Part shown: positions 1 to 64,000 of the stretch, in pieces
Position numbering within the stretch: position 1 is the first letter of the stretch
Layout of the letters: every line of letters starts with the position of its first letter
Assembly: GCA_964428955.1 (NCBI GenBank)
Contig: CAYSAD010000001.1
Coordinates: 19,561-83,560, forward strand
DNA length: 64,000 nt
From: an uncultured Candidatus Saccharibacteria bacterium
GTDB lineage: Bacteria; Patescibacteriota; Saccharimonadia; Saccharimonadales; Saccharimonadaceae
Direction: 5' to 3'
Translations under genes and position numbers: made by a program
The notes under the pieces: model-generated
Seen by the model: the letters and a program-made list of their open reading frames with translations, nothing else
The model's database searches: none
Told to the model about the DNA's origin: nothing

Positions 1-41
1 ACCGTTACTGGTACAACTTGCTCATAGACAGATACTAATAT

Positions 42-72
42 AAAAGAACCTCCCTCATAGGAGGTTCTTTTA
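42..72. terminator. Hairpin terminator downstream of glyA (works on both strands)
   Basis: Stem AGAACCTCC (45-53) pairs with GGAGGTTCT (60-68), 6-nt loop. An A-run lies before it and a T-run after it. Confidence 0.65.
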
Positions 73-103
73 TATCGTTGTATTTATTTTTCAGCCACGC
101 CGC

Positions 104-1372
104 TTACGGTAACGGAAACTGCGAAACGAACTGAGTAACCTCGTCGTGAAGCCGCGTAAGCATTGCCTGATCATCACGGCTATCAATCGCTTGCCTCATC
201 CATTCGGCAATCTGCACCATATGCTCTTCCTTTAGTCCGCGAGTTGTCAGGGCTGGCGTGCCGAGTCGGATGCCGCTCGGACGAAATGGCGGCAACGGAT
301 CGTCCGCAACGGTGTTAGCGTTAAGCGTCAGACCAATTTTATCAAGTGCTATTTCAACTTCTTTGCCATCGATACCGAAGCTCTCATACACATTGGCCAA
401 AATCAGATGGTTGCTCGTTCCACCAGTCACAAGCTGGAATCCCCTTTTCTTCATCTCATCGGCTAGTGCGGTGGCGTTTTTTACGATTTGCACCGCGTAA
501 TCTTTGAATTCGGGCTGCAGAGCTTCATGGAATGCCACGGCTTTAGCGGCAATGACGTGCATATGCGGACCACCTTGCATACCGGGGAAAACCGCTCGAT
601 CAATAAGTGTCGGGATGTTCTCAAGCGTCTTTTCCGGTTTTTTGAGCGGGTTACTAACGATGCCTTTGGACAAGATTAAGCCACCACGTGGCCCGCGCAG
701 CGTTTTATGGGTCGTGGTCGTAATCACATGGAAGCCGTGGTCAAACGGATTTTGAGCCACACCGCCTACGATCAAGCCAGCGATGTGCGCCATGTCGGCC
801 ATCAGCAAAGCGCCGACCCGATTGCCAATCTCGGCAAACTTAGCATAGTCCAGCTCGCGAGGATAAGCACTGAAGCCAGCCAGGATAATTTTCGGCTTGT
901 GCTTGAGAGCCAATTCATTCAGTTCGTCATAGTCAATCTCACCCGTCTCGATATTCTTCATCTTGTAGCGAACGAAATTATACAACTGGGCACTACGTGT
1001 CACTGGTGCACCGTGCGTTAGATGGCCACCGTGCGAAAGATCCATCGCCAGTACCGTATCACCTGGTTCCAACCAGGCACTATAGACAGCTTCATTAGCT
1101 GGTGCACCAGAGTGTGGCTGAACATTGGCGTGGTCAGCCCCGAATAGCTGCTTAGCGCGGTCAATGGCTAATTGTTCAACCTTGTCGGTATTCTCCTGAC
1201 CACCATAATAACGCTTACCTGGATAGCCTTCACTGTATTTGTTGGTAAATACACTGCCGAGCGCCGCTAAAACGTCGCGTGACACGTAATTCTCGCTTGG
1301 AATCAGCTCCAAACCACCAAGTTGTCTGTTTTCTTCAGCCGCAATCAGTGCCGCGATAGCCGTATCGTTCAT
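104..1372 (-). CDS. glyA: Serine hydroxymethyltransferase
   Basis: 422 aa. N-terminus LELIPSENYVSRDVLAALGSVFTNKYSEGYPGKRYYGG and the HKTLRGPRGG PLP-lysine motif are classic SHMT. ATG start with AGGAG SD. Confidence 0.97.
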   Translation of the reverse strand: MNDTAIAALIAAEENRQLGGLELIPSENYVSRDVLAALGSVFTNKYSEGYPGKRYYGGQENTDKVEQLAIDRAKQLFGADHANVQPHSGAPANEAVYSAWLEPGDTVLAMDLSHGGHLTHGAPVTRSAQLYNFVRYKMKNIETGEIDYDELNELALKHKPKIILAGFSAYPRELDYAKFAEIGNRVGALLMADMAHIAGLIVGGVAQNPFDHGFHVITTTTHKTLRGPRGGLILSKGIVSNPLKKPEKTLENIPTLIDRAVFPGMQGGPHMHVIAAKAVAFHEALQPEFKDYAVQIVKNATALADEMKKRGFQLVTGGTSNHLILANVYESFGIDGKEVEIALDKIGLTLNANTVADDPLPPFRPSGIRLGTPALTTRGLKEEHMVQIAEWMRQAIDSRDDQAMLTRLHDEVTQFVSQFPLP

Positions 1373-1424
1373 GCCTCACTCCTTGTTTGCTCTATTATAC
1401 CACCGTAGTCAGATATATCGTATG

Positions 1425-1433
1425 TGATATAAT
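1425..1433 (+). promoter_or_regulatory. Extended -10 (TGaTATAAT) 6 nt upstream of the murA ATG; leaderless-type promoter
   Basis: TG at 1425-1426, TATAAT at 1428-1433, ATG at 1440. The intervening GGAGCA is too close to act as an SD. Confidence 0.45.
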
Positions 1434-1439
1434 GGAGCA

Positions 1440-2966
1440 ATGAATAGTGATGACTACAAGTTAAAAATTGGAAAGTTAATCCAAGAAGCCCGACTAACGC
1501 GAAGCATGACTCAGACAGATCTAGCAGTGAAGCTGGCCACCTCGCAAAGTGCCATCAATCGGATTGAAAAAGGTGGTCAGAACATAAGCTTGGAGATGCT
1601 GGCCCGTATCAGCGAGGTGCTTTCGACCAACATCATCACTCTGAATCACAGTGGTACGACTAACTTCAAAGTTCATGGTGGACGGGAACTCTCTGGCGAG
1701 ATCGAAGTCAAAACCAGCAAGAACGCTGCGGTTGGTTTGCTTTGTGCCAGCCTTCTCAATAAAGGCAAAACGACCCTGCGTCGCGTACCACGTATTGAAG
1801 AAGTCAACCGATTAATCGAGGTACTGGGCAGCATCGGTGTCAAAACCCGCTGGATTGGCACAAGCGATCTTGAAATCACCCCCCCGAAACGTCTACAGCT
1901 GGAGAAGATGGATATCACAGCAGCCCGGCGGACTCGTAGTATCATCATGTTCCTGGGACCATTGCTCCATCAATACAAAGAGTTCAAACTTCCTTTTGCT
2001 GGTGGCTGCGACCTTGGTACGCGTACGGTAGAGCCGCACATGTCGGGTTTGACGCCGTTTGGCCTACACGTCGTGGCGACGAACGACTATTATAACGCGA
2101 CGGTTACGCCAAGCGAACCGAATCGGACTATCCTGCTGACGGAACGTGGTGATACGGTTACTGAAAACGTCATCATGGCGGCCGCATTGTACGATGGCAC
2201 GACGATTATCCGCAACGCCAGTCCGAATTACATGGTGCAAGACGTCTGTTTTTTCTTGGAAAAACTCGGTGTTATCATTGACGGCATTGGTACGACTACG
2301 CTCCAGGTTCGCGGTAAGCGATCAATCAATACTGATGTCGACTATGCGCCGAGTGAGGATCCAATCGAAGCTATGAGTTTCGTGGCGGCAGCCATCGTGA
2401 CTAATTCTGAAATTACCATCCGCCGCGTACCAATCGAGTTCATGGAAATCGAACTAGCAGTGCTTGGCAACATGAACCTGGATTACGAACTAGGTAAGGA
2501 ATACGTGGCGCGCAACGGTCATACTCGCCTGGTAGACGTGACGGTGAAAAAATCAAAGCTGATAGCCGCCAAAGACAAGTTGCACAGTATGCCCTTCCCT
2601 GGCGTCAATATGGACAACTTGCCTTTCCTCGGTCTGGTCGCTACGATGGCTAAAGGCCGCAGTCTGTTGCACGACTGGAGTTACGAGAACCGGGCGATTT
2701 ATTTCACCGAACTCACCAAACTGAACGCTCGAATCGAACTCGTCGACCCACACCGCGTTTACATTTCCGGACCAACCAAATGGAAACACGCCGATGTCGT
2801 GGCACCACCAGCCTTACGACCGTCCGTCGTGGTACTCCTAGCTATGTTGGCCGCACCAGGTAGCTCAATGTTGCGCGATGTTTATTCCATCAACCGCGGT
2901 TACGAAGACTTTGCCAATCGCCTGAATTCAATCGGTGCAGATATCGAAACCGTCCAGGAAATCTAG
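1440..2966 (+). CDS. murA: UDP-N-acetylglucosamine 1-carboxyvinyltransferase with an N-terminal XRE-type HTH domain
   Basis: 508 aa. Residues 1-65 (IQEARLTRSMTQTDLAVKLATSQSAINRIEKGGQNISLEMLARI) look like HTH_3. The rest aligns by eye to E. coli MurA, including the Cys115-loop equivalent FAGGCDLGTRTVEPH and the C-terminal INRGYEDF. Confidence 0.9.
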   Translation: MNSDDYKLKIGKLIQEARLTRSMTQTDLAVKLATSQSAINRIEKGGQNISLEMLARISEVLSTNIITLNHSGTTNFKVHGGRELSGEIEVKTSKNAAVGLLCASLLNKGKTTLRRVPRIEEVNRLIEVLGSIGVKTRWIGTSDLEITPPKRLQLEKMDITAARRTRSIIMFLGPLLHQYKEFKLPFAGGCDLGTRTVEPHMSGLTPFGLHVVATNDYYNATVTPSEPNRTILLTERGDTVTENVIMAAALYDGTTIIRNASPNYMVQDVCFFLEKLGVIIDGIGTTTLQVRGKRSINTDVDYAPSEDPIEAMSFVAAAIVTNSEITIRRVPIEFMEIELAVLGNMNLDYELGKEYVARNGHTRLVDVTVKKSKLIAAKDKLHSMPFPGVNMDNLPFLGLVATMAKGRSLLHDWSYENRAIYFTELTKLNARIELVDPHRVYISGPTKWKHADVVAPPALRPSVVVLLAMLAAPGSSMLRDVYSINRGYEDFANRLNSIGADIETVQEI

Positions 2967-2989
2967 TCTTTCTCTATTAATTATGCTAA

Positions 2990-3134
2990 CATTACTACTG
3001 CCAACCATCTTTTAGGTGGCCCCAAAATAACAAACCAAGCCTTGAGGCTGTTTGTGATTTTGAGAGGAGACGTAACGGAAGGTGGCAGCTTTCGAACTTG
3101 TTCGAAAGTGAGAACCTGAAGTGAACGGCGACGA
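2990..3134 (+). other. Structured spacer / possible long 5' leader of tRNA-His
   Basis: Three hairpins: 3000-3020 (GCCAACC/GGTGGC), 3031-3054 (CAAAC-AGCC/GGCT-GTTTG) and 3089-3108 (CTTTCGAAC/GTTCGAAAG). No credible ORF. Confidence 0.25.
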
Positions 3135-3212
3135 GGCGGATGTAGCTCAGTTGGTTAGAGCGACGGGTTGTGGTTCCGTAGGCCGTGGGTTCAATTCCCA
3201 TCATTCGCCCCA
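3135..3212 (+). tRNA. tRNA-His (GTG)
   Basis: Cloverleaf folded by hand. It has the extra G-1 paired to C73, anticodon loop TTGTGGT, T-loop TTCAATT and an encoded CCA. Confidence 0.95.
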
Positions 3213-3215
3213 AAT

Positions 3216-3252
3216 AAAACTATCCAGACTTGCTAGTTTGGATAGTTTTATT
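3216..3252. terminator. Bidirectional hairpin terminator
   Basis: AAACTATCCA (3217-3226) pairs with TGGATAGTTT (3239-3248), flanked by A- and T-runs. It lies between tRNA-His and the converging 3248-3580 gene. Confidence 0.7.
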
Positions 3253-3580
3253 TGTACGGATTATAGTTGCGCGGCGGCGGACTAGGAACATTCGGCTTCT
3301 TTACGTTGATTGGTTCGGCGCGCGGATTGATTGGCGCGGCATCAGATGCTGATGTCGAACGTTTCGGCACACTGACTGGAATTGGTTGCCGATTATATGC
3401 TCCAGCTAGTAACGACTGATGATAGCTCCCTACCAATTTGCGTTCGCGGTCACGCTTGTAGCGATCGCTAAACGTTTCATTGGTAGTCTGGCCAAATTTT
3501 CCACCGGCCACCTGGCCGAAACCACTCGTATGAAGATTGGCGTCTGTTAGATCATTACTAAATTTACTAACTTTCATCAT
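3248..3580 (-). CDS. Hypothetical protein, basic with a Pro-rich C-terminus
   Basis: 110-aa ORF. ATG with AAGGA about 9 nt upstream. No recognisable motif. Confidence 0.55.
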   Translation of the reverse strand: MMKVSKFSNDLTDANLHTSGFGQVAGGKFGQTTNETFSDRYKRDRERKLVGSYHQSLLAGAYNRQPIPVSVPKRSTSASDAAPINPRAEPINVKKPNVPSPPPRNYNPYK

Positions 3581-3611
3581 AATGCTTATCCTTATATTAT
3601 ACGCCTGGAGC

Positions 3612-3620
3612 TGGTATAAT
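3612..3620 (+). promoter_or_regulatory. Extended -10 (TGgTATAAT) 9 nt upstream of the mature tRNA-Gly 5' end
   Basis: TG at 3612-3613, TATAAT at 3615-3620, tRNA starts at 3630. Confidence 0.45.
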
Positions 3621-3629
3621 CAAACGGTC

Positions 3630-3704
3630 GCGGGTGTCGTATAGTGGCTAATATATCTGCCTTCCAAGCAAATGACGAGAGTTCGATTCTCTCCACCCGC
3701 ACCA
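3630..3704 (+). tRNA. tRNA-Gly (TCC)
   Basis: Very similar to E. coli tRNA-Gly(UCC): GCGGG..TCGTATA.TGGCTA...CCTTCCAAGC...GGTTCGATTC. Anticodon loop CTTCCAA, encoded CCA. Confidence 0.95.
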
Positions 3705-3717
3705 ATTCGTATAGAAT

Positions 3718-3746
3718 TAAAAACGCCCCCTCCGTGGGCGTTTTCG
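3718..3746. terminator. Bidirectional hairpin terminator
   Basis: ACGCCC (3723-3728) pairs with GGGCGT (3736-3741), with an A-run before and a T-run after. It lies between tRNA-Gly and the converging 3790-4389 gene. Confidence 0.7.
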
Positions 3747-3789
3747 TTTAGGAAAACTTCGGGAGAGGGCTCTTGTCAGAGCTTGGAGA

Positions 3790-4389
3790 TCAGTCGTCGG
3801 GTAGCAGGTTATTGCCCTGGACAATGAGCTTGCCGAAACCGCCGAGGATGAGCCTGGCAGTAAGGTCGTCCTCAATCTCGCTGAGGGCGCTGACCGCACC
3901 CGCCAAGATGAGATCGCCCATCTGCACGAATGCCGCACCACCCCAGGGAAAGTCACCCCACGGGAAAGTGCCCACTTCATTCTGTGAATCGACTTTGTCA
4001 CGGAAGTATTCCGGAAAGTCGAACCGTAATTCGAGTGTGCTATCGCAGCCCATCGAGCCATAGCCCGCTATGACCTCATGAGGACGTAGCAGCGCTCGCA
4101 TCTTGCGAATGGCGTTGGCGATATAGCGATCGCGGTCCGGACCCCAGCCGCCAACGAACCAGACGAATTCCTCAGGCTTATCCCAGAGCTCAGCATCGAA
4201 ATCATCGTTCGGTTCTGCCATAGCAAAACCAAAGCTTTCGTTGGCCTTGACCAGACCGCTTGCTGCGAGCACCTGTACGGTGTCGTAGTAGCTGTCGAGA
4301 AACTTATTCAGGTTGATTTCGGAACCATCGTCACAGACATACGTCTGCTCGAACGGCATGGTGCTCACGTCCAGCAATCGGACAGTCAT
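3790..4389 (-). CDS. Hypothetical protein (orphan, visibly GC-richer than its neighbours)
   Basis: 199-aa ORF. ATG preceded by AAAGGAGAC. No TM segment and no family recognised. Bracketed by tRNA-Gly and tRNA-Arg. Confidence 0.7.
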   Translation of the reverse strand: MTVRLLDVSTMPFEQTYVCDDGSEINLNKFLDSYYDTVQVLAASGLVKANESFGFAMAEPNDDFDAELWDKPEEFVWFVGGWGPDRDRYIANAIRKMRALLRPHEVIAGYGSMGCDSTLELRFDFPEYFRDKVDSQNEVGTFPWGDFPWGGAAFVQMGDLILAGAVSALSEIEDDLTARLILGGFGKLIVQGNNLLPDD

Positions 4390-4504
4390 GATGTCTCCTT
4401 TAGGTGCTCGTGTCGTGTACTTGAGTTTTCCACGAAAATGACTTGCTTATTATACATTTTTATTGTACTAATGTCAATAATACAAAGGGAGCTTTGCCCA
4501 TCTC

Positions 4505-4513
4505 TGTTATAAT
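4505..4513 (+). promoter_or_regulatory. Extended -10 (TGtTATAAT) 9 nt upstream of the mature tRNA-Arg 5' end
   Basis: TG at 4505-4506, TATAAT at 4508-4513, tRNA starts at 4523. Confidence 0.45.
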
Positions 4514-4522
4514 ACCAGTTAT

Positions 4523-4599
4523 GCCCCGGTAGCTCAGTTGGATAGAGCAGAGGACTTCTAAGCCTAAGGTCGCTGGTTCGAACCCAGCCCGGGGTACCA
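4523..4599 (+). tRNA. tRNA-Arg (TCT)
   Basis: Cloverleaf with anticodon loop CTTCTAA and D-arm GCTCAGTTGGATAGAGC as in E. coli tRNA-Arg(UCU). G1-U72 wobble, encoded CCA. Confidence 0.92.
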
Positions 4600-4661
4600 A
4601 AAATGAATAATTCTAACAAGCTGTGTCATACTAATGCTTAGAACTTAAACAAAGGAATTTT

Positions 4662-4946
4662 ATGCTTGCGGCGCTCCTCATCATTCACATCATCTGTTTA
4701 TCAATTTCAATACTCGCTACCGGCGCGCTGATGGTAGCCGCGTTATTGACTCGTAAAATCGCGCCGCAATTATCTCAAGCGACACTCGCTGTTACGTCCG
4801 TCGGCGTCCTGGCCGGTGCTATGTTGTTGCTTCAAGCCCCACTTGGTTTACATTGCCTGATGCTTAGCAGCTACGTGATTATTTTTAGCCTAGCGTATCG
4901 CTTCATCACCAAACGATCATTAATCGCTTATAGTCTTTCCCGATAA
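4662..4946 (+). CDS. Small integral membrane protein, hypothetical
   Basis: 94 aa with about 3 hydrophobic helices. AAGGA SD 6 nt upstream of the ATG. Confidence 0.55.
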   Translation: MLAALLIIHIICLSISILATGALMVAALLTRKIAPQLSQATLAVTSVGVLAGAMLLLQAPLGLHCLMLSSYVIIFSLAYRFITKRSLIAYSLSR

Positions 4947-4948
4947 AT

Positions 4949-7420
4949 TTAGACTTGAGGCGTTGTTTGCTCAATGTTTGCATCGGCAGCGATTTTATCC
5001 GCCTCAACTACCGAGCCAAGAATTGCCTCTACTTGTTCTTTACTGATCTCCACGGTACTACCTGCACCAGCCGTACCTTCGAGCATTTGCTTGGCAACGG
5101 TATTTTCGACCGCCCGCTGCACGACTCGGCGCATCGGCCGGGCGCCGAGTCTCGGATCATAACCTTTGTCTACTAGCAGTAATTTGGCATCGTCGCTGAC
5201 TGTAACGGTGACTTTCTGGTTGGCCAGGGTTTTATTGACGCCCGCCAAAATTAGATCGATGACTTGCAGTAATTCCGGCTTACCAAGCGGTGTAAAGGTA
5301 ATGATTTCATCAAAACGGTTCAAAAATTCCGGTCGGAACTGGCCGCTCGAAATCAACTCGTCGGTAAATTGCTGCTCGAATTGCTCCAGTTTGTAACCGC
5401 GCTCAATGTACTCGCGAATACGTTCTGCCCCGGCGTTGCTGGTAGCAATCACGATGGCGTCACGGAAACTGACGTCGCGGTTCTTTTCATCGCGCAGAAT
5501 ACCTTCATCGAGTAATTGCAACAATGTCGTTAAAACACTCGGGTGAGCTTTTTCAATCTCATCCAGCAGTACGACACTGAACGGCTGTTTCATCATCCGC
5601 GCTGTCAGACTGCTCGGGTCGTTCGCGCCATCCGCGATAAGCCGGGCTACATCCTCGCTACGGACGAATTCATTTAAGTCCAGTCGCACCATCCGATCTT
5701 CACCACCAAAGTAGACGTCCGCCAAGGCCTTGGCAAGCTCAGTCTTACCGACACCGGTCGGACCGAGGAACAGAAATGTACCGATTGGCCGATTCTGATT
5801 ACGTACACCAGCCCGCGCTCGGCGCAATGCATCACTAACGACTTGCACGGCCCTGGTTTGATTTATCATTCGTTCGTGAATCAACGATTCCAGATTCAAC
5901 AGTGTGGTTTTCTCTTGTTCGCCACTAGCAACACCAACTTTAATGTCCATCGTCTGCTCAATCGCCTGTTGAACTGAATTCATCGTGACGAGTCCATTTT
6001 CGCTATAACTGGCAGCTGATTCCAGCAGCTTTAAGGCCCGGCCCGGCATTGCTAAATCGTGAACATAACGCTCACTCAAATTGTAGGCTTCACCCAATGC
6101 CTGGTAGGTGTAGGTCACTTTGCGGTGAAATTCCGTCAGTATTAGTTGGTCTTGCATGACGGCAACAGTTTCGTCACGCGATGCCGGGGCAATAGAAATA
6201 CGGTTAAGTGCGTTTACTAACGCGCCGTTACGCTGCGAAATCTGCAAGAAGCGTTGTTCATCCATAGTTAAGATCATGCGCAAATTACCAGCCTCTAAAA
6301 TCGGCAGCAACACATTGGTTAAGTCGACCGATCCGACGGCTTCTTCGAAGAATAACTCAGCATTATCCAGACAAATGATGATGTTCTTTGCGCTATAGGC
6401 CTCGCCGAGTACCTGCATAACCAGCTGCTCCAATTCCCCACGACCAGGTGCAGCCGCAATGAGCGACGAAGCATCAAGCATAATGACTTGACGAAACTGT
6501 AAATTTACCGGCAGTTTATTTTTAGCATCGAGTAACTTCTCGGCAAAAGCGTGAACGATAGTCGTTTTACCAACGCCAGCTGGTCCAACGAGGGCTGCGT
6601 TCTGCCGACCACCACTTGTAAATGTATCGATCAGTTGAGTGAGGGCTGTGACATGGGCTTCCAAATCCACTGCCAGCATACCACCATGCCGCATTTGTTC
6701 GCTGATATTCTGACCAAAGCGCGCCAATAGCGGAATATAGCCAAACGAGAAATCACGAGCGATGCCACCGGTCATACGCGGCCCGGTATGCGCGTCAATC
6801 AATTTTCGAAGATGGTCTTGCCAACGGATACCGGTTTCAATATCACTGACGTCAAGATGCAACTGTGCGAGTAAGTTTTCATAACCAGCAAAACCCTGGA
6901 CTAGCGCGAGTACCATGACGCCAGCTGTCATTTCAGACAACTCCAGTCGCTCCATAATATCAGCCGATCGCTGCCATAGCTTTTCTGTATCGGCCGCCTG
7001 GTCTGAAGCGATGTCTTGCAAAAAATTGGCCGTCAATCCAAACCGGACGGCAAAAAATTGGCCGCCGAAACTACGTCCGATCGCGGCCGCGACATCTTTT
7101 GGCGTTGGATTCGCACCAAGCTGGGCTATGATATCAGCCGCCAGAACATCATTTACCGACGCTGGGTTCTTATTCGGTGCTAGCCGCTTCAATTCACCCG
7201 TATACCATAGACTGAACATAGCTGGTAAGCTTGCTAGACTCATCACGAACCAACCAATTGACAGTTGACTGATAATCAATCCGATGCCACCAATTACCAG
7301 CAACCAGGTCGTTAATTTTAGGATTACATGAAGCGCCCCGCCAAACGTGACGGCCATGCGCGCCTTTTGCACTCGTTCGTGATGCGGATTAAATATTAGT
7401 TCCATACGATTGGTGTCCAA
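4949..7420 (-). CDS. Membrane-anchored double-AAA+ ATPase of the Clp/Hsp100 family (atypical)
   Basis: Two Walker A motifs (GPAGVGKTT, GPTGVGKTELAKALA). D2 Walker B is VVLLDEIEKAHP, with GARPMRR sensor-2. Two N-terminal hydrophobic helices. The ORF-track start 7420 is TTG; the first ATG is at 7405. Confidence 0.9.
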   Translation of the reverse strand: MDTNRMELIFNPHHERVQKARMAVTFGGALHVILKLTTWLLVIGGIGLIISQLSIGWFVMSLASLPAMFSLWYTGELKRLAPNKNPASVNDVLAADIIAQLGANPTPKDVAAAIGRSFGGQFFAVRFGLTANFLQDIASDQAADTEKLWQRSADIMERLELSEMTAGVMVLALVQGFAGYENLLAQLHLDVSDIETGIRWQDHLRKLIDAHTGPRMTGGIARDFSFGYIPLLARFGQNISEQMRHGGMLAVDLEAHVTALTQLIDTFTSGGRQNAALVGPAGVGKTTIVHAFAEKLLDAKNKLPVNLQFRQVIMLDASSLIAAAPGRGELEQLVMQVLGEAYSAKNIIICLDNAELFFEEAVGSVDLTNVLLPILEAGNLRMILTMDEQRFLQISQRNGALVNALNRISIAPASRDETVAVMQDQLILTEFHRKVTYTYQALGEAYNLSERYVHDLAMPGRALKLLESAASYSENGLVTMNSVQQAIEQTMDIKVGVASGEQEKTTLLNLESLIHERMINQTRAVQVVSDALRRARAGVRNQNRPIGTFLFLGPTGVGKTELAKALADVYFGGEDRMVRLDLNEFVRSEDVARLIADGANDPSSLTARMMKQPFSVVLLDEIEKAHPSVLTTLLQLLDEGILRDEKNRDVSFRDAIVIATSNAGAERIREYIERGYKLEQFEQQFTDELISSGQFRPEFLNRFDEIITFTPLGKPELLQVIDLILAGVNKTLANQKVTVTVSDDAKLLLVDKGYDPRLGARPMRRVVQRAVENTVAKQMLEGTAGAGSTVEISKEQVEAILGSVVEADKIAADANIEQTTPQV

Positions 7421-7782
7421 CCACTAATGAACAACAAAAAACCAACGATCGGCAAGATTGGCACAAGTGGCCAGACAAGCAGACATAAACCACCCACTAT
7501 GACGTACCCAAGTAGCGCAATTGAACCAATTATAATGATGATCAGGCGCACGAATGCTCCGATTACTCGAGAAACCATACGGTCGACGAATGCTCGCCAC
7601 TTTACGCCAAGCGGTCCACTTACTTTTCCGGCCGAGATTTGCCGGAATGGCGCGAACAATGTCGATATCAATTGTTCGATTGAAAAATAATCAACTGCCC
7701 GAGCGATCCGCTGTCGAATCTGCCCCACTTGACGGCGCCAGCCAATACCATACCACCACGAGAGCATACCCACGATAAACAT
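7396..7782 (-). CDS. Small membrane protein co-oriented with and overlapping the AAA+ gene
   Basis: The ORF-track start 7860 is TTG. ATG 7782 (MFIVGMLSWWYG...) has TACAAT 6 nt upstream. Three or four hydrophobic helices. Its 3' end overlaps the downstream AAA+ start. Confidence 0.6.
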   Translation of the reverse strand: MFIVGMLSWWYGIGWRRQVGQIRQRIARAVDYFSIEQLISTLFAPFRQISAGKVSGPLGVKWRAFVDRMVSRVIGAFVRLIIIIIGSIALLGYVIVGGLCLLVWPLVPILPIVGFLLFISGWTPIVWN

Positions 7783-7788
7783 GACCTT

Positions 7789-7794
7789 ATTGTA
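7789..7794 (-). promoter_or_regulatory. -10 hexamer TACAAT 6 nt upstream of ATG 7782 (leaderless-type)
   Basis: Plus-strand ATTGTA at 7789-7794. Spacer AAGGTC. Confidence 0.4.
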
Positions 7795-7851
7795 CGATAT
7801 TCTCTCTGGTTTCGATAGAGGCGCAATCATCAAACAAACCAGGTATAATGA

Positions 7852-9138
7852 ATGTATCAACTTATGCCAAAACCATACACGACAATTTTAGGAAAAACAG
7901 TTCGCTCTATCGCCCGCCTACGCGGTGGTGGCTCGGCTTTGCCTGGCTTGTTCGTTGAAAAAATCGATAGTTCATTCGTGCCCGACACACTGGCGCAATT
8001 GCCCCATGGCATCGTCATCGTTAGTGGTACCAATGGTAAAACCACTACTACTAAAATGATTGTCGAACTACTTGAAAGTCAAGGCCTCAGCGTATTCACT
8101 AACCGAACCGGTAGTAACTTCATCCGCGGTATCGCGGCAGCACTGCTCGGTGAAGTGAACGGTAAAGGTAAGCTCGATAAAGACATCGCCGTTTTGGAGC
8201 TTGACGAGGCTCACGCCGTACACTTCGTTAAAGTCGTTAAGCCACGCTACAGTTTACTATTGAACGTGATGCGCGACCAGCTCGACCGCTTCGGCGAAAT
8301 TGATACAACCGCAAAAATGCTGAAAATCATAGCCGAGGCTACCAGTCAGGGTGTAGTAATTAACCGTGAAGACCCACGTCTGATGCTTGTCGGCAAATCG
8401 CTCAAAAATGTCGCCGTCAGTTACTTTGGGCTCGAGCAAGACGTACGGTCTCATTTTCCAAACGATGATGATATGCGTCAAACATCAACCAAACAACCAA
8501 CTTCCATACCAGCAGCTGATGTAACGCTGGCTTCTTTCAACGAGACGACCGCTACGTTCCAAATCGGTGGAAAGTCATATGACACCCCACTACTACTGCG
8601 CGGTGCATACAATATCTATAATGCTGCTGCTGCTCTGACGTTAGTACGTGACATTCTTGGTGACAAAACTGACACCAAAAAAATGCTGTCAGCCCTTTCG
8701 ATGGTCACACCAGCATTTGGTCGCGGCGAGACACTGATGCTCGGCGGCTTCCCATTAGAACTGATATTGGTAAAAAATCCAGCTGGTTTTCGACTTAGTC
8801 TATCGTCATTCTCACCCAAAGGATATGCTACTATGATCGCCATCAACGACAATTACGCCGACGGCCGTGATATGAGTTGGCTATGGGATGTCGACTTTAA
8901 CAGTCTGCAGCTGGGTGGCGTAGCCGAGGTTGGCGGTACACGTGCCTATGATATGGCGCTGCGACTACAGTACGATGAAGTTGAAATAGTCCATGTCGAG
9001 ACGAACCTAAAAACGGCTCTGCGTCATTTCATCACCATGCGCGCCAACCAGCCGAAGCGGATTTATTGTACCTATACTTCCATGCTTGCGCTTAGGCATG
9101 AGCTAGCTAAAATCACTGAAGTCGAGGTCGTATCGTGA
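7852..9138 (+). CDS. murT: Mur-ligase-family lipid II isoglutaminyl synthase subunit MurT
   Basis: 428 aa. ATP-binding GTNGKTTTTKM, and the N-terminus aligns by eye with S. aureus MurT. GTGA-coupled to gatD. The start is ambiguous (ATG 7852 or ATG 7864) because TATAAT sits at 7844-7849. Confidence 0.85.
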   Translation: MYQLMPKPYTTILGKTVRSIARLRGGGSALPGLFVEKIDSSFVPDTLAQLPHGIVIVSGTNGKTTTTKMIVELLESQGLSVFTNRTGSNFIRGIAAALLGEVNGKGKLDKDIAVLELDEAHAVHFVKVVKPRYSLLLNVMRDQLDRFGEIDTTAKMLKIIAEATSQGVVINREDPRLMLVGKSLKNVAVSYFGLEQDVRSHFPNDDDMRQTSTKQPTSIPAADVTLASFNETTATFQIGGKSYDTPLLLRGAYNIYNAAAALTLVRDILGDKTDTKKMLSALSMVTPAFGRGETLMLGGFPLELILVKNPAGFRLSLSSFSPKGYATMIAINDNYADGRDMSWLWDVDFNSLQLGGVAEVGGTRAYDMALRLQYDEVEIVHVETNLKTALRHFITMRANQPKRIYCTYTSMLALRHELAKITEVEVVS

Positions 9139-9854
9139 GCAAAGAAATCACTATCATGCAACTGTACCCTCGTGATATGAACATTTACGGTGACTGGGGC
9201 AACGTGCTAACAATTATGCGGCGGCTGGAGTGGCATGGTTATACTCCCAAGCTGATCGAATACAATCAGGGTAATACCTTTCCGGCCGATGTTGATATCG
9301 TGATTGGCGGCGGCGGCCAAGACTCCGGACAAACCGTCGTTCAAGACGATCTACTTGTTATAAAAGATGACTTGTTGAGCTTGGCAAAAAGCGGCACGCC
9401 AATGTTGGTTATCTGTGGCCTTTATCAGTTGTTCGGCCGTTTCTTCAAAACCGTTGATGGCGAAATGATCGCAGGTATCGGGTTATTTGATATGGAAACT
9501 CGTGGCGGCCGCGAGCGCCTGATTGGTAATATCGTGACAACAAGTGACGAGTTTGGCGAGATTATCGGTTATGAGAACCATAGCGGCCAAACATTCCTCG
9601 GTAAGAACGTTACGCCACTTGGCCATGTTCAAAAAGGTGCCGGTAATAATGGCGAAGATACCAGCGAGGGTGCGCGGATTCATAATGTCATTGGTAGTTA
9701 TCTGCACGGTTCACTTTTACCAAAAAATCCGGCTATCGCTGATTTTCTGATCGAAACAGCCGTCACGAGAAAATACGGTGAGTTCGCACCGAACATCATT
9801 GACGATTACTTTGCCCGCGAAGCTCGCAAGATCGCCACTAAACGACCGCGCTAG
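9135..9854 (+). CDS. gatD: Glutamine amidotransferase GatD (CobQ/CobB-type GATase partner of MurT)
   Basis: 239 aa. GTG start overlaps the murT TGA. The N-terminus ITIMQLYPRDMNIYGD matches S. aureus GatD LTIYHFMSDKLNLYSD. Has the nucleophile context VICGLYQLFG and a late YLHGSLLPKNP. Confidence 0.85.
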   Translation: MSKEITIMQLYPRDMNIYGDWGNVLTIMRRLEWHGYTPKLIEYNQGNTFPADVDIVIGGGGQDSGQTVVQDDLLVIKDDLLSLAKSGTPMLVICGLYQLFGRFFKTVDGEMIAGIGLFDMETRGGRERLIGNIVTTSDEFGEIIGYENHSGQTFLGKNVTPLGHVQKGAGNNGEDTSEGARIHNVIGSYLHGSLLPKNPAIADFLIETAVTRKYGEFAPNIIDDYFAREARKIATKRPR

Positions 9855-10321
9855 CTTTGGTAACCGTCTTGTTGTTTCTTCAGCTCACTAATCACTTGTT
9901 GGCCGTGGCCAAGTGGCGTCACGCGACCGAAGACTTTTACGACGACGCCATCGGGATTGATAATGAATGTCTTCCTAAGGATGCCTTCTTTACCAAACTG
10001 CTTCTTTCCCCACGCGCCATATGCTTCAATCGTCTTACCTGTACCGTCGACAAGTAATGTGAAATTAAGCGAATGCTTGGCTTTGAATTTCTCATGGCTA
10101 GATGCTGGATCTTTACTGACACCAATAATTTCCGCACCAAGCTGAGCTAAATCATCGCGCGCATCACGCAAACTGCAAGCTTCAATCGTACAACCAGGCG
10201 AATCGTCTTTCGGATAAAAGTAAAGGACAACCCATTTGCCATTGTAGTCCTTCAGTGTGTGTAGCTTACCTGTGTCATCTGTTAAACTAAACTGCGGTGC
10301 GAGATATGGTGGTTGTTTCAT
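9851..10321 (-). CDS. bcp: Thioredoxin-dependent thiol peroxidase (Bcp-type peroxiredoxin)
   Basis: YFYPKDDSPGCTIEACSLRD active-site motif. The ORF-track start 10351 is TTG. ATG 10321 (MKQPPYLAPQF) has TATAAT 6 nt upstream. Confidence 0.9.
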   Translation of the reverse strand: MKQPPYLAPQFSLTDDTGKLHTLKDYNGKWVVLYFYPKDDSPGCTIEACSLRDARDDLAQLGAEIIGVSKDPASSHEKFKAKHSLNFTLLVDGTGKTIEAYGAWGKKQFGKEGILRKTFIINPDGVVVKVFGRVTPLGHGQQVISELKKQQDGYQS

Positions 10322-10327
10322 ATTCTT

Positions 10328-10333
10328 ATTATA
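10328..10333 (-). promoter_or_regulatory. -10 TATAAT 6 nt upstream of the bcp ATG (leaderless-type)
   Basis: Plus-strand ATTATA at 10328-10333. Back-to-back with the divergent promoter at 10369-10374. Confidence 0.45.
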
Positions 10334-10368
10334 CCGCGCAACAGCCGACAAATGCCAGAAAGCTGCTG

Positions 10369-10374
10369 TATAAT
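10369..10374 (+). promoter_or_regulatory. -10 TATAAT 8 nt upstream of ATG 10383 (leaderless-type)
   Basis: TATAAT at 10369-10374. Spacer AAAAGCTA, no SD. Confidence 0.45.
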
Positions 10375-10382
10375 AAAAGCTA

Positions 10383-11495
10383 ATGTCTGCAAAAAAACTG
10401 TCGTCTCGTATATTGGCGCTTGATCTAATGCGTGGTTATTTTTTGGTCATCATTATTCTTGACCACCTGTTTTGGTACCCGAATGGGCTGGATTGGGTCA
10501 GTGGTCGTGGTGAGTTGTTCGTTAGTGCAGCCGAAGGATTCTTCCTAATTTCTGGCATCGTACTCGGCATCGTGCGCGGGCAAAAACTCATCAATAAGCC
10601 ATTTGCTGTCGGTGCGAAGCTCCTCCTCAAACGAAGTGTACAGCTTTATATCACCAGTGTCGTCCTCATGCTAATTTTCACCCTGCTCGGCTGGTGGTTC
10701 TTCATGAATAATCCTGGTCTAAAACCTGGTATTCGACCACCAAGTGAGGGCTTCTGGAGCGTATTTATCGGCGCACTCGATTATAAATACATTTATGGCT
10801 GGGCAGATTTCCTGAGACTATACGCAATATTCATTTTCGTCAGCCCGTTGGTCCTGTGGTTGCTACGGCGCGGCTGGTGGTATATTGTACTTGGCTTGAG
10901 CGTCGGAACCTATCTACTACTGCCATTTGCTCAAGCTCATACTACGTATACTGACGAATTATTGATGCCGATTACCTGGCAATTGATATTCTTCGGCGGT
11001 TTCGTGATTGGTTTTCACGAGCAACGTATTCGTCGTTTCTGGCAATCATTATCCCATAGATTCCGTCGCATTTTTATGCGAACCGTGTTCGTATTAACCA
11101 CTATCACTCTTGGATTTAATATGATCCTGGCATTTGGTAGTGACCTCTCAAGCAGACTGGGTGCCATCGAAGCCGCTCTTGACCCCTTCTTCATAAAAGA
11201 GACTCTACCACCCGCCCGTATCGCTTTGTTCGCATTGTGGTTCGTAGCTGGTTTTTGGCTTTTTCATCATTATCGTGAGGTTATCAACCGTCGACTCGGT
11301 TGGATATTGTTGCCGTTCGGCATGAACTCACTGTACGTGTATACGATTCATGCCTTCGTGATCTTCTTTGTCCACATGGTCATGCTCAATGCCAGTCCAA
11401 ATATTCTCATCAATATCGTCGGAACACTGCTCGTGCTTGGAATCATTCTACTAGCGGTACGAACCAAGTTCCTGATGAAGATTATTCCACGTTAA
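10383..11495 (+). CDS. OpgC / acyltransferase-3-like polytopic membrane protein
   Basis: 370 aa, about 10 TM helices. The N-terminal LDLMRGYFLVIIILDHL is typical of the OpgC/DUF1624-type acyltransferase superfamily. Confidence 0.55.
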   Translation: MSAKKLSSRILALDLMRGYFLVIIILDHLFWYPNGLDWVSGRGELFVSAAEGFFLISGIVLGIVRGQKLINKPFAVGAKLLLKRSVQLYITSVVLMLIFTLLGWWFFMNNPGLKPGIRPPSEGFWSVFIGALDYKYIYGWADFLRLYAIFIFVSPLVLWLLRRGWWYIVLGLSVGTYLLLPFAQAHTTYTDELLMPITWQLIFFGGFVIGFHEQRIRRFWQSLSHRFRRIFMRTVFVLTTITLGFNMILAFGSDLSSRLGAIEAALDPFFIKETLPPARIALFALWFVAGFWLFHHYREVINRRLGWILLPFGMNSLYVYTIHAFVIFFVHMVMLNASPNILINIVGTLLVLGIILLAVRTKFLMKIIPR

Positions 11496-13005
11496 GGGCG
11501 TATAGACTAAGAATTTGTTTATCATAGGTAGTAGTCCGAACTAGATGATAATCCGAAGGTGGCGTGAATAATTGCGACTGGCCAGCCCAATGGATAACGT
11601 AGACTGTTTTGTCACGAATGGCCGTAGGGCTATCGACTCGTTTTTCACTCGTAGAAAGTGGTGCGTAACCACCCTGCATTGCAATAGGATCTGGACTAAA
11701 AAAACGTAAATCGCAATCAGTAAAATAATAGGCATTATCGATATACGTATAAGCGTCGTCGGCGACAATCACCGTCTTGTCATCGCAATGTACGTCATGT
11801 CGTAATTCAGCCGAACGTGGTTGTTGCATGCGTTCAAAATTAAAGTTACCAGTACGGTAGAGATTAGTGACGCCGATTGCCATGACGATAACAAGCAACC
11901 CGCCCAGCAGCATCGCTTGCTTCTTTAGTCCATACCGCCAGCCAATCGCCGGTATGCTAGCTAGCCCGATATAAATGAACGGTACAGTGTGGGCCATGTA
12001 ACGCATAATGAACATCGGCTCTTGCTGGATGATGGAAAGGATTGCGTAAAACAGTTGAGGCACGGTAGCCAGGGCCGCCAAGAACAGCAAACATCGGCGC
12101 ACATCACGCCCTGCTCGAACGTAGCTCACCGCGAAAATGTAACCAACCAGGGATAACACGAGTACGATCGTCAACGACACCATGCCACTCAGTTGCCACT
12201 GTGGTGTATAGAAAAATATAAAACCGGTCATAGTAGCCAATTGTGTCAGTGTGATTTCCCCACCAATTCCCGGTAGGGCCGAGTGTGTCAGCTGGTGGAA
12301 AAAGGTTGGCATATACGGGACAAATAAAACGATTGCCAGAATATAACTTCGTAGCCATGGGCTACGAAAAATTTCTTTTTGTTTCTTTTGTTTCAAGTCA
12401 CTAATCGCTAACCAAACAACGTGCGCGATCCAAATCGCGACGCTCATGTAGAGCGTATACATACCGAGCGCAACGAGTACGGCATACGTAATCCAATACT
12501 TTTTTCCGCCACGTTGCCGAGCATAAACTAAAAACAGGGTTGCTAGTACACCGATAAATCCAACTAGTGCGTACATACGGATTTCATAGCCATAACGCAA
12601 AAGAAATGGGCTCAGTACTAATAACGGCACGCTCCAGATGGCGATGCGGCTACTAAATAATTTCCGAATGAGTAAGAAACTTACCCCGATCGTCCCAACC
12701 GCAAACAGAGCGCTCAAGCTACGCAGTGCAAACTCGCTCCAACCAAATACCCCAGCCCAAACTTTGAGTAGAAGATAGTAAAATGGTGGATGCGCATCGA
12801 CCGCCGTCAACGACAGCAAATCATGGACTGGTGATTTCGCCACAATGATCGTGTAGCCTTCGTCAAACCAAACCGATTGACCGTGTGCGAGCACCATGAT
12901 GATACCGTACGTTACCAAACCCAAAGCTAGCACGATAGACAGAACCATCCACCGGTTTTTAATCAGCGCTCTTTTTTCGGTCGATCGTTTGGAAATATGT
13001 GACAT
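11482..13005 (-). CDS. GT-C fold glycosyltransferase (ArnT/PMT family 39-like)
   Basis: Polytopic membrane protein with WFDEGYT (DE motif) in the first loop. The ORF-track start 13038 is TTG; the first ATG is at 13005. Confidence 0.65.
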   Translation of the reverse strand: MSHISKRSTEKRALIKNRWMVLSIVLALGLVTYGIIMVLAHGQSVWFDEGYTIIVAKSPVHDLLSLTAVDAHPPFYYLLLKVWAGVFGWSEFALRSLSALFAVGTIGVSFLLIRKLFSSRIAIWSVPLLVLSPFLLRYGYEIRMYALVGFIGVLATLFLVYARQRGGKKYWITYAVLVALGMYTLYMSVAIWIAHVVWLAISDLKQKKQKEIFRSPWLRSYILAIVLFVPYMPTFFHQLTHSALPGIGGEITLTQLATMTGFIFFYTPQWQLSGMVSLTIVLVLSLVGYIFAVSYVRAGRDVRRCLLFLAALATVPQLFYAILSIIQQEPMFIMRYMAHTVPFIYIGLASIPAIGWRYGLKKQAMLLGGLLVIVMAIGVTNLYRTGNFNFERMQQPRSAELRHDVHCDDKTVIVADDAYTYIDNAYYFTDCDLRFFSPDPIAMQGGYAPLSTSEKRVDSPTAIRDKTVYVIHWAGQSQLFTPPSDYHLVRTTTYDKQILSLYALNVE

Positions 13006-13094
13006 AGTTTCTTTAGTTATACAGGATAGTTGCGGCAAATGCCACTGGTGTTACGACCAGATATGCGCTATAATTTGTCAAGGAAAACACCTAT

Positions 13095-13171
13095 CGGGGT
13101 GTGGCGCAGTTGGCTAGCGCGCGCGGTTTGGGACCGTGAGGTCGAAGGTTCGAATCCTTTCACCCCGACCA
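13095..13171 (+). tRNA. tRNA-Pro (TGG)
   Basis: CGGGGTG acceptor, anticodon loop TTTGGGA, T-arm GAAGGTTCGAATCCTTT. Close to E. coli tRNA-Pro. Encoded CCA. Confidence 0.95.
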
Positions 13172-13207
13172 AATAAAAAGTCCGTCTTGTACGGGCTTTT
13201 TATTTTA
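13172..13207. terminator. Hairpin terminator after tRNA-Pro
   Basis: GTCCGT/ACGGGC stem with loop CTTGT, followed by TTTTTATTTT. An A-run precedes it. Confidence 0.6.
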
Positions 13208-13221
13208 TGCCACTTACTATT

Positions 13222-13419
13222 CTAACCATGTTTGTTTTCTTCCAGTCCATCAATTAGCTCACTATCGCTGGCATCATCGAGCTCGTAGGCCAACTCTTCG
13301 GGTGGCAAGCCCGGCGGCATGAAGTCATCATCTGGTATCGGCGGCTCGTCTTCAGCAAGCTGGGCATCAGTGTCCAAGTCATCCTGGTAATTACGAAGTT
13401 CTATGTCATTTTGTTCCAT
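13222..13419 (-). CDS. Small highly acidic protein, hypothetical
   Basis: 65 aa from ATG 13419 with a strong GAGGAGG SD. The ORF-track start 13425 is a GTG inside the SD. Rich in D, E and P. Confidence 0.5.
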   Translation of the reverse strand: MEQNDIELRNYQDDLDTDAQLAEDEPPIPDDDFMPPGLPPEELAYELDDASDSELIDGLEENKHG

Positions 13420-13492
13420 AAACACCTCCTCTTCTTACCTCACCATTTCATGCTGGCACAGGAAGCTTAATTTTCACTGTAAGGCTCGATGA

Positions 13493-13522
13493 TTGACAAA
13501 CATAGCCGACGCGCTTTAGGCT
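13493..13522 (+). promoter_or_regulatory. Sigma70-like promoter TTGACA-18-TAGGCT, 6 nt upstream of ATG 13529 (leaderless-type)
   Basis: TTGACA at 13493-13498, TAGGCT at 13517-13522, ATG at 13529. Confidence 0.45.
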
Positions 13523-13528
13523 AGACTT

Positions 13529-13978
13529 ATGTCGTCATTTCATCTAGAACCAATGGCCGTCTCGGCAACGCTTCATTGTTTGACCGGCTGCGCCATTGGT
13601 GAAATCATCGGTATGGTTGTCGGAACTGCATTTAATCTTCATAATGTTGTCACTATCATCTTAGCAATCGTACTGGCGTTCATATTTGGCTACGGCCTAT
13701 CAATTCGATCAGTCGTACGTCATGGGATCAGCCTAAGGCGCGCTTTGAAACTCGTACTGGCAGCCGATACCTTGTCTATCGCGACGATGGAATTAGTTGA
13801 TAACGGTGTTGTAGCGCTCATTCCGAACGCGCTTAATGCCACGCTTGGCGACTGGCTGTTTTGGCTTAGCTTAGCACTGTCACTAGTAGCGGCATTCATC
13901 GCCGCCTATCCGGTGAATAATTACCTGCTGTCGCGCGGTAAGGGCCACGCCTTACTGCACGAACACCACCATCACTAG
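13529..13978 (+). CDS. DUF4396-like membrane protein with a C-terminal His-rich tail
   Basis: 149 aa. LHCLTGCAIGEIIGM in the first TM helix (as I recall for DUF4396). Ends HEHHHH. Confidence 0.55.
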   Translation: MSSFHLEPMAVSATLHCLTGCAIGEIIGMVVGTAFNLHNVVTIILAIVLAFIFGYGLSIRSVVRHGISLRRALKLVLAADTLSIATMELVDNGVVALIPNALNATLGDWLFWLSLALSLVAAFIAAYPVNNYLLSRGKGHALLHEHHHH

Positions 13979-13982
13979 GAAA

Positions 13983-15473
13983 TTATTTGGCGAATTCGAT
14001 AGCGCGAGTTTCACGAATAACATTTACTTTTATCGTACCTGGATACTGCATGGTACTTTCGACTTTGTTGGCGATATCACGCGCCAACTTGATAGCCGAC
14101 AGGTCATCAACCGACTTGTTATTCACCATGATGCGAACCTCGCGACCAGCGCTGATAGCGTAGGCCTTATCGATACCATTAAAGCTGAGGGCAATATTTT
14201 CCAGATCACGCATGCGTTCAGCAAAGTTTTCAGCGCTGATATTACGCGCGCCCGGCCGAGCAGCCGATAGTGCGTCACAAACACGCACGATCAAAGCTTC
14301 TGGCGTCGTGGCTTCGACGTCGTCATGGTGGGCTTCGATGGCGTGAACGATTTCTTTGCTCATACCATACTTACGCGCCAGTTCGGCACCGATGTGATGA
14401 TGCTTACCCTCGATCTTATGTGTGACGGCTTTACCGATATCATGCAACAGTGTAGCGGTTTTAGTAATCCGCACGTCGGCACCAATTTCCTCTGCGATCA
14501 GTCCAGCCATGTGAGCCATTTCGGTACTGTGCAATAGTACGTTCTGACCGTAGCTAGTACGAAATTTTAATTCGCCAAGCAGCTGGATCAATTCTTTCGG
14601 AATACCGACGACGCCGACATCGCGGGCGGCATCTTCACCGGCGCGAATAACCTCTTTCTCGATCTGTTTCTCACTTTTCGCTACGACTTCTTCGATTCGA
14701 CCTGGGTGAATCCGACCATCTTTCATCAGCGCTTCCAGTGTCAAACGTGCGACTTGGCGGCGAATCGGATCGAAACTCGAGAGCACGACCATACCTGGCG
14801 TGTCGTCCACTAAGATATCAACACCAGTGGCACGTTGCAGCGCCTGGATGTTACGGCCTTCTTTGCCGATGATACGGCCTTTCATTTCATCGTCAGTCAA
14901 TTTGATAGCCGTCACGGTCCGCTCGGCAGTTACTTCCGAGCTCATACGTTCCATGGCTGTTACCAAAATAGTCTGGGCATTTTCTTCAGCTTCATCGACA
15001 GCTTCTTTTTGCAATTTTACGACTAAGTCAACCATATCCTGCTTGATGTCGCGTTCGGTCATCTGCATCAGTTTTTCGGCCGCATCAGACTTGCTGAGTT
15101 TGGCGATCTTTTCTAACTTCTCTTGTTGACGAGAGCGGATTTCGCGGATTTCGGATTTCAATTCATCGACTTCACCCTCTTGTGTGCGTAATTTCTCAGT
15201 CCGCTTGTCGAGGTCATCTAATTTTCTATCGAGATTGGTATCGCGATCAGCTAGTCGGTCTTCCATCTTCTTGATTTCTTTGCGTCGTTCATTTTCAAGC
15301 TCGACGGCTTCGTCTTTAGCCTTCAGTACAATGTCACTGGCTTTTTGTTTGGCTGCCGTCAGGGCTTTTTCGGCTTTCTGCTTACCGCTGGCGGTCTGGC
15401 CACGTGAATACGCAACTGTCCCACCCACGCCGAAAATAGCGCCCGCTAAGATGGCGATTATTGTTTCTATCAT
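13983..15473 (-). CDS. rny: Ribonuclease Y
   Basis: 496 aa: N-terminal TM helix, long charged coiled coil, KH domain (GKEGRNIQALQRATGVDILVDD) and HD domain (LLHDIGKA...HH). Confidence 0.93.
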   Translation of the reverse strand: MIETIIAILAGAIFGVGGTVAYSRGQTASGKQKAEKALTAAKQKASDIVLKAKDEAVELENERRKEIKKMEDRLADRDTNLDRKLDDLDKRTEKLRTQEGEVDELKSEIREIRSRQQEKLEKIAKLSKSDAAEKLMQMTERDIKQDMVDLVVKLQKEAVDEAEENAQTILVTAMERMSSEVTAERTVTAIKLTDDEMKGRIIGKEGRNIQALQRATGVDILVDDTPGMVVLSSFDPIRRQVARLTLEALMKDGRIHPGRIEEVVAKSEKQIEKEVIRAGEDAARDVGVVGIPKELIQLLGELKFRTSYGQNVLLHSTEMAHMAGLIAEEIGADVRITKTATLLHDIGKAVTHKIEGKHHHIGAELARKYGMSKEIVHAIEAHHDDVEATTPEALIVRVCDALSAARPGARNISAENFAERMRDLENIALSFNGIDKAYAISAGREVRIMVNNKSVDDLSAIKLARDIANKVESTMQYPGTIKVNVIRETRAIEFAK

Positions 15474-15644
15474 AGTGTTTCCTTCCTCAACCAGCTCCCG
15501 CCAAGTGTTCGTCTTGGCGCTTATAGTGTAATCAAGAGCGGTCGATTGTTTCTAAAAAATTAGCTTCAGTCTGCCTAAAACGGACTGTGTTTATTGTAGC
15601 GCGTTGTAAGCTATTGTGGCAATATTTTGACACCAGATAAGAAA

Positions 15645-16031
15645 TTATTTGCGCGGTTTGGTAATGTGCGCATCACTCCCATAAAAAGGTAGAGCGATTT
15701 TGTCGTTGTCACCATTTCCCAGTCGCGTTAACGCCTGGCCTTGCCAAGCTTCACCTTGTTCGGCCACGATTGGCACATTCAAACTATCGGCCAAAGTATT
15801 GAGCACAGTCATGCCAATACGTAGCCCAGTGAAACTACCCGGACCTTGGAACACGCCGATGCCAGTAATATCCTGCCAGGTCTTGCCACGCGTGGCCAGT
15901 TGTTCGTGTAAATAGCCCAATAAGCCTTTAGCAAGTTGTCGGTCAGCCTGCCATGCATCATCAAAGTGGCTATCACCGTCAATCAGCGACAATCTGCAAA
16001 TTGGCGTGGAGGTATCGAGCAGTATAATCAC
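15645..16031 (-). CDS. tsaB: tRNA t6A biosynthesis protein TsaB (short form)
   Basis: 128 aa. GPGSFTGLRIGMTV motif. The GTG start overlaps the tsaE TGA (GTGA). Only the N-terminal half of a canonical ~230-aa TsaB is present. Confidence 0.8.
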   Translation of the reverse strand: MIILLDTSTPICRLSLIDGDSHFDDAWQADRQLAKGLLGYLHEQLATRGKTWQDITGIGVFQGPGSFTGLRIGMTVLNTLADSLNVPIVAEQGEAWQGQALTRLGNGDNDKIALPFYGSDAHITKPRK

Positions 16032-16468
16032 ATCGCCACCTTTGGTGCGCTCAGTTCATTAACCTCAAGTAGGCGCTCGGTTTCACTTGGTGAAGTAAAA
16101 CGAATTTGTAACCGTTTCGCGGGCAAGACATTCTCGGCAATAGCCGCCCACTCAATGACCGTCACGACGCGCGAATCGCTAATTGATTCTGCCAAGTCGT
16201 GCGCCATAATCCCCGTATCGTGTAGCCGGTAAAAATCATAGTGGGCCAGCTCCAAACCGTCACGCGCTGAATAAACACGGCTAATCGTGAAGCTCGGACT
16301 TTGGATGTCTTCGTTGATGCCAAGCCCCAGTCCAATTCCCTTAGTAAGTGTGGTTTTACCGGCACCAACATCACCGACCAACTCTACTACTTCACCGCCG
16401 ACAAATGAACGACCAAGTTTCTCACCAAACGCCTGCATCGCCACAGCGCTTTCTATCTGTATTGTCAT
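16028..16468 (-). CDS. tsaE: tRNA t6A biosynthesis ATPase TsaE
   Basis: P-loop GDVGAGKTTLTKGI followed by SPSFTI. ATG 16468 was chosen because the longer ORF-track start would run into divergent pilB. Confidence 0.85.
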   Translation of the reverse strand: MTIQIESAVAMQAFGEKLGRSFVGGEVVELVGDVGAGKTTLTKGIGLGLGINEDIQSPSFTISRVYSARDGLELAHYDFYRLHDTGIMAHDLAESISDSRVVTVIEWAAIAENVLPAKRLQIRFTSPSETERLLEVNELSAPKVAM

Positions 16469-16475
16469 ATAGATA

Positions 16476-16484
16476 AGTATACCA
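16476..16484 (-). promoter_or_regulatory. Extended -10 (TGgTATACT) 7 nt upstream of the tsaE ATG (leaderless-type)
   Basis: Plus-strand AGTATACCA at 16476-16484. Confidence 0.45.
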
Positions 16485-16527
16485 CTGGTATTTTTAGCCA
16501 CATCTATTACAATGGAGCGTAAGCAGT

Positions 16528-18312
16528 ATGCGTATTTCCGATGCAACCATGGAACAAATGCTCGAGCGCAGTGGTGTGGCTACTAAAGAGCAGCTTGAAA
16601 CTCTCAAAGATGAGAGCATTCATTCACGTCAGCCATTGCAAGACATCGTCATTGACAAAAAATTGATGGACGAAAAAACCATCGTTAAAGCCTTCGCCGA
16701 TTACACCCAGATTCCATTCATCGAACTGGACCCGCACGATATTCCTTCGGCAGTTCTCATGAAAATTCCTGAACGTATCGCCAGACAATACAACACTATT
16801 TTGTTCCAAATCGACGACGACGGCACAATGCATATGGCGATGGAAGATCCTGATGACGTCCAAGCGCTCAATTTCATCCAAAAAGAAATCGGTGAAAATA
16901 CCAAAGTCTATATTGCCACACATGAGAACATTTTAGCTTGTCTCGAAAATTATCGCGGTGATGTGAACGAAGAACTGAACGAGGTTATCGACATCCAACG
17001 TGAGGGGACCCCGGGTGACACTCAAACCGTGTCGGAAGATGATATCGCCGAAGATTCGCCAATTGCTCAGACCGTCAACCTATTACTGGAATATGCCGTT
17101 CGTTCCAATGCTAGCGACATCCACATCGAGCCACGCGAGGATTTCGTGCAGATTCGCTATCGTATCGATGGCGTCTTACAAGAAGTTAATCGCCTGCCGC
17201 GCAACGTGCTCAATGCGTTGATTAGTCGTATTAAGATTTTGTCGAATCTGAAGATTGACGAGCGACGCGTACCACAGGATGGCCGTTTCAAGATAAAGGT
17301 TGGTGGCAAGCAATATGCTTTTCGTGTCAGCACACTACCTATTACCGATGGCGAAAAGGTCGCTATGCGTATCCTTGATGAAAGTAATGATGCCTTAACA
17401 CTCGAGCAACTCGGCTATTGGGGCAAATCACTAGCGACCATGAATGATGCATTGACTGAACCAAACGGTATGATCCTTGTGACCGGACCGACTGGTTCTG
17501 GAAAGTCAACCAGTCTGTTCAGTGTCCTGACCCGCATGAACACGCCAGACGTCAACATCTCGACGATTGAGGATCCGGTTGAATATAAAATTCCCGGTGT
17601 CAATCAAACCCAGACTAATTCAAAAGCTGGCATGACATTCGCTAACGGCCTCCGTTCGCTACTGCGTCAAGACCCGAATATCATTATGGTTGGTGAGATT
17701 CGCGACAGCGAGACGGCCGACCTGGCCGTTCAAGCAGCCCTGACTGGCCACTTGGTTTTTACCACTTTGCACACCAATAATGCCGCCACTACTCTACCGC
17801 GACTACTCGACATGCAAGTTGAACCGTTCTTAATCGCCAGTACTGTCAAAGCAGTCATCGGTCAACGATTGGTCCGACGATTGTGTATGGTTTGTCGCCA
17901 AAAATATCAACCGACCGCAGCTGAAAATCAAACCGTCGTCGAATTGTTTCACCTGCGTGAGGGTCAAGACTTTAAGTACATTCATCAACTCGAAGTTGAT
18001 GCAAACAAAGAACATGTCGGTGGTGATACACCACTAGGTTCAACCGACCAAGGAGTTGAGACGTTATGGAAGGCTACAATCGGAGGTTGTGATGACTGCA
18101 ATCATACCGGCTACAAAGGCCGGGTTGGTATTTACGAGGCGCTTGGTAACACTATACCCATCCAGAAGCTCATCATGGCTGGCGCAACCAGCAGTGAAAT
18201 CCAAGATAAAGCAATTAGTGAAGGTATGATTACCATGCAGACCGATGGTCTCATAAAAGCGCTCCGTGGCGAGACGACGGTCGAAGAAATTATACGAGCG
18301 ACCAAGGAATAA
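16528..18312 (+). CDS. pilB: Type IV pilus assembly ATPase PilB (GspE family)
   Basis: 594 aa. Walker A GPTGSGKST, Asp box, and a tetracysteine motif (CMVCRQ...CDDCNHTGYKGR). N-terminal T2SSE_N-like domain. Confidence 0.93.
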   Translation: MRISDATMEQMLERSGVATKEQLETLKDESIHSRQPLQDIVIDKKLMDEKTIVKAFADYTQIPFIELDPHDIPSAVLMKIPERIARQYNTILFQIDDDGTMHMAMEDPDDVQALNFIQKEIGENTKVYIATHENILACLENYRGDVNEELNEVIDIQREGTPGDTQTVSEDDIAEDSPIAQTVNLLLEYAVRSNASDIHIEPREDFVQIRYRIDGVLQEVNRLPRNVLNALISRIKILSNLKIDERRVPQDGRFKIKVGGKQYAFRVSTLPITDGEKVAMRILDESNDALTLEQLGYWGKSLATMNDALTEPNGMILVTGPTGSGKSTSLFSVLTRMNTPDVNISTIEDPVEYKIPGVNQTQTNSKAGMTFANGLRSLLRQDPNIIMVGEIRDSETADLAVQAALTGHLVFTTLHTNNAATTLPRLLDMQVEPFLIASTVKAVIGQRLVRRLCMVCRQKYQPTAAENQTVVELFHLREGQDFKYIHQLEVDANKEHVGGDTPLGSTDQGVETLWKATIGGCDDCNHTGYKGRVGIYEALGNTIPIQKLIMAGATSSEIQDKAISEGMITMQTDGLIKALRGETTVEEIIRATKE

Positions 18313-18313
18313 T

Positions 18314-19540
18314 ATGGCACGCTTCGAATACATCGCCACAAATACACAGGGCAAACCGGTCAAAGGCAGTCTCGATGTAACCGATCGTGCCGCGGCGATG
18401 GGAATACTTGCTAAGCAACACTTGCGGCCGATTAGCATCAAAGAAAAAAGTGGGGGCGGAAAATTCAATTTCAATGATTTTTTGGGCGGCGACAAGGTTA
18501 AATCCGATGATTTGGTCATTTTTACCCGTCAACTCAGCACCATGATTGGCGCTGGTGTACCACTGTTGCGCGGCATTAATTCCCTATACTCCCACGCCGA
18601 AAACCCGGCATTAAAGAAGATTCTGAGCAATGTCATCAAAGATGTCGAAGCTGGTGACGGGCTGGGTGATGCCCTGTCAAAATATCCTAACACCTTTAAT
18701 GACGTCTACGTCAACATGGTACGAGCCGGTGAAGCAGCCGGTATTCTCGACGAGATTTTGAAACGATTGGCTCTGCAACAGGAAAAGAACTCTTCGATTC
18801 GCAAAAGCATCAAAAGCGCCATGATATACCCAACAGTGCTGATGACGATTATGACCATTGCGTTCTTTGGCCTGATGATATTTGTCATTCCACAAATCGG
18901 CAATATCTTGACGGGACTCGGCGGGCCGGACGCTAAGTTGCCACTTATCACCCGTATCATGCTCGGTATCAGCTCGTTCATGGTTCATTTCTGGTTCGTT
19001 CTGATTCCGATCGTCGTCGGCATTGTCGTGCTTATAGCTCGCTACCTCAAGACGCCGAGCGGCCGATCACAATTCCATCATCTCATCCTGAAGATTCCTG
19101 GCATAAACGACGTTATCCGCAAAGTTGCAGTGGCTCGCTTTGCTCGGACTTTCTCGGCTTTAATGGGAGCAGGTGTGGCCGTCCTCGAAGCCCTTAGTGT
19201 CACTGGCCATGCGATCGGCAACGTTGCTTACGAAGACGCCCTGCTTGCCGCCGGTCAGGAAGTGAAGAACGGTAAACAACTCTCTAGCGTGATTGAAGGT
19301 TACGAGAGTCTATTCCCAGCCATCGTCGCCCAAATGCTGGCTGTCGGTGAAGAAACCGGCCAAACCGACACGGTACTTATAAAAGTGGCTGACTTCTACG
19401 AAGAAGAGGTTGACGTTGCCATCAAGGGCCTCAGTTCCATCATCGAACCAGTCATGATTCTCATTATGGGAACGGCAGTCGGCCTGATTGCTGCCAGTGT
19501 CATGGTACCGATTGCCAGCCTGTCGCAAAGTATCAAATAG
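18314..19540 (+). CDS. pilC: Type IV pilus platform protein PilC (GspF family)
   Basis: Starts MARFEYIATNTQGKPVKGSLD at ATG 18314, after AAGGAAT. Two T2SSF repeats and 3 TM helices. Confidence 0.92.
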   Translation: MARFEYIATNTQGKPVKGSLDVTDRAAAMGILAKQHLRPISIKEKSGGGKFNFNDFLGGDKVKSDDLVIFTRQLSTMIGAGVPLLRGINSLYSHAENPALKKILSNVIKDVEAGDGLGDALSKYPNTFNDVYVNMVRAGEAAGILDEILKRLALQQEKNSSIRKSIKSAMIYPTVLMTIMTIAFFGLMIFVIPQIGNILTGLGGPDAKLPLITRIMLGISSFMVHFWFVLIPIVVGIVVLIARYLKTPSGRSQFHHLILKIPGINDVIRKVAVARFARTFSALMGAGVAVLEALSVTGHAIGNVAYEDALLAAGQEVKNGKQLSSVIEGYESLFPAIVAQMLAVGEETGQTDTVLIKVADFYEEEVDVAIKGLSSIIEPVMILIMGTAVGLIAASVMVPIASLSQSIK

Positions 19541-19599
19541 CCGCTGGCAAAGCATACCGCTCATGCTATAATGACAGATAAGCAACCAAGTGGGCATCA

Positions 19600-20652
19600 A
19601 TGGCTAAATTATTCTATCACGACAAACCAATCATCGGACTCGACATCAGCCAGACTGGCATGAAAGTCATGGCTATTGATTACAAAAAATGGCAAGTGAC
19701 TGGTTACGGTTCGATTGATCTTGACCCACAAAAAGTCCAAGAAGCGCTTGATGGTGGCAGTACTTATCTCGACGACAACTTGCGCTCGCTTTTGAAAGAG
19801 AACCTGGTCGGCGAACTAGCTAGCCCACACACGGTTCTGGGTGTTCCGACTGGCCGGACGTTCTCGCGGACCTTCACAATCCCCGCCTCAACCGAAAATA
19901 CGCTAAAGGATGCCGTTGAGATTGAGGTTGATCAATACATTCCAATCCCGATGGCCGCGTTGTATGTTGATTGGGAAATTATTGAACGTAACAAAGAGAC
20001 TATCACGGTTCTAATGTCAGCCGTACCGCGAACATTGATCGACAGCTGCCTGACTATCGCCGAAAATGCCGGCCTGACCGTTAGTATGATCGAACCAAGT
20101 ATCAGCGCCGTCGCTCGGGTTCTGGAACATACCGAGGACGGTCATTTGCCTACGGTCATCATCGATATCGGTTCAGCCAGCACTGATATTGCCGTACTCG
20201 ACGGCTCAATTCGCGTGACCGGTGGCGTCGGAATCGGCGGCAACACATTCACGCTGTCTATCGCTAAAAAAATGAATATCGCCCTAGAAAATGCTCATCA
20301 GCTAAAAGTACTGAATGGCCTGGCCGCTGGTAATCGTCAAGCTAAAATCCAGACAGCCCTAAAACCAAACCTCGATCGGATATTGTCAGAAACTCGTAAG
20401 GTGATCCGCTACTATAATGAGCGCTTGAGTAGCGATAGGAAGATTGAGCAAGTCCTGGTGGTAGGTGCTGGGAGCAACGTACCTGGAATCGGCGATTATT
20501 TTACCGATAACCTAGTGATGCCGGCCCGCGTCGCTAACCCCTGGCAGAAACTTGATTTCGGCCACCTTCCCCAACCAGCTAAACAGTTTCGCCCACGGTA
20601 TATCACCGTGGCGGGTCTAGCCAGTGTAACCCCCGAGGCGATTTGGCAATGA
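19600..20652 (+). CDS. pilM: Type IV pilus assembly protein PilM (actin-like ATPase)
   Basis: 350 aa. IGLDISQTGMKVMAI N-terminus and an actin/FtsA-like fold signature. Sits immediately before pilN with an ATGA overlap. Confidence 0.85.
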   Translation: MAKLFYHDKPIIGLDISQTGMKVMAIDYKKWQVTGYGSIDLDPQKVQEALDGGSTYLDDNLRSLLKENLVGELASPHTVLGVPTGRTFSRTFTIPASTENTLKDAVEIEVDQYIPIPMAALYVDWEIIERNKETITVLMSAVPRTLIDSCLTIAENAGLTVSMIEPSISAVARVLEHTEDGHLPTVIIDIGSASTDIAVLDGSIRVTGGVGIGGNTFTLSIAKKMNIALENAHQLKVLNGLAAGNRQAKIQTALKPNLDRILSETRKVIRYYNERLSSDRKIEQVLVVGAGSNVPGIGDYFTDNLVMPARVANPWQKLDFGHLPQPAKQFRPRYITVAGLASVTPEAIWQ

Positions 20653-21197
20653 TTAACCTACTACCGGAAGAGCAGAAGAGACAAATCAAGGCCGCCCGGT
20701 CTAACGTGCTTTTGATTCGTTATAATTTGATGCTACTTGGCGTGTTGGTTTTTCTTGGACTGGCACTCGCGATTAGCTATTACTTCCTTATTAGCGCCAA
20801 AACAACGGCTGAAACGACTATCAAAGACAATTCAGCCAAAGAGAGTACGTACGCTCAAGTGAAAGTTGAAGCTGACCAATTCCGCGTCAAGCTTGGCGAC
20901 GCTAACACGGTGCTCAACGGACAACTCCGTTATTCAAAAGCAGCCCTGGCTATCGGCCATTTGATTCCAAACGGCGCGGCACTTGAGAACCTTAAACTTG
21001 ACGCATCGAGTTTTAATACGCCGACGACATTTACCTTTGACGTTTCTGGTGAAACGGCGGCGGCAAACTTGATTCAGAACTTCAACAGTTCGCCACTTTT
21101 TTCAGGTGTCACTAAAGGAAAGATTTCAAAAGGCAGCGGTAGTTATCCATACACGATTGACTTGACGATGATAATCAATAGGGAAGCTGCCACGTGA
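20649..21197 (+). CDS. pilN: PilN-like fimbrial assembly protein
   Basis: MINLLPEEQKRQ followed by a single TM helix, the classic PilN N-terminus. ATG 20649 overlaps the pilM TGA; the ORF-track start 20643 is TTG. Confidence 0.7.
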   Translation: MINLLPEEQKRQIKAARSNVLLIRYNLMLLGVLVFLGLALAISYYFLISAKTTAETTIKDNSAKESTYAQVKVEADQFRVKLGDANTVLNGQLRYSKAALAIGHLIPNGAALENLKLDASSFNTPTTFTFDVSGETAAANLIQNFNSSPLFSGVTKGKISKGSGSYPYTIDLTMIINREAAT

Positions 21198-21793
21198 GCG
21201 AACAATTATCACGCCTGAGCGCCTCGTTGCTTCGGATGATCCTAATTGTCTCGATGCTAGCTATCGTTGCCGTCGGTGTTGGTGGTTTTGTGTTCGGCCG
21301 AGGCGTCTTAAGAGACTACGCCATCGATGTCAGCAAGAAAAACGTTGACGCCGACGCTAGCAACGGTAACCTTGATGCCCTCAGTCACACCAAACAAGAG
21401 CTTGCTGCCAATCAAGACGTTATCGCTAAGATCAACGCCTTGCGATCAACCAGTCGATTTCCTGAGTTCCAAATCGTCGATGACGTTAAGAACTACGCTG
21501 AGAAAAATGGCCTAAGCGTGACAACGTTCGATTACATCGATCCGACTTCCGCTACACCAGCCACTGGCCAAACTACCACGCCTACAGCCGCTCAGCCAGT
21601 GACCCAAAGCAATACGATCGCTCTCAGCGTGACACTCAAATCGCCCGTTAACTATAAAGCACTCTTACAATTCATCTACGATGTCGAGCAGAGTCTGCCA
21701 AAAATGCAACTACAGGGCTTGAGTATAAGTAAGGCTGATAATCCGAATCAGGTTGAAGTCGATCCGATCATTATTGAAATGTACAAGGACTAA
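21194..21793 (+). CDS. PilO-like bitopic membrane protein
   Basis: 199 aa. The GTG start overlaps the pilN TGA. N-terminal TM helix, then a coiled-coil-like segment. Called from position and topology only. Confidence 0.45.
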   Translation: MSEQLSRLSASLLRMILIVSMLAIVAVGVGGFVFGRGVLRDYAIDVSKKNVDADASNGNLDALSHTKQELAANQDVIAKINALRSTSRFPEFQIVDDVKNYAEKNGLSVTTFDYIDPTSATPATGQTTTPTAAQPVTQSNTIALSVTLKSPVNYKALLQFIYDVEQSLPKMQLQGLSISKADNPNQVEVDPIIIEMYKD

Positions 21794-21798
21794 TTAGC

Positions 21799-22083
21799 AT
21801 GGATATATCAATCTCACCAACCGCCATCAAATCGTTTGCCAGCCGTTTTCTCAGGCGTTACCACGTCGTCGTGTTCGTCGTTTTCGCACTCGGTAGTTTA
21901 GCCATAGCTATTTTCTCTCTTGGACAAGTTATCAGTCTTTCCGATAAGGCTAACGGTTACGTTTCGAATCAAAACAATACTTCCTTCGACCAAGCAACGA
22001 TTGAACGCTTACGAGGACTGAAAAACTCATCGGAAAGTACTGAAAAACTCAACTTTCCTGACGGTCGTGTCAATCCATTCTAG
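21799..22083 (+). CDS. Small bitopic membrane protein in the pilus cluster, hypothetical
   Basis: 94 aa, one TM helix. AAGGA SD. Confidence 0.5.
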   Translation: MDISISPTAIKSFASRFLRRYHVVVFVVFALGSLAIAIFSLGQVISLSDKANGYVSNQNNTSFDQATIERLRGLKNSSESTEKLNFPDGRVNPF

Positions 22084-22106
22084 TAGCCAAGTTACTATAA
22101 AAGAAT

Positions 22107-22112
22107 TATACT
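22107..22112 (+). promoter_or_regulatory. -10 TATACT 6 nt upstream of ATG 22119 (leaderless-type)
   Basis: TATACT at 22107-22112. Spacer GATAGT. Confidence 0.4.
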
Positions 22113-22118
22113 GATAGT

Positions 22119-22715
22119 ATGCTCGTACGTAACGATCAGTTGCAAGATACACCGGTCATGAGCCTACAGACCGGCACTGAACTGGCCCGTACCAAACTGC
22201 CTATTATCGATCCACGTAATCTTACCATCGTGGCCTACGAAGTCGACGGTCCACTGCTCGACGTCAAACCTTCAATTCTGCGGATTGCCGACGTACGCGA
22301 GCTGTCCGATATAGGCATGATTGTCGACTCCAGCGACGAGTTTATCACACCCAATGACGTCATTAAAATAAAAGAAGTGTACAATCTGCATTTTCCACTT
22401 CTAAGTCTCGCCGTCATAGATGAACGCAAACGAAAGCTCGGCAAAGTTGACAGCTATACAGTAGAAATGGGTAGTTTCGTTATCCAACAGATTTCGGTAC
22501 GCCGACCGCTACTAAAAAGTCTGAGTGATGCCGAGTTATTGATTCACCGCTCACAAATCATTGAAATAAATGATACGACAATTATCGTTAAAAGTATCAC
22601 GAAAGAAGCCAAAGACCCCGTACCGGAGAATGTCCGTGCCTACGTCAATCCATTTCGCGGCACACCAGGTAAAGCCCAACCCGAAACTATTAATAATAGC
22701 CGCGACGACGATTAA
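22119..22715 (+). CDS. Hypothetical protein, possibly a tandem PRC-barrel
   Basis: 198 aa. Two similar beta-rich halves (VMSLQTGTELARTK..., LGKVDSYTVEMGSFVIQQI...) are reminiscent of PRC-barrel/YlmC-like domains. Weak by-eye call. Confidence 0.4.
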   Translation: MLVRNDQLQDTPVMSLQTGTELARTKLPIIDPRNLTIVAYEVDGPLLDVKPSILRIADVRELSDIGMIVDSSDEFITPNDVIKIKEVYNLHFPLLSLAVIDERKRKLGKVDSYTVEMGSFVIQQISVRRPLLKSLSDAELLIHRSQIIEINDTTIIVKSITKEAKDPVPENVRAYVNPFRGTPGKAQPETINNSRDDD

Positions 22716-23344
22716 TCTTCACTCAGCGCGGTTTTGATGTCATCATAGCTAAAGCCCTGCCGAGCCAAGTACTGCATGAGCTTTTGCTCGTCAGGATATC
22801 TGTTTCGCTTTTTGATAATAATCTTCGTGAGTTCGTCCTTATCGGATCGGTCTGAATCAGCCAGCTGTTCATCGATGATAGATTGATTGACTCCTTTGGC
22901 GCGAAGCTCGGCGATAAGCTTGCGCCGGCTCGTGCCCTTGGTGAGATTGCGGTTTTCTACCCAATAGTGGGTGAACTTTTCATCGTCGATGTAACCTCTT
23001 TCGCTCAAGCGGTCGAACACCCGGGTGGTGATTTCCGGTGCGACACCTTTTCTGAGCTCGCCGGTTTTCGTAGGTGTGTCGCGTGTTTTGCGGTACAGAT
23101 AATCGCGTACCTCTTTGGCGCTATGCGGCCGCATCAGACAGTATTCGAGCGCCCGGCCGTAGAGTTTGCCGAACTGGCTCTCGGTCTCGAGTTTGTTCAG
23201 TTCTTCTTCGCTGTAGTCATTGCCGATTTTTAATCCCAGTTCGCCGACTTGGAAGACGTCAAGCGAAAAACGATACGTACCCTCGACCGAGACGTTGACA
23301 CGGTCTTTGTTCTTGGCCTGCAGAGAGATGTCAGTGATTTTCAT
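22712..23344 (-). CDS. recX: RecA regulator RecX
   Basis: 210 aa. Repeated three-helix RecX pattern (ALEYCLMRPHSAKEVRDYL, ...YWVENR...). Located downstream of recA. Confidence 0.85.
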   Translation of the reverse strand: MKITDISLQAKNKDRVNVSVEGTYRFSLDVFQVGELGLKIGNDYSEEELNKLETESQFGKLYGRALEYCLMRPHSAKEVRDYLYRKTRDTPTKTGELRKGVAPEITTRVFDRLSERGYIDDEKFTHYWVENRNLTKGTSRRKLIAELRAKGVNQSIIDEQLADSDRSDKDELTKIIIKKRNRYPDEQKLMQYLARQGFSYDDIKTALSED

Positions 23345-23663
23345 CGAGCCACTGTTTCAAACGGGGAATAGTGTCGTCAGGAAAGTCAGAATATACGTCT
23401 GAAACATCCCCCCGTCTTTCCACTCCGCCGCGCCGCAGAGCCGGAATGACGGTGACGACGCCAGGAAAGCCGCCGTTTTTAGGAGCCGGAAATCCCAGCC
23501 CCTGTACGACATCTGCGAGCTGCAAAGCAAGACGAAGTCGTCGATCTCGGATACGCGGTATGTCACCTGAGGACATTCCTTCTGGCGACCATGAATAATC
23601 TTTCGTCTCAAACGAACCCTGCCGTACCACATATCCTACGAATCGTTCAGGGTTCTGGCTCAT
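23331..23663 (-). CDS. Hypothetical protein inserted between recA and recX
   Basis: 110 aa from ATG 23663, 5 nt after the recA stop. Its 3' end overlaps the recX start by 14 nt. Visibly GC-rich; no family recognised. Confidence 0.55.
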   Translation of the reverse strand: MSQNPERFVGYVVRQGSFETKDYSWSPEGMSSGDIPRIRDRRLRLALQLADVVQGLGFPAPKNGGFPGVVTVIPALRRGGVERRGDVSDVYSDFPDDTIPRLKQWLDENH

Positions 23664-23668
23664 CAACT

Positions 23669-24706
23669 TTATGCCTCGACTTCAACAACCTTAGCGCGGA
23701 CTTTCTTTTCGATTTCGGCGAGAACCTTCGGATTCTCTTTCAAGTAGACCTTGACGGCTTCGCGGCCCTGGCCGATCTTAGCGTCGTTGTAATCAAACCA
23801 GGCGCCAGCCTTGCCGACGATACCGTGTTCGACCGCCAAGTCGAGTACGTCGCCGGTCTTTGAGATGCCTTCGTTGTACATGATGTCAAACTCAGCGATT
23901 CTGAACGGCGGCGCGATCTTGTTCTTGACGACTTTGACTTTCGTCCGATTACCAATGATATCTTCGCCAGACTTTAGCTGACCAATGCGACGGATATCTA
24001 AACGGACTGATGCGTAGAACTTCAGCGCATTACCACCAGTTGTGGTTTCGGGATTGCCGAACATAACGCCAATTTTCATGCGGATCTGGTTGATGAAAAT
24101 AACCGTTGTCTTACTCTTGCTAATAATACCAGTCAGTTTTCGCAACGCTTGGCTCATGAGCCGAGCCTGCAGACCCATATGACTGTCACCCATGTCGCCA
24201 TCGATTTCAGCTTGCGGAACCAGCGCCGCCACTGAGTCAACCACGACTAAATCAACCGCATTGGAGCGTACTAATGTTTCGGCAATTTCCAATGCCTGTT
24301 CGCCATTGTCTGGCTGTGAAACCAGTAAGTTATCGGTATCAACGCCAAGTCGTTTGGCGTAAGCTGGATCAAGCGCGTGCTCGGCGTCAATAAATGCTGC
24401 CGTACCACCTTGACGTTGAATCTCAGCGATAGCATGCAGTGTTAGGGTCGTTTTACCACTACTTTCCGGTCCATAAATTTCTATAACGCGGCCTTTCGGA
24501 TAACCGCCACCAAGTGCCAGATCCAGACTCAGCGCACCACTAGAAAGCAGTTCAACATCGACTTTCTTCGCCTCGCCTAGCTTCATAATCGACCCATCAC
24601 CAAATTGCTTGGTAATCTGATCCATTGCCAGACCAAGTGCTTTCAATTTACCCTCAGTATCAGGTTTGTCGCGTGACATTGCTTCTTTTTCAGCCTTTTT
24701 CGCCAT
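23669..24706 (-). CDS. recA: Recombinase RecA
   Basis: 345 aa. [10 protein letters not shown] Walker A and [23 protein letters not shown]2 region. Confidence 0.98.
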
Positions 24707-24785
24707 ATCTGTCCCCTCTTTTATCTCTGTACATATTATACGTTTTATTGCAAAAATTTGCTATGTCTCCAGCACCATTCCATCG

Positions 24786-24794
24786 TGGTATAAT
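24786..24794 (+). promoter_or_regulatory. Extended -10 (TGgTATAAT) 8 nt upstream of the pilin ATG (leaderless-type)
   Basis: TG at 24786-24787, TATAAT at 24789-24794, ATG at 24803. No SD in AGAGCCTA. Confidence 0.5.
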
Positions 24795-24802
24795 AGAGCC
24801 TA

Positions 24803-25225
24803 ATGAAACAACGTGGGTTTACAGTTATCGAACTACTGGTGGTGACGGCATTTTTGATTTTCGCTGGAATTTTATTCTTCGTTCAGAAAAATAATGTCGA
24901 AGTTGCCGGTCGCGATAACGAACGTAAAACCGCCATCAATGCCATATACTATAGCCTAGAAAAAGCCTACTATAGTGAGCACAGTTATTATCCATCTCAG
25001 GTTGATGAGACAATCCTACCAACGGTCGACCCTGATTTATTCACCGATCCAAACGGCGTGAAACTCGGTCAAACCAATGAGACAATTGGTGACCAGCAAG
25101 TACCAGTTCAGTCCGATTATCGCTACGAACCGACTAATTGTGATAACGACAAATGCAAGAGTTATACCCTACGAGCTGACTTGGAAAAAGAAGCCGACTA
25201 CGTCAAAACCAGTCTACACCACTAG
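24803..25225 (+). CDS. pilA: Type IV pilin (prepilin N-terminal cleavage/methylation domain)
   Basis: MKQRG/FTVIELLVV class III signal peptide with Glu at +5 and a hydrophobic alpha1-N helix. Two C-terminal Cys (CDNDKC). Confidence 0.88.
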   Translation: MKQRGFTVIELLVVTAFLIFAGILFFVQKNNVEVAGRDNERKTAINAIYYSLEKAYYSEHSYYPSQVDETILPTVDPDLFTDPNGVKLGQTNETIGDQQVPVQSDYRYEPTNCDNDKCKSYTLRADLEKEADYVKTSLHH

Positions 25226-25226
25226 G

Positions 25227-25952
25227 CTATTCGACGGCGCGACCAAGCTTAAAGGCTTCGACGGCATTGTTCAACAGGGCAATCTGCTCTTTCGGCCGCC
25301 ACACGTAGTGAAACCGGTAGGTCGTTTCGTCACCCTGAGTCGAAAGACGAATTGTACCATAGTCAAACAACACTTGAATAAATCCGTTTTGCCGGAAACT
25401 GGCATCCTCGATATTCTCCAAGCTAACCGTCTGTTCGCGCTTATTAAATAGGCTGGTTTGAATATTCTGTATGACACTTTCATTAGTGAGAAAGAATTTA
25501 TTATTCACATACACCCAGACAGCTACATAGCCACCGATAGCGAACAGTAGCAGAAACAAAAACCCGACCAACATGATGTCACCGGTACGTGGCAAGCTAA
25601 TATTAGTAGACGTTGTTAGAGAGTCGGTCATCGTCGGGTACAATGCCAGTATGATGATGACTATTATCATCAATAAAGCCGTTATAAAAATTGGAACGAT
25701 CAATCCGATCGGGTGACGGCGAACGGCACTAATAACGTGTTCGCCTTCGCTCAGATTCAAAGACGGATAAAGTTTCATCGAAGCATCGTGCTTGGCCTTC
25801 AGTTCATCACTGACGACCAATTTTTTTACCTCAAGTGGTCTGGTTACGTGAACGTTGTCCATGTCTACTTTGGCTTGCACTGGCGGATGAGCATAAAGCG
25901 GCTGGCCATCGGCGTCATAGGCAACTGGCTGATCGTAATCATCTGTTTTCAT
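25227..25952 (-). CDS. Membrane protein with bacterial PH (bPH_2/YdbT-like) domain
   Basis: 241 aa. Two central TM helices followed by a region resembling the DUF304/bPH_2 fold. Weak family call. Confidence 0.5.
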   Translation of the reverse strand: MKTDDYDQPVAYDADGQPLYAHPPVQAKVDMDNVHVTRPLEVKKLVVSDELKAKHDASMKLYPSLNLSEGEHVISAVRRHPIGLIVPIFITALLMIIVIIILALYPTMTDSLTTSTNISLPRTGDIMLVGFLFLLLFAIGGYVAVWVYVNNKFFLTNESVIQNIQTSLFNKREQTVSLENIEDASFRQNGFIQVLFDYGTIRLSTQGDETTYRFHYVWRPKEQIALLNNAVEAFKLGRAVE

Positions 25953-25958
25953 AGCACT

Positions 25959-25964
25959 AGTATA
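25959..25964 (-). promoter_or_regulatory. -10 TATACT 6 nt upstream of ATG 25952 (leaderless-type)
   Basis: Plus-strand AGTATA at 25959-25964. Confidence 0.4.
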
Positions 25965-25972
25965 ACATTACG

Positions 25973-27004
25973 TTATAACAAGTTTGATTGGCTATTCCCG
26001 GGAGTCTGTTTGCCGAGATGCGTAAAAGCTTTGGCAGTTACCCGCCGACCACGCGGTGTTCGTTCGATAAAACCGAGCTGCAACAAATACGGCTCGTAGA
26101 AGTCTTCAATCGTTGTCATTTCATCGCCGGTAAGTGCAGCAATCGTATTCAAGCCGACAGTTCTATCGCCATAATTATCGATAATGCTAGTCAAGAGATT
26201 ACGATCGGCCGCATCAAGCCCAAGTTCATCGATTTCAAGCAACTCTAGAGCTTTTAACGCCGTCGGTCCGTCAATGATACCATCACCGTTAACATCGGCG
26301 TAATCACGAACTCGTTTCAACAGCCGATTCGCGATTCGAGGTGTCAAACGCGCACGGGTGGACAAGAGTGCGATCGCTTTGGCGTGAATATCGGAGTCCA
26401 GAATCTTCGCAGCACGCTGAATAATACTGCCGATTTCATCATGCGTATAAAATTCAAGTCGGTGGATGTGACCAAACCGATCCCGCAAAGGTGCCGCCAG
26501 ACTTCCCGTCCGGGTAGTGGCGCCAATCACCGTAAATTTTGGTAAATCAAGCCGTACACTACGCGCCGCTGGGCCTTTGCCGATCACGATATCGAGTTTG
26601 AAATCTTCCATAGCGCTATAGAGCACTTCTTCAACCGTCCGGCTCAAACGATGAATCTCATCGATGAACAAGATATCACCATCGACTAAGTTAGTCAGGA
26701 TACTCGCTAGATCACCGGCCCGTTCAATCGCCGGACCAGCCGTCACCCGAAGACCAACTCCCATTTCATTGGCAATCACCGTCGCCATCGTCGTTTTGCC
26801 AAGTCCTGGAGGTCCATATAACAATACGTGGTCAACCGGTTCGCCACGTTTCTTCGCGGCATCAATGGCAAGTTTCAAATTTCGTTTCAGTCGTTCTTGT
26901 CCGACATATTCCGAAAAGACCTGCGGTCGCAACGTTACTTCGATTTGCTGCTCATCACTATCATCAGCCGGCAGACTAGTATTGACGATTCGCTCAACAC
27001 TCAT
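25973..27004 (-). CDS. ruvB: Holliday junction helicase RuvB
   Basis: 343 aa. [17 protein letters not shown] and the RTPRGR C-terminal motif. Confidence 0.97.
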
Positions 27005-27576
27005 CGCTTCAACGCTTCGGTTACGCGCTCGGCGGTCGATAAGTCAGTCGAGACACCTTCGAGTGCTTTGGTTGCGTCATTCAAGCTATAGCCAAGGGCC
27101 ATCAACGCTTCGAGTGCTTCGTCATTACCAGGTAGCATCTGCGAATTGCCAATAATATCGTTGTTTGTCCGCAGCGCCAAGCCGACTTTATCAGAAAGAT
27201 CAATTGCGACACGCTCGGCAGTTTTCTTGCCAACACCGCTGGCCCGCGCAATAAAAGCCGTATCGCTACTGGCGATGGCATTTCGAACCGTCTCACTGAC
27301 GCCAAGACTCAAAATCGCCAGTGCTGCTTTTGGTCCGATGCCCTGTACGCCGATTAAAAGTTCGAATAGTTTCTTGGCCGCCAGATTTGAAAAGCCATAC
27401 AGCTCTTGTGACTGTTCGCGGATATGGTGATACGTATAAAATTTAACCTCATCGTGTAGCAATGCCCGCTCGAAATCCCCCGCTGGTACTTGTACTTCAT
27501 AGCCAACGCCACGAACGTCAACGATGACAGAACTTCCAAATTTTTCGGCGACCACGCCAGCAACATGCGCTATCAT
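27001..27576 (-). CDS. ruvA: Holliday junction DNA-binding protein RuvA
   Basis: 191 aa. MIAHVAGVV...GVGYEV OB-fold start and HhH motifs ([21 protein letters not shown]). ATGA overlap with ruvB. Confidence 0.93.
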
Positions 27577-27585
27577 TATAGCCCT

Positions 27586-27594
27586 AGTATACCA
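27586..27594 (-). promoter_or_regulatory. Extended -10 (TGgTATACT) 9 nt upstream of the ruvA ATG
   Basis: Plus-strand AGTATACCA at 27586-27594. Confidence 0.4.
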
Positions 27595-27604
27595 TTCATT
27601 GAGA

Positions 27605-29869
27605 TCACGGTGTTGTCGTCGGAGGTATAGGCGGCGTTACCGTACCACCACTACCCGTACCCGAACCACCGGTTCCACCGCTACCAGTTCCCGTGCCATC
27701 GCCATCAGTCGGTGGTGTTGTGTCAGTCGGTGGTGTGGTAGTATCGCCACTGCCATCGCCGTTACCACTGTCAGACTTGTCATCTTTCTGCTTCGGTGTT
27801 TTGTCTTTATCACTATTCTCGTTCTGTTTCGTATCGTTGGTTTGTGGCGGTGTTGTTGAACAGGTACTTGGCGGTATGTTCGATGACAAGAAGACATCCG
27901 TTCTAATGCCCACAACCGTACAGATTGTTTTCTCGACGATGCCAGGTGGCCGCACGAACTGCGGATTGGCCGTGCCAATGGCAGCCTGCATGAACTGACG
28001 CCAGATTGGACCAGCCATATCCGAACCACCACTAATCATCGGTGCATTGTCGTTATTCCCCACCCAAACGCCAGCGACGATACCCGGCGTGTAGCCAATC
28101 GTCCAGGCGTCGCGGTTGTCATCGGTCGTACCAGTTTTGACTGCCACATTCTTGACTTGATAATCCGTACCATAAACCGTCAAAGAATTGCCGAAAACCG
28201 CACTCCGCGTTGTATTATCGGCTAGAATATCAGAAATGAGGTATGCGCCATCGGCACTAATCGCGCGATGTGGTACTCCTTTAGACGTGAAAATCTTTTT
28301 GCCATATTTGTCTTTGATTGTTTCAACCAGTCGGGTTGGATATTGTTCGCCAGAATTGGCAAATGCAGCATATGCATTTGTCATCTCGGTCAATGGTATT
28401 TCTTGAACACCAAGCGCTAACGACAAACCGTAATCTTTCGGCTCCTTCATCGTCGTAATACCTAGGTCTTTGGCCGACTCGACAGCATTACTGATACCAA
28501 CGCGCTGCATGACTTTGACGGCCGGAATGTTCAACGACCAATCAAGTGCTTTGCGAACCGTGACGTTACCGAAGAATGTACGTTCAGCGTTTTGCGGTTT
28601 ATAACCGTTAAAATCGGTCGCTTCGTCTTTTATGACCGTCTCGGTCGTAATCGTTCCTTCGGCCAGTCCGCGGCTATAATAAATCGGCTTGAAGCTCGAT
28701 CCCGGCTGCCGCGCCGTCGTGGCCATATTTACCTTACCGAACTTTTTATTCTCATAACTCTCACTACCTACAAGCGCGCGAATCGAACCTGATTTCGGAT
28801 CGATTGCCACCAAACTGGCGTTACTACCACCATTCAAATGAATATGTGCCATGCCGTCAGCCACGCTTTGATTTGCCTGATGTTGCAACGATAAATCAAG
28901 CGACGTTTGCACTTGGTAGCCGGAACGTTTGACCTTTTCCTCACCGTACTTGTCGTACAGTTGATTCAGAACCATTTGTGTATAGTGCGGCGCTTCATTG
29001 TCGATGTCGGATTTCTGCGGCACATAGTGTAACTTCTCTTTCAGAGCAGCGGTTTTTTGCGCTTCGGTAATATACCCGTTCGTTACCATGCGTGTCAGTA
29101 CTGTCGTTTGTCGTTCTTTGGCGTATTTCGGATTACCGAGCGTCGGCGAGTAGGCGTTCGGTGCTGGCAGTAGCCCGATCAACATGGCACTCTGGGCTAA
29201 ATCGAGTTTCTGAGCCGATTCGCCGAAATAATAATGAGCAGCTTCGTCGATGCCAAAAACGTTGCCACCAAAAAAGGCTGAGTTTAGATACATATCGAGG
29301 ATCTCATCTTTCGAATAGCGTTGCTCAATGGCGGTAGCAACCGTCAATTCCTGATACTTCCTGAAAAACGTCTTATTGGAACTGAGCAGTGTGATCTTGG
29401 CGAGCTGCTGCGTTAGTGTCGACCCACCGTAAGACGTGGCACTGCCGGCTAAAACATTACTGTAAATCGAACGGGCGATCGAAAAAACCGAGAAGCCGGC
29501 GTGTTCATAAAAATCCTTATCTTCCGAAGCAACTAATGCATGCTCGGTCGTATCGGAAATCTTACTAAGCGGTACTAGGTCGCGGTGTTCGGCCTTGCCG
29601 ACACTATAAAAGGCTTTGCCGTGCGTATCGGTCAACACAATACCGGTATTGTTCCGATTCATCAGTCGGTCTTGGTTTGCGATGTCGTTGTAGTAGTAAA
29701 GATAGGTAAAAATCGGCGTCACGATTAGAAATGTTAGTATAGGAGTGGCGATGACCAGTGCTTTTTTAGGCCTAGAAAGGCCTTTAAACCAGCGCCAACG
29801 ACGCTTCAAAAACCACGTCGACTGTTTTGCCCGCGTTTGAGGCTTGGTGTATTTTCCAACTCGCGCCAT
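27605..29869 (-). CDS. Class A penicillin-binding protein (PBP1A-type glycosyltransferase/transpeptidase) with a low-complexity C-terminal tail
   Basis: 754 aa. GT51 motifs (EDKDFYEHAGF, GGSTLTQQLAK, RKYQE), transpeptidase SSFK, SLN and KTGTT. The last ~85 aa are rich in T, P, G, D and K. Confidence 0.92.
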   Translation of the reverse strand: MARVGKYTKPQTRAKQSTWFLKRRWRWFKGLSRPKKALVIATPILTFLIVTPIFTYLYYYNDIANQDRLMNRNNTGIVLTDTHGKAFYSVGKAEHRDLVPLSKISDTTEHALVASEDKDFYEHAGFSVFSIARSIYSNVLAGSATSYGGSTLTQQLAKITLLSSNKTFFRKYQELTVATAIEQRYSKDEILDMYLNSAFFGGNVFGIDEAAHYYFGESAQKLDLAQSAMLIGLLPAPNAYSPTLGNPKYAKERQTTVLTRMVTNGYITEAQKTAALKEKLHYVPQKSDIDNEAPHYTQMVLNQLYDKYGEEKVKRSGYQVQTSLDLSLQHQANQSVADGMAHIHLNGGSNASLVAIDPKSGSIRALVGSESYENKKFGKVNMATTARQPGSSFKPIYYSRGLAEGTITTETVIKDEATDFNGYKPQNAERTFFGNVTVRKALDWSLNIPAVKVMQRVGISNAVESAKDLGITTMKEPKDYGLSLALGVQEIPLTEMTNAYAAFANSGEQYPTRLVETIKDKYGKKIFTSKGVPHRAISADGAYLISDILADNTTRSAVFGNSLTVYGTDYQVKNVAVKTGTTDDNRDAWTIGYTPGIVAGVWVGNNDNAPMISGGSDMAGPIWRQFMQAAIGTANPQFVRPPGIVEKTICTVVGIRTDVFLSSNIPPSTCSTTPPQTNDTKQNENSDKDKTPKQKDDKSDSGNGDGSGDTTTPPTDTTPPTDGDGTGTGSGGTGGSGTGSGGTVTPPIPPTTTP
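27705..27740 (-). repeat. Tandem 18-nt coding repeat (2 copies) in the PBP1A tail
   Basis: TCAGTCGGTGGTGTTGTG followed by TCAGTCGGTGGTGTGGTA. Encodes TTPPTD-TTPPTD. Confidence 0.8.
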
Positions 29870-29878
29870 ATCGGTCTT

Positions 29879-29884
29879 ATTATA
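29879..29884 (-). promoter_or_regulatory. -10 TATAAT 9 nt upstream of the PBP1A ATG
   Basis: Plus-strand ATTATA at 29879-29884. Confidence 0.4.
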
Positions 29885-29889
29885 GCATT

Positions 29890-30360
29890 CTAACGACTCA
29901 TCAGGGCGTGTGTAATCGCCGCGGCCAAGGCGTCGGCGCAGTCATCCGGTTTTGGCACTTCAGTGAGGTTCAGCTGCAATTTCACCATTTCTTGAACCTG
30001 CTTCTTGTCGGCCTTGCCGTAGCCGGTCAGCGTCTGTTTTATCTGAAGCGGCGTATACTCCGCAATCGGTAATTTGGCCTTCCGGCCGGTCAGCATGGCG
30101 ACCCCACGAGCGTGCGATACGCTCATGGCAGTCGTCACATTGCGAGCAAAGAATAACCGCTCGATCGACATGACGTCCGGTTTCGTCTCGGCGATAATAT
30201 CAGTCAAGCCATCGAAAATCTCTTCCAACCGTTCGTCGAGCGGCGTGTGGGCCGGCGTCCGGATGACACCAGCCGTGACCATAGTGGTCTTAGGACCGTT
30301 GGCGTCGATAACGCCGAAACCGAGGATTCCCGTACCAGGATCGATACCGATGATTCTCAT
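29890..30360 (-). CDS. ruvC: Holliday junction resolvase RuvC
   Basis: Starts MRIIGIDPGT at ATG 30360. The catalytic Asp context and C-terminal DALAAAITH are present. The ORF-track N-terminal extension was rejected. Confidence 0.93.
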   Translation of the reverse strand: MRIIGIDPGTGILGFGVIDANGPKTTMVTAGVIRTPAHTPLDERLEEIFDGLTDIIAETKPDVMSIERLFFARNVTTAMSVSHARGVAMLTGRKAKLPIAEYTPLQIKQTLTGYGKADKKQVQEMVKLQLNLTEVPKPDDCADALAAAITHALMSR

Positions 30361-30369
30361 AATCCTTAT

Positions 30370-30375
30370 AGTATA
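30370..30375 (-). promoter_or_regulatory. -10 TATACT 9 nt upstream of the ruvC ATG
   Basis: Plus-strand AGTATA at 30370-30375. Confidence 0.4.
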
Positions 30376-30377
30376 AC

Positions 30378-31829
30378 TTAGTGGCCTGAGGAAAAGAATC
30401 CGACAGTCTTTTGTAGCAATCCACGTAGCTCCTGTCGCCACTCCCACACTCCGTAGCCAGCCGCTAACAAACCGACCCCACCAAGTGCCCACCAACCGAT
30501 AAAGGCTTTGGCGGAATCTTTAACTGGTTCGATCGCAAAAGCGGCATCCGGCACGCTACTAACCGTCTTGCGGCATCGGTTTGTTTCTAGGTTGCGTGTC
30601 TGATTGACGGCGCACGGTTTAAGTGTGGTAGTGGCGCCGAGTACGGCTGACTTGCAGCGGTTCGTAGTCGGATTACGATACTGCCCCGCAGCACACGGTG
30701 TCAACGACGAAGACGAACTAGTGGTGGCAATCAATTTGCAGCGATTAGTTAATGGGTTACGATACTGATTAGTTTGGCACGGCGTAAGATTTGTAGTCGC
30801 CCGACTCCTTTTAGGTGGGTCAACTGGTAACGCTTTATTTTGAGCAGCCGGCGTAGCTAAAGACCACTGCCAGTTTCCATTCACTAGTGACCATGACTGA
30901 CCCTTATGGCTGGCCGTTACGTTCGCATAACTGACAACCGTATTGTCGTACATTCTCACGCCATAGGTATCTTCCAGCCAGATGAATCCGCCGCTATTGC
31001 TGATCGTCAGTGGCTTACCGGCCGCATCCATATCAAACACACTATACTCACCTGGCATCATCGTCCCGCTCAATACGATCGAGTCGGCACTGGTCGAATC
31101 GCCAATCCTAAGACTCGTACCGTCAAATGATATCGGACTTCGTGTATCATTATAAAATTCAACGTATTCCTTGCAATCCTCGCTCGCTTCGAGCGGCGAA
31201 CATCGCCTGGGATTAGCCAGAATTTCATACGGCGCAAGTGGAAAGCTATCGCGTGGCTGATAGAAACCATTATCGTAAAGTGCGTTGCGATCATCGACAG
31301 AATAACTACCGGTTGACGTGTAGCCAGTCGTAGTTTGATTGAGTCGCATGCGTTGGGTTTGCGGCGACGAAAATAATTTTACATATGGTTTGTAATCGGA
31401 GTTATCCAAACTAAGATTACTAATAAAATTGCCCGTCTCACCCGTAAGTGGATCAATCGTGACTGCCGCCCCAGTAACACTTGTGCCAAAACTGAGCACG
31501 ATATACTGCTTTGGTAGCATATAGAGCGTATCATTAGTAGAAATCGGTAACGACAATGGTGGCGTCAATGGACTTCCGACTGGCGCATTTGCGTCAAGCG
31601 CCCACGTAATAACCAGTGACCAGTCGCTGGCACGAATCATCGTGTCACTGTCGTTATAGAGTTCAATATAGTTTGGTGTGGCAGTATCCACCGAATAAGC
31701 AGTGATAAGAAGTGGTGGATTCGGTAATAGCGCAGGTGGCGGCACGACAGTAATGGCATCCTCAGAAGCGGCTATACCCGAAACCGCTGCGAAGGCCGTT
31801 AGTAGTACACTACCTGCAATTCGCCACAT
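30378..31829 (-). CDS. Secreted, C-terminally membrane-anchored protein with two lamin-tail-domain-like modules and three Cys-loop repeats
   Basis: 483 aa. Signal peptide MWRIAGSVLLTAFAAVSGIAA. LTD-like NYIELYNDSD...SDWSL and EYVEFYNDTR...FDGTSL. Three copies of PC-x4-Q-x-RN-x2-TNRC. C-terminal TM helix FIGWWALGGVGLLAAGYGVW. Confidence 0.8.
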   Translation of the reverse strand: MWRIAGSVLLTAFAAVSGIAASEDAITVVPPPALLPNPPLLITAYSVDTATPNYIELYNDSDTMIRASDWSLVITWALDANAPVGSPLTPPLSLPISTNDTLYMLPKQYIVLSFGTSVTGAAVTIDPLTGETGNFISNLSLDNSDYKPYVKLFSSPQTQRMRLNQTTTGYTSTGSYSVDDRNALYDNGFYQPRDSFPLAPYEILANPRRCSPLEASEDCKEYVEFYNDTRSPISFDGTSLRIGDSTSADSIVLSGTMMPGEYSVFDMDAAGKPLTISNSGGFIWLEDTYGVRMYDNTVVSYANVTASHKGQSWSLVNGNWQWSLATPAAQNKALPVDPPKRSRATTNLTPCQTNQYRNPLTNRCKLIATTSSSSSLTPCAAGQYRNPTTNRCKSAVLGATTTLKPCAVNQTRNLETNRCRKTVSSVPDAAFAIEPVKDSAKAFIGWWALGGVGLLAAGYGVWEWRQELRGLLQKTVGFFSSGH

Positions 31830-31838
31830 TACCTCTAT

Positions 31839-31844
31839 AGTATA
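31839..31844 (-). promoter_or_regulatory. -10 TATACT 9 nt upstream of ATG 31829
   Basis: Plus-strand AGTATA at 31839-31844. Confidence 0.4.
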
Positions 31845-31872
31845 GCTCGTTTGGCGAAAAATTACGACAAAA

Positions 31873-32595
31873 CTACAGCAAATTCTCAGCGATATCGGCG
31901 TTTGTGTGGACGTTCGCTACGTCATCCAGGTCATCGAGGGCATCAAGTAGTTTCATAATTTTTGCGGCAATTTCGGCGTCAATAATCTCAATTTGGCTGT
32001 TGGGCACGTGCTGCAATTCAGCATCTTTGACAGCAAGGCCAGACTCGATGATGGCCGTGCGGACTTTGGCAAGATCTTTCTGATCGGTATAGACTATAAG
32101 TTCACCGTCCTCTTCGACTGCATCCTCGGCGCCAGCGTCCAGAACAGTAAGTAACGCGTCTTCACCACTAGCATCAACTACGATCACGCCTTTGCGAGTA
32201 AACTGAAATGCCACGCTGCCGGAATCGGCAATACGACCGCCGTTTTTGGCCAGCGCGTTACGAACTTCCGGAAAAGTACGGTTTTTATTGTCGGTTGCGA
32301 CTTCGATCATTAACCCCACACCGCCTGGCCCCATGCCTTCATAAGTAATCTCTTCAAGCACGGCAGCGTTTTTATCATTGACGCGGTCAATTGCCCGCTG
32401 GATATTGACGTTTGGCATGTTGGCCTGTTTGGCCTTTTCGATCGCCATCGCAAGAGCCGAATTCATCGCCGGGTCGGTACCACCGCGCGCCGCGATAGCA
32501 ATCTGATTACCGATCTTCGTAAAGACCGCGCCGCGTTTGGCGTCTTTGGCGCCTTTTTCGCGCTTGATAGTTGACCATTTACTGTGTCCAGACAT
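31873..32595 (-). CDS. yebC: YebC/PmpR family DNA-binding regulator
   Basis: 240 aa. MSGHSKWSTIKREKGAKDAKRG is the hallmark N-terminus. Confidence 0.95.
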   Translation of the reverse strand: MSGHSKWSTIKREKGAKDAKRGAVFTKIGNQIAIAARGGTDPAMNSALAMAIEKAKQANMPNVNIQRAIDRVNDKNAAVLEEITYEGMGPGGVGLMIEVATDNKNRTFPEVRNALAKNGGRIADSGSVAFQFTRKGVIVVDASGEDALLTVLDAGAEDAVEEDGELIVYTDQKDLAKVRTAIIESGLAVKDAELQHVPNSQIEIIDAEIAAKIMKLLDALDDLDDVANVHTNADIAENLL

Positions 32596-32656
32596 AAAAA
32601 TCTCCGCTAAAACTTGCTGGTTATTACTTCTAGTATAACAGATGAGGGTACGCTAC

Positions 32657-34114
32657 TTATTCCACGATGTTGCTATCACGTAAACTGAAATCAGTTGAAC
32701 GCTTCATTGCAACCATCGCCACAACGAGCATGAGATAGAACAAACCAATGAACCAGCCACCAACTTCTAGGTTAGTCGTAGCCCACGGCTGCGATGACAA
32801 AAACTTCGCTACCGCTACCATATATTCCAATAGCCAACTGGCTGGCAATGCAATCACATGCGCCGCGAACGGCAACAATAAAGCACCGAGGCCACTGATG
32901 AATGTTAACAACATCGCCAGTGGCACCAGTGGTAATACCAGTAAATTCGCAGCCACTGCAACATTGCTAACATAACCGAACGTCACTATGAGAAGTGGCA
33001 ACGTGGCGACTTGCGCCGTGACCGTCTCACCTAGAATCTGACGAATCGTGCCTGGCTTCTTGTCCCCAAAAAAGTAGCGCTGCGCGATTGGCGCTAAAAT
33101 CATCACCCCGGCAAACGCCGCGAAACTAAGTTCCCAGCCAAGATCATTCCACGCATAACTCGGATTAATCAGTACTGTCACACTCGCCGCCAGCGGTAAC
33201 AAAACCAGGGGGTGAAACTTACGGCCGTAATACCAGGCCGCAAGCGAGAGTCCAGCCACTAGCCCAGCTCGGCTCATACTTGGGCTGGCGCCGGTAATCG
33301 CCACGAACGCCATGATCATCATCGCAGCTGACAGTGTTGCCAAATACTTTGAAAATTTTTCGAACAGTCGCCGAGCCAGTCGTACCAAGATCGTCAGATT
33401 ATAGCCGCTGGCCACAATAACATGTGTTAAACCGGTGATTTTCAGTGCATTTTCCAAGTCACTCGGTAAGCTGCGACGCTGTCCGACCAAATAGCCGATA
33501 CCGAGACTTGCCTCAGGTTCAGAAATTACCTGACGTACTAACCCGGCGAACCAATCGCGCACATGAAGCGCCACGTCGCCCGGTGTCGGCCGCTCGATTC
33601 TTACAATTTCCGGTTCATACATGGTGGCCGGAAACGAACCAAAGCCCTCGCTGATCACACCTTTCACTGTCACACGATCGCTACGTTCAGGGGTAGATTT
33701 GGCTGGTGTGGCGACCCACAATTTTCCAGCCACACGATGATCATTGATCGTCAAATCCTTTAAACGCAGCAATAAATTACCACGGGCATCAAGATCTGGA
33801 TCTTCACTTATCGTCCCACTTGCTACTACATTGATACCCACGAGTTTATGGTAAATGGCTAGTTGATGTAATTCGATTGAGCCACGCCATAAGCCACAGC
33901 TCAAACCCCCAAGAAGAGCGAATGTAACCGTGCCAGATATCGGCTTTGCGCCCGCGATCGCGAATAAAATAAGTGCAGTGATTAACCAGGCAATCGACGC
34001 AAATATTGCCGGTTCAAAGAGCGGCGCCAGCGACACGCCTACTACCAACATCAACCCAAACCCAGCGATCAGCCACGATATGTGGACTGGTCGCGCCAAG
34101 TAATATCTCAGCAT
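32657..34114 (-). CDS. comEC: ComEC/Rec2 DNA internalisation channel (no C-terminal metallo-beta-lactamase domain)
   Basis: 485 aa. N-terminal TM helices, an OB-like DUF4131 segment, then the polytopic competence domain. The protein ends directly after the membrane domain. Confidence 0.82.
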   Translation of the reverse strand: MLRYYLARPVHISWLIAGFGLMLVVGVSLAPLFEPAIFASIAWLITALILFAIAGAKPISGTVTFALLGGLSCGLWRGSIELHQLAIYHKLVGINVVASGTISEDPDLDARGNLLLRLKDLTINDHRVAGKLWVATPAKSTPERSDRVTVKGVISEGFGSFPATMYEPEIVRIERPTPGDVALHVRDWFAGLVRQVISEPEASLGIGYLVGQRRSLPSDLENALKITGLTHVIVASGYNLTILVRLARRLFEKFSKYLATLSAAMMIMAFVAITGASPSMSRAGLVAGLSLAAWYYGRKFHPLVLLPLAASVTVLINPSYAWNDLGWELSFAAFAGVMILAPIAQRYFFGDKKPGTIRQILGETVTAQVATLPLLIVTFGYVSNVAVAANLLVLPLVPLAMLLTFISGLGALLLPFAAHVIALPASWLLEYMVAVAKFLSSQPWATTNLEVGGWFIGLFYLMLVVAMVAMKRSTDFSLRDSNIVE

Positions 34115-34120
34115 GGCTAC

Positions 34121-34126
34121 AGTATA
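34121..34126 (-). promoter_or_regulatory. -10 TATACT 6 nt upstream of the comEC ATG (leaderless-type)
   Basis: Plus-strand AGTATA at 34121-34126. Confidence 0.4.
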
Positions 34127-34154
34127 ACACTACCTATTTCTCAGATACCTGATT

Positions 34155-34712
34155 TTACTCAGCGTGATCGCTGGCTATAGAATCTCGGATCCTCCAGCGC
34201 GTTTCAATAATCCGTTTGACGCCGTAAGTCACTGCGCCGCCAACCAGTCCGGTCGCCAGACCGCCAATGATATCGAGCGGATAATGAACCCCGACGAAGA
34301 TGCGCGCGAAACCGATTACGCAAGCAGCTAATAAAATCACGATTCCCAACTTTTTGAACTGCGTCACGAACAATAATCCAAAGCCAATCCCGGCTGTTAC
34401 GGTCGTATGGTCGCTTGGAAATGATTTGCCCGGAGCGTGTGACACGAGTTGCGTCAAATGATGATCCATAAATGGGCGATGATCAAAATTCAGTAGAGTG
34501 GCGATACGTAATAATACGTAGGTAGCGACTAGCGTCATAAAGAAATAAATGAGCGATTTCCAGTCTCGTTTCAGTACCCAATAAATCACACAGACCGCGA
34601 CGGACGCAAACACAAGGTAGATGAGATACTTGGCGCAAAAAATCATCAAACCATCAAGAACAGAATCCTTGCCAGCCCAGCCGTTAACTAAAAGTAATAC
34701 TTGATTATTCAT
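34155..34712 (-). CDS. PAP2-family phosphatase (undecaprenyl-diphosphatase-like)
   Basis: 185 aa. PAP2 motifs SFPSDHT and GVHYPLDIIGG. Confidence 0.85.
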   Translation of the reverse strand: MNNQVLLLVNGWAGKDSVLDGLMIFCAKYLIYLVFASVAVCVIYWVLKRDWKSLIYFFMTLVATYVLLRIATLLNFDHRPFMDHHLTQLVSHAPGKSFPSDHTTVTAGIGFGLLFVTQFKKLGIVILLAACVIGFARIFVGVHYPLDIIGGLATGLVGGAVTYGVKRIIETRWRIRDSIASDHAE

Positions 34713-34720
34713 GCCTGCTC

Positions 34721-34726
34721 ATTATA
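34721..34726 (-). promoter_or_regulatory. -10 TATAAT 8 nt upstream of ATG 34712 (leaderless-type)
   Basis: Plus-strand ATTATA at 34721-34726. Confidence 0.4.
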
Positions 34727-34768
34727 GCAAAAAAGACACCGCTCGATGTCTTTCGTCTTGTTCGTATA

Positions 34769-34845
34769 TGGAGGGCCCAGTGAGACTTGAACTCACGACA
34801 CCCTGCTTAAAAGGCAGGTGCTCTAACCAGCTGAGCTATGGGCCC
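34769..34845 (-). tRNA. tRNA-Lys (TTT)
   Basis: The reverse complement folds as GGGCCCA acceptor, anticodon stem CCTGC/GCAGG, loop CTTTTAA and T-loop TTCAAGT. Encoded CCA. Confidence 0.95.
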
Positions 34846-34881
34846 GAACTTATTTAAAGTATCATTTTACAGAGGTATTTG

Positions 34882-35361
34882 TCAATGTTTTGCGCGGTGA
34901 TGTTTTGGTGTCTTAGCAAACAACAAATCGACAACGGCAACTGCTAGGCCAATAGTCACAATCCAGACACGATATTCAATGAATACATTGTATACCCGCA
35001 GACTATCACCCTGAAGTACCAACGCCGAACCAAGCGGTTCGATCAATAGTGCCACAGCAAGCAGCGCAAAGAGTAATGCACCGATAATCCGCTCGATTTT
35101 CTGATGGTAGGTCGGTCCGCTAGTCAGCAGCAATACCGCCGGCAACAAGACCAGACCAACCGCGACGATTGTCGTGAGTGGCGGCACATCGGTAGTAAAA
35201 CCAGTTCGCGCAATAATCGGCGTCAGTTGTAACGTCCATAAATTACTCAACATCGCACCAGCCGCGAGCGCCAAGCCCAGCACGCCGAAACGGCGTCTGG
35301 TTATATAAGCCAAACCAAATAAAACGACTAGGGTGATGAGATATAACATGGCAACACTCAT
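34882..35361 (-). CDS. Polytopic membrane protein, hypothetical
   Basis: 159 aa, 4-5 hydrophobic helices. Confidence 0.55.
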   Translation of the reverse strand: MSVAMLYLITLVVLFGLAYITRRRFGVLGLALAAGAMLSNLWTLQLTPIIARTGFTTDVPPLTTIVAVGLVLLPAVLLLTSGPTYHQKIERIIGALLFALLAVALLIEPLGSALVLQGDSLRVYNVFIEYRVWIVTIGLAVAVVDLLFAKTPKHHRAKH

Positions 35362-35367
35362 GCTGCT

Positions 35368-35373
35368 AGTATA
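35368..35373 (-). promoter_or_regulatory. -10 TATACT 6 nt upstream of ATG 35361 (leaderless-type)
   Basis: Plus-strand AGTATA at 35368-35373. Confidence 0.4.
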
Positions 35374-35387
35374 TCAAGTTCCGCTTC

Positions 35388-36299
35388 TTATGCGCCGACT
35401 TTGTCTTTTCTGTTCTTGCGTTTGGCGTTGATTTCAACGTATTCGATGATTTTACTGGCCACATCGCGACCAGTGACTTTTTCGACGCCGAAACCAGGAC
35501 TGGCATTCACTTCCAAGATAAGTGGACCACGAGCCGATCGCATCAAATCAACACCGGCTACGTTCAGACCCATCGCCTTGGCCGCTTTGATGGCCATTTT
35601 GCGTTCTTCTTCGGTCAACTTCACTGTCGTTCCCTCACCACCTTTATGCAAATTAGAACGGAAGTCGTCGTCCAGACTTTGACGCTTCATACTGGCAACT
35701 ACCCGACCACCGACGATGAAAGCACGGATATCAGTTCCGGCTGACTCCTCTATGTACTCTTGCAGCAAAATGTTCGTGCCGTCCTCGTTTGAAAGATAGA
35801 ATGCTTGCAAGACTGATTTTGCCGCCTTTTTGCTTTCAGCCAGCACCACACCGTTACCGTGAGTTCCACGTGCCAGCTTTATAATCACTGGCGTACCGCC
35901 AAGTTTTTCAAGTAGGTCGTCGATGTCGGTTGAGTTACGCGATACGACGGTTTTGGGTATACCCACACCGGCCTTGGCGAGTAATTGCAATGTACGTAGC
36001 TTATCGCGAGAACGTGAAATCGCAATTGAGCTTGATACCGTATAAATCCCCTGCATCTCAAGTTGGCGTACGATGGCCGTGCCGTAGCGAGTCATATTCG
36101 AGGCAATTCGCGGAATGATGGCATCGAACGAGCCGAGGTCCTCACCTCTATAACTGACGGTCGGGTTGCTTCGCTCAATCGAGGCGTAGCAGTCGCGGTA
36201 TTTGATTATCCTAACATCGTGGCCGCGTTTCAGCGCCTCTTCTTTAAGTCGTTTAGTAGAATAATTGCCGTTACCGTTTGAAAGAATCGCGATTTTCAT
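35388..36299 (-). CDS. rimK: RimK-family ATP-grasp alpha-L-glutamate ligase
   Basis: 303 aa. MKIAILS...KRLKEEALKRGH, VIIKLARGTHGNGV and a C-terminal LEVNASPG ATP-grasp signature. Confidence 0.9.
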   Translation of the reverse strand: MKIAILSNGNGNYSTKRLKEEALKRGHDVRIIKYRDCYASIERSNPTVSYRGEDLGSFDAIIPRIASNMTRYGTAIVRQLEMQGIYTVSSSIAISRSRDKLRTLQLLAKAGVGIPKTVVSRNSTDIDDLLEKLGGTPVIIKLARGTHGNGVVLAESKKAAKSVLQAFYLSNEDGTNILLQEYIEESAGTDIRAFIVGGRVVASMKRQSLDDDFRSNLHKGGEGTTVKLTEEERKMAIKAAKAMGLNVAGVDLMRSARGPLILEVNASPGFGVEKVTGRDVASKIIEYVEINAKRKNRKDKVGA

Positions 36300-36322
36300 A
36301 ATATTGTTCCTCTTTCCTTATT

Positions 36323-36841
36323 CTACTTGGTATTACCGTAATATTTTGCATGAAAAGCGTGTTTATCGTTCTCAAATTCAGCTTTCAACTCATCGTCGAG
36401 TTCTTTCGGTTCAATCGACACTTCCGAATGCGACACGTCGACGAAAAACTTGCCCTGCAGCGTCCGTTTACCAATTAACACTGGGAAGTGATTATTGGAA
36501 CGATCAGCCAGCGTAAACATCGCCTTGACCCTTTTCCCACCGATTTTGATCGAAAAGTGAGTCCGGTAGCGAATCTGCTCGTGACCGGTCGAACTTCTGA
36601 CTTTGACGACCGAAAAATCGGTTCGTTTAATAACTTCGCCGGTAAATAGTGATGACGATGGACCAAGCAGTTGGAACTGTAAATGACCGAGCGTGTCGAT
36701 GGAAATATCCGTCGCCCACATGGAAGACGTATCGGCACCAGTGTCGATTTTCGCTGGCACTTTATTGACATGTCCGATGACATCAATATGCGTGGTACGT
36801 CCGATGATAGAGTGTCGATCTACATTCATAACAGCTTCCAT
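36323..36841 (-). CDS. RimK-associated retropepsin-like protein (the so-called ATP-dependent zinc protease domain)
   Basis: 172 aa. VPAKIDTGADTSS (DTG-type motif), located directly upstream of rimK. This pairing is a known conserved one. Confidence 0.72.
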   Translation of the reverse strand: MEAVMNVDRHSIIGRTTHIDVIGHVNKVPAKIDTGADTSSMWATDISIDTLGHLQFQLLGPSSSLFTGEVIKRTDFSVVKVRSSTGHEQIRYRTHFSIKIGGKRVKAMFTLADRSNNHFPVLIGKRTLQGKFFVDVSHSEVSIEPKELDDELKAEFENDKHAFHAKYYGNTK

Positions 36842-36918
36842 TTACTATACTTCGTTTATATCCTGAGGCAAAATTGCCACGTTTGCATATATTACAATAT
36901 ATGGTAATAAAAGTCAAT

Positions 36919-38019
36919 CTAAAATAGGCCGCGTTTCTTGGCGCCGTCGAACTGCTCAAGCAGCTCTTTTTGCTTCTTGGTCAGTTTAGTCGGTATATCG
37001 ACGACAAGAGATACGATATGAGCACCACGCTTGTCGCTCCTGAGATGCGGCACGCCGTGGCCGGAAAGTTTGAAATCAGTCCCGCTCTGCGTCCCGGCCG
37101 GTACTTTCATACGTACTTGGCCGTCGACCGTATCGACATTGATCTCGCTACCAAGTGTGGCATCGACCATGCTGATATGCTCTTCCGATAAGATCAAGTC
37201 ACTTTCGCGAGTGAATTTTTTGTGAGCCTTGACGCGGATGTGGACATACAGATCACCGCGCCCACCGCCGCCTTCGGCTGCCTCACCGCGGTCTTTCAGG
37301 CGAATCGTCGCCCCGTCATCGATACCGGCTGGAACCTTCAGTGTAATATCCTGCTTTCGACGCTGGGTGCCTTTGCCACGACAAACCGTACAGACTTTTT
37401 CAGGGATTTTACCCTTCCCATGGCAGGTTTCACATGTCACAGCTTGTTGGATCGCACCGAACATCGTATTCATGACACGGGTCTGCTGACCAGCGCCTTT
37501 ACAGGTCGGACAGGTTTTCATACTATAACCAGGCTCGACGGTCGTGCCTTTACAATGTTCACACTCATCGTTCATATCGAGTGATATTTTCTCCTCGACG
37601 CCAAAAACTGCCTCCTCGAACGTTAGCTGTAAGCTGGCTTCTACGTCGCGACCACGCTGCGGACCGCGTGATTGCTGTTGGCCACCACCGAAGAATTGGC
37701 CAAAAATATCGCCCAGTCCCCCATCGCCGAAATCAAAGTGAACGTTTTGCCCGCCAAAACCTTCAAATGGGTTACCGCCCGCATAATTTCCGCCGCCATT
37801 GCCGCCAACGCCAGCGTGGCCAAATTGATCATAGCGCTGGCGTTTCTGCTGGTCCTTTAGAACTTCATACGCCTCATTAATTTCTTTGAATTTAGTCTCA
37901 TCGCCGCCTTCTTTATCAGGGTGATGTTTAACCGCAGCTTTGCGGAAAGCCTTTTTAATTTCATCGGCGCTGGCCTCTTTTGCCACACCTAAAACTTCAT
38001 AATAATCTCGTTTTGCCAT
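36919..38019 (-). CDS. dnaJ: Chaperone DnaJ
   Basis: 366 aa. J-domain with HPD, G/F-rich linker and four CxxCxGxG zinc-finger repeats. Confidence 0.97.
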   Translation of the reverse strand: MAKRDYYEVLGVAKEASADEIKKAFRKAAVKHHPDKEGGDETKFKEINEAYEVLKDQQKRQRYDQFGHAGVGGNGGGNYAGGNPFEGFGGQNVHFDFGDGGLGDIFGQFFGGGQQQSRGPQRGRDVEASLQLTFEEAVFGVEEKISLDMNDECEHCKGTTVEPGYSMKTCPTCKGAGQQTRVMNTMFGAIQQAVTCETCHGKGKIPEKVCTVCRGKGTQRRKQDITLKVPAGIDDGATIRLKDRGEAAEGGGGRGDLYVHIRVKAHKKFTRESDLILSEEHISMVDATLGSEINVDTVDGQVRMKVPAGTQSGTDFKLSGHGVPHLRSDKRGAHIVSLVVDIPTKLTKKQKELLEQFDGAKKRGLF

Positions 38020-38027
38020 CTGTTATT

Positions 38028-38056
38028 AGTATAAAAAATTAGCACTCAAATGTAAA
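38028..38056 (-). promoter_or_regulatory. Promoter TTTACA-17-TATACT for dnaJ, with the -35 inside the CIRCE spacer and the ATG 8 nt after the -10
   Basis: Minus strand: TTTACA (38056-38051), 17 nt, TATACT (38033-38028), AATAACAG, ATG 38019. Confidence 0.55.
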
Positions 38057-38065
38057 GAGTGCTAA
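38039..38065. promoter_or_regulatory. CIRCE operator (HrcA binding site), perfect
   Basis: TTAGCACTC-N9-GAGTGCTAA, matching the consensus exactly. Confidence 0.92.
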
Positions 38066-38082
38066 TTTCTGTCCTGGCTTGA

Positions 38083-38451
38083 CTACGGTTGGTGGCGACT
38101 GCCGAGCGTGACAAGTTTTGCCAGTCCCATCGCGATCAGCAAGTAGACGATAATCGCCACGACCGAGCTGATTTCAAAGGTTGATTGGCCATAGCTCGGC
38201 TCGTAGTTGAAGATTCCGTAAAACGGTGCAGCGAAGAAACCCGCCAGGCCATAAATGAAATCGACAAAACCGTTACCTTGATTAGCGGCGAGCAGTAACA
38301 ATAACACTCTGAGTGCCAGTAGTACTGCAATCACACCAAAGACGTAATAAATCACCCGGACCGCGACTATAACAGCTGGTACGTCATCAGTGGCCACGAC
38401 CCGTTCGTCGTCGTCAGTCGCGATCGTTTCTTTGACGATCCTGCGTGCCAT
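38083..38451 (-). CDS. Membrane protein, possibly YggT-like
   Basis: 122 aa from ATG 38451, 2 nt after the upstream stop. FFAAPFYGIFNYEPSYGQSTFEISSVVAIIVYLL resembles the YggT repeat. Weak call. Confidence 0.45.
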   Translation of the reverse strand: MARRIVKETIATDDDERVVATDDVPAVIVAVRVIYYVFGVIAVLLALRVLLLLLAANQGNGFVDFIYGLAGFFAAPFYGIFNYEPSYGQSTFEISSVVAIIVYLLIAMGLAKLVTLGSRHQP

Positions 38452-38453
38452 AG

Positions 38454-38717
38454 TTAGGCTACTTTCTTGTTGCCGGTGATAGCTTTCCAGATGAACAGTG
38501 CGATTACCGCACCGACTACTGCTACCAAGAAGCTCCACAGATTGAAGCCGGTGATACCTTCGCCACCGATTAGATTGACGATGAAGCCACCGACTAGTCC
38601 GCCGATGATACCGACGACTATATTACCGAGCAAGCCTTGTTCTTTGTTCGTGCCGGCGATCATAGATGCTACCCATCCCGCCAGTCCTCCGAGTACGATC
38701 CATCCGATAATTCCCAT
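38454..38717 (-). CDS. GlsB/YeaQ/YmgE family stress-response membrane protein
   Basis: 87 aa. MGIIGWIVLGGLAGWVASMI...GNIVVGIIGGLVGGF is the typical transglycosylase-associated signature. AAGGAGGG SD. Confidence 0.85.
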   Translation of the reverse strand: MGIIGWIVLGGLAGWVASMIAGTNKEQGLLGNIVVGIIGGLVGGFIVNLIGGEGITGFNLWSFLVAVVGAVIALFIWKAITGNKKVA

Positions 38718-38806
38718 TGTTATTACCCTCCTTTGGATTAACTGATAATCTTATTATACTCCTGCTTACATACAATGGAAAATCGTCTGCTAGTGCACCA
38801 CTGTAG

Positions 38807-38812
38807 TATACT
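38807..38812 (+). promoter_or_regulatory. -10 TATACT 8 nt upstream of ATG 38821 (leaderless-type)
   Basis: TATACT at 38807-38812. Spacer TTAGCGTA. Confidence 0.4.
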
Positions 38813-38820
38813 TTAGCGTA

Positions 38821-39930
38821 ATGAAACCTTTCGTTCGCATCGTCGGTCGCATCGCGGGAACCTTGAGAGCCGAGTACCGTCAGCTGGCTAATCGCTATTT
38901 TGGCAAGATCGAACGGTTCGAGGGTAACGCCCGCGAAATTTGCCAGCAAATCGTCGAAAAACTCTGGGAAGGCGATTTCTATCGCACCAGTTTGGGCCAC
39001 TTTGATTTTTTCTGGATGCGTGATTTTGGCACAGTCGCTGAATCGCTCGTAAAAACCGGCTACAAAAAACGTGTACTCCACACCTTAAAGTGGGCGTTGT
39101 TACATTATCGCCGAGCAAATACAATCACAACCTGTATCGATAAAGCCGGCAACTGTTTCAATGCACCTGGTCATGCCGTCGATAGTCTGCCGTGGCTACT
39201 GCACTGTTTAGTGGTGAGCAACTACGACCTCAACAAGGCAGAGCGGCTATTCCTCGAAGACCAACTTAAAGCCTATTGCCGAAAATACCTGGACACTACC
39301 GGACACGTCCGCCCAATTAAATTCGCCGAGCAACGCGACGCTGTTATTTACGATCGAAGCGCCTACGCGGTCAGTCTGGTTGGCCACATGGCTTGGTGTG
39401 TGGGACAACTCGAACTGAAGGGCTTTCCCTACTCGCTTCAGAAATACCAAAAAGAATTGATCAGTCGCTACTGGAATGGCCAATATTTCAATGCCGATCG
39501 TACCACCGACGCCTTCAGTGCCGAATGTGCGCTATTTCCCTTTTTCCTCGGCGTCATAGAAGACGCGGCGCTGGCAAGCGCCACTTTCGATTACATCACC
39601 GACAACGGTTACGATCAGCCGTTTCCTATGATTTACACGAAACAACCAGAAGCATTCAAATATCATTGGTGGATGACCGCTCCATTCATGCCCAAATACG
39701 AAGGTGAGACCCTATGGAGCTGGCATGGATTATTTTATCTGCACAGTTTACGTCGCTACAACCGACCAGAATTTAAGCAGCAACGCCAGCGCTTTGCCAA
39801 AGGTATGATCGAAGAACACGGCACGTTCCCAGAAATGCTCAATAAAGATGGCAGCTGGTACTACGCGCCGATCTATCGCGGTGACCCAGGTATGGTGTGG
39901 GCGGCGCTCTACGTAGAATTGTCTGAATAA
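38821..39930 (+). CDS. Hypothetical protein, possibly an (alpha/alpha)6-barrel glycoside-hydrolase-like fold
   Basis: 369 aa, soluble, rich in W, Y and F. FWMRDFG and later W-rich motifs recall GH15/GH63/GDE-type barrels. Weak by-eye call. Confidence 0.4.
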   Translation: MKPFVRIVGRIAGTLRAEYRQLANRYFGKIERFEGNAREICQQIVEKLWEGDFYRTSLGHFDFFWMRDFGTVAESLVKTGYKKRVLHTLKWALLHYRRANTITTCIDKAGNCFNAPGHAVDSLPWLLHCLVVSNYDLNKAERLFLEDQLKAYCRKYLDTTGHVRPIKFAEQRDAVIYDRSAYAVSLVGHMAWCVGQLELKGFPYSLQKYQKELISRYWNGQYFNADRTTDAFSAECALFPFFLGVIEDAALASATFDYITDNGYDQPFPMIYTKQPEAFKYHWWMTAPFMPKYEGETLWSWHGLFYLHSLRRYNRPEFKQQRQRFAKGMIEEHGTFPEMLNKDGSWYYAPIYRGDPGMVWAALYVELSE

Positions 39931-39935
39931 TATCC

Positions 39936-39972
39936 AAAAGCCCCGCACCATTCACTTGGTGCGGGGCTCGTC
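39936..39972. terminator. Bidirectional hairpin terminator between the 38821 gene and dnaK
   Basis: AGCCCCGCACC (39939-39949) pairs with GGTGCGGGGCT (39958-39968), an 11-bp GC-rich stem. Confidence 0.7.
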
Positions 39973-39995
39973 ACGTTTTAGAGTCTTAAGCGAGA

Positions 39996-41903
39996 TTACT
40001 TCTCATCTTTTTTCTCTTCATCGACGACTTCACCTTCGACCGGTTCGTCTTCTTTGTCAGATTTAGTGTCACCGTCCTCAGAGACAGGTGCCTCCTCTTT
40101 GGCGGCGGCTTCGTACATCTTGGCGCCAATCGGCATGATGGCGTCGTTCAAAGCCTTAAGAGCTGCTTCCAGCTCATCTTTGTCTTCAGCATCTTTGTGC
40201 TTTTTAGCTTCTTCGACAGCGTCTTTGATAACTTTTACATCATCGTCAGATATCTTGTCTTTATATTCATCTGGCATTTTTTCGGCCTGGTAAATCGCGT
40301 TTTCTAAGCTGTTACGGGTGTCGACGGCTTCACGCTTTTTCTTGTCTTCATCAGCGTGGGCCTCGGCCTCTTTCTGGGCTTTTTCGATATCTTCCTTACT
40401 CATGTTGCCAGAGTCTTGAATGGTAACGGAATTTTCCTTGCCGGTTCCCTTGTCTTTGGCAGTCACATTCAAAATACCGTTGGCATCGAGGTTAAACGAC
40501 ACTTCAATTTGCGGTACACCACGCGGTGCCGGTGCAATGCCATCAAGCACGAAACGACCAAGTGATTTGTTGTCGGCAGACATTTCGCGTTCACCTTGCA
40601 GTACATGGATTTCCACTTGTGGTTGGTTATCAGCTGCCGTTGAGAACGTTTCAGATTTACTGGTTGGAATTGTCGAATTTCGTTCAATCAGTTTCGTCGT
40701 AACGCCACCCATGGTTTCGATACCAAGGCTTAGTGGCGTGACATCTAGAAGCAGTACGTCTTTGACGTCACCTTGCAGGACACCACCTTGAATCGCGGCA
40801 CCAATAGCGACCACTTCGTCGGGGTTTACTCCCTTGAGCGGCTCTTTACCGAAAATAGCTTTTACTTTCTCGACGACCGCTGGCATACGTGTCATGCCAC
40901 CGACCAATACGACTTCATCGATGTCCTTGGCACTTAGGCCGGCATCTTTAAGGGCTTTTTCGACTGGACCGGCTACGCCATCGACCAGGTCTTTGACCAG
41001 GTCTTCAAGTTTACTACGGGTCAGTTTGTATTCGAAATGCTTTGGACCATCAGCGTCGGCCGTGATAAATGGCAAATTGATCTCGTATTCGTTAGTACTT
41101 GAAAGTTCTTTCTTGGCTTTTTCAGCTTCATCTTTTAAGCGCTGCATGGCAGCTTTGTCATTTTTCAGGTCAGTACCCTGCTCTTGCTTGAAGACATCCA
41201 GGAAATGATTGACGATACGGTTGTCGAAGTCCTCACCACCGAGGTGAGTGTCGCCGTTGGTCGATTTGACTTCAAACACACCGTCGCCCAGTTCTAGGAC
41301 AGACACGTCAAAGGTACCACCACCGAGGTCAAAGACAGCGATTTTCTCGTCTTTTTTACTTTCCAAACCATAGGCCAAAGCGGCAGCCGTTGGTTCGTTG
41401 ATGATGCGCTTCACTTCGAGACCGGCGATCTTACCAGCGTCTTTGGTGGCTTGGCGCTGTGAATCATCGAAATACGCCGGTACGGTGATGACGGCTTCAG
41501 TGACTTTGTCGCCAAGGAAGGCCTCGGCATCGGCTTTGATCTTGGAAAGAATCATGGCGCTGACTTCTTCTGGCGTGTAATCTTTGTCGCCCATCGTGAC
41601 GGCGACGCCATCGCCTTTTTTGACGATTTTGAACGGCATGATGTCAATGTCTTTTTTAACTTCGGCGTCGCTAAATTTGCGGCCAATCAGTCGTTTCACG
41701 CCATAAATAGTGTTCTCAGCATTGGTAACGCGTTGACGCTGGGCAACTTGGCCGACCAGGCGCTCACCTTTTTTGTTAATAGCGACCACACTTGGTGTGG
41801 TACGGTTGCCTTCGGCATTAGCGATAACTTCCGGTTTACCGGCTACCATATAGGCAAAAGCCGAGTTAGTCGTTCCGAGGTCGATTCCTATAATTTTACT
41901 CAT
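39996..41903 (-). CDS. dnaK: Chaperone DnaK (Hsp70)
   Basis: 635 aa. [28 protein letters not shown]. Confidence 0.98.
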
Positions 41904-42075
41904 TGTCTTGTTGTTCTTCCTTCCGTTTTTGAATTTCTTCGTTAATCTCCGCTTTTTTCATTTCCCATGTCTGACGGGCTTCGTCGAACGAGATGCCATA
42001 ATGCTCCATAATGTCACGAATAATGGCTTCGTCGCTTTCACTTGGTTTCGGTTGCAATGGTTCAGATTCGTTCAT
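41896..42075 (-). CDS. 59-aa ORF immediately upstream of and overlapping dnaK (absent from the ORF track, under 60 aa)
   Basis: ATG 42075 preceded by GGAGGAAGAAGT. Translates [59 protein letters not shown]. Its TAA at 41896-41898 overlaps the dnaK ATGAGTAAA by 8 nt. Confidence 0.55.
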
Positions 42076-42090
42076 ACTTCTTCCTCCATT

Positions 42091-42117
42091 TTAGCACTCC
42101 TCGCAGAGTAGTGCTAA
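42091..42117. promoter_or_regulatory. CIRCE operator (proximal, in the 5' UTR of the orf59-dnaK transcript)
   Basis: TTAGCACTC-N9-TAGTGCTAA, one mismatch. Confidence 0.82.
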
Positions 42118-42127
42118 ACCTATCTCT

Positions 42128-42156
42128 AGTATAAAAAACTGGCACTCTCATGTCAA
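42128..42156 (-). promoter_or_regulatory. Promoter TTGACA-17-TATACT for orf59-dnaK, with the -35 inside the distal CIRCE spacer
   Basis: Minus strand: TTGACA (42156-42151), 17 nt, TATACT (42133-42128). Confidence 0.6.
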
Positions 42157-42165
42157 GAGTGCTAA
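42139..42165. promoter_or_regulatory. CIRCE operator (distal)
   Basis: CTGGCACTC-N9-GAGTGCTAA, two mismatches in one arm. Confidence 0.8.
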
Positions 42166-42176
42166 TTAATTTATTT

Positions 42177-42548
42177 TTACAAAGTTTTCAACCAATCCTC
42201 ACCTTCAGGGATGGTGTGGAACGCCCTATATTTATCACTTTGGCCAGCGAGTTTTGTCATAAAGTTGACGACGGTTTGCATCGCGGCGTTAGTACCTATG
42301 ATCGCCGTTGGCACGGCGTCCTTTTTCATGATTTGAGTTGCTTCATTTCGGGCGTCAGCATCGTAGCCAATATTATCACTAAGATCAACGAGGCATTTTG
42401 GTGTTAGTCCTTTGGTCTTGATTTCCTCTGCGTACTTCATAAACGTGGTGACAGTGTCACGGACAACCCATTTATCTTGATCGCCGTGACAGATAACGTA
42501 GATAAGATCATCTTTTACGAAAACTTCATTTGCCTTTTTATTTGCCAT
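42177..42548 (-). CDS. Hypothetical protein between grpE and dnaK, possibly STAS/SpoIIAA-like
   Basis: 123-aa soluble ORF with its own TATACT 6 nt upstream of the ATG. The family call is a weak impression only. Confidence 0.55.
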   Translation of the reverse strand: MANKKANEVFVKDDLIYVICHGDQDKWVVRDTVTTFMKYAEEIKTKGLTPKCLVDLSDNIGYDADARNEATQIMKKDAVPTAIIGTNAAMQTVVNFMTKLAGQSDKYRAFHTIPEGEDWLKTL

Positions 42549-42554
42549 AAACGC

Positions 42555-42560
42555 AGTATA
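42555..42560 (-). promoter_or_regulatory. -10 TATACT 6 nt upstream of ATG 42548 (leaderless-type)
   Basis: Plus-strand AGTATA at 42555-42560. Confidence 0.4.
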
Positions 42561-42623
42561 GCACGATGTTAAGAGACGAGGTCAGCTGTTAACAACAACC
42601 TTTTCACATCACGAATAAGTACA

Positions 42624-43088
42624 TTACTGCTTGGTGACTTTAACCATGGCATGACGAATCGGCACACCATTCAAAAGGTAACCCGCCTGTAATTCTTCAG
42701 CGATGACTTCTCGTTCACCTTCAGCATCTTCATCAAGCTGAATCGCTTCGTGCAACTCGGGGTTAAAGTCGCTACCAGGTTTTGCATCAATCCGCTTCAC
42801 GTTCAAATTCTCAAGTGATTTTTCAAGATTTTTCACAAGACTAGAGATACCCTGTGCCCATTTGTTATCTCTTAGCTCATCAGGGGTGTGAGAAATTGCT
42901 CGCTCGATATTGTCGACGACAGGTAGCAATTTCATGATAGCGGCTGCCTGACCGTGTTGATAAGTAGCGGCTTTGTCGGCTTCGCTGCGTTTGCGGTAAT
43001 TCTCAAAATCAGCCCGAGTCCGTTGTAGATCAGCGGTCAGTTCGGCCAATTTTTGCTCTAGCTCTTCTTGCTTCTTACTTTTTGCCAT
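42624..43088 (-). CDS. grpE: Nucleotide exchange factor GrpE
   Basis: 154 aa. Coiled-coil N-terminus with DFENYRKR and a C-terminal beta domain (GYLLNGVPIRHAMVKV). Confidence 0.93.
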   Translation of the reverse strand: MAKSKKQEELEQKLAELTADLQRTRADFENYRKRSEADKAATYQHGQAAAIMKLLPVVDNIERAISHTPDELRDNKWAQGISSLVKNLEKSLENLNVKRIDAKPGSDFNPELHEAIQLDEDAEGEREVIAEELQAGYLLNGVPIRHAMVKVTKQ

Positions 43089-43159
43089 AACTTCCTAATC
43101 CTACTTTTTCTTTGACCTAAAGAGTATAACGTCCAATATAAACGATAATAGATCTAACA

Positions 43160-43867
43160 TTATAAAACCTCTTCTAGCATGGCGCCAGCATGGCGCACCA
43201 AGCGCATCACCTTACCGTAACTTTGACGGGTTGGCCCAAGCACGCCGATGTAACTTTTATCCGAATATGGTGAGCGGAACCGACTAATAATGAGCGTCGA
43301 ACCGCTGGTTTTACCGATCGGATTCTCGCTGCCGATAAAAACGTTGAGCGGTTCGTTCGGTGCGGCTTCGCGGAGCCATGGTTCAAGATTATCGAGTAAA
43401 CGAGCCACCGTCTGGGCATGATTGCCTTGTAAAAATTCAGGCTGCGAAAAAAGATTACCAATGCCACTCATGTAGAGTTCGTCGCCAATAGTCGCGATGC
43501 CGAGATTCTGTGTTAAATCAACCAAGCTATCGACGGCGCTTCGAATCGCCCGATCGGCTCGGTCACCATGAGTATTGACGCGTGCCGCAATCGCCCTCGC
43601 ACCGCGATCGATGGCCGGCAAGTCACTAGTTTCGGCTTCGGTCAGGTTGTTGACGTACAGACGGTAGCCTTTATCGGTCGGAATCCGACCGGCGCTGGTA
43701 TGTGGCTGCGCAATCAATTCAAGTTCTTCGAGTTTTGCCATTTCCGAACGGATCGTGGCACTGCTGACACCGAATAATTTGGCCAGCGTTACGCTCCCCA
43801 CCGGTACGGCCACTTCAGCGTATTGTTCAACGATAGCGACAAGAATTGCAATTTGACGTTCGGTCAT
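43160..43867 (-). CDS. hrcA: Heat-inducible repressor HrcA (compact, 235 aa)
   Basis: N-terminal winged helix (RQIAILVAIVEQY...PVGSVTLAKLFGVSSATIRSEMAKLEELELI...HTSAGRIPTDKGYR). About 100 aa shorter than canonical HrcA. Confidence 0.88.
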   Translation of the reverse strand: MTERQIAILVAIVEQYAEVAVPVGSVTLAKLFGVSSATIRSEMAKLEELELIAQPHTSAGRIPTDKGYRLYVNNLTEAETSDLPAIDRGARAIAARVNTHGDRADRAIRSAVDSLVDLTQNLGIATIGDELYMSGIGNLFSQPEFLQGNHAQTVARLLDNLEPWLREAAPNEPLNVFIGSENPIGKTSGSTLIISRFRSPYSDKSYIGVLGPTRQSYGKVMRLVRHAGAMLEEVL

Positions 43868-43873
43868 GCTTTT

Positions 43874-43901
43874 ATTATAACAAATTTTGGCACTCTTTCA
43901 A
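43874..43901 (-). promoter_or_regulatory. Promoter TTGAAA-16-TATAAT for hrcA, with the -35 inside the CIRCE spacer and the ATG 6 nt after the -10
   Basis: Minus strand: TTGAAA (43901-43896), 16 nt, TATAAT (43879-43874), AAAAGC, ATG 43867. Confidence 0.55.
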
Positions 43902-43913
43902 CTTGAGTGCTAA
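43887..43913. promoter_or_regulatory. CIRCE operator upstream of hrcA
   Basis: TTGGCACTC-N9-GAGTGCTAA, one mismatch. It abuts the stop codon of the upstream gene. Confidence 0.88.
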
Positions 43914-44651
43914 TTATATGATGTCAGGATAGTACTCGGTAATGTCCCGTAACAGCTGTTTCGCTATATCATATGCCCCTTTGTTGTGAAGTTCATGCTG
44001 CTCACCGCGAACATAACCATCAACCGTTGAAACGACTTCATCTAGACTGTCGTTCACGACGAACACAAATCTTTCGCTCGCGAGTACCGTTCTAAGGATC
44101 TTTATCGCCGTTTTAACACGATTGTGAAGCTCTTCACTAGTCATCACTTCGCGTCTCTTGAGGCGCTTCATCCATTCGTTGAAACTCGGCGGAATAACAA
44201 ACATGAATAGTGTGTCAGGTTTCAGTGCGGCAATTGCATCGGTACCACCCACATCGACTTCGTTAATCGGAACTTTACCACTCGCCCGCGCTTTGACGAT
44301 TTCCCGGACATTGTTCCCGGATACTTGTTGATTATGAATCAGTTCCGCCTCGAGAAATTGTCCGTGCCTGAGATCGTCTAGGATTGCCTCCTCCGATCGA
44401 AAATTATATGCCACACCGTCTTGCTCGAGAGTACCATTACGTACTTTCGGAGGTCGTGTTGTGTCTGAGACAATGAAGTGATATCTGTCTGTCTGTACCA
44501 GCTTATCGATGATCGTATTACGGCCACTTCCTGACACACCAAGCAGTATTACCAGTGGCATGTCGGCAAGTACTTTGAGCGTTTCTTCGGACGGCCGGTA
44601 ATCTTTCAGCTCTTCAACGAATTGGTCACGTAATCGTAAGGTAACTTCCAT
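43914..44651 (-). CDS. Guanylate-kinase-like protein with a non-canonical P-loop
   Basis: 245 aa. Aligns by eye to Gmk (SDTTRPP.., FLEAE.., FVIPPS.., VVNDSLDEVV), but Walker A reads GVSGSGRNT instead of GxSGxGKS/T. Confidence 0.65.
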   Translation of the reverse strand: MEVTLRLRDQFVEELKDYRPSEETLKVLADMPLVILLGVSGSGRNTIIDKLVQTDRYHFIVSDTTRPPKVRNGTLEQDGVAYNFRSEEAILDDLRHGQFLEAELIHNQQVSGNNVREIVKARASGKVPINEVDVGGTDAIAALKPDTLFMFVIPPSFNEWMKRLKRREVMTSEELHNRVKTAIKILRTVLASERFVFVVNDSLDEVVSTVDGYVRGEQHELHNKGAYDIAKQLLRDITEYYPDII

Positions 44652-44657
44652 AGATTG

Positions 44658-44663
44658 ATTATA
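44658..44663 (-). promoter_or_regulatory. -10 TATAAT 6 nt upstream of ATG 44651 (leaderless-type)
   Basis: Plus-strand ATTATA at 44658-44663. Confidence 0.4.
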
Positions 44664-44665
44664 GC

Positions 44666-46444
44666 TTAGTCGCGCTTCAGCATCACCGTGAACGCTTCAC
44701 TCGGAATATCGACTTTGCCGAACCGCTTCATGCGTTTTTTACCTTTAGCTTGCTTGGCAAGGACCTTTTTCTTGCGCGAAACATCGCCGCCGTATAGACC
44801 AGTTGTGACATCTTTGCGGTAAGCCGATAAATCTTCGCGAGCGATAAATTTTCCACCAATAGCCGCCTGCAAGGCCACTTGGAAGTTCTGGCGCGGAATG
44901 ACCTCTTTGAGTTTCGTTACCACATCCCGACCGAGTGAATTGGCTTCGCTACGGTGCGCCATAACACTCAAAGCGTCGATCATTTCGCCAGCGACGTAAA
45001 AATCGACCCGTACCAAATCTTCCGGCCGGTATTCATCGAGTTCGTAATTGAAACTACCGTAACCACTGGTGACGGATTTCAATTGATCGTAAAAGTCAGT
45101 CAATAGATTTGCTAAAGGTGCCTCAAATGAAATGAGAGCGCGTTCGTCGATATAACTGAGGTTCTTCTGACGACCGCGTTTGGCCACGATTAGCTGGATT
45201 ACCGCGCCGATGAAGTTGCTAGGTACGACGATTTCACCTTTGATCCACGGTTCACGGATCTCGGTAATTTTCGTAACATTGGGAAGGTCGGCAGCTGATT
45301 TGATATCGAGCTCGTCACCTGTCGTCAATGATATTTGGTAATCGGTCGACGGGTTAGTTACGACCAAGTCAAGATTATATTCGCGCTCCAACCGTTCACG
45401 GACGATGTCCATGTGGAGTAAGCCCAGGAAGCCAATTCGGACACCAAAACCAAGCACCGGCGAATTCTCTGGCTCGAATTGCAGGGCTGAGTCACTCAGC
45501 GACAACTTCTCGACCGCATCTTTGAGATCGTTATAATCTTCGTTGCTCACCGGAAAGAAGCCAGCGTAGACAAATGGTTTGACAAGGCGATAACCAGGCA
45601 ATGCCTGCTCGGCATGGGCGCGACGAACTGTAATCGTGTCGCCTACTCGCGCTTGACGAGTCGTCTTCAAATTGGTCACAATGTAGCCGATTTCACCGGT
45701 TGATAGCACACTGCCTGGCGTCATAACTGGCGCTAGTGCACCAACTTCCAGTGCTAAACCGTGTGCGCTGGTAGCTAACATCTCAATCGTGTCGCTCTTT
45801 TTTATCTCACCATCGACCACTCGAATATACAGAATGACGCCGCGATAATCGTCGTAGTAACTATCGAAAATCAGTGCCCGCGTCGCAGCCTCAGCCTGAC
45901 CCTGCGGCGGCACGATACGCTCGACGATCGCATCCAAAACTTGCTCAACGTTCTCACCGGTCTTAGCGGAAATCTTAATGATGTCGTTTTCCTCGCAACC
46001 AAGCAAGTTGATAATTTCTTTTGAAACCCGTGGCACATCGGCTGCCGGCAGGTCGACTTTGTTGATGACGGGAATAATCGTCAGCTCGGCTTCAAGTGCC
46101 AGGTAAACATTGGCTAGCGTCTGTGCTTGAACTCCTTGGCTGGCATCAACTACCAGGATCGCACCCTCGCAAGCCGCTAAACTGCGTGAAACTTCGTAAC
46201 TAAAATCGACGTGGCCCGGCGTATCAATGAGATTAAAGTCGTACTCTTTGTAACTCATGCGGACTGGTGCGAGTTTAATCGTAATTCCTTTTTCACGCTC
46301 TAATTCCATACTATCGAGTAGTTGCGATTTCATATCACGCTTTTTGACCGTGCCGGTCAGCTCTAACATCCTATCGGCCAGGGTACTCTTGCCATGGTCG
46401 ATATGAGCGATGATACAAAAATTACGAATCCGCGTAGGGTCCAC
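44666..46444 (-). CDS. lepA: Translation elongation factor 4 (LepA)
   Basis: IRNFCIIAHIDHGKSTLADR G1 motif, DTPGHVDF and the C-terminal LepA_C region. The most plausible start is GTG 46444, overlapping the murJ TAG by 1 nt. The ORF-track extension has no homology. Confidence 0.94.
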   Translation of the reverse strand: MDPTRIRNFCIIAHIDHGKSTLADRMLELTGTVKKRDMKSQLLDSMELEREKGITIKLAPVRMSYKEYDFNLIDTPGHVDFSYEVSRSLAACEGAILVVDASQGVQAQTLANVYLALEAELTIIPVINKVDLPAADVPRVSKEIINLLGCEENDIIKISAKTGENVEQVLDAIVERIVPPQGQAEAATRALIFDSYYDDYRGVILYIRVVDGEIKKSDTIEMLATSAHGLALEVGALAPVMTPGSVLSTGEIGYIVTNLKTTRQARVGDTITVRRAHAEQALPGYRLVKPFVYAGFFPVSNEDYNDLKDAVEKLSLSDSALQFEPENSPVLGFGVRIGFLGLLHMDIVRERLEREYNLDLVVTNPSTDYQISLTTGDELDIKSAADLPNVTKITEIREPWIKGEIVVPSNFIGAVIQLIVAKRGRQKNLSYIDERALISFEAPLANLLTDFYDQLKSVTSGYGSFNYELDEYRPEDLVRVDFYVAGEMIDALSVMAHRSEANSLGRDVVTKLKEVIPRQNFQVALQAAIGGKFIAREDLSAYRKDVTTGLYGGDVSRKKKVLAKQAKGKKRMKRFGKVDIPSEAFTVMLKRD

Positions 46445-48066
46445 TAACGCGCCTTTCCAAATAGCACGTTGCGTGCAGTCCTGATAACAGGGTTGGCTTC
46501 TTCGAGCTTCAACCAACGACTAAACGCGACATAGGCAACGAAGCTGATTGTCACGATAGCAGCAAATTTCGGAAATGTCGCCAAGAAACTCTGGTCGTTG
46601 GCATTGAGTTGGAACTGTAACACACTAAGGTAGCTGACAAGCGCCATGAAACCAGTGGCGCTGGCCATGCGAGCAACAGCGTGCACGAAAACAACGTCGA
46701 ATAGATTCTTGATCCGACGGGCCATGACAGCAAACAAAATAAAAACCTCGACAGCTGCCATGATTGACTGTGCCCACGCAAGACCATAAGCACCCAGGCC
46801 AAGCTTCATCGTGAAGTAAACCGCTAGAAATATATTGAGGCCGATCGAGAAGATTGAAATATAAAGAGGTGTTTTAGTATCTTGCTGAGCATAAAAACTA
46901 CGGGCTGCGATATGATAAATCGAACGGAATAAAATGGCGACGACCAGCGCACCAAGCAGTCCAGCCATCAGAATATCACCACCGTTCTTGATGAAATTCA
47001 CTAGATAACCTCGCGTGAAAAACGTAATCGTCGCCACCGGCATCGCTAGCCATATGATGACACGCAGAATCGTTTGCAGTTCACGACGGAAAAGATCCGG
47101 CCGACCCTGGGCCAGCCGCTCCGACATCTTCGGAAACGCCGCGTTACTAATCGCTACCCCAATCAGGTTGATCGGTACCATGTGAAGCGATGTTGCCTGC
47201 TGGTAGGAACGCACTGTTCCGGCCGCCATCCGCGACGCCAGGTTGGTTTCAACGATACTGTTCAAGTAATCCGCACCTTGATCAAGCGACCGCGCAGGTA
47301 GTAGCGTCAAAACTTTTCGGAAACCTTTGTTCTTCCAATAAATTTTGAACCTATAGTCAAATCCTAGTCCGAGTAGGCCGACACAACTGACGATTAGTTG
47401 CAGCATCGATCCCAGTACCACACCAAGTGCGACACCCATAATACCACCGTCGAATATCTGCCAACCAAACAGGTTGATGCCACCAGTAAAGAATAGCGCA
47501 CCGATAATAATACCGATATTGTAAATCGTTGGTGCTAGCGCATAAAAAGTAAACCGGCCAACGGCCTGCTGCATACTGGCAACCACCGTCGCCACTGCGA
47601 ATAGAAATGGATTGACCGCGATGACGCGCATCATACTGACCGCCAGCGCAGTACCTGATTCATCAAGACCAGGTCCCACCACATACCGGACCAGCGGTTC
47701 AGCGAAAATGATAATCAATATACTTGCGACGAGTGTCGCCAACGCCATGAAGTTAATCATGCTAGTAGAAAGCTCCCAAGCTGATTTCTTGTTACCACTT
47801 CCCAGTCGCTGATTGAAGACTGGTATGAACGTAACGCTCAGCGCGCCTGACACCAAAATGAAGAACATAAAGTCAGGAATAGTGAATGCCACCGTATAAG
47901 CGTCGATACCAGTTGGGTAACTATCAAGGTACAGACCGTTCAGCAAACGATCACGATAGAGTCCCAAAGCGCTAGAAAGTAGTGTTGAGCCGGCAAGAAG
48001 TGCAGCAGCTATTTGAATGGTGACTCGCCGATTGGCTCGTGCGACTGCGCTGGTAACTCTTCCCAT
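46444..48066 (-). CDS. murJ: Lipid II flippase MurJ (MviN)
   Basis: 540 aa, about 14 TM helices. N-terminal SRxLGLxRD-like motif (SSALGLYRDRLL). Confidence 0.88.
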   Translation of the reverse strand: MGRVTSAVARANRRVTIQIAAALLAGSTLLSSALGLYRDRLLNGLYLDSYPTGIDAYTVAFTIPDFMFFILVSGALSVTFIPVFNQRLGSGNKKSAWELSTSMINFMALATLVASILIIIFAEPLVRYVVGPGLDESGTALAVSMMRVIAVNPFLFAVATVVASMQQAVGRFTFYALAPTIYNIGIIIGALFFTGGINLFGWQIFDGGIMGVALGVVLGSMLQLIVSCVGLLGLGFDYRFKIYWKNKGFRKVLTLLPARSLDQGADYLNSIVETNLASRMAAGTVRSYQQATSLHMVPINLIGVAISNAAFPKMSERLAQGRPDLFRRELQTILRVIIWLAMPVATITFFTRGYLVNFIKNGGDILMAGLLGALVVAILFRSIYHIAARSFYAQQDTKTPLYISIFSIGLNIFLAVYFTMKLGLGAYGLAWAQSIMAAVEVFILFAVMARRIKNLFDVVFVHAVARMASATGFMALVSYLSVLQFQLNANDQSFLATFPKFAAIVTISFVAYVAFSRWLKLEEANPVIRTARNVLFGKAR

Positions 48067-48074
48067 CGCTTCTC

Positions 48075-49958
48075 CTAAACGGTCTTAGGCTCGTACAGCC
48101 GCGCTTCTTTCGGTAGCGACGTCTCTTTTAGAATCTGCTTGACTTCGGTTTCTTCAACCGTCTCTTTTTCAAGTAATTCGTGTGCTAACTTATCAAGACT
48201 CGGACGGTTATGACGAATGACCACCTCAGCTCTGGCGGCTGCTTCTTTAATCAGCTGCTCGACCTCTTCGTCGATTTCCTTGGCGGTTTCGTTGCTGTAG
48301 GGCCGATCGTGCGTCATGCGGTCAAACATCATGCCTCCGCCATCTTCGTGGAAGACCTGGTCGCGCAACTTCTCGCCCATGCCTTGTTCAATAATCATAT
48401 CGCGGGCAATTTCAGTCGCCTTGCGTAGATCACTGCCAGCGCCAGTCGTAATACCATCCACACCGTAAATAATCTTCTCAGCGATGCGACCACCCATAGC
48501 CCGTGCCAGAATATCTTTGAACTCGTAGACATTGGTGTAGCTCTTGTCCTCTGGCGGTAAGAACCAAGTAACGCCGCCAGTACCTCCGCGTGGGATGATG
48601 GTAACCTTATGCACCGGATCGCTGTCTGGCAAGACATGACCGACAACAGCATGGCCAGCTTCATGGTAGGCCGTTAATTCTTTTTCTTTCTCATTCATAA
48701 CCTTGGTTTTACGCTCCGGCCCGATAGCAACTTTTTCAAACGCTTCGGTCAAATCGGCATTGGAAATTTTCTTGGCATTCCGACGAGCTGTAATAATAGC
48801 GGCTTCGTTGGCGATATTAGCCAAATCAGCGCCACTACTACCGGCAGTCTTGGCGGCAAGCGCATCCAAATTGACCGTGGCTTCGGTCGGTTTATTCTTG
48901 AAATGTACTTTCAAAATCGCTTCGCGGTCGCGTCGTTCCGGTAGCAAAATATTCGTACGGCGATCGAAGCGACCCGGACGCAGCAAAGCGGGGTCAAGCA
49001 CGTCGGCCCGGTTGGTTGCCGCTAAAACGATAACGTTCGTGCCGGTTTCAAACCCATCCATTTCCACCAAAATTTGATTAAGAGTTTGCTCACGTTCATC
49101 GTGACCACCGCCCATACCGCTACCACGCTTGCGACCAACGGCATCAATCTCATCAATGAAAATGATAGCTGGCGCGTTCTTTTTAGCCTTAGCAAACAGG
49201 TCGCGCACACGACTGGCACCAACACCGACGAACATCTCAACGAACTCCGAACCGGAAATAGAGAAGAATGGCACATTGGCTTCCCCAGCGACGGCTCGAG
49301 CAAGCATGGTTTTACCTGTTCCCGGACTACCGACGAGCAGTACACCTTTTGGAATCTTGGCACCAAGACTCTCGTACTTTTTTGGGTGCTTCAGAAAATC
49401 AACGACTTCTTCCAGATCCTGTTTGGCGCTATCATTACCAGCGATGTCGGTAAACATGACCCGCTCTTTATCAAGTCCATACAGCTTGGCTTTACTTTTA
49501 CCAAAACCCAGCGCCTGGTTGTTTTGGCCTTGCGCCTGGCGCATCATGAACATGAACAACGCACCAATTAACAGCACTGGCACAATGATGATGGCAATGT
49601 TCCATAGTGTACTACCAGCTTCCGACGGTGCTTTATCAGACACAAGAGACTGAGCATCTTTCGAAAGCACATCATCCTTAATCAGCGTACTGACGCCACC
49701 CTGGATGTACGATTTTTCAGTTGGATTATCTTGGCCCTTTGGCGTGATGGTAATATCGTTGCCTTGACCTTCAATCTTACTGATTTCACCTTTGTTGGCT
49801 CGACTGACAACATCGGAAATCGGCACGCTTTTGAGGTTTGTCTGTGGCGTCGTCAGGGCGAAAAAGCCTAGCACACACACTACGATAATCGCCCAGAAGA
49901 GCGACAAACGTACAATATTATTCATTTTGCCTTTCGGCGGTTTTTGCTTAGTAGCCAT
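48075..49958 (-). CDS. ftsH: ATP-dependent zinc metalloprotease FtsH
   Basis: 627 aa. Two TM helices, [17 protein letters not shown], second region of homology, HEAGHA zinc site. Confidence 0.97.
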
Positions 49959-50026
49959 ACGAACGAAGTATCCTTTTTAGGTCCAGTCTGATTTTAGAAT
50001 TTTCACTCCCCTTATCATAGCACCCA

Positions 50027-50857
50027 CTAAGGGGTTTCGACAATAAAATCACGAGCGCGCATGACGAACACCACACCAGTGCCGCTCTCGATTCGCGCAC
50101 CGGACTTTGTGACTTTTATGGCATGCAACGCCCGATCAGCTTGCGGTCGAGTCAGGGCGAAGTCAGTTAACGTCCGAAGCAACTCCGCCCCTACGGCGCT
50201 GTCGATGTGGGTAAAAAAGTAACGCGAATACGGTGAGCTAATATTGAGTTGTCGTTCTTCGGTTTCGATTGCAGTTCTAAGTTCACACTGCCGCGCACGT
50301 AAATCGAGTAACGCTCGCTTGGTCGACTCACTAAGCCGCGCGCTAATCCGAGCACGCAATCGATTACGCAAATATGCGTCCGTTTGATTGGTTTCATCTT
50401 CAACCCACTCCAGCTGGCGGTTAAGTGCATAATTATAAATTTCATCTTTGGTAAGTTTCAATAACGGCCGGACGATCCGGCTATCATTCATTGCGGCCAG
50501 TCCTCGCCAACCGGTACCACGCGTCAGATTGATGGCAATCGTCTCAATCATGTCATCGGCATGATGAGCCGTCACTACCTGGCCATCATTTTTTTTGGCC
50601 AGCTCACGTAAAAATTCATAACGGCGGGTTCTAGCCAGTGCTTCACTGGCCGTTGGTCCGAGCTCTTCGCGACGTGATTCGAACGGCAGTCCATACGTTT
50701 TAGCTAAGCCCTCGACGAACCGAGCGTCGGCGACAGAATCAGGCCGAATACCATGATCGAAATGGGCGACGATCAATTTTTCTTTGTCTTCAGTCACGAG
50801 CTTATGAAGCAATACAACCGAATCGACGCCACCGCTGACCGCTACGATATACGTCAT
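50027..50857 (-). CDS. tilS: tRNA(Ile)-lysidine synthase TilS (short form)
   Basis: 276 aa. PP-loop VAVSGGVDS and HHADD motif. Confidence 0.88.
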   Translation of the reverse strand: MTYIVAVSGGVDSVVLLHKLVTEDKEKLIVAHFDHGIRPDSVADARFVEGLAKTYGLPFESRREELGPTASEALARTRRYEFLRELAKKNDGQVVTAHHADDMIETIAINLTRGTGWRGLAAMNDSRIVRPLLKLTKDEIYNYALNRQLEWVEDETNQTDAYLRNRLRARISARLSESTKRALLDLRARQCELRTAIETEERQLNISSPYSRYFFTHIDSAVGAELLRTLTDFALTRPQADRALHAIKVTKSGARIESGTGVVFVMRARDFIVETP

Positions 50858-50860
50858 ATG

Positions 50861-51037
50861 CTAACCAAACCGTCTGGATAAAACGACCGCCAGCCAAATG
50901 CCGACAATACCACCGACGAATGCACCGATTACACCCCATAAGTCAAATATACTGTAGTCACCAAATAGCATCGGCACAGCACCGCCAGCGGTCATCCCGC
51001 CAACCATTCCAAACATAACCGCACTCTTACTTGTCAT
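50861..51037 (-). CDS. Small Gly-rich membrane protein, hypothetical
   Basis: 58 aa from ATG 51037 (MTSKSAVMFGMVGGMTAGG...). The longer ORF-track form would overlap dinB. Confidence 0.45.
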   Translation of the reverse strand: MTSKSAVMFGMVGGMTAGGAVPMLFGDYSIFDLWGVIGAFVGGIVGIWLAVVLSRRFG

Positions 51038-51044
51038 TAGGTTT

Positions 51045-51050
51045 ATTATA
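51045..51050 (-). promoter_or_regulatory. -10 TATAAT 7 nt upstream of ATG 51037 (leaderless-type)
   Basis: Plus-strand ATTATA at 51045-51050. Confidence 0.4.
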
Positions 51051-51062
51051 CGCCACCAGGCT

Positions 51063-52295
51063 TTACATATACCGCGTACTGCCGAACGGAATCTTGGCGC
51101 GCATGATGTGGTCAGTCGACAAAGTATCGGCCGAGTGAATAGCCCGCGCACCGTAGCGTTGGTTGATAGTATCAACCGCGCCAGTCATAGCCTGGTCACG
51201 AGCTAGTTCATCGCCAAACAGATTCAGCTGCGAATCGTCTGGCTGACTCAGCCCATAACAGGTAACACCAATTTCTTTGACCGTCTCTGGTGCGTGCGCA
51301 AACAACTGCCGGACTTGCTCGTAAATTGCTTGGTTACTAAAAAACGGCAAGCTGGCCATGTGGCGAGCATGCCAATAACCACGGTCGTAGCTGCGGGCAT
51401 GCACCTGGACACCGCGCGCTACCAAGCCCTGAGAACGAACCTTAGCGCCAACTTCCTCACATAAATGATGTAATCGCTGTAAAACTTCGGGGCGTGATAG
51501 TTTATATGACTCCAGTACATATTGCCGGCCGGCACTTTTTAAGGTGAAATCGCGCTTATCGACTTCCCAGCCACGCAACCGCTGGTACCACTCGTCACCA
51601 CAGACGCTCTTGAACACTATCTTACGTAATGTCACCGGATCGGCATCTAAAAACTCCAGTGGCGTGAAAATGCCAACGGCATTCAACCGCGCATGGAGAT
51701 GCTGGGCTATGCCGGTCAGGTCCTCCAGTTCGAGCCCGGCGTAGACAGCCCGTAGATTGTCGGCTGAAATGACGTCGAGACCATCGGGTTTATGCAGGCC
51801 GGCGGCGGTTTTGGCTAAGAAACGGTTCGGCCCGATGCCGACGTTGCAAATCATGGCCCGTCCGATCTCATCCCGCAGACGCTGTTTGATTTCACAACCA
51901 ACGTCAACGAGATTCCGACGAGCAATCTGATGGGTCGTTTCTGAAAAATCAATCACGCCCTCGTCGATACTTTTCATCCTCACATGGGCCGAATAGTCAT
52001 TCATGATCCGCATAAGCTGATGGTAGACATAGCGATACTTCGGTGGATCACTCTCCAGCCCGATCAAATCCGGACATAAAAGCTTGGCATCCTTAAGGCG
52101 CATACCAAGCTTAACGCCCATCGCTTTCGCCTCGTAACTGGCCGTTACAATCGTTGTGTGTTCGGTGCGACGATTGACGATAGCCACCGGGCGGCCGCGC
52201 AGCAGCGGCCGGGCTTGCTGCTCGACGGTGGCAAAGCAGCTGTTGAGATCGATATGCATGATAACTGGCGATACCTGGTTATAATCGCTTCTCAT
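51063..52295 (-). CDS. dinB: Y-family DNA polymerase (DinB/Pol IV-like)
   Basis: 410 aa. HIDLNSCFATVEQ (catalytic Asp), SYEAKAMGVK, SIDEGVID. Confidence 0.9.
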   Translation of the reverse strand: MRSDYNQVSPVIMHIDLNSCFATVEQQARPLLRGRPVAIVNRRTEHTTIVTASYEAKAMGVKLGMRLKDAKLLCPDLIGLESDPPKYRYVYHQLMRIMNDYSAHVRMKSIDEGVIDFSETTHQIARRNLVDVGCEIKQRLRDEIGRAMICNVGIGPNRFLAKTAAGLHKPDGLDVISADNLRAVYAGLELEDLTGIAQHLHARLNAVGIFTPLEFLDADPVTLRKIVFKSVCGDEWYQRLRGWEVDKRDFTLKSAGRQYVLESYKLSRPEVLQRLHHLCEEVGAKVRSQGLVARGVQVHARSYDRGYWHARHMASLPFFSNQAIYEQVRQLFAHAPETVKEIGVTCYGLSQPDDSQLNLFGDELARDQAMTGAVDTINQRYGARAIHSADTLSTDHIMRAKIPFGSTRYM

Positions 52296-52555
52296 AAGTG
52301 GTCGCCTTCGCGCGTCAAATGCCAGGTCAGCCGCTCGCTGTCGAATTCCAAGCGATAGTCCGCCTGCGAATCGGTCACATCGAATATATGCATCGTTCGC
52401 TGGCCGCTCGTCGTCGGGTGGCGCAAACCTATCTCGTTAATTATGATTTCACGCCCATTAGTGCGTCGAAATTTTATCGGTTTACAGGGATTTAGGCCGA
52501 TGCCGAACGTTGCTACTACGTCAACCCGTTCGTTCAAAAAAAGTTCATCATCCAT
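52292..52555 (-). CDS. Hypothetical 87-aa protein translationally coupled (ATGA) to the Y-family polymerase
   Basis: ATG 52555 with AGAGGAAG SD. Its TGA overlaps the dinB ATG. No family recognised. Confidence 0.6.
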   Translation of the reverse strand: MDDELFLNERVDVVATFGIGLNPCKPIKFRRTNGREIIINEIGLRHPTTSGQRTMHIFDVTDSQADYRLEFDSERLTWHLTREGDHL

Positions 52556-52605
52556 TGGTAGTCTTCCTCTTGTTTAGTTAAAGAGAAACGATTCGTAGAT
52601 TGTAT

Positions 52606-52641
52606 TGCCCGTTCACGTGCCCGTTTCTAGCAGATGCCCGC
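52606..52641. repeat. Three direct TGCCCG(T/C) repeats in the leader/promoter region of orf87-dinB
   Basis: TGCCCGTT at 52606-52613 and at 52618-52625 (12-nt phasing), TGCCCGC at 52635-52641. A CACGTG palindrome lies between the first two. Confidence 0.35.
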
Positions 52642-52727
52642 AGACAATCGATGACTCATTCCAGAGGGACGCTTGACCGAAACAGCCGGTGTGTATCGTG
52701 GCGAGATTGTACCCTTAGTATAGCAAA

Positions 52728-53759
52728 TTATTTACCAATGGAAGAGTTGAGATTGGAAATTGGGCTGTAGTTATATACCGCTACTGTTTGCTTATAGCAA
52801 ACATCACCGGCCGCGTGCGGTTTAGTCGTTAGGTCACTCGTGTAGCTGCTCACTGCGGTACCCTGCAGTTCCACGCCGCCGTCACCGTAATTATCGTAGC
52901 CGCCGCCGTAGTAGTCACCGCGTGCACTATTCTCGTGTTTGTAGGTAACGCACAATTGGTAATAGTAGTTCTTGTTAGTTGAGTATGAGCTATAATTCGG
53001 AACTTCGCTGATAGCTGGGTTCTCTTTCTGGTAGCGTACTTTACCACTATCAATCAAAGTTTGCACATCGCTCGACTGTGATGATAAGTCAGTGAGACTA
53101 CCAGGCAGTTGGTTGTGTTGTCTCGTATAGCTTTGAATCGAGTAGGTAAGATTCGACAAGTTATCTTCAACCATCTTATCGTCGCGGCCTATAATGGCGC
53201 TTACCAGCGGCCCAAAAATACCGAAGCCGATCAGTACGACCGCCAGTACTAGCATCGTCAAGCCGTAGATTAGTGACATACGGCTAGTTTTGAACGGATA
53301 CAAAACCCGTAACAATAACAAACCGTATAGAACGGCGGCGGCAAATGTCGTAATCAGACCGACGGTTTTCTCGGCGCTCGTGGTATCGACTAACATGTTC
53401 AAACCAATGAAAACGGCACCGATAAGAGTACCGATAGCAATTAGCGCGTAGAGTACGGAGTGCAGTACCATCACCACTGTCGCCGCACCAGCTTTTTTCA
53501 ACGGTTCATGGCGACGATAAAAGAAATCGGTCAGGTAAGCCACCGGCAACAATACGATGTTGGCTGCCAATGCGTATGGCAACGAGGCTGCGTCAGTCGA
53601 CGAGCCCTTGTCGACCATGAAGAACATTAGTACTACCGTAAACAGCCAAATAAAGGCGATGATGAACCAGCCCCAAAAGGCATAACTGAGCCATTGCAAA
53701 ACCACCACACCAGCCGACGAACGGGTGGCAGTAGGGCGCTTATCATTGTTCTCGTGCAT
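52728..53759 (-). CDS. Membrane protein: N-terminal polytopic domain plus extracytoplasmic C-terminal domain, hypothetical
   Basis: 343 aa, about 6 TM helices, then a Y, N, S and G-rich soluble region with 2 Cys. TAGGAGAT SD. Confidence 0.65.
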   Translation of the reverse strand: MHENNDKRPTATRSSAGVVVLQWLSYAFWGWFIIAFIWLFTVVLMFFMVDKGSSTDAASLPYALAANIVLLPVAYLTDFFYRRHEPLKKAGAATVVMVLHSVLYALIAIGTLIGAVFIGLNMLVDTTSAEKTVGLITTFAAAVLYGLLLLRVLYPFKTSRMSLIYGLTMLVLAVVLIGFGIFGPLVSAIIGRDDKMVEDNLSNLTYSIQSYTRQHNQLPGSLTDLSSQSSDVQTLIDSGKVRYQKENPAISEVPNYSSYSTNKNYYYQLCVTYKHENSARGDYYGGGYDNYGDGGVELQGTAVSSYTSDLTTKPHAAGDVCYKQTVAVYNYSPISNLNSSIGK

Positions 53760-53967
53760 AACACAATATCTCCTACTAACATCGATTGTATGAAGTCAGT
53801 ATACCATTAGCATGTTCATAGATACGAAAAAGTATTACTACACACGCTGTAACACGTGTCAAAAGTCATTTCCTCTCATGACACGAGCTGACCACCACAC
53901 AGTCCATCTCGCAATACCCGAATCCTGCAACAGGGGTCGTTATACTGGAAATTGAGCCTAGCTACAA

Positions 53968-53997
53968 ACAAAAATCACCCACAACTGGGGTGATGAT
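53968..53997 (-). terminator. Rho-independent terminator of tRNA-Met
   Basis: On the minus strand, an ATCACCC/GGGTGAT stem is followed by TTTTTGTTTG. Confidence 0.7.
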
Positions 53998-54010
53998 TGA
54001 AATTTCAACT

Positions 54011-54087
54011 TGGTAGCAGCGACTGGAATTGAACCAGTGACCTTAGGCTTATGAGTCCTACGCTCTAACCAACTGAGCTACGCTGCC
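54011..54087 (-). tRNA. tRNA-Met (CAT), elongator type
   Basis: The D-arm GTAGCTCAGTTGGTTAGAGC and GGTCAC variable/T junction resemble E. coli elongator tRNA-Met. Anticodon loop CTCATAA, G1-U72, encoded CCA. Confidence 0.85.
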
Positions 54088-54263
54088 ACATCGGAACGCA
54101 CTCCAGGTTTTCGCATCAAAACAAGTTTTAACACTAACACCTTTGATCGTTCCTTCTTTCGGTTTAACAAATAGTCTTCGGACTTGGTTTGTCAAATTGG
54201 ACTGCCGCCTTGAGGCGACAAGTTCATGAACAAGTGTAGCAAATCGGCCGCTGTTTTTCCAGA

Positions 54264-54416
54264 TTAGACAAGCTCAAGGTCGACATCGTCAAGAGCGTCG
54301 TGTCGGCTCATCACGAAACTGGCTAGCTCTTCCTGGCTACGTTGGCGATCCCATGATGCCAGACTTAGGATATCAGTTAAGTTGACCGGCTCTACGTCAC
54401 CAGTTTGTTTTTCCAT
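54264..54416 (-). CDS. Possible 50-aa acidic ORF (low confidence)
   Basis: MEKQTGDVEPVNLTDILSLASWDRQRSQEELASFVMSRHDALDDVDLELV. No convincing SD or -10 hexamer. Confidence 0.2.
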   Translation of the reverse strand: MEKQTGDVEPVNLTDILSLASWDRQRSQEELASFVMSRHDALDDVDLELV

Positions 54417-54561
54417 ATGGTTTGCTTTCTATTTATGTTTAGTTTGTTATGTACTTATTTAAGCATAAAAGTTTTAAAAAAGCAATAGTAAAATCATAAA
54501 TCCGTGGTAATTTCGCAGTGCTTATGCTATAAATAACAGTGAAGGTAGGCAAAAAATAAAC

Positions 54562-55287
54562 ATGGACACGCTTCACGCATTTATCATTATCGTCGCCTGT
54601 GGACTCATCCACGCCAGCTTCCAGCTCAGCATTAGCGTACTGACATTACTTAGTGGCCATGCCATCGGAGCACGTGCCAGTCATGCTCGCGTACTTCGCC
54701 TGAGTGGTAGCTTCGTAGCAGGTGTAGCCGTCGCGACGACACTTATTACCTCGACCAGTGCACTAGTGCTGCTGTCGCTGTTCGGTTCATCCACTGTTCC
54801 ACTTTTGGCCTGGACCACAGCTTGCGGTCTTATGATTGGGCTGGGAGTTTCCATCTGGAGTTTTTACTATCGCCGCGAAACTGGTACAAGCTTATGGCTG
54901 CCGCGAAGCATCGCTGGCTATCTGACACAGCGCTCCAAAGCCACCAAACACAGCGGGGAAGCCTTCGGTTTAGGCCTCACTAGTGTTTTTAGTGAATTAC
55001 TCTTTATCATCGTCCCAACCATCGTGGCGTCGCTGACGCTCATTCAACTTTCACCCACTCTGCAGCTCACTGGCGTGTTGACCTATACTGCCATCTCCCT
55101 GTCGTCATTGTTTATCGTCGCTAGCCTCATTGGAGCGGGTCATAAACTCAGCACTATCCAAAAATGGCGTGAAACCAATAAATCGTTCCTGCAATTCGTC
55201 GGCGGTGCCGGACTACTGATACTAGGATTCTACATCTATGTCGAAAACGTGACGGCCGCATTCGCCTATTCTGGAGGAATCTACTAA
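54562..55287 (+). CDS. Six-TM membrane protein with paired ACGL motifs, hypothetical
   Basis: 241 aa. VACGLIHAS in TM1 and TACGLMIGL in TM3. First gene of a tight 3-gene operon. Confidence 0.65.
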   Translation: MDTLHAFIIIVACGLIHASFQLSISVLTLLSGHAIGARASHARVLRLSGSFVAGVAVATTLITSTSALVLLSLFGSSTVPLLAWTTACGLMIGLGVSIWSFYYRRETGTSLWLPRSIAGYLTQRSKATKHSGEAFGLGLTSVFSELLFIIVPTIVASLTLIQLSPTLQLTGVLTYTAISLSSLFIVASLIGAGHKLSTIQKWRETNKSFLQFVGGAGLLILGFYIYVENVTAAFAYSGGIY

Positions 55288-55288
55288 T

Positions 55289-55570
55289 ATGCCCGCCGTT
55301 GACATCATCAAGCACAGCGGGCAACGACCTAGCGAATCGTTCGATCAAGCTAAGTTGCATCAGAGTGTGCTGGCCGCCTGTCTGAGTGTGCGAACACCGG
55401 AAGGTGAAGCTGAACATATCGCCAAGCATGTCAGCCGAGCCGTCGGTCAATGGTGTCAGCAAAAACCGGAGGTCACCTCGCACGATATCCGCCGCGTAGC
55501 CGCCGACGCCCTGAACGCCTTTCACCCCGAAGCGTCTTACTTATATAAACAACACCGGGTAATCATCTAA
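55289..55570 (+). CDS. Stand-alone ATP-cone domain protein
   Basis: 93 aa. VDIIKHSGQRPSESFDQAKLHQSVLAA matches the ATP-cone start pattern (v.KrdG..e.Fd..Ki). GGAGGA SD. Starts 1 nt after the upstream stop. Confidence 0.65.
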   Translation: MPAVDIIKHSGQRPSESFDQAKLHQSVLAACLSVRTPEGEAEHIAKHVSRAVGQWCQQKPEVTSHDIRRVAADALNAFHPEASYLYKQHRVII

Positions 55571-55582
55571 GGAGCCGTCGGT

Positions 55583-56956
55583 ATGCCGAAAAAAACTCAT
55601 TTCGATTATGACCTCATTATTATCGGTAGCGGGGCCGGTGGCAGTGCCGCGGCGACCATCGCTGCCAGAAACGGCAAGAAGGTAGCTATTATCGAAGCCG
55701 ATACGTTTGGTGGCGATTCACCGAACTGGAGTGACGTCCCTACTAAAGCCCTGTTGCATGCCGCCCAAATTTATGACGAAGCCAAACATGCTGCTCGTTT
55801 TGGCCTCCGCTCCAGTACGCTCGGTTATAACTACCCCAGCCTGCGTACCTGGAAAGAATTGGCTGTCAAACGCACTGGTGCGGCCGGCAATCGCAAATAT
55901 TACGAAGACCAAGGCATTACCACCTTCCATGGCGTGGCCCATTTCCTAAGTCCCAACGAAATCAGTGTCAACCGCCGTCACCTCTCAGCCCGTCATTTCC
56001 TGGTTGCTACCGGCTCACATTGGGTCGCGCCAAATATCCAAGGCTTGAAACACATCGACTATCTGACACCGCGGACTATCCTTGAAGCTATCCGGCCACC
56101 AAAAAGTCTCTACATTATCGGCGCAGGTACGATTGGCGTAGAGATTGCTCAGCTGATGGCAACATTCGGTACGAAAGTTTATTTGGCTGAGATTGCCGGC
56201 CGCATCTTACCTCGAGAAGACGAAGAGGTCGGCCTGTTACTGGAGCGGCTCTTGAAGGAGCAAAAAGGTGTTACGAGTCTGACACAAACGCGAACACTGG
56301 CAATCGTAAAAGACGGCCCAAGTAAACGAGTCAGCTTTACGCGCGGTGGTATCGAACGTTCGGTGCGTGTTGACGAAATCCTGGTCGCGACAGGTCGCCA
56401 ACCGACCGTCGACATCGGTCTGGAAAATGCGACGGTCACCTACTCGCCTAAAGGTATCGAGGTTAACGATTATCTACAGACTAGCGCCCGTCACATCTTC
56501 GCTGCTGGTGACGTGCTCGGCCATGATTCCCACACCCACACAGCTTTTTTGGAAAGTCGCACCGTCGCACAAAATCTAAAAGGTAAAACAAAAATCAAAC
56601 CCGACTATACTGCCACGCCGCGTCTCAGCTTTACCTATCCGAGTATTGCGTCGGTGGGTTTGTCTGAAGATGACTGCATTAAGCGCGATCTTGCCATCAA
56701 CAAAGCGCTCGTCCCGCTGAATATGATTGCCCGCAGCAACACCAGTGATTTCCGCGACGGCTTTTGTAAACTTATCACTGATAAAAGAGGTGTCATTCTC
56801 GGTGGCACGATCGTCGCACCACACGCTGGCGAAATGATTCACGAAATAGCTCTGGCGGTCAAATACAGCATGAGCGCCACTCAGCTGGCTGCCACGCCAC
56901 ACGCTTTCTTAAGTTGGAGTGAAGTAGTTAAGCTGGCAGCGAGTAAATTAGCGTAG
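55583..56956 (+). CDS. Class I pyridine nucleotide-disulfide oxidoreductase homologue (Lpd/GR-like) lacking the redox-active CxxxxC
   Basis: 457 aa. FAD GxGxxG (IIIGSGAGGSAAA) and NAD GxGxxG (IIGAGTIGVE) are present. The site GGxCxNxGCxPSK reads GGDSPNWSDVPTK. Confidence 0.88.
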   Translation: MPKKTHFDYDLIIIGSGAGGSAAATIAARNGKKVAIIEADTFGGDSPNWSDVPTKALLHAAQIYDEAKHAARFGLRSSTLGYNYPSLRTWKELAVKRTGAAGNRKYYEDQGITTFHGVAHFLSPNEISVNRRHLSARHFLVATGSHWVAPNIQGLKHIDYLTPRTILEAIRPPKSLYIIGAGTIGVEIAQLMATFGTKVYLAEIAGRILPREDEEVGLLLERLLKEQKGVTSLTQTRTLAIVKDGPSKRVSFTRGGIERSVRVDEILVATGRQPTVDIGLENATVTYSPKGIEVNDYLQTSARHIFAAGDVLGHDSHTHTAFLESRTVAQNLKGKTKIKPDYTATPRLSFTYPSIASVGLSEDDCIKRDLAINKALVPLNMIARSNTSDFRDGFCKLITDKRGVILGGTIVAPHAGEMIHEIALAVKYSMSATQLAATPHAFLSWSEVVKLAASKLA

Positions 56957-56980
56957 AGCTTTGAAATCGCAGGTTGGATC

Positions 56981-57122
56981 TAGGGGTAGGATTATCGCTC
57001 GTTTTGCTCGCTCCTCCGCTCATTCATGAAAAAATGTAAACACTTTTTCATTTCATTCGCTACGCGACCCAACGACTACGCCGAGCTGAAGCTCGGCTGT
57101 CGTAGAACTAAATCCTACCCTC
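56981..57122. repeat. Inverted repeat built from tRNA-fMet T-arm fragments, enclosing two internal hairpins
   Basis: GGGGTAGGATT (56983-56993) and AATCCTACCC (57111-57120) both match the T-stem/acceptor junction of the tRNA at 57169-57246. Internal hairpins: ATGAAAAA/TTTTTCAT (57026-57051) and CCGAGC/GCTCGG (57081-57096). Confidence 0.5.
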
Positions 57123-57136
57123 AGAAAGCCAAAGAA

Positions 57137-57168
57137 AAAACTCCGAGCAAATGCTCAGAGTTTTTTCT
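57137..57168. terminator. Hairpin terminator after tRNA-fMet (also usable on the plus strand)
   Basis: CTCCGAGCA (57141-57149) pairs with TGCTCAGAG (57152-57160), flanked by A6 and T6 runs. Confidence 0.7.
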
Positions 57169-57246
57169 TGGTTGCGGGGGTAGGATTTGAACCTACGACC
57201 TTGTGGTTATGAGCCACACGAGCTGACCAGACTGCTCCACCCCGCG
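57169..57246 (-). tRNA. tRNA-fMet (CAT), initiator type
   Basis: C1xA72 mismatch at the top of the acceptor stem (CGCGGGG / CCCCGCA). Anticodon loop CTCATAA, but only two G-C pairs at the bottom of the anticodon stem. Encoded CCA. Confidence 0.85.
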
Positions 57247-57277
57247 ATACATTGACTAGATTAACAGAGAAGCGGAA

Positions 57278-57721
57278 CTATTGCAAGCTCCTGGAGTTGC
57301 CACCAAATATGAAATTCGTCCACTGTTCGAAGTTACTCGGCTTAATAGAGCGTACCGGCTGGGCAGCATCGGCTTTTTGATCAGATACTGTGGCGACTTT
57401 GGAATTCGGTGGTAAAATCAATACTTTCTCTCCAGGACTGGCCAGTCCCAAACGATCGCGCACGGCCAGCTCCTGATACTCGGCACTTTTGTAGTAACGC
57501 TGTTCGTACGTCAGATTTTGTGCCTCAAGTTCCAGCAGTTTTTCTTCACGTTTCTTGCTATCGACTTGCTTCTGCAAGTCATAGTTGCGCTGCATGACAC
57601 CGATTGAACCCCAGGCCCAACTAGCAGCGATAAAAAGCGCCACTATAATGACGGCATTATTAAGTGTCATGTAATCGTGACGGATATGATACCAGTTGCG
57701 ACGGATGTTTATTTTTTTCAT
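57278..57721 (-). CDS. FtsB/DivIC-like septum formation initiator
   Basis: 147 aa: one TM helix, then a leucine-zipper-like coiled coil and the motif AVRDRLGLASPGEKVL typical of the family. Confidence 0.7.
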   Translation of the reverse strand: MKKINIRRNWYHIRHDYMTLNNAVIIVALFIAASWAWGSIGVMQRNYDLQKQVDSKKREEKLLELEAQNLTYEQRYYKSAEYQELAVRDRLGLASPGEKVLILPPNSKVATVSDQKADAAQPVRSIKPSNFEQWTNFIFGGNSRSLQ

Positions 57722-57782
57722 GCTTGCCTGTGCTGCTTATTATAGTCCAAACGGGGTTAATACGCTATAATGGCCAGAGGTC

Positions 57783-57858
57783 GGGGGCGTAGCTCAGTGG
57801 TTAGAGCAGTTGGCTCATAACTAATTGGTCGCTGGTTCAAGTCCAGCCGCCCCCACCA
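57783..57858 (+). tRNA. tRNA-Ile2 type (CAT, lysidine substrate)
   Basis: D-arm TAGCTCAGTGGTTAGAGCAG and TTGGTCGCTGGTTCAAGTCCAGC are identical to E. coli tRNA-Ile2 as I recall it. Anticodon loop CTCATAA, encoded CCA. Confidence 0.8.
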
Positions 57859-57868
57859 ATGTCGTAAG

Positions 57869-57900
57869 AAAAACGCAGCTTTTAGGCTGCGTTTTATTTT
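57869..57900. terminator. Bidirectional hairpin terminator
   Basis: AACGCAGC (57872-57879) pairs with GCTGCGTT (57886-57893), with an A-run before and a T-run after. Confidence 0.7.
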
Positions 57901-58595
57901 TCAATGTGAACATGGAGCTTTGATTTGACTGTGTCGTATACGACACAAAAATCGTCAAGTTTAGCTATTTGCCTACGGGCGCGTAAAAACTTGCCGTATG
58001 AATGGAAATTCTCTCGAGCGAATTGCATCAATTGATGGAAAGCTGGATATTCACTCATAGCATCGACTAAACTCTCAATCTTCCCAGCATATCGCGCAGC
58101 ATCTTCGTCACTGGTAAATTGGTAATCCCTGAAAGCTTCGTTCGGATATGAACCTTCTACCGAAAGGACGTTCTGTAGCGATTCAAGCTTCTCAACGAAA
58201 CATTTGAACTGCAGACTGACTTCCTTCTTGTCCGAAACGTTCATGCGCTCGAACTGACCAGCTTCCAATAATTTCGCAAGATTAAAATGCTCGAACGCGG
58301 CGACAATGTCGCGATCATCGTTAGTTACATCTTTAGCAGCTTCAAACAGCGGGTCGGTTGCTTCGCCTGGTCGCACACCACCACCCAATTCATTATAGGC
58401 TTCGCTATAGTGCCTGTCTAAAGCTTGGCGTGCCATCAAACGGGAATACATCGCTTTTCGTTGAGCCTCAAATGGCGCCGGGTACTCGTAGCGTACCGCG
58501 TTCGGATTATCATCATACTCCGGCACAGCTACAACAAGCGGTGATTTATCGTCACCGGGAAGATCGAATGGCAACATTTCTTGCGATTCACTCAT
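57894..58595 (-). CDS. Hypothetical acidic soluble protein (orphan)
   Basis: 233 aa, no TM helix, no motif recognised. Has its own TTGACT-17-TATAAA promoter 6 nt from the ATG. Confidence 0.6.
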   Translation of the reverse strand: MSESQEMLPFDLPGDDKSPLVVAVPEYDDNPNAVRYEYPAPFEAQRKAMYSRLMARQALDRHYSEAYNELGGGVRPGEATDPLFEAAKDVTNDDRDIVAAFEHFNLAKLLEAGQFERMNVSDKKEVSLQFKCFVEKLESLQNVLSVEGSYPNEAFRDYQFTSDEDAARYAGKIESLVDAMSEYPAFHQLMQFARENFHSYGKFLRARRQIAKLDDFCVVYDTVKSKLHVHIEK

Positions 58596-58601
58596 GCTAA
58601 A

Positions 58602-58630
58602 TTTATAGCATAAGTATCTTAAAAAGTCAA
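58602..58630 (-). promoter_or_regulatory. Promoter TTGACT-17-TATAAA, 6 nt upstream of ATG 58595 (leaderless-type)
   Basis: Minus strand: TTGACT (58630-58625), 17 nt, TATAAA (58607-58602). Confidence 0.5.
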
Positions 58631-58652
58631 CCCTCTTACCCTCTAGTTGTGC

Positions 58653-59762
58653 CTATTCCCAGCGGAAGACTTTGAAAGCAATCAAGTAAATTATAACCGT
58701 CCAGGCTGCCATCATACCCAATTGTGGCAGGATATCGACGAAATGCGCGCCTTCGGTAGCAATCAGACGTATACCATCAATCACCGGTGTAAGTGGCAAG
58801 AAAGCTGAGACATGTTGCAGCCATTCCGGCATCAGGAAACGTGGGAAAAAAGTTCCGGACAGGAACATCATAGGAAACACGATAATGTTACTGAGCGGCG
58901 CGGCTTGACGTTCGTTCTTAGCCCAACCACCAAGCGCCAATCCAATCCCTAGAATCATGAAGATACCAAAAATGGTAAACACGGCCAGTTCAAAGTAATT
59001 ACCAACCACCTCCAAGTGGAACACTCCAATCGCCACCGCGAACATAATCGCGATCGACAGCAGTCCTGTCGTGGCCTGACCAAGCATAATTGATAAGAAA
59101 TACTGCCAAACCCGCAGCGGCGTAGTACTGAGGCGGCGCAAAATTCCCATCTTCTTTAGCTCCGGAAAAACGTTTATCGGACCGAAGATACCCATGCCAA
59201 TGATGGCAAAGCCGAGCAAACCGGCAAACGAATAGTCAAAGGCAGTCAAGCTACGCTCGTTCAGCTGCTCAGAGGCGACCGAGAACGGCGTCTTGTTATC
59301 GACGAACTTAGCGTTGATTTGCTTGAATTGGGCATCGAGTACCGACTGCAGAGCTGTAGCTGACGATTGGTTATTTTGCGTATACAGAATCTTGGCTTGA
59401 CCACTCGGATACTTCTGGCCGCTCTTCATCGTGCCGAAATCAGCCGGCAAGATAATTGTCGCGTCTACTTCAGAGCGACTCATTTTCTCTTTAGCTTGAT
59501 CAAGATTGGTAACTTCTTTATTAACTTTGAGAATCTTGCTTTTATCAGAATCGGCCACGAATTGCTTGGCAAATGAGCTGTCCGACTGATTTATGACAGC
59601 GACATTAAACGAAACATCGTTATTACCACTATTCAAACCACCGAAAACGAACAGGAAAATCAGCGGAAAGCCGATGCCGAAGAATATCGATAGTTTGTCG
59701 CGGAAAAAACGCTTGGTGTTAATTTTGTAAAATGTTAGTACGGTGTAAAATGATTTTTTCAT
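58653..59762 (-). CDS. ABC-2 type transporter permease
   Basis: 369 aa: one N-terminal TM helix, a large extracytoplasmic loop, then 5 C-terminal TM helices. Follows the ATPase gene after a 3-nt gap. Confidence 0.85.
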   Translation of the reverse strand: MKKSFYTVLTFYKINTKRFFRDKLSIFFGIGFPLIFLFVFGGLNSGNNDVSFNVAVINQSDSSFAKQFVADSDKSKILKVNKEVTNLDQAKEKMSRSEVDATIILPADFGTMKSGQKYPSGQAKILYTQNNQSSATALQSVLDAQFKQINAKFVDNKTPFSVASEQLNERSLTAFDYSFAGLLGFAIIGMGIFGPINVFPELKKMGILRRLSTTPLRVWQYFLSIMLGQATTGLLSIAIMFAVAIGVFHLEVVGNYFELAVFTIFGIFMILGIGLALGGWAKNERQAAPLSNIIVFPMMFLSGTFFPRFLMPEWLQHVSAFLPLTPVIDGIRLIATEGAHFVDILPQLGMMAAWTVIIYLIAFKVFRWE

Positions 59763-59765
59763 GCG

Positions 59766-60521
59766 TTATTCCCTCAAGCCTTTGCCGGTCAAGTCGATAA
59801 AGACATCTTCCAAATTCGCCTGTTCAACATGTTGCTCCTTTTTGAAGCCGCGTTTAAGTAACGCTTTGATCAGATTCTTCGGCGTATCAATAGCGACAAT
59901 CTTGCCAGCATCCATCACGGCGATGCGATCGCATAATATCTCAGCCTCATCCATATAGTGGGTCGTCATGATAACGCTAATACCCCGATCACGGACTTTC
60001 TTAATGAGCTCCCATAGATTTCGTCTGGCCTGCGGATCAAGGCCAGTGGTTGGCTCGTCTAGGAAGAAGACTTTCGGTCCATGAACCAATGCGGTCGTAA
60101 TCGATAGGCGCTGTTTTTGTCCACCTGACAATTGCTCAACGTAGGCATTAGCCTTTTCTTCTAAGTCAACATCACGTAGAAATTCCATTGCATCAACGTG
60201 TTCACCATAGGCGGCGGCGAACATTTCAATCACTTCGGTCAGTTTTGTTTTATCTTGGAAGGCCGGCGCTTGCGGCTGGACCCCAATGATATATTTGATT
60301 TTCTGTGGGTTTTCCGCGACATCGATACCGTCAATTTTAGCGCTACCACCGTCAATCTCACGCAATGTTTCAATCATTTCCAGTGTAGTCGTCTTACCGG
60401 CACCATTAGGGCCAAGGATGCCGAAGATTTCCCCTTTTTTAACTGAGAAGCTAATACCATCAACAGCCATTTTGTCGTCATAGCGCTTCTTGAGATCTTT
60501 TACTTCTACCATATTACTCAT
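59766..60521 (-). CDS. ABC transporter ATP-binding protein (DrrA/CcmA-like)
   Basis: 251 aa. GPNGAGKTT, LSGGQKQRL, FLDEPTTGLD. Confidence 0.93.
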   Translation of the reverse strand: MSNMVEVKDLKKRYDDKMAVDGISFSVKKGEIFGILGPNGAGKTTTLEMIETLREIDGGSAKIDGIDVAENPQKIKYIIGVQPQAPAFQDKTKLTEVIEMFAAAYGEHVDAMEFLRDVDLEEKANAYVEQLSGGQKQRLSITTALVHGPKVFFLDEPTTGLDPQARRNLWELIKKVRDRGISVIMTTHYMDEAEILCDRIAVMDAGKIVAIDTPKNLIKALLKRGFKKEQHVEQANLEDVFIDLTGKGLRE

Positions 60522-60529
60522 AGGTTAAA

Positions 60530-60535
60530 ATTATA
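60530..60535 (-). promoter_or_regulatory. -10 TATAAT 8 nt upstream of ATG 60521 (leaderless-type)
   Basis: Plus-strand ATTATA at 60530-60535. Confidence 0.4.
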
Positions 60536-60573
60536 CACCCCATCTAACAAGTACGCTAGATGTTACAACAATC

Positions 60574-60603
60574 AAAAAGCCCCCAGGGCTGGGGGCGTTT
60601 TTG
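60574..60603 (-). terminator. Rho-independent terminator
   Basis: GCCCCCAG/CTGGGGGC stem. On the minus strand it is followed by TTTTTGATTG. Confidence 0.75.
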
Positions 60604-60655
60604 GCACCTGTTTGTTTGATACGAGTGTATCACCAACCATAGGCGCGTTGCAATA

Positions 60656-60862
60656 TTATTTTTTCTTTGAGACTGTCAAGAAACCGTTGCGTGGGTTTTC
60701 TTTGACAACGCGATCTGCTGGCAAGTCAACTGGTTGACCTTTCGCGTTCTTCTCTACCTTCGCGAAGAAGTAGATTGTTTGTGGTTTGCCGCCACGAAGT
60801 GTAACTTCGGTGCTGTGCAAGTAATAGGTGATGCCCTTTGAGTTTGTGTGCTTGTAAGCCAT
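60656..60862 (-). CDS. Small basic protein, hypothetical
   Basis: 68 aa from ATG 60862 with a strong AAAGGAGGA SD (MAYKHTNSKGITYYLHSTEVTLRGGKPQTIYFFAK...). The ORF-track N-terminal extension was rejected. Confidence 0.6.
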   Translation of the reverse strand: MAYKHTNSKGITYYLHSTEVTLRGGKPQTIYFFAKVEKNAKGQPVDLPADRVVKENPRNGFLTVSKKK

Positions 60863-60927
60863 AGTCTTATATCCTCCTTTAGCTCTTACAAGGTTAAGAG
60901 TAGCGCCTCTAAAGGACGGTGTCAACT

Positions 60928-61557
60928 CTAAATTGACTGATAATGACGCCGGAGCAATAATTTCAAAACACCCAGGGCCAGCAAACGCACTACGATGATA
61001 AGGGTTAGTAGCAGGCAAACTGCCACTGACCAGCCGGCGAAATCGGGTGACCAAAGCGGCGCGATAAACTCATGCCGATAGAGGTCAGATGGCGGCAGAT
61101 TAATCTGGCTGGGTATATTTTTCGATGCCGGATGTTTGTCGAGTTCATTCATAAAACACTGCAAATAAGCTGACGAATAGTAGGCAAACTGCGAATCGCA
61201 GACATTAGAGGCCTGTTTGTAAATATTACCACTAGCATCAGCCCCTTGGCTGGCCTGTTTGACACGCTCCTGGCTGTCGCGCTTGTATTGATGCTCCAAG
61301 TAAAATTGCCCAGTGCCGGTGTTCATGTGTGCTACCGTGTAGCGCTGTAAATCATACAATCGATTCTTGATATCAGCGTTCGTGCCGTGTTCATCAGCGT
61401 CGAGCACGGCCGTCCGCCGTTCGACCATACCGATATTATTGAGCCGTAAGAACGTGGCCGCCACCATACTCGCCAGTAACAGCAAAATAACCAGCTGCCA
61501 GGTTTTCACCTTACTGAGCCGTTTTATGTCTCGTTTGACCAGTCGTTTATTTGCCAC
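60928..61557 (-). CDS. Bitopic or double-anchored membrane protein, hypothetical
   Basis: 209 aa. GTG start with AAGGTGGGTG SD. TM helices near both termini, central soluble domain with 2 Cys. Confidence 0.55.
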   Translation of the reverse strand: MANKRLVKRDIKRLSKVKTWQLVILLLLASMVAATFLRLNNIGMVERRTAVLDADEHGTNADIKNRLYDLQRYTVAHMNTGTGQFYLEHQYKRDSQERVKQASQGADASGNIYKQASNVCDSQFAYYSSAYLQCFMNELDKHPASKNIPSQINLPPSDLYRHEFIAPLWSPDFAGWSVAVCLLLTLIIVVRLLALGVLKLLLRRHYQSI

Positions 61558-61604
61558 CTAGCGCTTCACCCACCTTTGTTACTGCTGCTAGTATATCACG
61601 GAGG

Positions 61605-62825
61605 TCAGCGACGGTAGAGGGCAAACCGCGGCGTGGCGATGATCAAAGTCACTACTGCAGCAATCGCGAAAAATATCTTCAGAGAAAACGCGCCATCGTG
61701 CCACATAAACAACGAACCAAGACCGATTGCCCCGATCGCTGCTCCGAAATTAACGATCATTTCGATCAGGAATAGATATTCTATCCGCTTGCCAGAGTTA
61801 TCGGCCGTATCAAACATGCCACGTGTAAAAGCCATTGTGTAACCAGTCGTTGCCGCCTCATTAATAATATTTACCATAACTACGCCGATTGGCGTCACGA
61901 CGAACGGCCGAAAAAGGTGCGTCAGACTGTTCATGGATACGCCGAATCGAAGTAGATCACCACCGCGCCGACGATCGATCAGTCGACCATATGCATATGA
62001 CGCAAGTAACGCTACGAATATAGTTACCGATGTCACGAAACCGACTTCAGCATACACCGCGTCGCTCGAGCCGTCGAACACCACCACCGCCATGAACAAT
62101 GTCCAGGCCGTACCGGTAGTAAAGACGTCGAAGCCAATCGAACCCTCTGCTACCAGGCTACGCCAGGTTGCCCGCCACGGAAAACCGGAAAAATCAGGTC
62201 GCCGATGTATCCGCGTCGGCTCGCCAGTTCTAAACAATGGCACAGCCGATAGCATGAATAATATCGCTGAAACGACCATCACCAGTTCCGGCCCGAACCA
62301 AAAGGCTATCGCGCCACCGATGACTGGACTGAGGCCCGTGGCAACTTTTTCAAAGATATTCATGTAGCCGATCTCCTTGCCGGCGTTGAGTATATTCTTA
62401 ACCTTTGAGAAATCAACCATATAGCAAAGATCGTTCAGACTGCCCGAGAAAGCTTGCAAAACACACCAGATAATCAACGCATACAGTCCATACTGTTCTA
62501 CCGCCACGAACGGTAAAAACAACATGGCTACCGCTGAGACGATATTGCTGACAAGCGTGCCGTGTTTTGGACCAAAATGGGCGGCAATAAGTGCTGACGG
62601 CCAAGAAAATGGTATCTTTAGGATATAGAAGCCAGCCCAGAAAAAGGCGATGAAAGCTAGGCTATAACCTTCTTGATACAAGTAAATCGACGTGAAGACC
62701 GACACCATTCGAAGAGCGAATATCCGCATCGTTCGCGAAGCGTAGAGCTCGGCGACTTCACTGAAGGTGGCGTATCGCCAGAAATGACGTCGCAGTAGCA
62801 ACCGATGAATAATGCCTTGTATCAT
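61605..62825 (-). CDS. MFS-type transporter
   Basis: 406 aa, about 12 TM helices in a 6+6 arrangement. Confidence 0.75.
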   Translation of the reverse strand: MIQGIIHRLLLRRHFWRYATFSEVAELYASRTMRIFALRMVSVFTSIYLYQEGYSLAFIAFFWAGFYILKIPFSWPSALIAAHFGPKHGTLVSNIVSAVAMLFLPFVAVEQYGLYALIIWCVLQAFSGSLNDLCYMVDFSKVKNILNAGKEIGYMNIFEKVATGLSPVIGGAIAFWFGPELVMVVSAILFMLSAVPLFRTGEPTRIHRRPDFSGFPWRATWRSLVAEGSIGFDVFTTGTAWTLFMAVVVFDGSSDAVYAEVGFVTSVTIFVALLASYAYGRLIDRRRGGDLLRFGVSMNSLTHLFRPFVVTPIGVVMVNIINEAATTGYTMAFTRGMFDTADNSGKRIEYLFLIEMIVNFGAAIGAIGLGSLFMWHDGAFSLKIFFAIAAVVTLIIATPRFALYRR

Positions 62826-62870
62826 GATGCCCTTTTACTTACGTGTTTGTTATACGGTTCTTTTCTTTAG

Positions 62871-62876
62871 TATACT
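62871..62876 (+). promoter_or_regulatory. -10 TATACT 6 nt upstream of the murC ATG (leaderless-type)
   Basis: TATACT at 62871-62876. Spacer ACAGAT, ATG at 62883. Confidence 0.45.
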
Positions 62877-62882
62877 ACAGAT

Positions 62883-64000
62883 ATGAATATATACTTTTCC
62901 GGAATCGGTGGTGTCGGAATCGGCCCGTTGGCGGAAATTGCGCAGGGTGCTGGCTACCAGGTGCAAGGTTCGGATAGACAGGCAAGTTCGGTAACTCGTG
63001 AACTAATTGAGCGCGGTATTGCAGTAGAGTTGTCACAAGACGGCTTCTTTTTGGAAGCTTGCCACGCAGCTAGTCCGCTCGACTGGTTCGTCTACACTGC
63101 TTCCCTGCCAGCTGATCACCCAGAACTGCTCTTAGCAAAAAAGCTCGGCATCAAAACCGCCAAACGCGACGAATTGCTCGCCCACATCATCACCGAAAAA
63201 AACCTCAAGCTCATCGCCGCGGCCGGTACGCACGGCAAGACAACCACAACCGGCATGCTGGTTTGGACATTGCAACAGCTCGGCACTCCCGTCAGTTATT
63301 CGATTGGCACAACGATTGGTTTTGGCCCCAGCGGTAAATTTGATCCCGCCAGCGAATATTTTATCTACGAATGCGACGAATTCGACCGCAATTTCCTGCA
63401 CTTCTCGCCGTTTCTTTCGCTCGTCACTTCGATTGATTATGACCATCCTGACACCTACCCGACCGAGGCTATGTATCTCGATGCCTTCAAGGAGTTCGGC
63501 GAAAAGTCTGAACAGCTTATTGCATGGCAAAACCAGCACGGCGAACTCTTCGCCAATCATCCGGATGCCTGGTTACTCGACGCACCGCTCGAAACCAAAC
63601 TAGCTGGCGCCCATAATCGCCGCAACGCCACACTAGTACTCAAGGCCATCGAAAAATTAGGCATTGCTGGTGATGCGCTTCCCACGATAGAGCGTTTCCC
63701 TGGTACTAATCGCCGGTTCGAAAAACTGGCCGATAATCTTTACAGCGATTACGGCCATCACCCGGTCGAGATCGCCGCCACCCTGCAGATGGCTCGCGAA
63801 CTGTCCGACCATGTCGTTCTCGTCTATCAACCGCACCAGAACCTTCGTCAGCATGAAATCAGAAGTCTGTACACTGATTGTTTCGAGCTGGCTGAAAAGG
63901 TGTACTGGCTACCGACCTATCTCAGCCGTGAAGACCCGAACTTGACAATTCTTACACCAGAAGAATTGACCGAAGGTATCACGAATAAGTCTACCGTTCG
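62883..64000 (+). CDS. murC: UDP-N-acetylmuramate--L-alanine ligase (MurC/Mpl family), 3' end outside the window
   Basis: Own translation: MNIYFSGIGGVGIGPLAEIAQGAGYQVQGSD...AAAGTHGKTTTTGML...YECDEFDRNF...DYGHHPVEI. It runs open to the window end and is absent from the ORF track for that reason. Confidence 0.88.
   Translation, partial: MNIYFSGIGGVGIGPLAEIAQGAGYQVQGSDRQASSVTRELIERGIAVELSQDGFFLEACHAASPLDWFVYTASLPADHPELLLAKKLGIKTAKRDELLAHIITEKNLKLIAAAGTHGKTTTTGMLVWTLQQLGTPVSYSIGTTIGFGPSGKFDPASEYFIYECDEFDRNFLHFSPFLSLVTSIDYDHPDTYPTEAMYLDAFKEFGEKSEQLIAWQNQHGELFANHPDAWLLDAPLETKLAGAHNRRNATLVLKAIEKLGIAGDALPTIERFPGTNRRFEKLADNLYSDYGHHPVEIAATLQMARELSDHVVLVYQPHQNLRQHEIRSLYTDCFELAEKVYWLPTYLSREDPNLTILTPEELTEGITNKSTV

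Follow-up and report, generated by a model that had tools for sequence, protein, structure and literature searches.

Sigma-70-type -10 boxes adjoining ATG start codons point to leaderless first genes in a groundwater Saccharibacteria genome

Introduction

Bacterial genomes rich in leaderless genes have been described as GeneMarkS-2 "group C" (PMC6028130) and their genes as "TA-led" (Zheng et al. 2011, PMC3160421), mainly in Actinobacteria such as Mycobacterium tuberculosis and Streptomyces and in Deinococcus-Thermus. In group C, 6-8 nt separate the Pribnow box and the start (Lomsadze et al. 2018, PMC6028130).

The DNA investigated here, a stretch of 64,000 nucleotides referred to as the window, derives from an ultrasmall groundwater member of the Saccharibacteria (TM7, Patescibacteria/CPR) with a tiny genome and a GC content of ~49%. 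Many of its genes carry a -10 hexamer only 6-9 nt before the ATG, so that the mRNA should begin no more than 3 nt from the start codon and lack a ribosome-binding site. Based on the sequence evaluation, about half of the recognisable transcription units in this genome are very probably leaderless, with the -10 box fused near the ATG. The mechanism is already known from group C; a description of the leaderless -10/ATG design in the Saccharibacteria lineage was not found in the literature, and this appears to be a lineage in which it is undescribed.

Results

The first-pass annotation had listed 25 start-adjacent -10 sites, and their coordinates, hexamers and spacer lengths are all present in the sequence as given. 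Both strands of the window contain 93 TATA[AC]T hexamers, 24 of which have an ATG 6-9 nt downstream, with 21 of these 24 opening an ORF of 80 aa or more. The remaining spacers within 0-39 host 0-2 TATA[AC]T-ATG pairs each (~0.6 per spacing). Compared with 2.4 expected pairs, this represents an excess at spacers 6-9 of ~10-fold over other spacings (Poisson p ~2e-13). The modal spacer is 6 nt, found at 12 of the 25 window sites and at 62 of 114 sites in relatives, where spacers of 6, 7, 8 and 9 nt account for 62, 26, 15 and 11 ATG sites and for about one GTG site each; the peak is limited to ATG and was not seen for GTG or TTG. A scan of the window for looser hexamers revealed no additional convincing site, hence the list of 25 is essentially complete. 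It covers 36% of the genes in the window (25/69) and ~55% of the recognisable promoters.

With 402 loose matches in the window, TA-rich hexamers are common, which could favor a chance or compositional artefact, or mis-assigned start codons. The likelihood of this reading is negligible, since the enrichment is confined to ATG starts at spacers of 6-9 nt, an E. coli control harbors zero strict sites in 50 kb and no spacing peak, start codons are fixed by Pfam coordinates and ortholog N-termini, and the layout is conserved across genomes. Spacing counts, ortholog conservation, ATG specificity and the E. coli control effectively refute it.

Four of the 25 sites are weaker. The gene of a DUF4396 protein with its ATG at 13529 (13493..13531, plus strand) combines a perfect -35 box (TTGACA), an 18-nt spacer and a weak -10 box (TAGGCT, only 3/6) 6 nt before the ATG. 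TTGACT, 17 nt and TATAAA precede the ATG of a 233-aa protein at 58595 by 6 nt (58593..58630, minus strand). The ATG at 51037, 7 nt from TATAAT, opens an unvalidated 58-aa Gly-rich membrane ORF, a putative gene (51035..51050, minus strand), and that at 7782, 6 nt from TACAAT with neither TGn nor a -35 box, belongs to a 128-aa membrane protein in an 81-nt divergent spacer (7780..7794, minus strand).

In 20 of the 25 genes the proposed ATG is the 5'-most possible start of the ORF, and Pfam domains begin 1-9 residues past the proposed Met in RuvA, RuvC, DnaJ, TsaE, Bcp, OpgC, MurC, HrcA and the DUF4396 protein. RuvA_N covers residues 1-61 of RuvA (TGg-TATACT, 9 nt; 27574..27594, minus strand), whose gene is coupled to the following ruvB through an ATGA overlap. 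The RuvC profile begins at residue 3 (TATACT, 9 nt, 17-nt gap; 30358..30375, minus strand), AhpC-TSA at residue 8 of Bcp (AhpC/TSA; TATAAT, 6 nt; 10319..10333, minus strand) and Mur_ligase at residue 3 of MurC (TATACT, 6 nt; 62871..62885, plus strand). Positions 2-126 of the TsaE profile match residues 6-132 of TsaE (TGg-TATACT, 7 nt; 16466..16484, minus strand); extension of this gene to TTG 16546 was rejected. Congruently, the annotation's correction of TTG/GTG-extended starts for tsaE, bcp and ruvC agrees with Pfam coordinates and ortholog N-termini. Pfam also backs the entries for an LTD-domain surface protein (483 aa; TATACT, 9 nt; 31827..31844), a PAP2 phosphatase (TGc-TATAAT, 8 nt; 34710..34729), gmk (TATAAT, 6 nt; 44649..44663) and an ABC-transporter ATPase (TATAAT, 8 nt; 60519..60535), all on the minus strand. 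The type IV pilin gene (TGg-TATAAT, 8 nt; 24786..24805, plus strand) has an in-frame stop two codons upstream of its ATG at 24803 and encodes a canonical prepilin leader (MKQRG/FTVIELL). Gene calls for the pilin in oral relatives give lengths of 143 or 135 aa instead of the 132-aa form carrying the canonical leader.

Several features support an interpretation of the start-adjacent hexamers as sigma-70 -10 boxes rather than ribosome sites. TGn directly precedes the hexamer at 12 of 25 sites compared with 1/16 expected (p = 9e-9), e.g., upstream of an HTH_3-MurA fusion (508 aa; TGa-TATAAT, 6 nt; 1425..1442, plus strand) and, on the minus strand, of comEC (TGt-TATACT, 6 nt; 34112..34129; Pfam and orthologs) and a 123-aa protein (TGc-TATACT, 6 nt; 42546..42563). 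Variation of the hexamer is confined to positions 3-5, T1, A2 and T6 being kept, and the most frequent variant is TATACT, which has C in position 5. A -35 box matching at least 5/6 positions occurs at 16% of sites, compared with 2.3% in the null, mainly where the -10 box is weak or TGn is absent; 60% of sites match 3/6 or less. The -35 regions of dnaJ and hrcA are covered by CIRCE/HrcA operators in promoter register. At dnaJ (38017..38066, minus strand; Pfam and orthologs), CIRCE (TAGCACTC-N9-GAGTGCTAA) holds TTTACA in its spacer, followed after 17 nt by TATACT and after a further 8 nt by the ATG; at hrcA (43865..43905, minus strand; Pfam), a CIRCE-like operator with TTGAAA is followed by 16 nt, TGt-TATAAT, 6 nt and the ATG. 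Nine sites lie inside tiny divergent spacers of 57-109 nt, a setting that requires a promoter. Among them are those of the MurA fusion (67 nt, divergent from glyA), murC (57 nt), a 369-aa protein (TATACT, 8 nt; 38807..38823, plus strand; 103 nt) and of bcp and an OpgC-type acyltransferase (TATAAT, 8 nt; 10369..10385, plus strand), whose promoters stand back to back in a shared 61-nt spacer. TGnTATAAT is also found 12-45 nt upstream of SD-led genes, e.g., glyA, recA, yebC and grpE.

These observations bear on the proposal that the hexamer acts in translation, as a ribosome-binding or enhancer element of non-SD type inside polycistronic mRNAs, as in GeneMarkS-2 group B (Bacteroidetes), and no promoter at all. 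A same-strand gene precedes 16 of the 25 sites at 14-134 nt, e.g., lepA, whose stop lies 14 nt ahead of gmk, or ruvC, separated by a 20-nt gap from the gene of PBP1A (TGc-TATAAT, 9 nt; 29867..29887, minus strand). Intrinsic terminators are not enriched ahead of these sites (18 found, 18.4 expected); consequently, read-through transcripts with these ATGs in internal position must also exist. CPR ribosomes are moreover unusual and reduced, with a shortened bS1 (PMC9297842). We nevertheless regard a pure translation element as very improbable: it accounts neither for the TGn excess, the -35 boxes and the operators in promoter register, nor for the kept T1/A2/T6 with TATACT as commonest variant, the nine sites in divergent spacers and the occurrence of the identical motif farther upstream of SD-bearing genes. 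Operon-internal genes in the window rely on an SD or on overlapping stop and start codons and not on the hexamer.

Presence of the -10 box near the start and of an SD are mutually exclusive: none of 23 start-adjacent -10 genes has an SD, compared with 26 of 44 other genes (Fisher p = 5e-7). Strong SDs had been claimed in the first-pass annotation before 13419, 15473, 38717, 42075 and 60862, all of them correctly, and its proposal of two coexisting initiation modes gains support from the -10/SD exclusivity, the TGn excess and the conserved spacing.

Extension of this analysis to relatives showed that the layout at orthologous starts is conserved among divergent Saccharibacteria. Of 180 distinct upstream contexts of orthologs, 102 keep a -10 box at 5-10 nt, 61 of them with TGn, in DNA that is otherwise unalignable. 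Examples are the type IV pilin (15/16 distinct contexts), PBP1A (33/44), a 198-aa protein encoded after the pil cluster (10/15; TATACT, 6 nt; 22107..22121, plus strand) and a 159-aa membrane protein (9/11; TGa-TATACT, 6 nt; 35359..35376, minus strand). Orthologs of dnaJ retain CIRCE, -10 box and ATG. In some relatives, ruvA, ruvC and the gene of a bPH-domain protein (241 aa; TGt-TATACT, 6 nt; 25950..25967, minus strand), which was included in the ortholog comparison, have an SD instead. Every GTG start among these orthologs falls into a non-leaderless class; as the comparison scored a start-adjacent -10 box for ATG only, this ATG restriction does not constitute independent evidence. Motif, position, promoter-type features, SD exclusivity and conservation across the lineage are established for the sites of the window.

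The loci of relatives resemble the window in their density of start-adjacent -10 boxes. Per 10 kb, 2-3 sites were counted in Saccharibacteria, ~2 in a small sample of Microgenomates and 0.2 in E. coli. A set of 73 Parcubacteria-like contigs yielded 0.5, i.e., 4-6 times fewer, hence the spread across the radiation is not uniform.

Discussion

The data fit promoter -10 boxes at the listed sites that would set the transcription start no more than 3 nt from the ATG, next to a separate SD-led class of genes. From the sequence we infer transcription start points and translation mode of these genes as follows. A sigma-70-type -10 box (TATAAT or TATACT) 6-9 nt before the ATG, in about half of the cases extended by TGn and mostly without a -35 box, would direct RNA polymerase to the A of the ATG as start point for spacers of 6-7 nt, or to a position 1-3 nt earlier for spacers of 8-9 nt. 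The resulting mRNA would have no Shine-Dalgarno sequence and would be translated via its 5'-terminal AUG; judging from other bacteria, this would involve direct 70S or IF2-dependent initiation. Operon-internal genes would use GGAGG-type SDs, as would a further class of first genes that have short leaders and a -10 box 12-45 nt upstream.

A variant of this scheme accepts the hexamers as real promoters, with most transcripts carrying leaders of 1-5 nt and translation possibly requiring features beyond a 5'-terminal AUG. Spacers of 8-9 nt occur at 11 of 25 sites, most of them with purines 7-8 nt past the hexamer, and in N. lyticus TM7x the -10-to-TSS distance, with start sites inferred from RNA-seq, is unusually variable (PMC12641261). 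As a general rule for these genes we consider it unlikely, since with the modal 6-nt spacer the canonical +1 coincides with the A of the ATG; leaders of up to 5 nt conventionally count as leaderless in any case, making this a refinement of the leaderless explanation and not its replacement. Sites with spacers of 8-9 nt probably do give rise to 1-3-nt leaders rather than to a strictly 5'-terminal AUG. For the four spacer-9 genes such leaders are the more likely outcome, because a 9-nt spacer reaches the limit of sigma-70 start-site selection.

On the scale of the lineage, we lean toward regarding leaderless initiation from an extended -10 box fused to the ATG as an ancient, selectively maintained and numerically dominant mode for first cistrons throughout Saccharibacteria, which may reach some other CPR lineages (e.g., Microgenomates, Ryanbacteria), albeit not uniformly. 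If true, part of the CPR would represent a third major leaderless-rich bacterial group after Actinobacteria and Deinococcus-Thermus, set apart by its exclusive use of ATG and by promoters fitted into 14-60 nt gaps, with a potential connection to the reduced CPR ribosome. In terms of annotation, gene callers expecting an SD mis-place starts in these genomes, as seen for tsaE, bcp and ruvC, which were extended to TTG or GTG. Saccharibacteria are now transformable (PMC10633639), and TGnTATAAT-N6-ATG could serve as a complete native expression signal for the design of minimal cassettes. A lineage with about half of its transcription units bypassing the SD would also offer a natural system to study leaderless translation in relation to ribosome simplification, and whether this mode is ancestral.

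Among known systems, the extended -10 (TGnTATAAT) sigma-70 promoters of Gram-positive bacteria and E. coli share the TGn adjoining a near-consensus -10 box and the weak or absent -35 box; at about half of the window sites, TG likewise stands one base before the hexamer, and the -35 box appears dispensable. Here, however, the putative promoter motif is systematically fused to the start codon. GeneMarkS-2 group B (Bacteroidetes/FCB group) has in common an A/T-rich motif near the starts of genes without an SD, but its motif precedes all genes, including operon-internal ones, inside leadered mRNAs. In the window, by contrast, an SD serves the internal genes; the motif is accompanied by TGn, a -35 box and operators and recurs 12-45 nt ahead of genes led by an SD.

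The closest match is the group C/TA-led arrangement. The geometry, a Pribnow box 6-8(-9) nt before the starts of first genes, corresponds to the sharp peak of 25 sites with spacers of 6-9 nt; these genes have no SD, which is kept at internal and leadered genes. Their share, a quarter to half of the transcription units or more in the known genomes, may also be comparable, judging from the window and the loci of relatives. The host differs, being a member of the Saccharibacteria/CPR with a tiny genome and a GC content of ~49% and not a high-GC actinobacterium. The spacing peak concerns ATG only, whereas mycobacteria also use GTG at leaderless starts. Finally, the promoters found here belong in large part to the extended -10 (TGn) type and show little -35 contribution, and they are packed into same-strand gaps of 14-28 nt and divergent spacers of 57-61 nt.

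Spacing between the hexamer and the start codon

The first-pass annotation had listed 25 ATG codons preceded at 6-9 nt by a -10-type hexamer and lacking a Shine-Dalgarno (SD) motif. The 45-nt stretch preceding each of these ATGs was inspected, and all claimed hexamers and spacers were present as described. In a count blind to gene lists, TATA[AC]T was found at 93 sites on the two strands of the window, 24 of which are followed by an ATG at a spacer of 6-9 nt, with 21 of these 24 opening an ORF of at least 80 aa. The remaining spacers from 0 to 39 nt host only 0-2 ATGs each, corresponding to a Poisson p of ~2e-13 for the peak at 6-9 nt. The peak reached ~10 times the background when ATGs were limited to those with an in-frame stop within 30 codons upstream. 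An equal count in 50 kb of E. coli K-12 as control returned no strict site and one loose site versus 0.8 expected. A looser hexamer scan of the window yielded no additional credible site, thus the list of 25 sites can be considered complete. Within the window and 23 loci of relatives (L001-L023), ATG appeared 62, 26, 15, and 11 times at spacers 6, 7, 8, and 9, GTG once at each of them, and TTG 1, 0, 1, and 7 times, respectively. The spacing peak is essentially ATG-specific.

The listed ATGs are the 5'-most ATG, GTG or TTG in their own ORF in 20 of 25 cases. Pfam matches start close to residue 1 for RuvA_N (1-61), RuvC (3), DnaJ (5), TsaE (6), AhpC-TSA (8), OpgC (9), Mur_ligase (3), and the HrcA DNA-binding domain (2). 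TTG/GTG over-extension had been claimed for the tsaE, bcp, and ruvC ORFs of the ORF track; this assessment held, the extended forms being ruled out by profiles that begin almost at the first residue of the shorter ones. The window pilin starts with the canonical prepilin leader (MKQRG/FTVIELL), with an in-frame stop two codons upstream. The pilin of an oral Saccharibacteria relative (L025) starts at TGgTATAAT-N7-ATG, giving a 132-aa protein with the N-terminus MKQNG/FTVIELL. In near-identical oral metagenome contigs (L081-L090), the pilin gene near 12748-13179 is publicly called with either 143 aa or 135 aa, illustrating how the starts of predicted leaderless genes can be mis-annotated. An exact-protein search aimed at N. 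lyticus TM7x DNA retrieved human oral metagenome contigs only.

Two further ORFs of the window were noted. The MurA ORF (1440-2966, plus strand) combines an N-terminal HTH_3/XRE domain (residues 14-64) with the EPSP_synthase fold (residues 79-495); it is unusual for the first enzyme of peptidoglycan synthesis to carry a fused DNA-binding module. An ORF of 58 aa, Gly-rich and hydrophobic (MTSKSAVMFGMVGG...), is located between two longer genes at 50861-51037 (minus strand); preceded at 7 nt by a perfect TATAAT and without a Pfam match, it is only a candidate gene.

Promoter features of the hexamers

Several independent features indicate that the hexamers represent the sigma-70 -10 element. The extended -10 motif TGn directly precedes 12 of the 25 hexamers compared with 1 in 16 expected (p = 9e-9), and a -35 box with at least 5/6 match accompanies 16% of the sites versus 2.3% of random positions. 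Within the hexamer, T1, A2, and T6 are fixed while positions 3-5 vary (TATAAT, TATACT, TACAAT, TAAAAT). Good -35 boxes are mainly found at sites with a weak -10 or without TGn, e.g., TTGACA-18-TAGGCT at 13529 and TTGACT-17-TATAAA at 58595 (both weak -10) as well as the dnaJ site, which lacks TGn. As most start-adjacent promoters have no -35, a two-hexamer promoter scan is uninformative for them.

Nine sites are located in the intergenic spacers (57-109 nt) of divergent gene pairs, both members of which require a promoter. In the 61-nt spacer between bcp and opgC (10322-10382), the two genes on opposite strands each have their own TATAAT at 6 or 8 nt from the ATG, predicting two divergent leaderless promoters within this single spacer. 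A spacer of 57 nt at 62825/62883 and one of 59 nt at 16468/16528 hold similar pairs.

CIRCE inverted repeats lie directly upstream of the -10 of dnaJ (38028-38066, minus strand) and hrcA (43874-43905, minus strand), carrying in their 9-nt spacer a TTTACA and a TTGAAA -35, respectively. This placement of CIRCE over the -35 is the layout that would be expected for HrcA repression. An additional CIRCE is found upstream of orf59-dnaK. The window HrcA (43160-43867, minus strand) comprises 235 aa and matches the Pfam C-terminal-domain profile only at positions 95-215; HrcA of model bacteria is longer, with ~340 aa.

Two proposed modes of initiation

The gene-start table of the window comprises 67 starts. 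In 23 of them the nearest strong -10 is 6-9 nt away, and in another 20 the distance is 12-45 nt. None of the 23 genes with a start-adjacent -10 has an SD motif versus 26 of the 44 others (Fisher p = 5e-7). The earlier proposal that two initiation modes coexist is thereby supported, with start-adjacent -10 and SD being mutually exclusive. After addition of two small genes, the start-adjacent type accounts for 25 of 69 window genes (36%) and ~55% of the recognisable promoters. The same motif, often with TGn, is positioned 12-45 nt 5' of SD-bearing genes such as glyA, recA, yebC, grpE, and orf59-dnaK, and short leaders are predicted for this leadered class. Operon-internal genes have an SD or overlapping stop-start codons. 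The window also contains three tRNA-Met(CAT) genes inside 4 kb (54011-57858), which may comprise an initiator, an elongator, and possibly a tRNA-Ile2 precursor.

Transcription canonically starts seven bases past the -10 (PMC12641261), so that at a 6-nt spacer the start coincides with the A of the ATG. At sites with spacers of 8-9 nt, purines are found 7-8 nt past the hexamer, suggesting putative leaders of 1-3 nt. A search for RNA runs containing the window or its closest relative (L001) found none, and four RNA-like runs for L025, present as assembler contigs 90-95% alike, yielded no usable 5' ends. Translation from a 5'-terminal AUG is established in other bacteria, and leaderless mRNAs of the window would be translated by this route.

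Same-strand genes with their own promoters can be only 14-28 nt apart, and 16 of the 25 sites sit 14-134 nt after a same-strand gene. Intrinsic terminators are not enriched in the part of the window analyzed (22000-40000; 18 found versus 18.4 in shuffled sequence). Taken together, terminator frequency and site placement make nested transcripts with a common 3' end likely and, judged from sequence, suggest extensive read-through.

Conservation and taxonomic extent

The window has a GC content of 49%, and 99-100% of its sampled words were contained only in four groundwater metagenome runs, all from a single study. The best relatives of its PBP1A are from Saccharibacteria (TM7) genomes with at most 66% identity, other CPR phyla being more distant, which identifies the window as part of a Saccharibacteria metagenome-assembled genome. 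Statistics were drawn from the window, 80 loci of species-representative genomes (L001-L080), 80 metagenome loci (L092-L171), and an E. coli control (L091); the positional test was run on the window and 171 further loci in place of a whole genome.

Nine window proteins were searched by tblastn against the loci of relatives and the aligned starts were then examined. A -10 (at least 5/6 match) was found 5-10 nt before the ATG in 102 of 180 distinct upstream contexts, 61 of these 102 with TGn, while the DNA around the conserved -10/ATG layout is unalignable between relatives. The layout is kept in 15 of 16 distinct contexts for the pilin, 33 of 44 for PBP1A, and 9 of 11 for a 159-aa membrane protein, as well as in all three for dnaJ, each with CIRCE. 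At ruvA, ruvC, and the bPH-domain gene, the start-adjacent -10 alternates among relatives with SD-type upstream sequence, the latter being found for ruvC where it directly follows another gene. GTG starts among the orthologs appear only in non-leaderless forms, which is not an independent result since the start-adjacent -10 was scored for ATG only. The ruvA and ruvB genes of L025 are separated by a GmrSD-type gene and an ORF of 286 aa (13051-16026), and ruvB starts there at a TATAAT-N6-ATG of its own. A contig of run X6 bridges L025 positions 13051 to 16019 by 24 other letters containing GAAGGGA; the insert is accordingly missing from that strain, in which ruvB is preceded by an SD-like sequence.

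The density of start-proximal sites, with expected numbers taken from other spacings, was 2.97 per 10 kb in the window (19 found, 4.2 expected) and 1.9-2.9 in three Saccharibacteria groups, compared with 0.20 in E. coli. Saccharibacteria show the trait strongly and as a general feature. Its presence in other CPR lineages is suggested by small samples, i.e., four Microgenomates loci (2.0 per 10 kb; 14 found, 3.2 expected) and a Ryanbacteria locus with close relatives (2.3-2.8). In 73 Parcubacteria-like metagenome contigs it is weak (0.53 per 10 kb; 47 found, 29 expected), and a uniform CPR-wide trait is rejected on this basis, the comparison presuming a TATAAT-like -10 consensus in those organisms.

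Relation to known leaderless systems

The observation is real, and its leaderless interpretation is supported. CPR ribosomes are described with a shortened bS1 and anti-SD loss only in some Parcubacteria (PMC9297842). A promoter survey includes 188 RNA-seq-inferred start sites of TM7x with no comment on leaders (PMC12641261), and a paper on genetic tools for Saccharibacteria made use of borrowed tuf and rpsJ promoters, giving no description of their signals (PMC10633639). Among the papers searched in full text, none ties leaderless transcription or translation to Saccharibacteria, Patescibacteria or CPR, reference lists aside. The mechanism itself is already known, and Saccharibacteria seem to be a lineage where it is apparently undescribed. 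The window sites share their geometry with GeneMarkS-2 group C (PMC6028130) and with the TA-led genes of Zheng et al. (PMC3160421), both reported mainly in Actinobacteria and Deinococcus-Thermus.

What the first reader, a model, noticed from the sequence alone, without database searches (positions are those of the whole stretch)
4949..7420. Membrane-anchored Clp/Hsp100-like double AAA+ with a dead D1 and no pore-loop tyrosines
The two-ring architecture is clear (GPAGVGKTT and GPTGVGKTELAKALA), but several hallmarks are altered, as follows. (1) The N-terminus has two hydrophobic helices (WLLVIGGIGLIISQL, WFVMSLASLPAMFSLW), so the protein is probably membrane-tethered. (2) D1 Walker B is IICLDNAE instead of hhhhDE, and the ERRF Arg-finger position reads NALN. 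(3) The D1 pore-loop KYRGEFE reads PGRGELE. (4) The D2 pore loop GAPPGYVGY is shortened to ADGANDPSS with no aromatic residue. (5) There is no ClpB-type M-domain insertion, and no IGF/IGL ClpP-docking loop after the SNAG motif. D2 retains an intact Walker B, Arg finger (RPEFLNRFD) and sensor-2. This does not look like a conventional threading unfoldase.
Basis: partly seen in the sequence, partly recalled or inferred. Interest (0 to 1): 0.7.

Follow-up and report, generated by a model that had tools for sequence, protein, structure and literature searches.

The report
Membrane-anchored Clp-like ATPase with partner
This gene encodes a membrane-tethered relative of the ClpB/ClpC protein-unfolding motors in which one of the two engines is disabled and the usual substrate-gripping tyrosines are missing; it always travels with a tiny membrane-protein partner across the ultra-small Patescibacteria, so it looks like an undescribed membrane machine rather than a standard Clp chaperone.

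Summary
Alignments to ClpC, ClpE and ClpA and counts over 46 to 117 orthologues confirm every altered motif, and each is nearly invariant. D1 keeps Walker A but has Walker B D-N, no Arg fingers and Gly in place of the pore-loop Tyr. D2 is catalytically intact, but its pore loop is 5 residues shorter and acidic (ADGAxDPxS). There is no M-domain and no ClpP-docking tripeptide. An N-in/C-in transmembrane hairpin is supported by hydropathy and the positive-inside rule. Residues 71-207 are a very diverged Clp_N fold.

New findings:
- A 128-aa membrane protein, U1 (7396-7782, minus strand), lies directly upstream in 79/80 Saccharibacteria loci and 9/9 distant loci. It is fused to the ATPase in one lineage.
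- The family spans Patescibacteria (Saccharibacteria, Berkelbacteria). Some Berkelbacteria-type relatives keep the D2 tyrosine, so the Saccharibacteria form looks the most derived.
- Published Tn-seq in Southlakia gives both genes the same late growth defect. That genome also has a canonical ClpC and ClpP.

Most likely this is a ClpP- and Hsp70-independent, D2-driven membrane remodelling ATPase working with U1. The substrate is unknown. It is a new variant of a known kind.

The parts
4949..7405 (-). Gene for the 818-aa membrane-anchored Clp/Hsp100-like double AAA+ ATPase (stop codon 4949-4951; probable ATG start 7403-7405; the mechanical ORF extends to a TTG at 7420).
7337..7405 (-). Cytoplasmic N-tail (res 1-23) with the invariant basic motif R11..A15-R16.
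   Evidence: mean 4.2 K/R
7196..7336 (-). Transmembrane hairpin (res 24-70): TM1 is about 24-46, the loop is 3-4 residues, and TM2 is about 49-70. G51, W52 and W67 are invariant and P61 is nearly so.
   Evidence: (pLDDT 85-92)
6785..7195 (-). Highly diverged Clp_N-like helical N-domain (res 71-207).
   Evidence: All top-50 Foldseek hits are Clp N-domains, with weak E-values of 0.03-0.7. Pfam and a PDB profile search find nothing at sequence level.
6686..6784 (-). Family-signature linker 'TGGIARD(W/F)SFGYIPLLxRFGxNIS' (res 208-240). It is the most conserved block of the N-terminal half and is aromatic-rich. The model has low confidence at 214-220.
   Evidence: conservation 0.89
5936..6685 (-). 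D1 AAA+ module (res 241-490). Walker A is at 6560-6586 (GPAGVGKTT), the pore loop at 6428-6454 (AAPGRGELE), Walker B at 6359-6379 (IICLDNA), and the former Arg-finger site at 6200-6220 (LVNALNR). The lid has four helices and no M-domain insertion.
5036..5890 (-). D2 AAA+ module plus D2-small (res 506-790). Walker A is at 5738-5764, the shortened acidic pore loop at 5600-5638 (IADGANDPSSLTA), Walker B at 5555-5575 (VVLLDEI), sensor-1 at 5429-5443, the ClpB-length spacer without a ClpP tripeptide at 5339-5428, the Arg finger at 5309-5338, and sensor-2 at 5126-5146 (GARPMRR).
7396..7782 (-). Partner gene U1: a 128-aa membrane protein with no Pfam family. It has a conserved cytoplasmic N-half (LSWWYG..., DYFSI..L..TLF.PFRQISAG) and C-terminal TM helices. 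Its stop codon overlaps the ATPase start codon.
7852..9854 (+). Context only: the divergently transcribed murT (7852-9138) and gatD-like gene (9135-9854), about 70 bp from the U1 start. The arrangement is conserved within Saccharibacteria but not in distant clades.

Best explanation
The minus-strand gene 4949-7405 encodes a membrane-anchored member of a Patescibacteria-specific branch of the Clp/Hsp100 double-ring AAA+ ATPases. It works as a two-protein membrane machine with the small membrane protein U1, encoded immediately upstream.

Shown:
- Domain order is N-in TM hairpin, diverged Clp_N domain, signature aromatic linker, D1, D2.
- D1 keeps an invariant Walker A but has lost the Walker B glutamate, both arginine fingers and the pore-loop tyrosine.
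- D2 keeps every catalytic motif, but its pore loop 1 is shortened to an invariant acidic, non-aromatic 'ADGA(D/N)DPxS'.
- There is no M-domain and no ClpP-docking tripeptide.
- U1 is syntenic everywhere examined, translationally coupled, and fused to the ATPase in one lineage.

Inferred:
- D1 is a nucleotide-binding, non-hydrolysing assembly ring, as in Pex1/Pex6 D1 or NSF D2. D2 is the sole motor.
- If the hexamer is Clp-like, the N-terminal anchor places the N-domain/D1 face against the cytoplasmic side of the membrane, beneath a collar of ATPase and U1 TM helices.
- The machine remodels or extracts a specific membrane-associated client, or U1 itself. It would do so by ATP-driven conformational pulling through a polar, acidic pore or through the N-domain and 'GGIARDWSFGY' loops, not by processive aromatic-paddle threading.
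- It acts independently of ClpP and of Hsp70.
- The canonical ClpC-ClpP pair elsewhere in these genomes handles ordinary proteolysis.
For: - Family and fold. AlphaFold gives pLDDT 75, and Foldseek matches ClpC/ClpB protomers with TM 0.74-0.81 and rmsd about 5 A over about 577 columns.
- Motif states and their invariance.
- Purifying selection on D1: conservation 0.86, against 0.94 for D2-large.
- Topology.
- N-domain: all top-50 Foldseek hits are Clp N-domains.
- Family-specific N-domain: only 209 hits among 1.84 billion representative proteins, and every full-length hit is 777-897 aa with the same layout.
- U1 in Saccharibacteria: 79/80 loci have it directly upstream on the same strand, with a gap of -6 to +36 nt in 78 of them and 120 nt in L038.
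- U1 in distant clades: 9/9 loci at 30-39% ATPase identity, including Berkelbacteria, have a U1 homologue, with HMM E-values from 1e-15 to 7e-38.
- Fusion: U1 is fused at the N-terminus of P0375, E 5.9e-16.
- Shared phenotype: Tn-seq in Southlakia epibionticum calls both SEML1_0700 (ATPase) and SEML1_0701 (U1) NE, NE, GD, with falling read counts. The same genome has a canonical ClpC (SEML1_0512) and ClpP (SEML1_0493) (PMC10633639 Table S1/S2).
- Graded loss of the D2 tyrosine across the family.
Against: - No experiment or oligomer model was available, so hexamer formation, the U1 contact and the lack of threading are all inferred.
- Some AAA+ motors grip substrate with non-aromatic residues. 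Some relatives keep GSPAGY in D2 or DE in D1, so the ancestral activity may well be threading and may persist here.
- The invariant R402 could partly replace the lost Arg finger.
- The AlphaFold model has low confidence exactly at the D2 pore loop (593-606) and the signature linker (214-220).
- The Tn-seq phenotype is mild.
- The client is unknown. Gene neighbourhoods give only weak hints, and they differ between clades: murT/gatD in Saccharibacteria, CsoR/ferredoxin/ZIP and YkuD/C39_2 elsewhere.
Confidence: 0.45

Rival explanations
1. It is still a conventional substrate-threading dislocase or unfoldase, a bacterial counterpart of Msp1 or of FtsH without its protease domain. It would pull membrane proteins out of the bilayer through the D1 and D2 pores and release them into the cytosol, with non-aromatic pore residues sufficient for grip.
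For: - The protomer geometry is ClpC/ClpB-like.
- The D2 catalytic machinery is fully intact.
- The N-terminal anchor puts the pore entrance at the membrane, as in FtsH.
- Some relatives in the Berkelbacteria-type clade retain the canonical GSPAGY D2 pore loop, so the family ancestor probably threaded.
Against: - Neither ring has an aromatic pore-loop-1 residue.
- The D2 loop is 5 residues shorter and carries about three acidic residues per subunit. It is invariant in 117 orthologues.
- Across the family the loop is variable and polar, which is unlike a conserved gripping element.
Confidence: 0.25
2. It is an ATP-driven gate or energiser for a channel or transport function formed by U1 and the TM hairpins. 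This would be a Bcs1- or secretion-ATPase-like role rather than protein quality control.
For: - The pairing and fusion with a membrane protein are obligatory.
- The TM hairpin has invariant residues (G51, W52, W67; P61 nearly invariant), more than a passive anchor needs.
- Neighbouring genes are envelope-related in both clades.
Against: - U1 has only two or three TM helices and no detectable similarity to any transporter family.
- TM conservation (0.55) is the lowest of all domains apart from the C-tail.
- No cargo candidate was found.
Confidence: 0.15
3. It is what databases call it: a ClpC-type ATP-binding subunit of the Clp protease that delivers substrates to ClpP.
For: [quoted passage not shown] Saccharibacteria do encode ClpP.
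Against: - There is no [LIVA]-G-[FL] docking tripeptide. The spacer has ClpB length, with R-G-Y where ClpB has R-F-G-E.
- Scores fall far below the NCBIfam ClpA, ClpB and ClpV cut-offs (355 against 993, 399 against 1232, 280 against 885).
- There is no UVR/M-domain.
- A separate canonical ClpC with Clp_N and UVR domains exists in the same genome.
Confidence: 0.04
4. It is a dedicated regulator or chaperone of the lipid II amidation enzymes MurT/GatD, or of cell-wall synthesis more generally.
For: murT-gatD lie divergently about 420 nt from the ATPase start, just beyond U1, in 75/80 Saccharibacteria loci and in Southlakia. L,D-transpeptidase and C39_2 peptidase genes lie nearby in distant clades.
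Against: - The murT adjacency is absent in distant family members, whereas U1 is always present.
- Saccharibacterial genomes are broadly syntenic, so adjacency is weak evidence.
- murT is essential in Tn-seq, whereas the ATPase is not.
Confidence: 0.08
5. It is a decaying, functionless paralogue of ClpC.
For: Several catalytic and pore motifs are lost.
Against: - The ORF is intact in hundreds of genomes.
- The altered motifs are themselves invariant.
- D1 conservation is 0.86 and D2 conservation 0.94.
- Relatives were found in 428 species genomes.
- Tn-seq shows a growth defect.
Confidence: 0.01

Closest known systems
ClpC / ClpE / ClpA (class I Clp unfoldases, ClpP partners)
   Same: - Two AAA+ modules with AAA_2 and ClpB_D2-small.
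- 27-34% identity and a protomer TM-score of 0.74-0.81.
- A Clp_N-like N-domain fold.
- No M-domain, which resembles ClpA.
   Different: - An N-terminal TM hairpin.
- D1 has no catalytic Glu, no Arg fingers and no pore-loop Tyr.
- The D2 pore loop is shortened and non-aromatic.
- No ClpP-docking tripeptide.
- The N-domain is unrecognisable at sequence level.
- An obligatory small membrane partner.
ClpB / Hsp104 disaggregases
   Same: It gives the best NCBIfam score (TIGR03346, 399 bits). The D2 spacer has ClpB length and lacks the ClpP loop. D2 is the main motor.
   Different: It has no coiled-coil M-domain, so no Hsp70 coupling is expected. It has no aromatic pore loops and is membrane-anchored. 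The score is far below the cut-off of 1232.
Pex1/Pex6 and NSF (type II AAA+ with one hydrolysis-dead ring, recruited to membranes)
   Same: One ring binds nucleotide but does not hydrolyse it and serves assembly, while the other is the motor. Both act at a membrane surface together with a membrane partner. This comparison rests on established knowledge; see PMC9265785.
   Different: They belong to a different AAA clade (classical AAA, not Hsp100). They are recruited by separate tail-anchored proteins rather than by their own TM hairpin. Their active ring retains aromatic pore loops.
Torsins (ER-lumenal Clp/Hsp100-D2-like AAA+)
   Same: They are Hsp100-D2-related, membrane-associated, lack aromatic pore-loop residues, and function only with small membrane partners (LAP1/LULL1). 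This rests on established knowledge; see PMC5425593 and PMC4358337.
   Different: Torsins have a single AAA module and lack their own Arg finger, which the partner supplies. Here D2 has its own Arg finger (R691), and U1 shows no AAA-like fold.
FtsH / Msp1 (membrane-anchored AAA+ extractases)
   Same: An N-terminal TM anchor places the pore entrance at the cytoplasmic membrane face.
   Different: They have a single AAA module, aromatic pore loops essential for extraction, and (in FtsH) a fused protease domain. They are not Hsp100-type.

Membership tests
Clp/Hsp100 class I (double AAA+) | Two tandem AAA+ modules, the second of AAA_2 type followed by the ClpB_D2-small domain | tested here: met
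   AAA_2 at 539-701 (E 6e-47), ClpB_D2-small at 707-787 (E 4e-22), and AAA_lid_9 at 410-485. The fold matches ClpC/ClpB.
Clp/Hsp100 class I (double AAA+) | N-terminal double Clp repeat (Clp_N) domain | tested here: inconclusive
   There is no Pfam Clp_N hit even at E<=10 and no profile hit to PDB sequences. All top-50 Foldseek hits of the modelled domain are Clp N-domains, but with weak scores (E 0.03-0.7, TM 0.45-0.55).
Clp/Hsp100 class I (double AAA+) | Catalytically competent D1 (Walker B hhhhDE, Arg fingers ERRF) | tested here: not met
   The sequence reads IICLD-N348 and LVNALNR. N348 occurs in 43/46, and N398 and A399 are invariant or nearly so.
Clp/Hsp100 class I (double AAA+) | Aromatic pore-loop-1 residues (KYRG in D1, GYVG in D2) | tested here: not met
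   D1 reads A-P-G321-R-G. D2 reads A-D-G-A-x-D-P with a 5-residue deletion.
ClpB | Coiled-coil M-domain inserted in the D1 small domain; NCBIfam TIGR03346 cut-off | tested here: not met
   The D1 lid is a plain four-helix bundle at 410-486. ClpC residues 423-491 are unmatched. The score is 399 bits against a cut-off of 1232.
ClpA / ClpC / ClpE (ClpP-coupled) | [LIVA]-G-[FL] ClpP-docking loop after sensor-1; family score cut-offs | tested here: not met
   The 30-residue spacer AERIREYIERGYKLEQFEQQFTDELISSGQ has no such tripeptide. The ClpA model scores 355 against a cut-off of 993.
ClpV / TssH (type VI secretion) | TIGR03345 score cut-off and T6SS gene context | tested here: not met
   The score is 280 bits against a cut-off of 885. 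No T6SS genes occur in the window or in related loci.
FtsH | Single AAA module fused to an M41 zinc protease | tested here: not met
   No peptidase domain was detected, and there are two AAA modules.
Patescibacterial TM-anchored Clp-like ATPase with U1 partner (defined here) | N-terminal TM segment(s), family-specific N-domain, the 'GGI(A/G)RDW..GY' linker, D1 without pore-loop Tyr, and a U1 gene directly upstream or fused | tested here: met

The most novel reading that the evidence does not exclude
U1 plus this ATPase form a previously unrecognised, Patescibacteria-wide membrane machine. In it, an Hsp100 scaffold has been converted from a polypeptide-threading motor into a non-threading, D2-powered remodeller or gate for an envelope-related client. 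That would make it a bacterial counterpart of Torsin/LAP1 or Bcs1-type mechanisms. The family would then record the stepwise loss of pore-loop function, from GSPAGY to polar loops to the shortened acidic loop.
Probability: 0.3. Interest if true: 0.8.

Novelty: new variant of a known kind. Interest (0 to 1): 0.62.

Why it matters
- Hsp100/Clp motors are a standard example of substrate threading by aromatic pore loops. A strongly conserved branch that is membrane-embedded, has one silent ring, lacks the gripping tyrosines and depends on a dedicated small membrane partner would test how far that mechanism can be changed.
- It would also add a membrane-anchored bacterial Hsp100, for which I found no published description.
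- The family is confined to Patescibacteria (CPR), whose cell biology is largely unknown. It is retained in genomes of about 1 Mb or less, and its loss causes a fitness defect in the one genetically tractable species. It therefore probably serves a lineage-specific envelope or membrane function relevant to the epibiotic lifestyle.
- Practically, databases name these proteins 'ClpC' or 'Clp protease ATP-binding subunit', which is probably misleading.

Tried and rejected
- + strand translation of 4949-7420 is full of stop codons, so the gene is on the minus strand.
- A sequence-level search for Clp_N in residues 1-250 found nothing: Pfam at E<=10, and a profile of residues 68-250 against PDB sequences. 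Only the fold comparison was informative.
- Pfam and NCBIfam on U1 and on five distant U1 homologues found no family.
- The promoter and terminator scan of 4300-8100 gave counts no higher than in shuffled sequence.
- The metagenome-contig scan with the far-clade D1 alignment A6 was swamped by the generic Walker-A pattern. It returned only canonical Clp loci L087-L166, at 32-39% identity and lacking the signature linker. It gave no neighbourhood statistics.
- The listing of cluster members gave no organism names for the divergent representatives. Taxonomy of the far clade came instead from names (Berkelbacteria, 'Patescibacteria group') and from assembly GCA_026397235.1.
- Six literature searches found no description of a TM-anchored Hsp100 or of this family. 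Only the Tn-seq tables of PMC10633639 list the orthologue.
- I tested whether the acidic D2 loop co-varies with a basic U1 N-half. The U1 N-half carries about +5 in Saccharibacteria but +1 to +8 in far clades, with no clear trend, so I dropped the idea.
- I considered and rejected the pseudogene and signal-peptide readings.
Full report
**Observation**

The interval 4949-7420 holds one long ORF, but on the minus strand. The + strand frame is full of stop codons.
- The mechanical ORF starts at a TTG at 7420.
- The ATG at 7405 (MELIFNPHH..., 818 aa) is the likely start. It aligns with the N-terminus of 117 orthologues, and it overlaps the TAA stop codon of the upstream gene in the sequence ATGGAACTAA.
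- The window is from a Saccharibacteria (TM7, Patescibacteria) genome. An identical protein and hundreds of orthologues at 69-76% identity carry that label. Flanking genes include SHMT, MurT/GatD, RNase Y, PilB, PBP1 and DnaK.

**What the protein is**

Pfam finds AAA_2 (539-701, E 6e-47), ClpB_D2-small (707-787) and a weak AAA_lid_9 (410-485). D1 is seen only by generic P-loop models. The NCBIfam ClpB, ClpA, ClpK, ClpG and ClpV models all hit, but far below their cut-offs: 399 against 1232, 355 against 993, and 280 against 885.

The best solved relatives are ClpE, ClpC and ClpB, with E about 1e-100. HMMER alignments to ClpE and ClpC place the altered peptides opposite the canonical motifs:

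| Motif | Canonical | This protein |
|---|---|---|
| D1 Walker A | GEPGVGKT | GPAGVGKT |
| D1 pore loop | KYRGEFE | APGRGELE (Tyr replaced by Gly321) |
| D1 Walker B | hhhhDE | ICLDN |
| D1 Arg fingers | ALERRF | ALVNAL |
| D2 pore loop | GAPPGYVG(H/Y) | AD-----GA (5-residue gap, no aromatic) |

- D2 Walker A, Walker B (D615-E616), sensor-1 (N657), the Arg finger (R691) and sensor-2 (GARPMRR) are all intact.
- The ClpC M-domain (about 423-491) has no counterpart, and ClpA aligns in one stretch.
- The spacer between SNAG and FRPEF is 30 residues. By my recollection of the E. coli ClpB sequence, that is the ClpB length. It has no [LIVA]-G-[FL]. An invariant R-G-Y sits where ClpB has R-F-G-E.
- An AlphaFold model (pLDDT 75) superposes on ClpC, ClpC1 and ClpB protomers taken from hexamer structures. 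TM is 0.74-0.81 and rmsd about 5 A over about 577 columns.
- The D1 lid is a plain four-helix bundle.

**Are the deviations real?**

Yes.
- In 46 orthologues, G321 is 45/46, N348 is 43/46 (D in 3, never E), N398 is 46/46 and A399 is 45/46. The D2 loop residues A591, D592, G593, A594, D596, S599, L600 and T601 are all 46/46. The D1 Walker A residues G, G, GKTT are invariant. The same holds in 117 sequences.
- Column conservation is 0.86 for D1 and 0.94 for D2-large, so D1 is under strong purifying selection.
- I therefore read D1 as nucleotide-binding but hydrolysis-deficient. This is an inference from the established roles of the Walker B Glu and the Arg fingers in ClpB and Hsp104.
- An invariant R402 lies three residues after the lost Arg pair. 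I could not assess its reach.

**Membrane anchoring**

Kyte-Doolittle windows above 1.4 occur only within residues 18-66. They resolve into two helices, about 24-46 and 49-70, and AlphaFold models them as helices with pLDDT 85-92.
- Over 117 orthologues, mean K/R counts are 4.2 in the 23-residue N-tail, 0.01 in the inter-helix loop and 3.0 in the 18 residues after TM2.
- That pattern is a textbook N-in/C-in hairpin. It keeps the ATPase in the cytoplasm and is unlike a cleaved signal peptide, given the long basic N-region, the two long helices and the need for cytosolic ATP.

**N-domain and linker**

Residues 71-207 have no sequence similarity to anything in Pfam or the PDB. When the region is modelled alone, all 50 best Foldseek hits are Clp N-domains: ClpC, ClpC1, ClpC2, ClpB, ClpA, Hsp104 and PfHSP101. 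The scores are weak, with E 0.03-0.7 and TM 0.45-0.55. It is therefore a very diverged Clp_N.

Between this domain and D1 lies the most conserved block of the N-terminal half, 'TGGIARD(W/F)SFGYIPLLxRFGxNIS'. Its conservation is 0.89, and the model has low confidence at 214-220. The block persists across the whole family as 'GGIGRDWAYGYTP'.

**The partner gene**

A 128-aa ORF at 7396-7782 on the minus strand encodes a hydrophobic protein, which I call U1, with no Pfam or NCBIfam family.
- A genome-contig scan with family-specific patterns found relatives of the ATPase in 428 species genomes. The best 80 are essentially all labelled Saccharibacteria, Saccharimonadia or generic Patescibacteria; one is labelled Verrucomicrobiia, which is probably a binning error.
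- In 79 of those 80 loci a U1 homologue lies directly upstream on the same strand. The gap is -6 to +36 nt in 78 of them and 120 nt in one. The single exception is a truncated contig.
- U1 has about 1400 homologues; those that carry a name are Saccharibacteria hypothetical proteins.
- In nine loci of distant family members (30-39% ATPase identity), a 99-133-aa U1 homologue again sits 0-130 nt upstream, most within about 10 nt. My U1 HMM scores them at E 1e-15 to 7e-38.
- In P0375 (897 aa), U1 is fused to the N-terminus of the ATPase (residues 6-116, E 5.9e-16).
- Universal synteny, start/stop overlap and a natural fusion together argue strongly that the two proteins form one membrane complex.

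**Family breadth and evolution**

A profile of the N-domain finds only 209 proteins among 1.84 billion representatives. All full-length hits are 777-897 aa with the domain at about 70-250.

A profile of the three most divergent members finds about 800 further proteins. The named ones are 'Candidatus Berkelbacteria' or 'Patescibacteria group bacterium'. Motif tables show the following:
- All 150 sequences examined have N-terminal TM segments.
- None has a D1 pore-loop Tyr.
- D1 Walker B is DN, DD, EN, DG or DH. It is DE in only a few intermediate lineages.
- The Berkelbacteria-type clade keeps one D1 Arg (ALxQRF). About 20 of its sequences also keep the canonical D2 loop GSPAGY.
- Other clades have polar D2 loops (GSNISGEE...).
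- The Saccharibacteria form has the shortest D2 loop, and that loop is acidic.
- The protein in this window is therefore the most derived state of a graded series.

**Independent functional data**

In the Tn-seq tables of Wang et al. 2023 (PMC10633639), Southlakia epibionticum SEML1_0700 is annotated 'AAA family ATPase', and its Pfam coordinates match ours. SEML1_0701 is a 384-bp hypothetical gene, which corresponds to U1.
- The two genes lie next to MurT, GatD, OpgC and GT39, in the same order as in the window.
- Both are called NE, NE, GD at passages P0 to P2. Read counts fall from 4124 to 1638 for the ATPase and from 258 to 51 for U1.
- The same genome has a canonical ClpC with Clp_N and UVR domains (SEML1_0512) and a ClpP (SEML1_0493), both non-essential.
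- Our protein is therefore an additional, specialised Hsp100 paralogue.
- I infer orthology from synteny and domain coordinates. I did not have the SEML1 sequence.

**Mechanism (commitment)**

The most likely reading (about 0.45) is a hexameric, membrane-apposed Hsp100.
- D1 is a static, nucleotide-bound assembly ring, and D2 is the only motor.
- It works with U1 independently of ClpP and Hsp70.
- It remodels or extracts a membrane-associated client by pulling through a polar, acidic pore or through the N-domain and aromatic-linker ring, rather than by classical aromatic-paddle threading.

Rival readings, with probabilities:
- Conventional threading dislocase: 0.25.
- Gate or energiser of a U1-based channel: 0.15.
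- MurT/GatD or cell-wall regulator: 0.08.
- ClpP partner: 0.04.
- Decaying paralogue: 0.01.

Shown: the anatomy, motif states, conservation, topology, partner linkage, family range and Tn-seq phenotype. Inferred: oligomeric state, the U1 contact, D1 inactivity, absence of threading, and the client.

**Comparison and novelty**

- It is a member of the Clp/Hsp100 class I superfamily by fold and by D2. It fails the defining tests for ClpB, ClpA/C/E and ClpV.
- Functionally it resembles Pex1/Pex6 or NSF (one silent ring, action at a membrane), Torsin with LAP1 (Hsp100-D2-like, no aromatic loops, small membrane partner) and FtsH or Msp1 (N-terminal anchor).
- Six literature searches found no description of such a family. 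Databases call it ClpC or 'AAA family ATPase'.
- I rate it a new variant of a known kind, with interest about 0.6.

Noticed in passing
window 1440-2966 (+): A 508-aa ORF fuses an HTH_3 DNA-binding domain (res 14-64) to a full EPSP_synthase/MurA-type enolpyruvyl-transferase fold (res 79-495). This is an unusual fusion of a regulator and an enzyme.
   Followed up: no
window 4386-4619 (-): A 77-aa ORF has no Pfam family. Copies occur in 35 of 80 Saccharibacteria loci, most at 60-92% identity, at variable distance and orientation downstream of the ATPase gene. It is a highly conserved small protein of unknown function.
   Followed up: partly
window 7783-7851, with murT 7852-9138 (+) and the gatD-like gene 9135-9854 (+): Only about 70 bp separate the U1 start from the divergently transcribed murT. 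murT and gatD overlap by 4 nt. The head-to-head arrangement is kept in 75/80 Saccharibacteria loci and in Southlakia, but not in distant clades. This suggests a shared divergent control region.
   Followed up: partly
L082, L084, L085, L167, L168, L170 (far-clade loci): In Berkelbacteria-type genomes, the U1-ATPase pair is preceded on the same strand by a CsoR/RcnR-type metal or stress repressor (PF02583). Five of the six also have a small ferredoxin upstream, and three have a ZIP transporter. Downstream there is a YkuD L,D-transpeptidase and a CAP-domain protein in four loci and/or a Peptidase_C39_2 gene in three. This may be a stress-regulated envelope operon.
   Followed up: partly
L086 7583-8122: In one distant locus, a Peptidase_M54 (archaemetzincin-like) gene directly follows the ATPase gene on the same strand. 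Together with the C39_2 cases, this raises the possibility of a non-ClpP peptidase partner in some lineages.
   Followed up: no
window 13529-13978 (+): A DUF4396 membrane protein (E 8e-41) lies beside RNase Y (13983-15473, minus strand). Its function is unknown.
   Followed up: no
window 9851-13038: A peroxiredoxin (AhpC/TSA), an OpgC-type acyltransferase and a GT39/PMT_2 glycosyltransferase follow murT-gatD. The OpgC and GT39 genes occur in the same order in Southlakia as SEML1_0704-0705. This is a conserved envelope-modification block.
   Followed up: no
L005 (DATJIC010000036.1): A contig labelled 'Verrucomicrobiia bacterium' carries a typical Saccharibacteria U1-ATPase-MurT locus at 63% identity. 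It is probably a binning or labelling error in the public MAG.
   Followed up: no

Follow-up and report, generated by a model that had tools for sequence, protein, structure and literature searches.

The window, a 64,000-nucleotide stretch of DNA from an uncultured Candidatus Saccharibacteria bacterium, carries three adjacent genes for a membrane protein, an ATP-cone and a flavoprotein of the disulfide reductase type. The locus raises the questions of whether these genes form a single conserved unit, and whether such a unit could carry electrons from NAD(P)H to cysteines in the membrane, as the first-pass annotation had speculated, or is built for some other chemistry.

A three-gene operon and its distribution

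The features of the locus are as follows.

54525-54534, plus strand: candidate extended -10 element (TGcTATAAAT), read directly in the 145-nt AT-rich stretch that precedes the operon
54562-55287, plus strand: gene 1, membrane protein, ORF of 241 aa
55273-55278, plus strand: Shine-Dalgarno sequence of gene 2 (GGAGGA), in the 3' end of gene 1, 10 nt before the gene 2 ATG
55289-55570, plus strand: gene 2, ATP-cone protein, ORF of 93 aa
55569-55574, plus strand: Shine-Dalgarno sequence of gene 3 (AAGGAG), overlapping the gene 2 stop codon, 8 nt before the gene 3 ATG
55583-56956, plus strand: gene 3, flavoprotein, ORF of 457 aa

Coordinates and ribosome-binding sites were verified, and the tight packing described in the first-pass annotation is correct, the sequence itself showing intergenic gaps of 1 nt and 12 nt. 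The operon is translationally coupled. A consensus scan for a two-hexamer promoter upstream of it found none.

The order and strand of the trio are the same in 83 of 84 related loci, the exception being a contig that ends early. Over 86 loci the gap between genes 1 and 2 ranges from -8 to +8 nt (median 1), and that between genes 2 and 3 is 7-22 nt (median 12) in all but two, where it is enlarged. The membrane protein is encoded in 350 GTDB species genomes, its closest GTDB relative being 63% identical. The trio is also retained in distant loci where the membrane protein is about 25-35% identical and the neighbouring genes are entirely different, and individual flanking genes are common to just 0-45 of 92 loci. 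The synteny expected among relatives was thus found in the distant clades as well as the close ones. No gene fusions were found among the longer members of the gene 1 family, whose long ORFs are mis-started or frameshifted. The three genes are one co-conserved operon and a conserved module of the Saccharibacteria. The three-gene system has not previously been characterised, and we found no description of it in the literature on Saccharibacteria with the ATP-cone, stand-alone ATP-cones and the flavoprotein.

Apparent orthologues of the three genes, SEML1_0736, 0737 and 0738, were covered by a published Tn-seq study of Southlakia epibionticum (PMC10633639); they share gene sizes and a tRNA-Met / septum-initiator flank with the trio in the window. 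Each showed a 3-5-fold depletion between T0 and T2, in contrast to flat values for the neighbours listed (0732, 0734 and 0742), and the authors class all three genes as non-essential (PMC10633639). The depletion is modest, and in the two upstream genes it may reflect polarity. Similar depletion ratios are seen in other non-essential S. epibionticum genes.

The flavoprotein and the ATP-cone

The gene 3 product contains Pyr_redox_2 (PF07992, 175 bits) and Pyr_redox_dim (PF02852, 80 bits), in agreement with its earlier description as a full-length Lpd/GR-like flavoprotein, and at the canonical GGTCxNxGCxPSK motif it reads GGDSPNWSDVPTKAL. Its GGDSPNWSDVP aligns with GGTCVNIGCVP of MerA (5x1y) and GGVCLNVGCIP of Lpd (2eq6), so that the first redox cysteine position is occupied by Ser46 (83 of 84 orthologues) and the second by Asp51 (Asp or Glu in 84 of 84). 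The replacement motif is GG[DE]SPNW[SG]D[VI]P, and its columns are almost invariant among the 84 orthologues (S46 in 83, N48 in 84, W49 in 78 and D51 in 81), as are H440, F442, W445 and E447, with 79-80 each. Near the C-terminus, TPHAFLSWSE aligns with T-V-H-P-H-P-T-L-S-E of Lpd, placing Phe442 (79 of 81) at the catalytic histidine and retaining the glutamate; a C-terminal cysteine pair of the MerA type is absent. Both redox cysteines and the catalytic histidine are replaced in all 84 orthologues. The term "Cys-less" used in the first-pass annotation therefore holds for the redox site but not for the whole protein, which has two cysteines, C365 (81 of 84 orthologues) and C395, neither of them at that site.

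Distant clades have the same exchange of Cys for Ser/Asn and of Cys for Asp/Glu, the acidic residue being found in every one examined. The cofactor sites are kept. In the FAD motif all orthologues have G15, G17 and G20, and 83 of 84 have E38; in the NAD motif G180, G182 and G185 occur in 75-82 of the 84 sequences, the GD motif is likewise retained, and position 203 carries an acid (Glu or Asp in 82 of 84), as is usual in enzymes that use NADH. Of the three proteins, the flavoprotein is conserved best, with identities of 65-82%. MerA is its best single match in both the PDB and NCBIfam, although no NCBIfam equivalog cut-off is reached: MerA scores 339.5 bits (cut-off 454), Lpd 328.5 (409), GR 243 (480) and STH 213 (465). 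From its sequence, we assign the protein as a class-I flavoprotein-disulfide-reductase homologue without the redox disulfide. The near invariance of the site that replaces the disulfide suggests a functioning active site and not a remnant, and the enzyme looks active but not thiol-based.

Relatives of Lpd that are missing one or both redox cysteines are known, namely Irc15p of Saccharomyces cerevisiae, LpdA (Rv3303c) of Mycobacterium tuberculosis and the soluble transhydrogenase STH, the latter two also without the catalytic histidine (PMC6296175). Irc15p and LpdA are NAD(P)H-dependent quinone reductases, Irc15p using artificial acceptors too, STH is an NADH/NADP+ transhydrogenase, and none of the three reduces disulfides (PMC6296175). 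They share with the gene 3 product the class-I flavoprotein-disulfide-reductase fold and the sites for FAD and NAD(P)H, but they are not its orthologues, since the NCBIfam scores of the STH and LpdA types lie below those of MerA and Lpd and far under the cut-offs. Unlike them, gene 3 has lost both cysteines as well as the histidine, has an almost invariant S-P-N-W-x-D and H-A-F-L-S-W-S-E site in their place, and is tied to an operon that also encodes an ATP-cone and a membrane protein; no such partners have been described for the other three.

The gene 2 product scores 24.4 bits (E 4.2e-5) against the ATP-cone model PF03477, slightly under the cut-off of 25.8, and the model matches 27 of 27 aligned relatives at E <= 0.01, with a best value of 1.2e-11. 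In its AlphaFold2 model (pLDDT 82.7), two short strands are combined with four helices, at residues 20-33, 38-58, 64-78 and 80-88. When this model was compared with the PDB by Foldseek, ranks 1-26 were all ATP-cones of NrdR, NrdA, NrdB or NrdD (probability 0.93-1.00, TM 0.56-0.78). The earlier identification of the middle gene as an isolated ATP-cone is well supported by these matches, and by the profile matches of its relatives and its own predicted structure the protein is a genuine stand-alone ATP-cone. It has the beta-hairpin, the four helices and the N-terminal K-R-x-G...E-x-F...K pattern of the cones in NrdR and the ribonucleotide reductases. It differs from them in being a free-standing protein of 93 aa with neither zinc ribbon nor catalytic domain, and in having a flavoprotein and a membrane protein, rather than nucleotide reduction, for company.

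Conserved gene 2 residues align with the VVKRSG..EPF..K stretch of NrdR (K8 in 84 of 84 orthologues, G11 in 81, R13 in 82, E16 in 83, F18 in 79 and K22 in 83); position 9 is Arg in 65 of 84 and His in the window protein. This conservation of the nucleotide-contact residues makes nucleotide gating plausible in this clade. A distant sister clade keeps the trio with a gene 2 counterpart of 65-81 aa that is without the nucleotide-binding hairpin.

The membrane protein

The AlphaFold2 model of the gene 1 product (pLDDT 80) contains six long helices. Both of the ACGL motifs pointed out previously are present, VACGLIHAS at residues 11-19 and TACGLMIGL at residues 86-94, their cysteines being C13 of helix 1 and C88 of helix 3, but they are not conserved as a pair. 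One orthologue out of 85, that of this genome, has Cys at position 13, where 79 have Ala; at position 88, Cys occurs in 77 of the 85 close orthologues versus 10 of 107 family representatives. The protein has 1938 homologues (282 representatives at 50% identity), and the features conserved family-wide are instead a YYRRxxGTxLWLPR loop, a QxWRxxNKxF segment and E145, a glutamate in the middle of the membrane in TM4. The basic loops are the most conserved features family-wide and lie on the side rich in Lys and Arg, and from the positive-inside rule we infer that the three conserved basic loops are cytoplasmic. In its sequence features, the protein looks like a docking partner. A two-haem cytochrome b-like arrangement using H17, H33, H41 and H194 was ruled out, these residues being kept in the close clade only and present in 51%, 49%, 22% and 30%, respectively, of the 107 representatives.

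Pfam searches with the protein and its close relatives gave no hit. Distant family members gave colinear sub-threshold matches to DsbD_2 (2.8e-4), DsbD_TM (3.2e-6, one member) and SfLAP (9e-4); Pfam matches of family members beyond these sub-threshold ones to the LysE clan were hydrophobic noise. By hhalign, the family profile matched two CcdA-like comparison proteins, P0437 and P0436, which are themselves just below the Pfam cut-offs, with 92-98% probability over 212-226 columns. The resemblance to CcdA/DsbD noted in the first-pass annotation therefore probably reflects distant homology. The gene 1 product shares six helices and a length of about 230 aa with the CcdA/DsbD transmembrane domains (Pfam DsbD_TM and DsbD_2, LysE clan), and the match to P0437 and P0436 is colinear over the full length. 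These two carry NPC in TM1 and (L/I)PC-x-GG in TM4, and in P0437, whose TM4 motif is ELPCTGGP, the glutamate of ELPC corresponds to the conserved E145. The S. epibionticum orthologue of gene 1 is labelled "DsbD 2 domain-containing" in Table S2 of the Tn-seq study, and its AFDB neighbours, at 0.93, have UreH-like or cytochrome c biogenesis TM/DsbD names, though these neighbours may be orthologues (PMC10633639).

The cysteines do not follow this homology. The TM1 Cys of CcdA-like proteins aligns near L22 (Leu in 83 of 85), and their TM4 Cys falls on F148 (Phe in 84 of 85). C13 and C88 occupy other places, in TM1 and TM3 respectively. With Leu and Phe at the redox positions, the gene 1 product should be incapable of thiol-disulfide electron transfer, and we regard it as a probable cysteine-independent distant relative of the CcdA/DsbD-type (LysE-clan) transmembrane domains. 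Three further searches were negative: Foldseek of the model against the PDB gave a best E of 0.32 and TM of 0.41, to half of an MFS transporter, with no CcdA match; profile searches found no relatives of solved structure; and comparison of the N-terminal and C-terminal halves by hhalign gave a probability of 1.4% for a 3+3 internal repeat. An ancestral thiol-based trio beside P0437 or P0436 was ruled out, as neither has such partners nearby: one lies in an archaeal informational-gene region and the other in a copper/cytochrome b cluster.

Possible functions of the module

Our preferred reading, which we hold tentatively, is a membrane-docked, ATP-cone-associated NADH flavoprotein that does non-thiol chemistry. 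The three products would come together on the cytoplasmic side of the membrane, where the gene 1 product, as a member of the CcdA/DsbD-LysE superfamily with no redox cysteines, would offer its basic loops and the buried E145. The ATP-cone would serve as an adaptor and, in this clade, is probably an adenine-nucleotide-responsive regulator. The gene 3 product, presumably a dimeric FAD enzyme, would take hydride from NADH, and its lack of a redox disulfide and catalytic histidine suggests that the flavin may hand reducing equivalents directly to a non-disulfide acceptor, with the conserved carboxylate of Asp51 occupying the former place of the flavin-proximal cysteine. Candidate acceptors would be quinone-like compounds, metals or other small oxidants, and the membrane partner might deliver, remove or bind the acceptor.

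At the level of gene content the trio may be compared with the mer (MerT/MerP/MerA) and rclABC operons, in which a class-I flavoprotein of the reductase fold is accompanied by a small accessory component and by a substrate-handling protein of the inner membrane. Those systems differ from the trio in being Cys-dependent in every component and in having periplasmic small proteins rather than ATP-cones, and their membrane proteins belong to families other than that of gene 1. The RclA NCBIfam model gave 172 bits with gene 3, against a cut-off of 740.

Several observations count against the preferred reading. Because the residues surrounding the flavin differ between the two clades, except for [S/N]46, N48, [D/E]51 and H440, a single universal substrate is not obvious. 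A respiratory quinone-reductase role is weakened by the annotation of S. epibionticum, which contains no quinol oxidase and no NADH dehydrogenase. The single soil Saccharibacterium for which a complete NDH-2/cytochrome bo3 chain has been described is without the "Lpd" gene (PMC6031116). An unlikely further reading is that of an undescribed, widespread Saccharibacteria module in which NADH is used, under adenylate control, to reduce and move a substance (a quinone or metal ion, for example) that these epibionts have to acquire from their host or protect themselves against within it. An Lpd-type flavoprotein and a CcdA/DsbD-type domain would then have been re-tooled to cysteine-free carboxylate chemistry, with Asp51 beside the flavin and Glu145 in the membrane, and joined by a free-standing ATP-cone.

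The gene 1 product could alternatively be an exporter or carrier of the LysE superfamily that is opened and closed in response to redox and energy state by a regulatory flavoprotein sensing NADH/NAD+ and by the ATP-cone sensing ATP/dATP/ADP. The arrangement would be comparable with the RCK/KTN or CBS domains on other transporters, and the flavoprotein would then be a pseudo-enzyme. This possibility, which we consider somewhat unlikely, would account for the loss of the catalytic cysteine pair and histidine, and it agrees with the transporter-rich superfamily of gene 1, its mid-membrane glutamate and the dispensability of the trio in culture. ATP-cones are, in general, allosteric nucleotide sensors that act through oligomerisation. 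A mere sensor is nevertheless difficult to reconcile with the flavoprotein being the most conserved of the three proteins and its replacement site almost invariant; a 457-aa FAD protein would be a costly sensor in a genome of about 1 Mb, and one clade keeps the trio though the cone has lost its nucleotide-binding hairpin.

We think it improbable that there is no complex and that gene 3 encodes a soluble diaphorase, NADH oxidase or transhydrogenase-like flavoprotein, the upstream genes being co-transcribed without functional coupling. The tryptophan of SPNW does recur in E. coli STH, in the motif GCTHWGT. STH and LpdA have also been described as enzymes without a membrane partner, and Irc15p binds microtubules, not the membrane (PMC6296175). 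Against this, the NCBIfam STH model scores below MerA and Lpd, the order, strand and near-zero gaps are kept in 86 loci, of which just two have an enlarged gap, and in clades with unrelated neighbours, and the Tn-seq trend is shared by all three genes.

The nucleotide-gated relay of the first-pass annotation, in which electrons would pass from NAD(P)H through the flavoprotein to C13 and C88 as in CcdA/DsbD, is hardly tenable. The distant homology of gene 1 to the CcdA/DsbD-type domains, the occurrence of both ACGL motifs in this genome and the retention of C88 in most of the close clade are in its favour, but the relay through C13 and C88 is refuted by their conservation counts and by the alignment of the CcdA cysteines with L22 and F148. 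A dithiol/disulfide relay is impossible with a single thiol, and C88 in TM3 would lie toward the outer face, far from the cytoplasmic partners. Since the membrane cysteine pair is not conserved, the thiol relay fails, and any redox chemistry of the trio should be non-thiol. The ordinary annotation of gene 3, as a true dihydrolipoyl dehydrogenase (the E3 of a 2-oxoacid dehydrogenase or of glycine cleavage) or as a mercuric or glutathione-type reductase, deserves next to no credence: although MerA and Lpd are what it matches best in NCBIfam and the PDB, and "dihydrolipoyl dehydrogenase" is annotated in saccharibacterial genomes (PMC6031116), a role as disulfide or Hg(II) reductase is refuted by the absence of the defining residues from all 84 orthologues, its scores fall far short of all the equivalog cut-offs, and Irc15p, without the same Cys, has no disulfide reductase activity (PMC6296175).

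An "orphan dihydrolipoyl dehydrogenase" of unclear function was noted earlier in Saccharibacteria genomes (PMC6031116). The orphan "Lpd" cannot be a lipoamide dehydrogenase and is part of a three-part unit with a membrane component, and the trio carries a new, conserved non-thiol active site. The unit extends the uses of the ATP-cone beyond ribonucleotide reduction, and its membrane protein would be an example of a CcdA/DsbD-like domain that functions without cysteines. As the apparent orthologues are non-essential in the genetically tractable S. epibionticum, it is feasible to make clean deletion mutants and to test the system biochemically. The genomes of Saccharibacteria, about 1 Mb in size, encode very little redox metabolism, and given such small, redox-poor genomes, the retention of the flavoprotein at 65-82% identity, always with the same two partners, suggests that it likely does something important.

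Layout and conservation of the operon

The three plus-strand open reading frames that the first-pass annotation had assigned to a tight operon lie exactly where it placed them, and the good Shine-Dalgarno sites that it had credited to the second and third genes can both be read from the sequence and are well placed. The operon and its surroundings in the window are as follows.

51063-52295, minus strand: DinB/IMS-type Y-family DNA polymerase gene
52292-52555, minus strand: 87-aa ORF without annotation, preceding and overlapping the polymerase gene
52728-53759, minus strand: 343-aa membrane protein; several TM helices at the N-terminus, C-terminal region rich in Tyr, Gly, Asn and Ser
54011-54087, minus strand: tRNA-Met (CAT), flanking the operon
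54525-54534, plus strand: candidate extended -10 element, TGcTATAAAT
54562-55287, plus strand: gene 1, 241-aa ORF, membrane protein
55273-55278, plus strand: Shine-Dalgarno site GGAGGA
55289-55570, plus strand: gene 2, 93-aa ORF, ATP-cone protein
55569-55574, plus strand: Shine-Dalgarno site AAGGAG
55583-56956, plus strand: gene 3, 457-aa ORF, flavoprotein
57169-57246, minus strand: tRNA-Met (CAT), flanking the operon
57278-57721, minus strand: DivIC-like gene, adjoining the operon
57783-57858, plus strand: tRNA-Met (CAT), beyond the DivIC-like gene

A single nucleotide separates the TAA stop codon of gene 1 (55285-55287) from the gene 2 ATG, and 12 nt separate the gene 2 stop codon (55568-55570) from the gene 3 ATG. 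The G+C content of the operon is that of the surrounding sequence. The candidate -10 element lies within an AT-rich upstream gap of 145 nt, in which a promoter scan found no full promoter match. The three tRNA-Met genes bracket the operon together with the adjacent DivIC-like gene.

Gene 1 has 1938 database homologues, of which all those with a taxon name are labelled Saccharibacteria, and a relative is encoded in 350 GTDB species genomes. The first-pass annotation had raised the question of whether the trio is syntenic across Saccharibacteria; it is, with all three proteins found in the same order and on the same strand in 84 fetched loci, the sole exception being a contig that ends early. 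Among 86 loci the gap between genes 1 and 2 is -8 to +8 nt (median 1), and that between genes 2 and 3 is 7-22 nt (median 12) in all except two, which have inserts of 141 and 1156 nt. The larger insert is occupied by a 341-aa ORF (6013-7038 of locus L018, from CP011211, Saccharibacteria GW2011_GWC2_44_17). An exhaustive profile search gave 282 representatives of the gene 1 family at 50% identity. Seven distant representatives or their relatives were looked up; in each, a small ORF and the beginning of a flavoprotein-like gene come next. Three of these loci lie on contigs too short for the whole flavoprotein gene.

It is the trio itself that is conserved and not its neighbourhood. The window's own neighbours (the DinB-type polymerase, DivIC and others) are common to at most 45 of 92 loci, and two distant trio loci, L091 and L092, have wholly different ones (aldolase, L25, GrpE, HrcA and adenylate kinase). 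In 30-32 of the 92 loci the polymerase gene and the 87-aa ORF are both present upstream of the trio, on the strand opposite to it, at 70-78% identity. The 343-aa membrane protein has homologues close to the trio in just 8 of the 92, so it is not part of the unit.

Properties of the three proteins

Gene 3 encodes the most conserved of the three proteins (65-82% identity). It contains Pyr_redox_2 and dimerisation domains and best matches MerA and Lpd, scoring below every NCBIfam equivalog cut-off. Alignment with MerA (5x1y) and Lpd (2eq6) places Ser46 and Asp51 at the two redox-cysteine positions and Phe442 at that of the catalytic histidine, with the glutamate kept. Across 84 orthologues the redox site reads GG[DE]SPNW[SG]D[VI]PTKAL, with S46 in 83, N48 in 84, W49 in 78 and D51 in 81 (Glu in three more); H440, F442, W445 and E447 of the C-terminal TPHAFLSWSE are each present in 79-80. 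Distant sequences read GGESPNWGDIP, GGASLYAENMP, GGTSLNYSDLP or GGANLNTRD[IV]P, so that family-wide the first cysteine is replaced by Ser or Asn and the second by Asp or Glu, with the cofactor motifs retained. In gene 3 both the FAD and the NAD motif are intact, and 82 of 84 orthologues have Glu or Asp at position 203, which by analogy with Lpd and GR would point to use of NADH and not NADPH. These sequences suggest a working FAD/NADH protein in which a new, selected site, with a carboxylate next to the flavin, has taken the place of the thiol machinery.

The gene 2 product scores just below the cut-off of the Pfam ATP-cone model (24.4 versus 25.8 bits). We nevertheless conclude, as the first-pass annotation had proposed, that it is a genuine free-standing ATP-cone, because all 27 aligned relatives match the model (best E-value 1.2e-11), its AlphaFold2 model (pLDDT 82.7) retrieves only ATP-cones, of NrdR, NrdA, NrdB and NrdD, at Foldseek ranks 1-26, and the hairpin and first helix retain the residue pattern for nucleotide contact (K8 in 84 of 84 orthologues, G11 in 81, R13 in 82, E16 in 83, F18 in 79 and K22 in 83). 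At position 9 most orthologues have Arg and the window protein has His. As a genuine ATP-cone, the protein probably binds a nucleotide.

A distant clade of lower G+C content (loci L085, L089, L091 and L092; 35-42% G+C) keeps the trio; in L091 and L092 the genes overlap by 4 nt. The flavoprotein motif of the clade is GGANLNTRD[IV]P, but none can be recognised in L085. The small protein, of 65-81 aa, consists of the C-terminal helices only (...AYVYxNRDKII), without the nucleotide-binding hairpin, and is encoded at these positions:

L085, 1412-1609: short-cone ORF
L089, 1181-1420: short-cone ORF
L091, 6753-6992: short-cone ORF
L092, 6708-6953: short-cone ORF

Since this protein lacks the hairpin, the trio can persist without nucleotide sensing, and the role that the small protein shares across clades is likely to be that of an adaptor.

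Neither Pfam nor NCBIfam has a family matching gene 1, a profile search of the PDB gave no hits, and the AlphaFold2 model of the protein (pLDDT 80) had no significant PDB neighbour. Distant members give colinear, sub-threshold Pfam matches to DsbD_2, DsbD_TM and SfLAP, all of the LysE clan. In hhalign the whole length of the family profile matches two CcdA-like proteins, P0436 and P0437, with 92-98% probability; both fall just short of the Pfam cut-offs themselves. P0437 combines NPC in TM1 with ELPCTGGP in TM4 and also has a thioredoxin-like CPHC domain. Independently, Wang et al. (2023; PMC10633639, Table S2) labelled the apparent Southlakia epibionticum orthologue "DsbD 2 domain-containing", with structural neighbours named as UreH-like or cytochrome c biogenesis TM domains. 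The resemblance to CcdA/DsbD pointed out in the first-pass annotation therefore probably reflects ancestry but does not extend to the cysteines. The paired ACGL motifs are present in the window protein, yet C13 is Cys in 1 of 85 orthologues (this genome only; Ala in 79), and C88, found in 77 of 85 close orthologues, is Cys in only 10 of 107 family representatives. In the alignment with the CcdA-like proteins, L22 lies near the TM1 cysteine, F148 (a Phe in 84 of the 85 orthologues) coincides with the TM4 cysteine, and E145 with the Glu that precedes it.

Histidines of gene 1 that are invariant in the close clade fade across the wider family. Conserved family-wide are G54, the loop residues Y102/R104/T109/L111/W112/P114/R115, F135/L137/G138, E145 in the fourth helix, and Q200/R203/K207/F209. 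Lys/Arg clusters lie in loops 33-47, 103-131 and 194-208, which by the positive-inside rule would be cytoplasmic; the most conserved surface of gene 1 would therefore face the two soluble partners.

The first-pass annotation's "Cys-less" flavoprotein has indeed lost the redox disulfide, although it is not literally free of cysteine, C365 being kept in the dimerisation domain. In the close Saccharibacteria clade each of the three proteins has exactly one highly conserved cysteine, and all three cysteines are lost in the distant clade:

54823-54825, plus strand: codon of gene 1 C88 (77/85)
55379-55381, plus strand: codon of gene 2 C31 (80/84)
56675-56677, plus strand: codon of gene 3 C365 (81/84)

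NrdR likewise has a cysteine at the cone position, so that of the ATP-cone may be structural.

The apparent trio of Southlakia epibionticum

In S. epibionticum ML1 (PMC10633639, Tables S1 and S2), SEML1_0736 (744 bp, hypothetical protein), SEML1_0737 (288 bp, ATP-cone) and SEML1_0738 (1377 bp, NAD(P)/FAD oxidoreductase, PF07992 and PF02852) are followed by tRNA-Met (minus), a septum formation initiator (minus) and tRNA-Met (plus), as in the window. The whole layout of tRNA-Met, trio, tRNA-Met, septum initiator and tRNA-Met spans SEML1_0733 to 0741. On the basis of this gene layout, SEML1_0736-0738 are the apparent orthologues of the trio. All three were called non-essential by Tn-seq at all time points (PMC10633639).

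Normalised Tn-seq reads of the trio genes (PMC10633639)
SEML1_0736: T0 2084, T1 1921, T2 698
SEML1_0737: T0 303, T1 340, T2 90
SEML1_0738: T0 3653, T1 2090, T2 756

Reads of the listed neighbours 0732, 0734 and 0742 stayed level. The 3-5-fold drop shared by the three genes is consistent with a single functional unit that contributes mildly to fitness; drops of this size are also seen among other non-essential genes, and for SEML1_0736 and 0737 polarity could explain it.

Possible function

Thiol-based chemistry is excluded at all three proteins, and haem-based transmembrane transfer lacks conserved ligands, which leaves the reading of an NADH-reducible flavoprotein. The closest biochemical precedents are Irc15p, LpdA and STH, each of which lacks at least one redox cysteine and does not reduce disulfides; Irc15p and LpdA reduce quinones with NAD(P)H, Irc15p also artificial acceptors, and STH transfers electrons between NADH and NADP+ (PMC6296175). 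Given these precedents and the failure of the thiol and haem routes, we tentatively favour an NADH:acceptor oxidoreductase that is docked at the membrane, works without thiols and has its acceptor handled by the membrane partner. NADH would reduce the flavoprotein, in which the disulfide side of the flavin has a re-designed site; the flavoprotein would be tied to a small adaptor or regulator and to a membrane protein from a family of carriers of small solutes and electrons. The ATP-cone would, in this clade, couple activity or assembly to adenylate state. No quinol oxidase or NADH dehydrogenase is annotated in the S. epibionticum genome, and SEML1_0225 is a quinone-dependent dihydroorotate dehydrogenase with a Tn-seq growth-defect call (PMC10633639, Table S1), a combination that may be relevant to the trio's acceptor. 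An orphan dihydrolipoyl dehydrogenase was noted in Saccharibacteria genomes by Starr et al. (PMC6031116); the aerobic T. rhizospherense, with its NDH-2 and cytochrome bo3, lacks this "Lpd" gene.

The main rival, in which the flavoprotein and the cone serve as sensors that gate a transporter of LysE type, is in our judgement unlikely. Still less probable is a soluble gene 3 enzyme with no functional link to its neighbours, its likelihood being lowered by the synteny of the trio. The thiol relay of the first-pass annotation, resting on membrane cysteines that the family does not conserve, is effectively excluded, and so is a genuine Lpd, MerA or GR function for gene 3, the least credible reading of all.

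Each part of the trio belongs to a known superfamily, and cysteine-deficient relatives of Lpd were already known. The literature searched describes neither the trio as a system nor its combination of the specific S-P-N-W-x-D / H-A-F-L-S-W-S-E site, a free-standing ATP-cone outside nucleotide reduction and a cysteine-free CcdA/DsbD-like partner. The genes are dispensable in culture.
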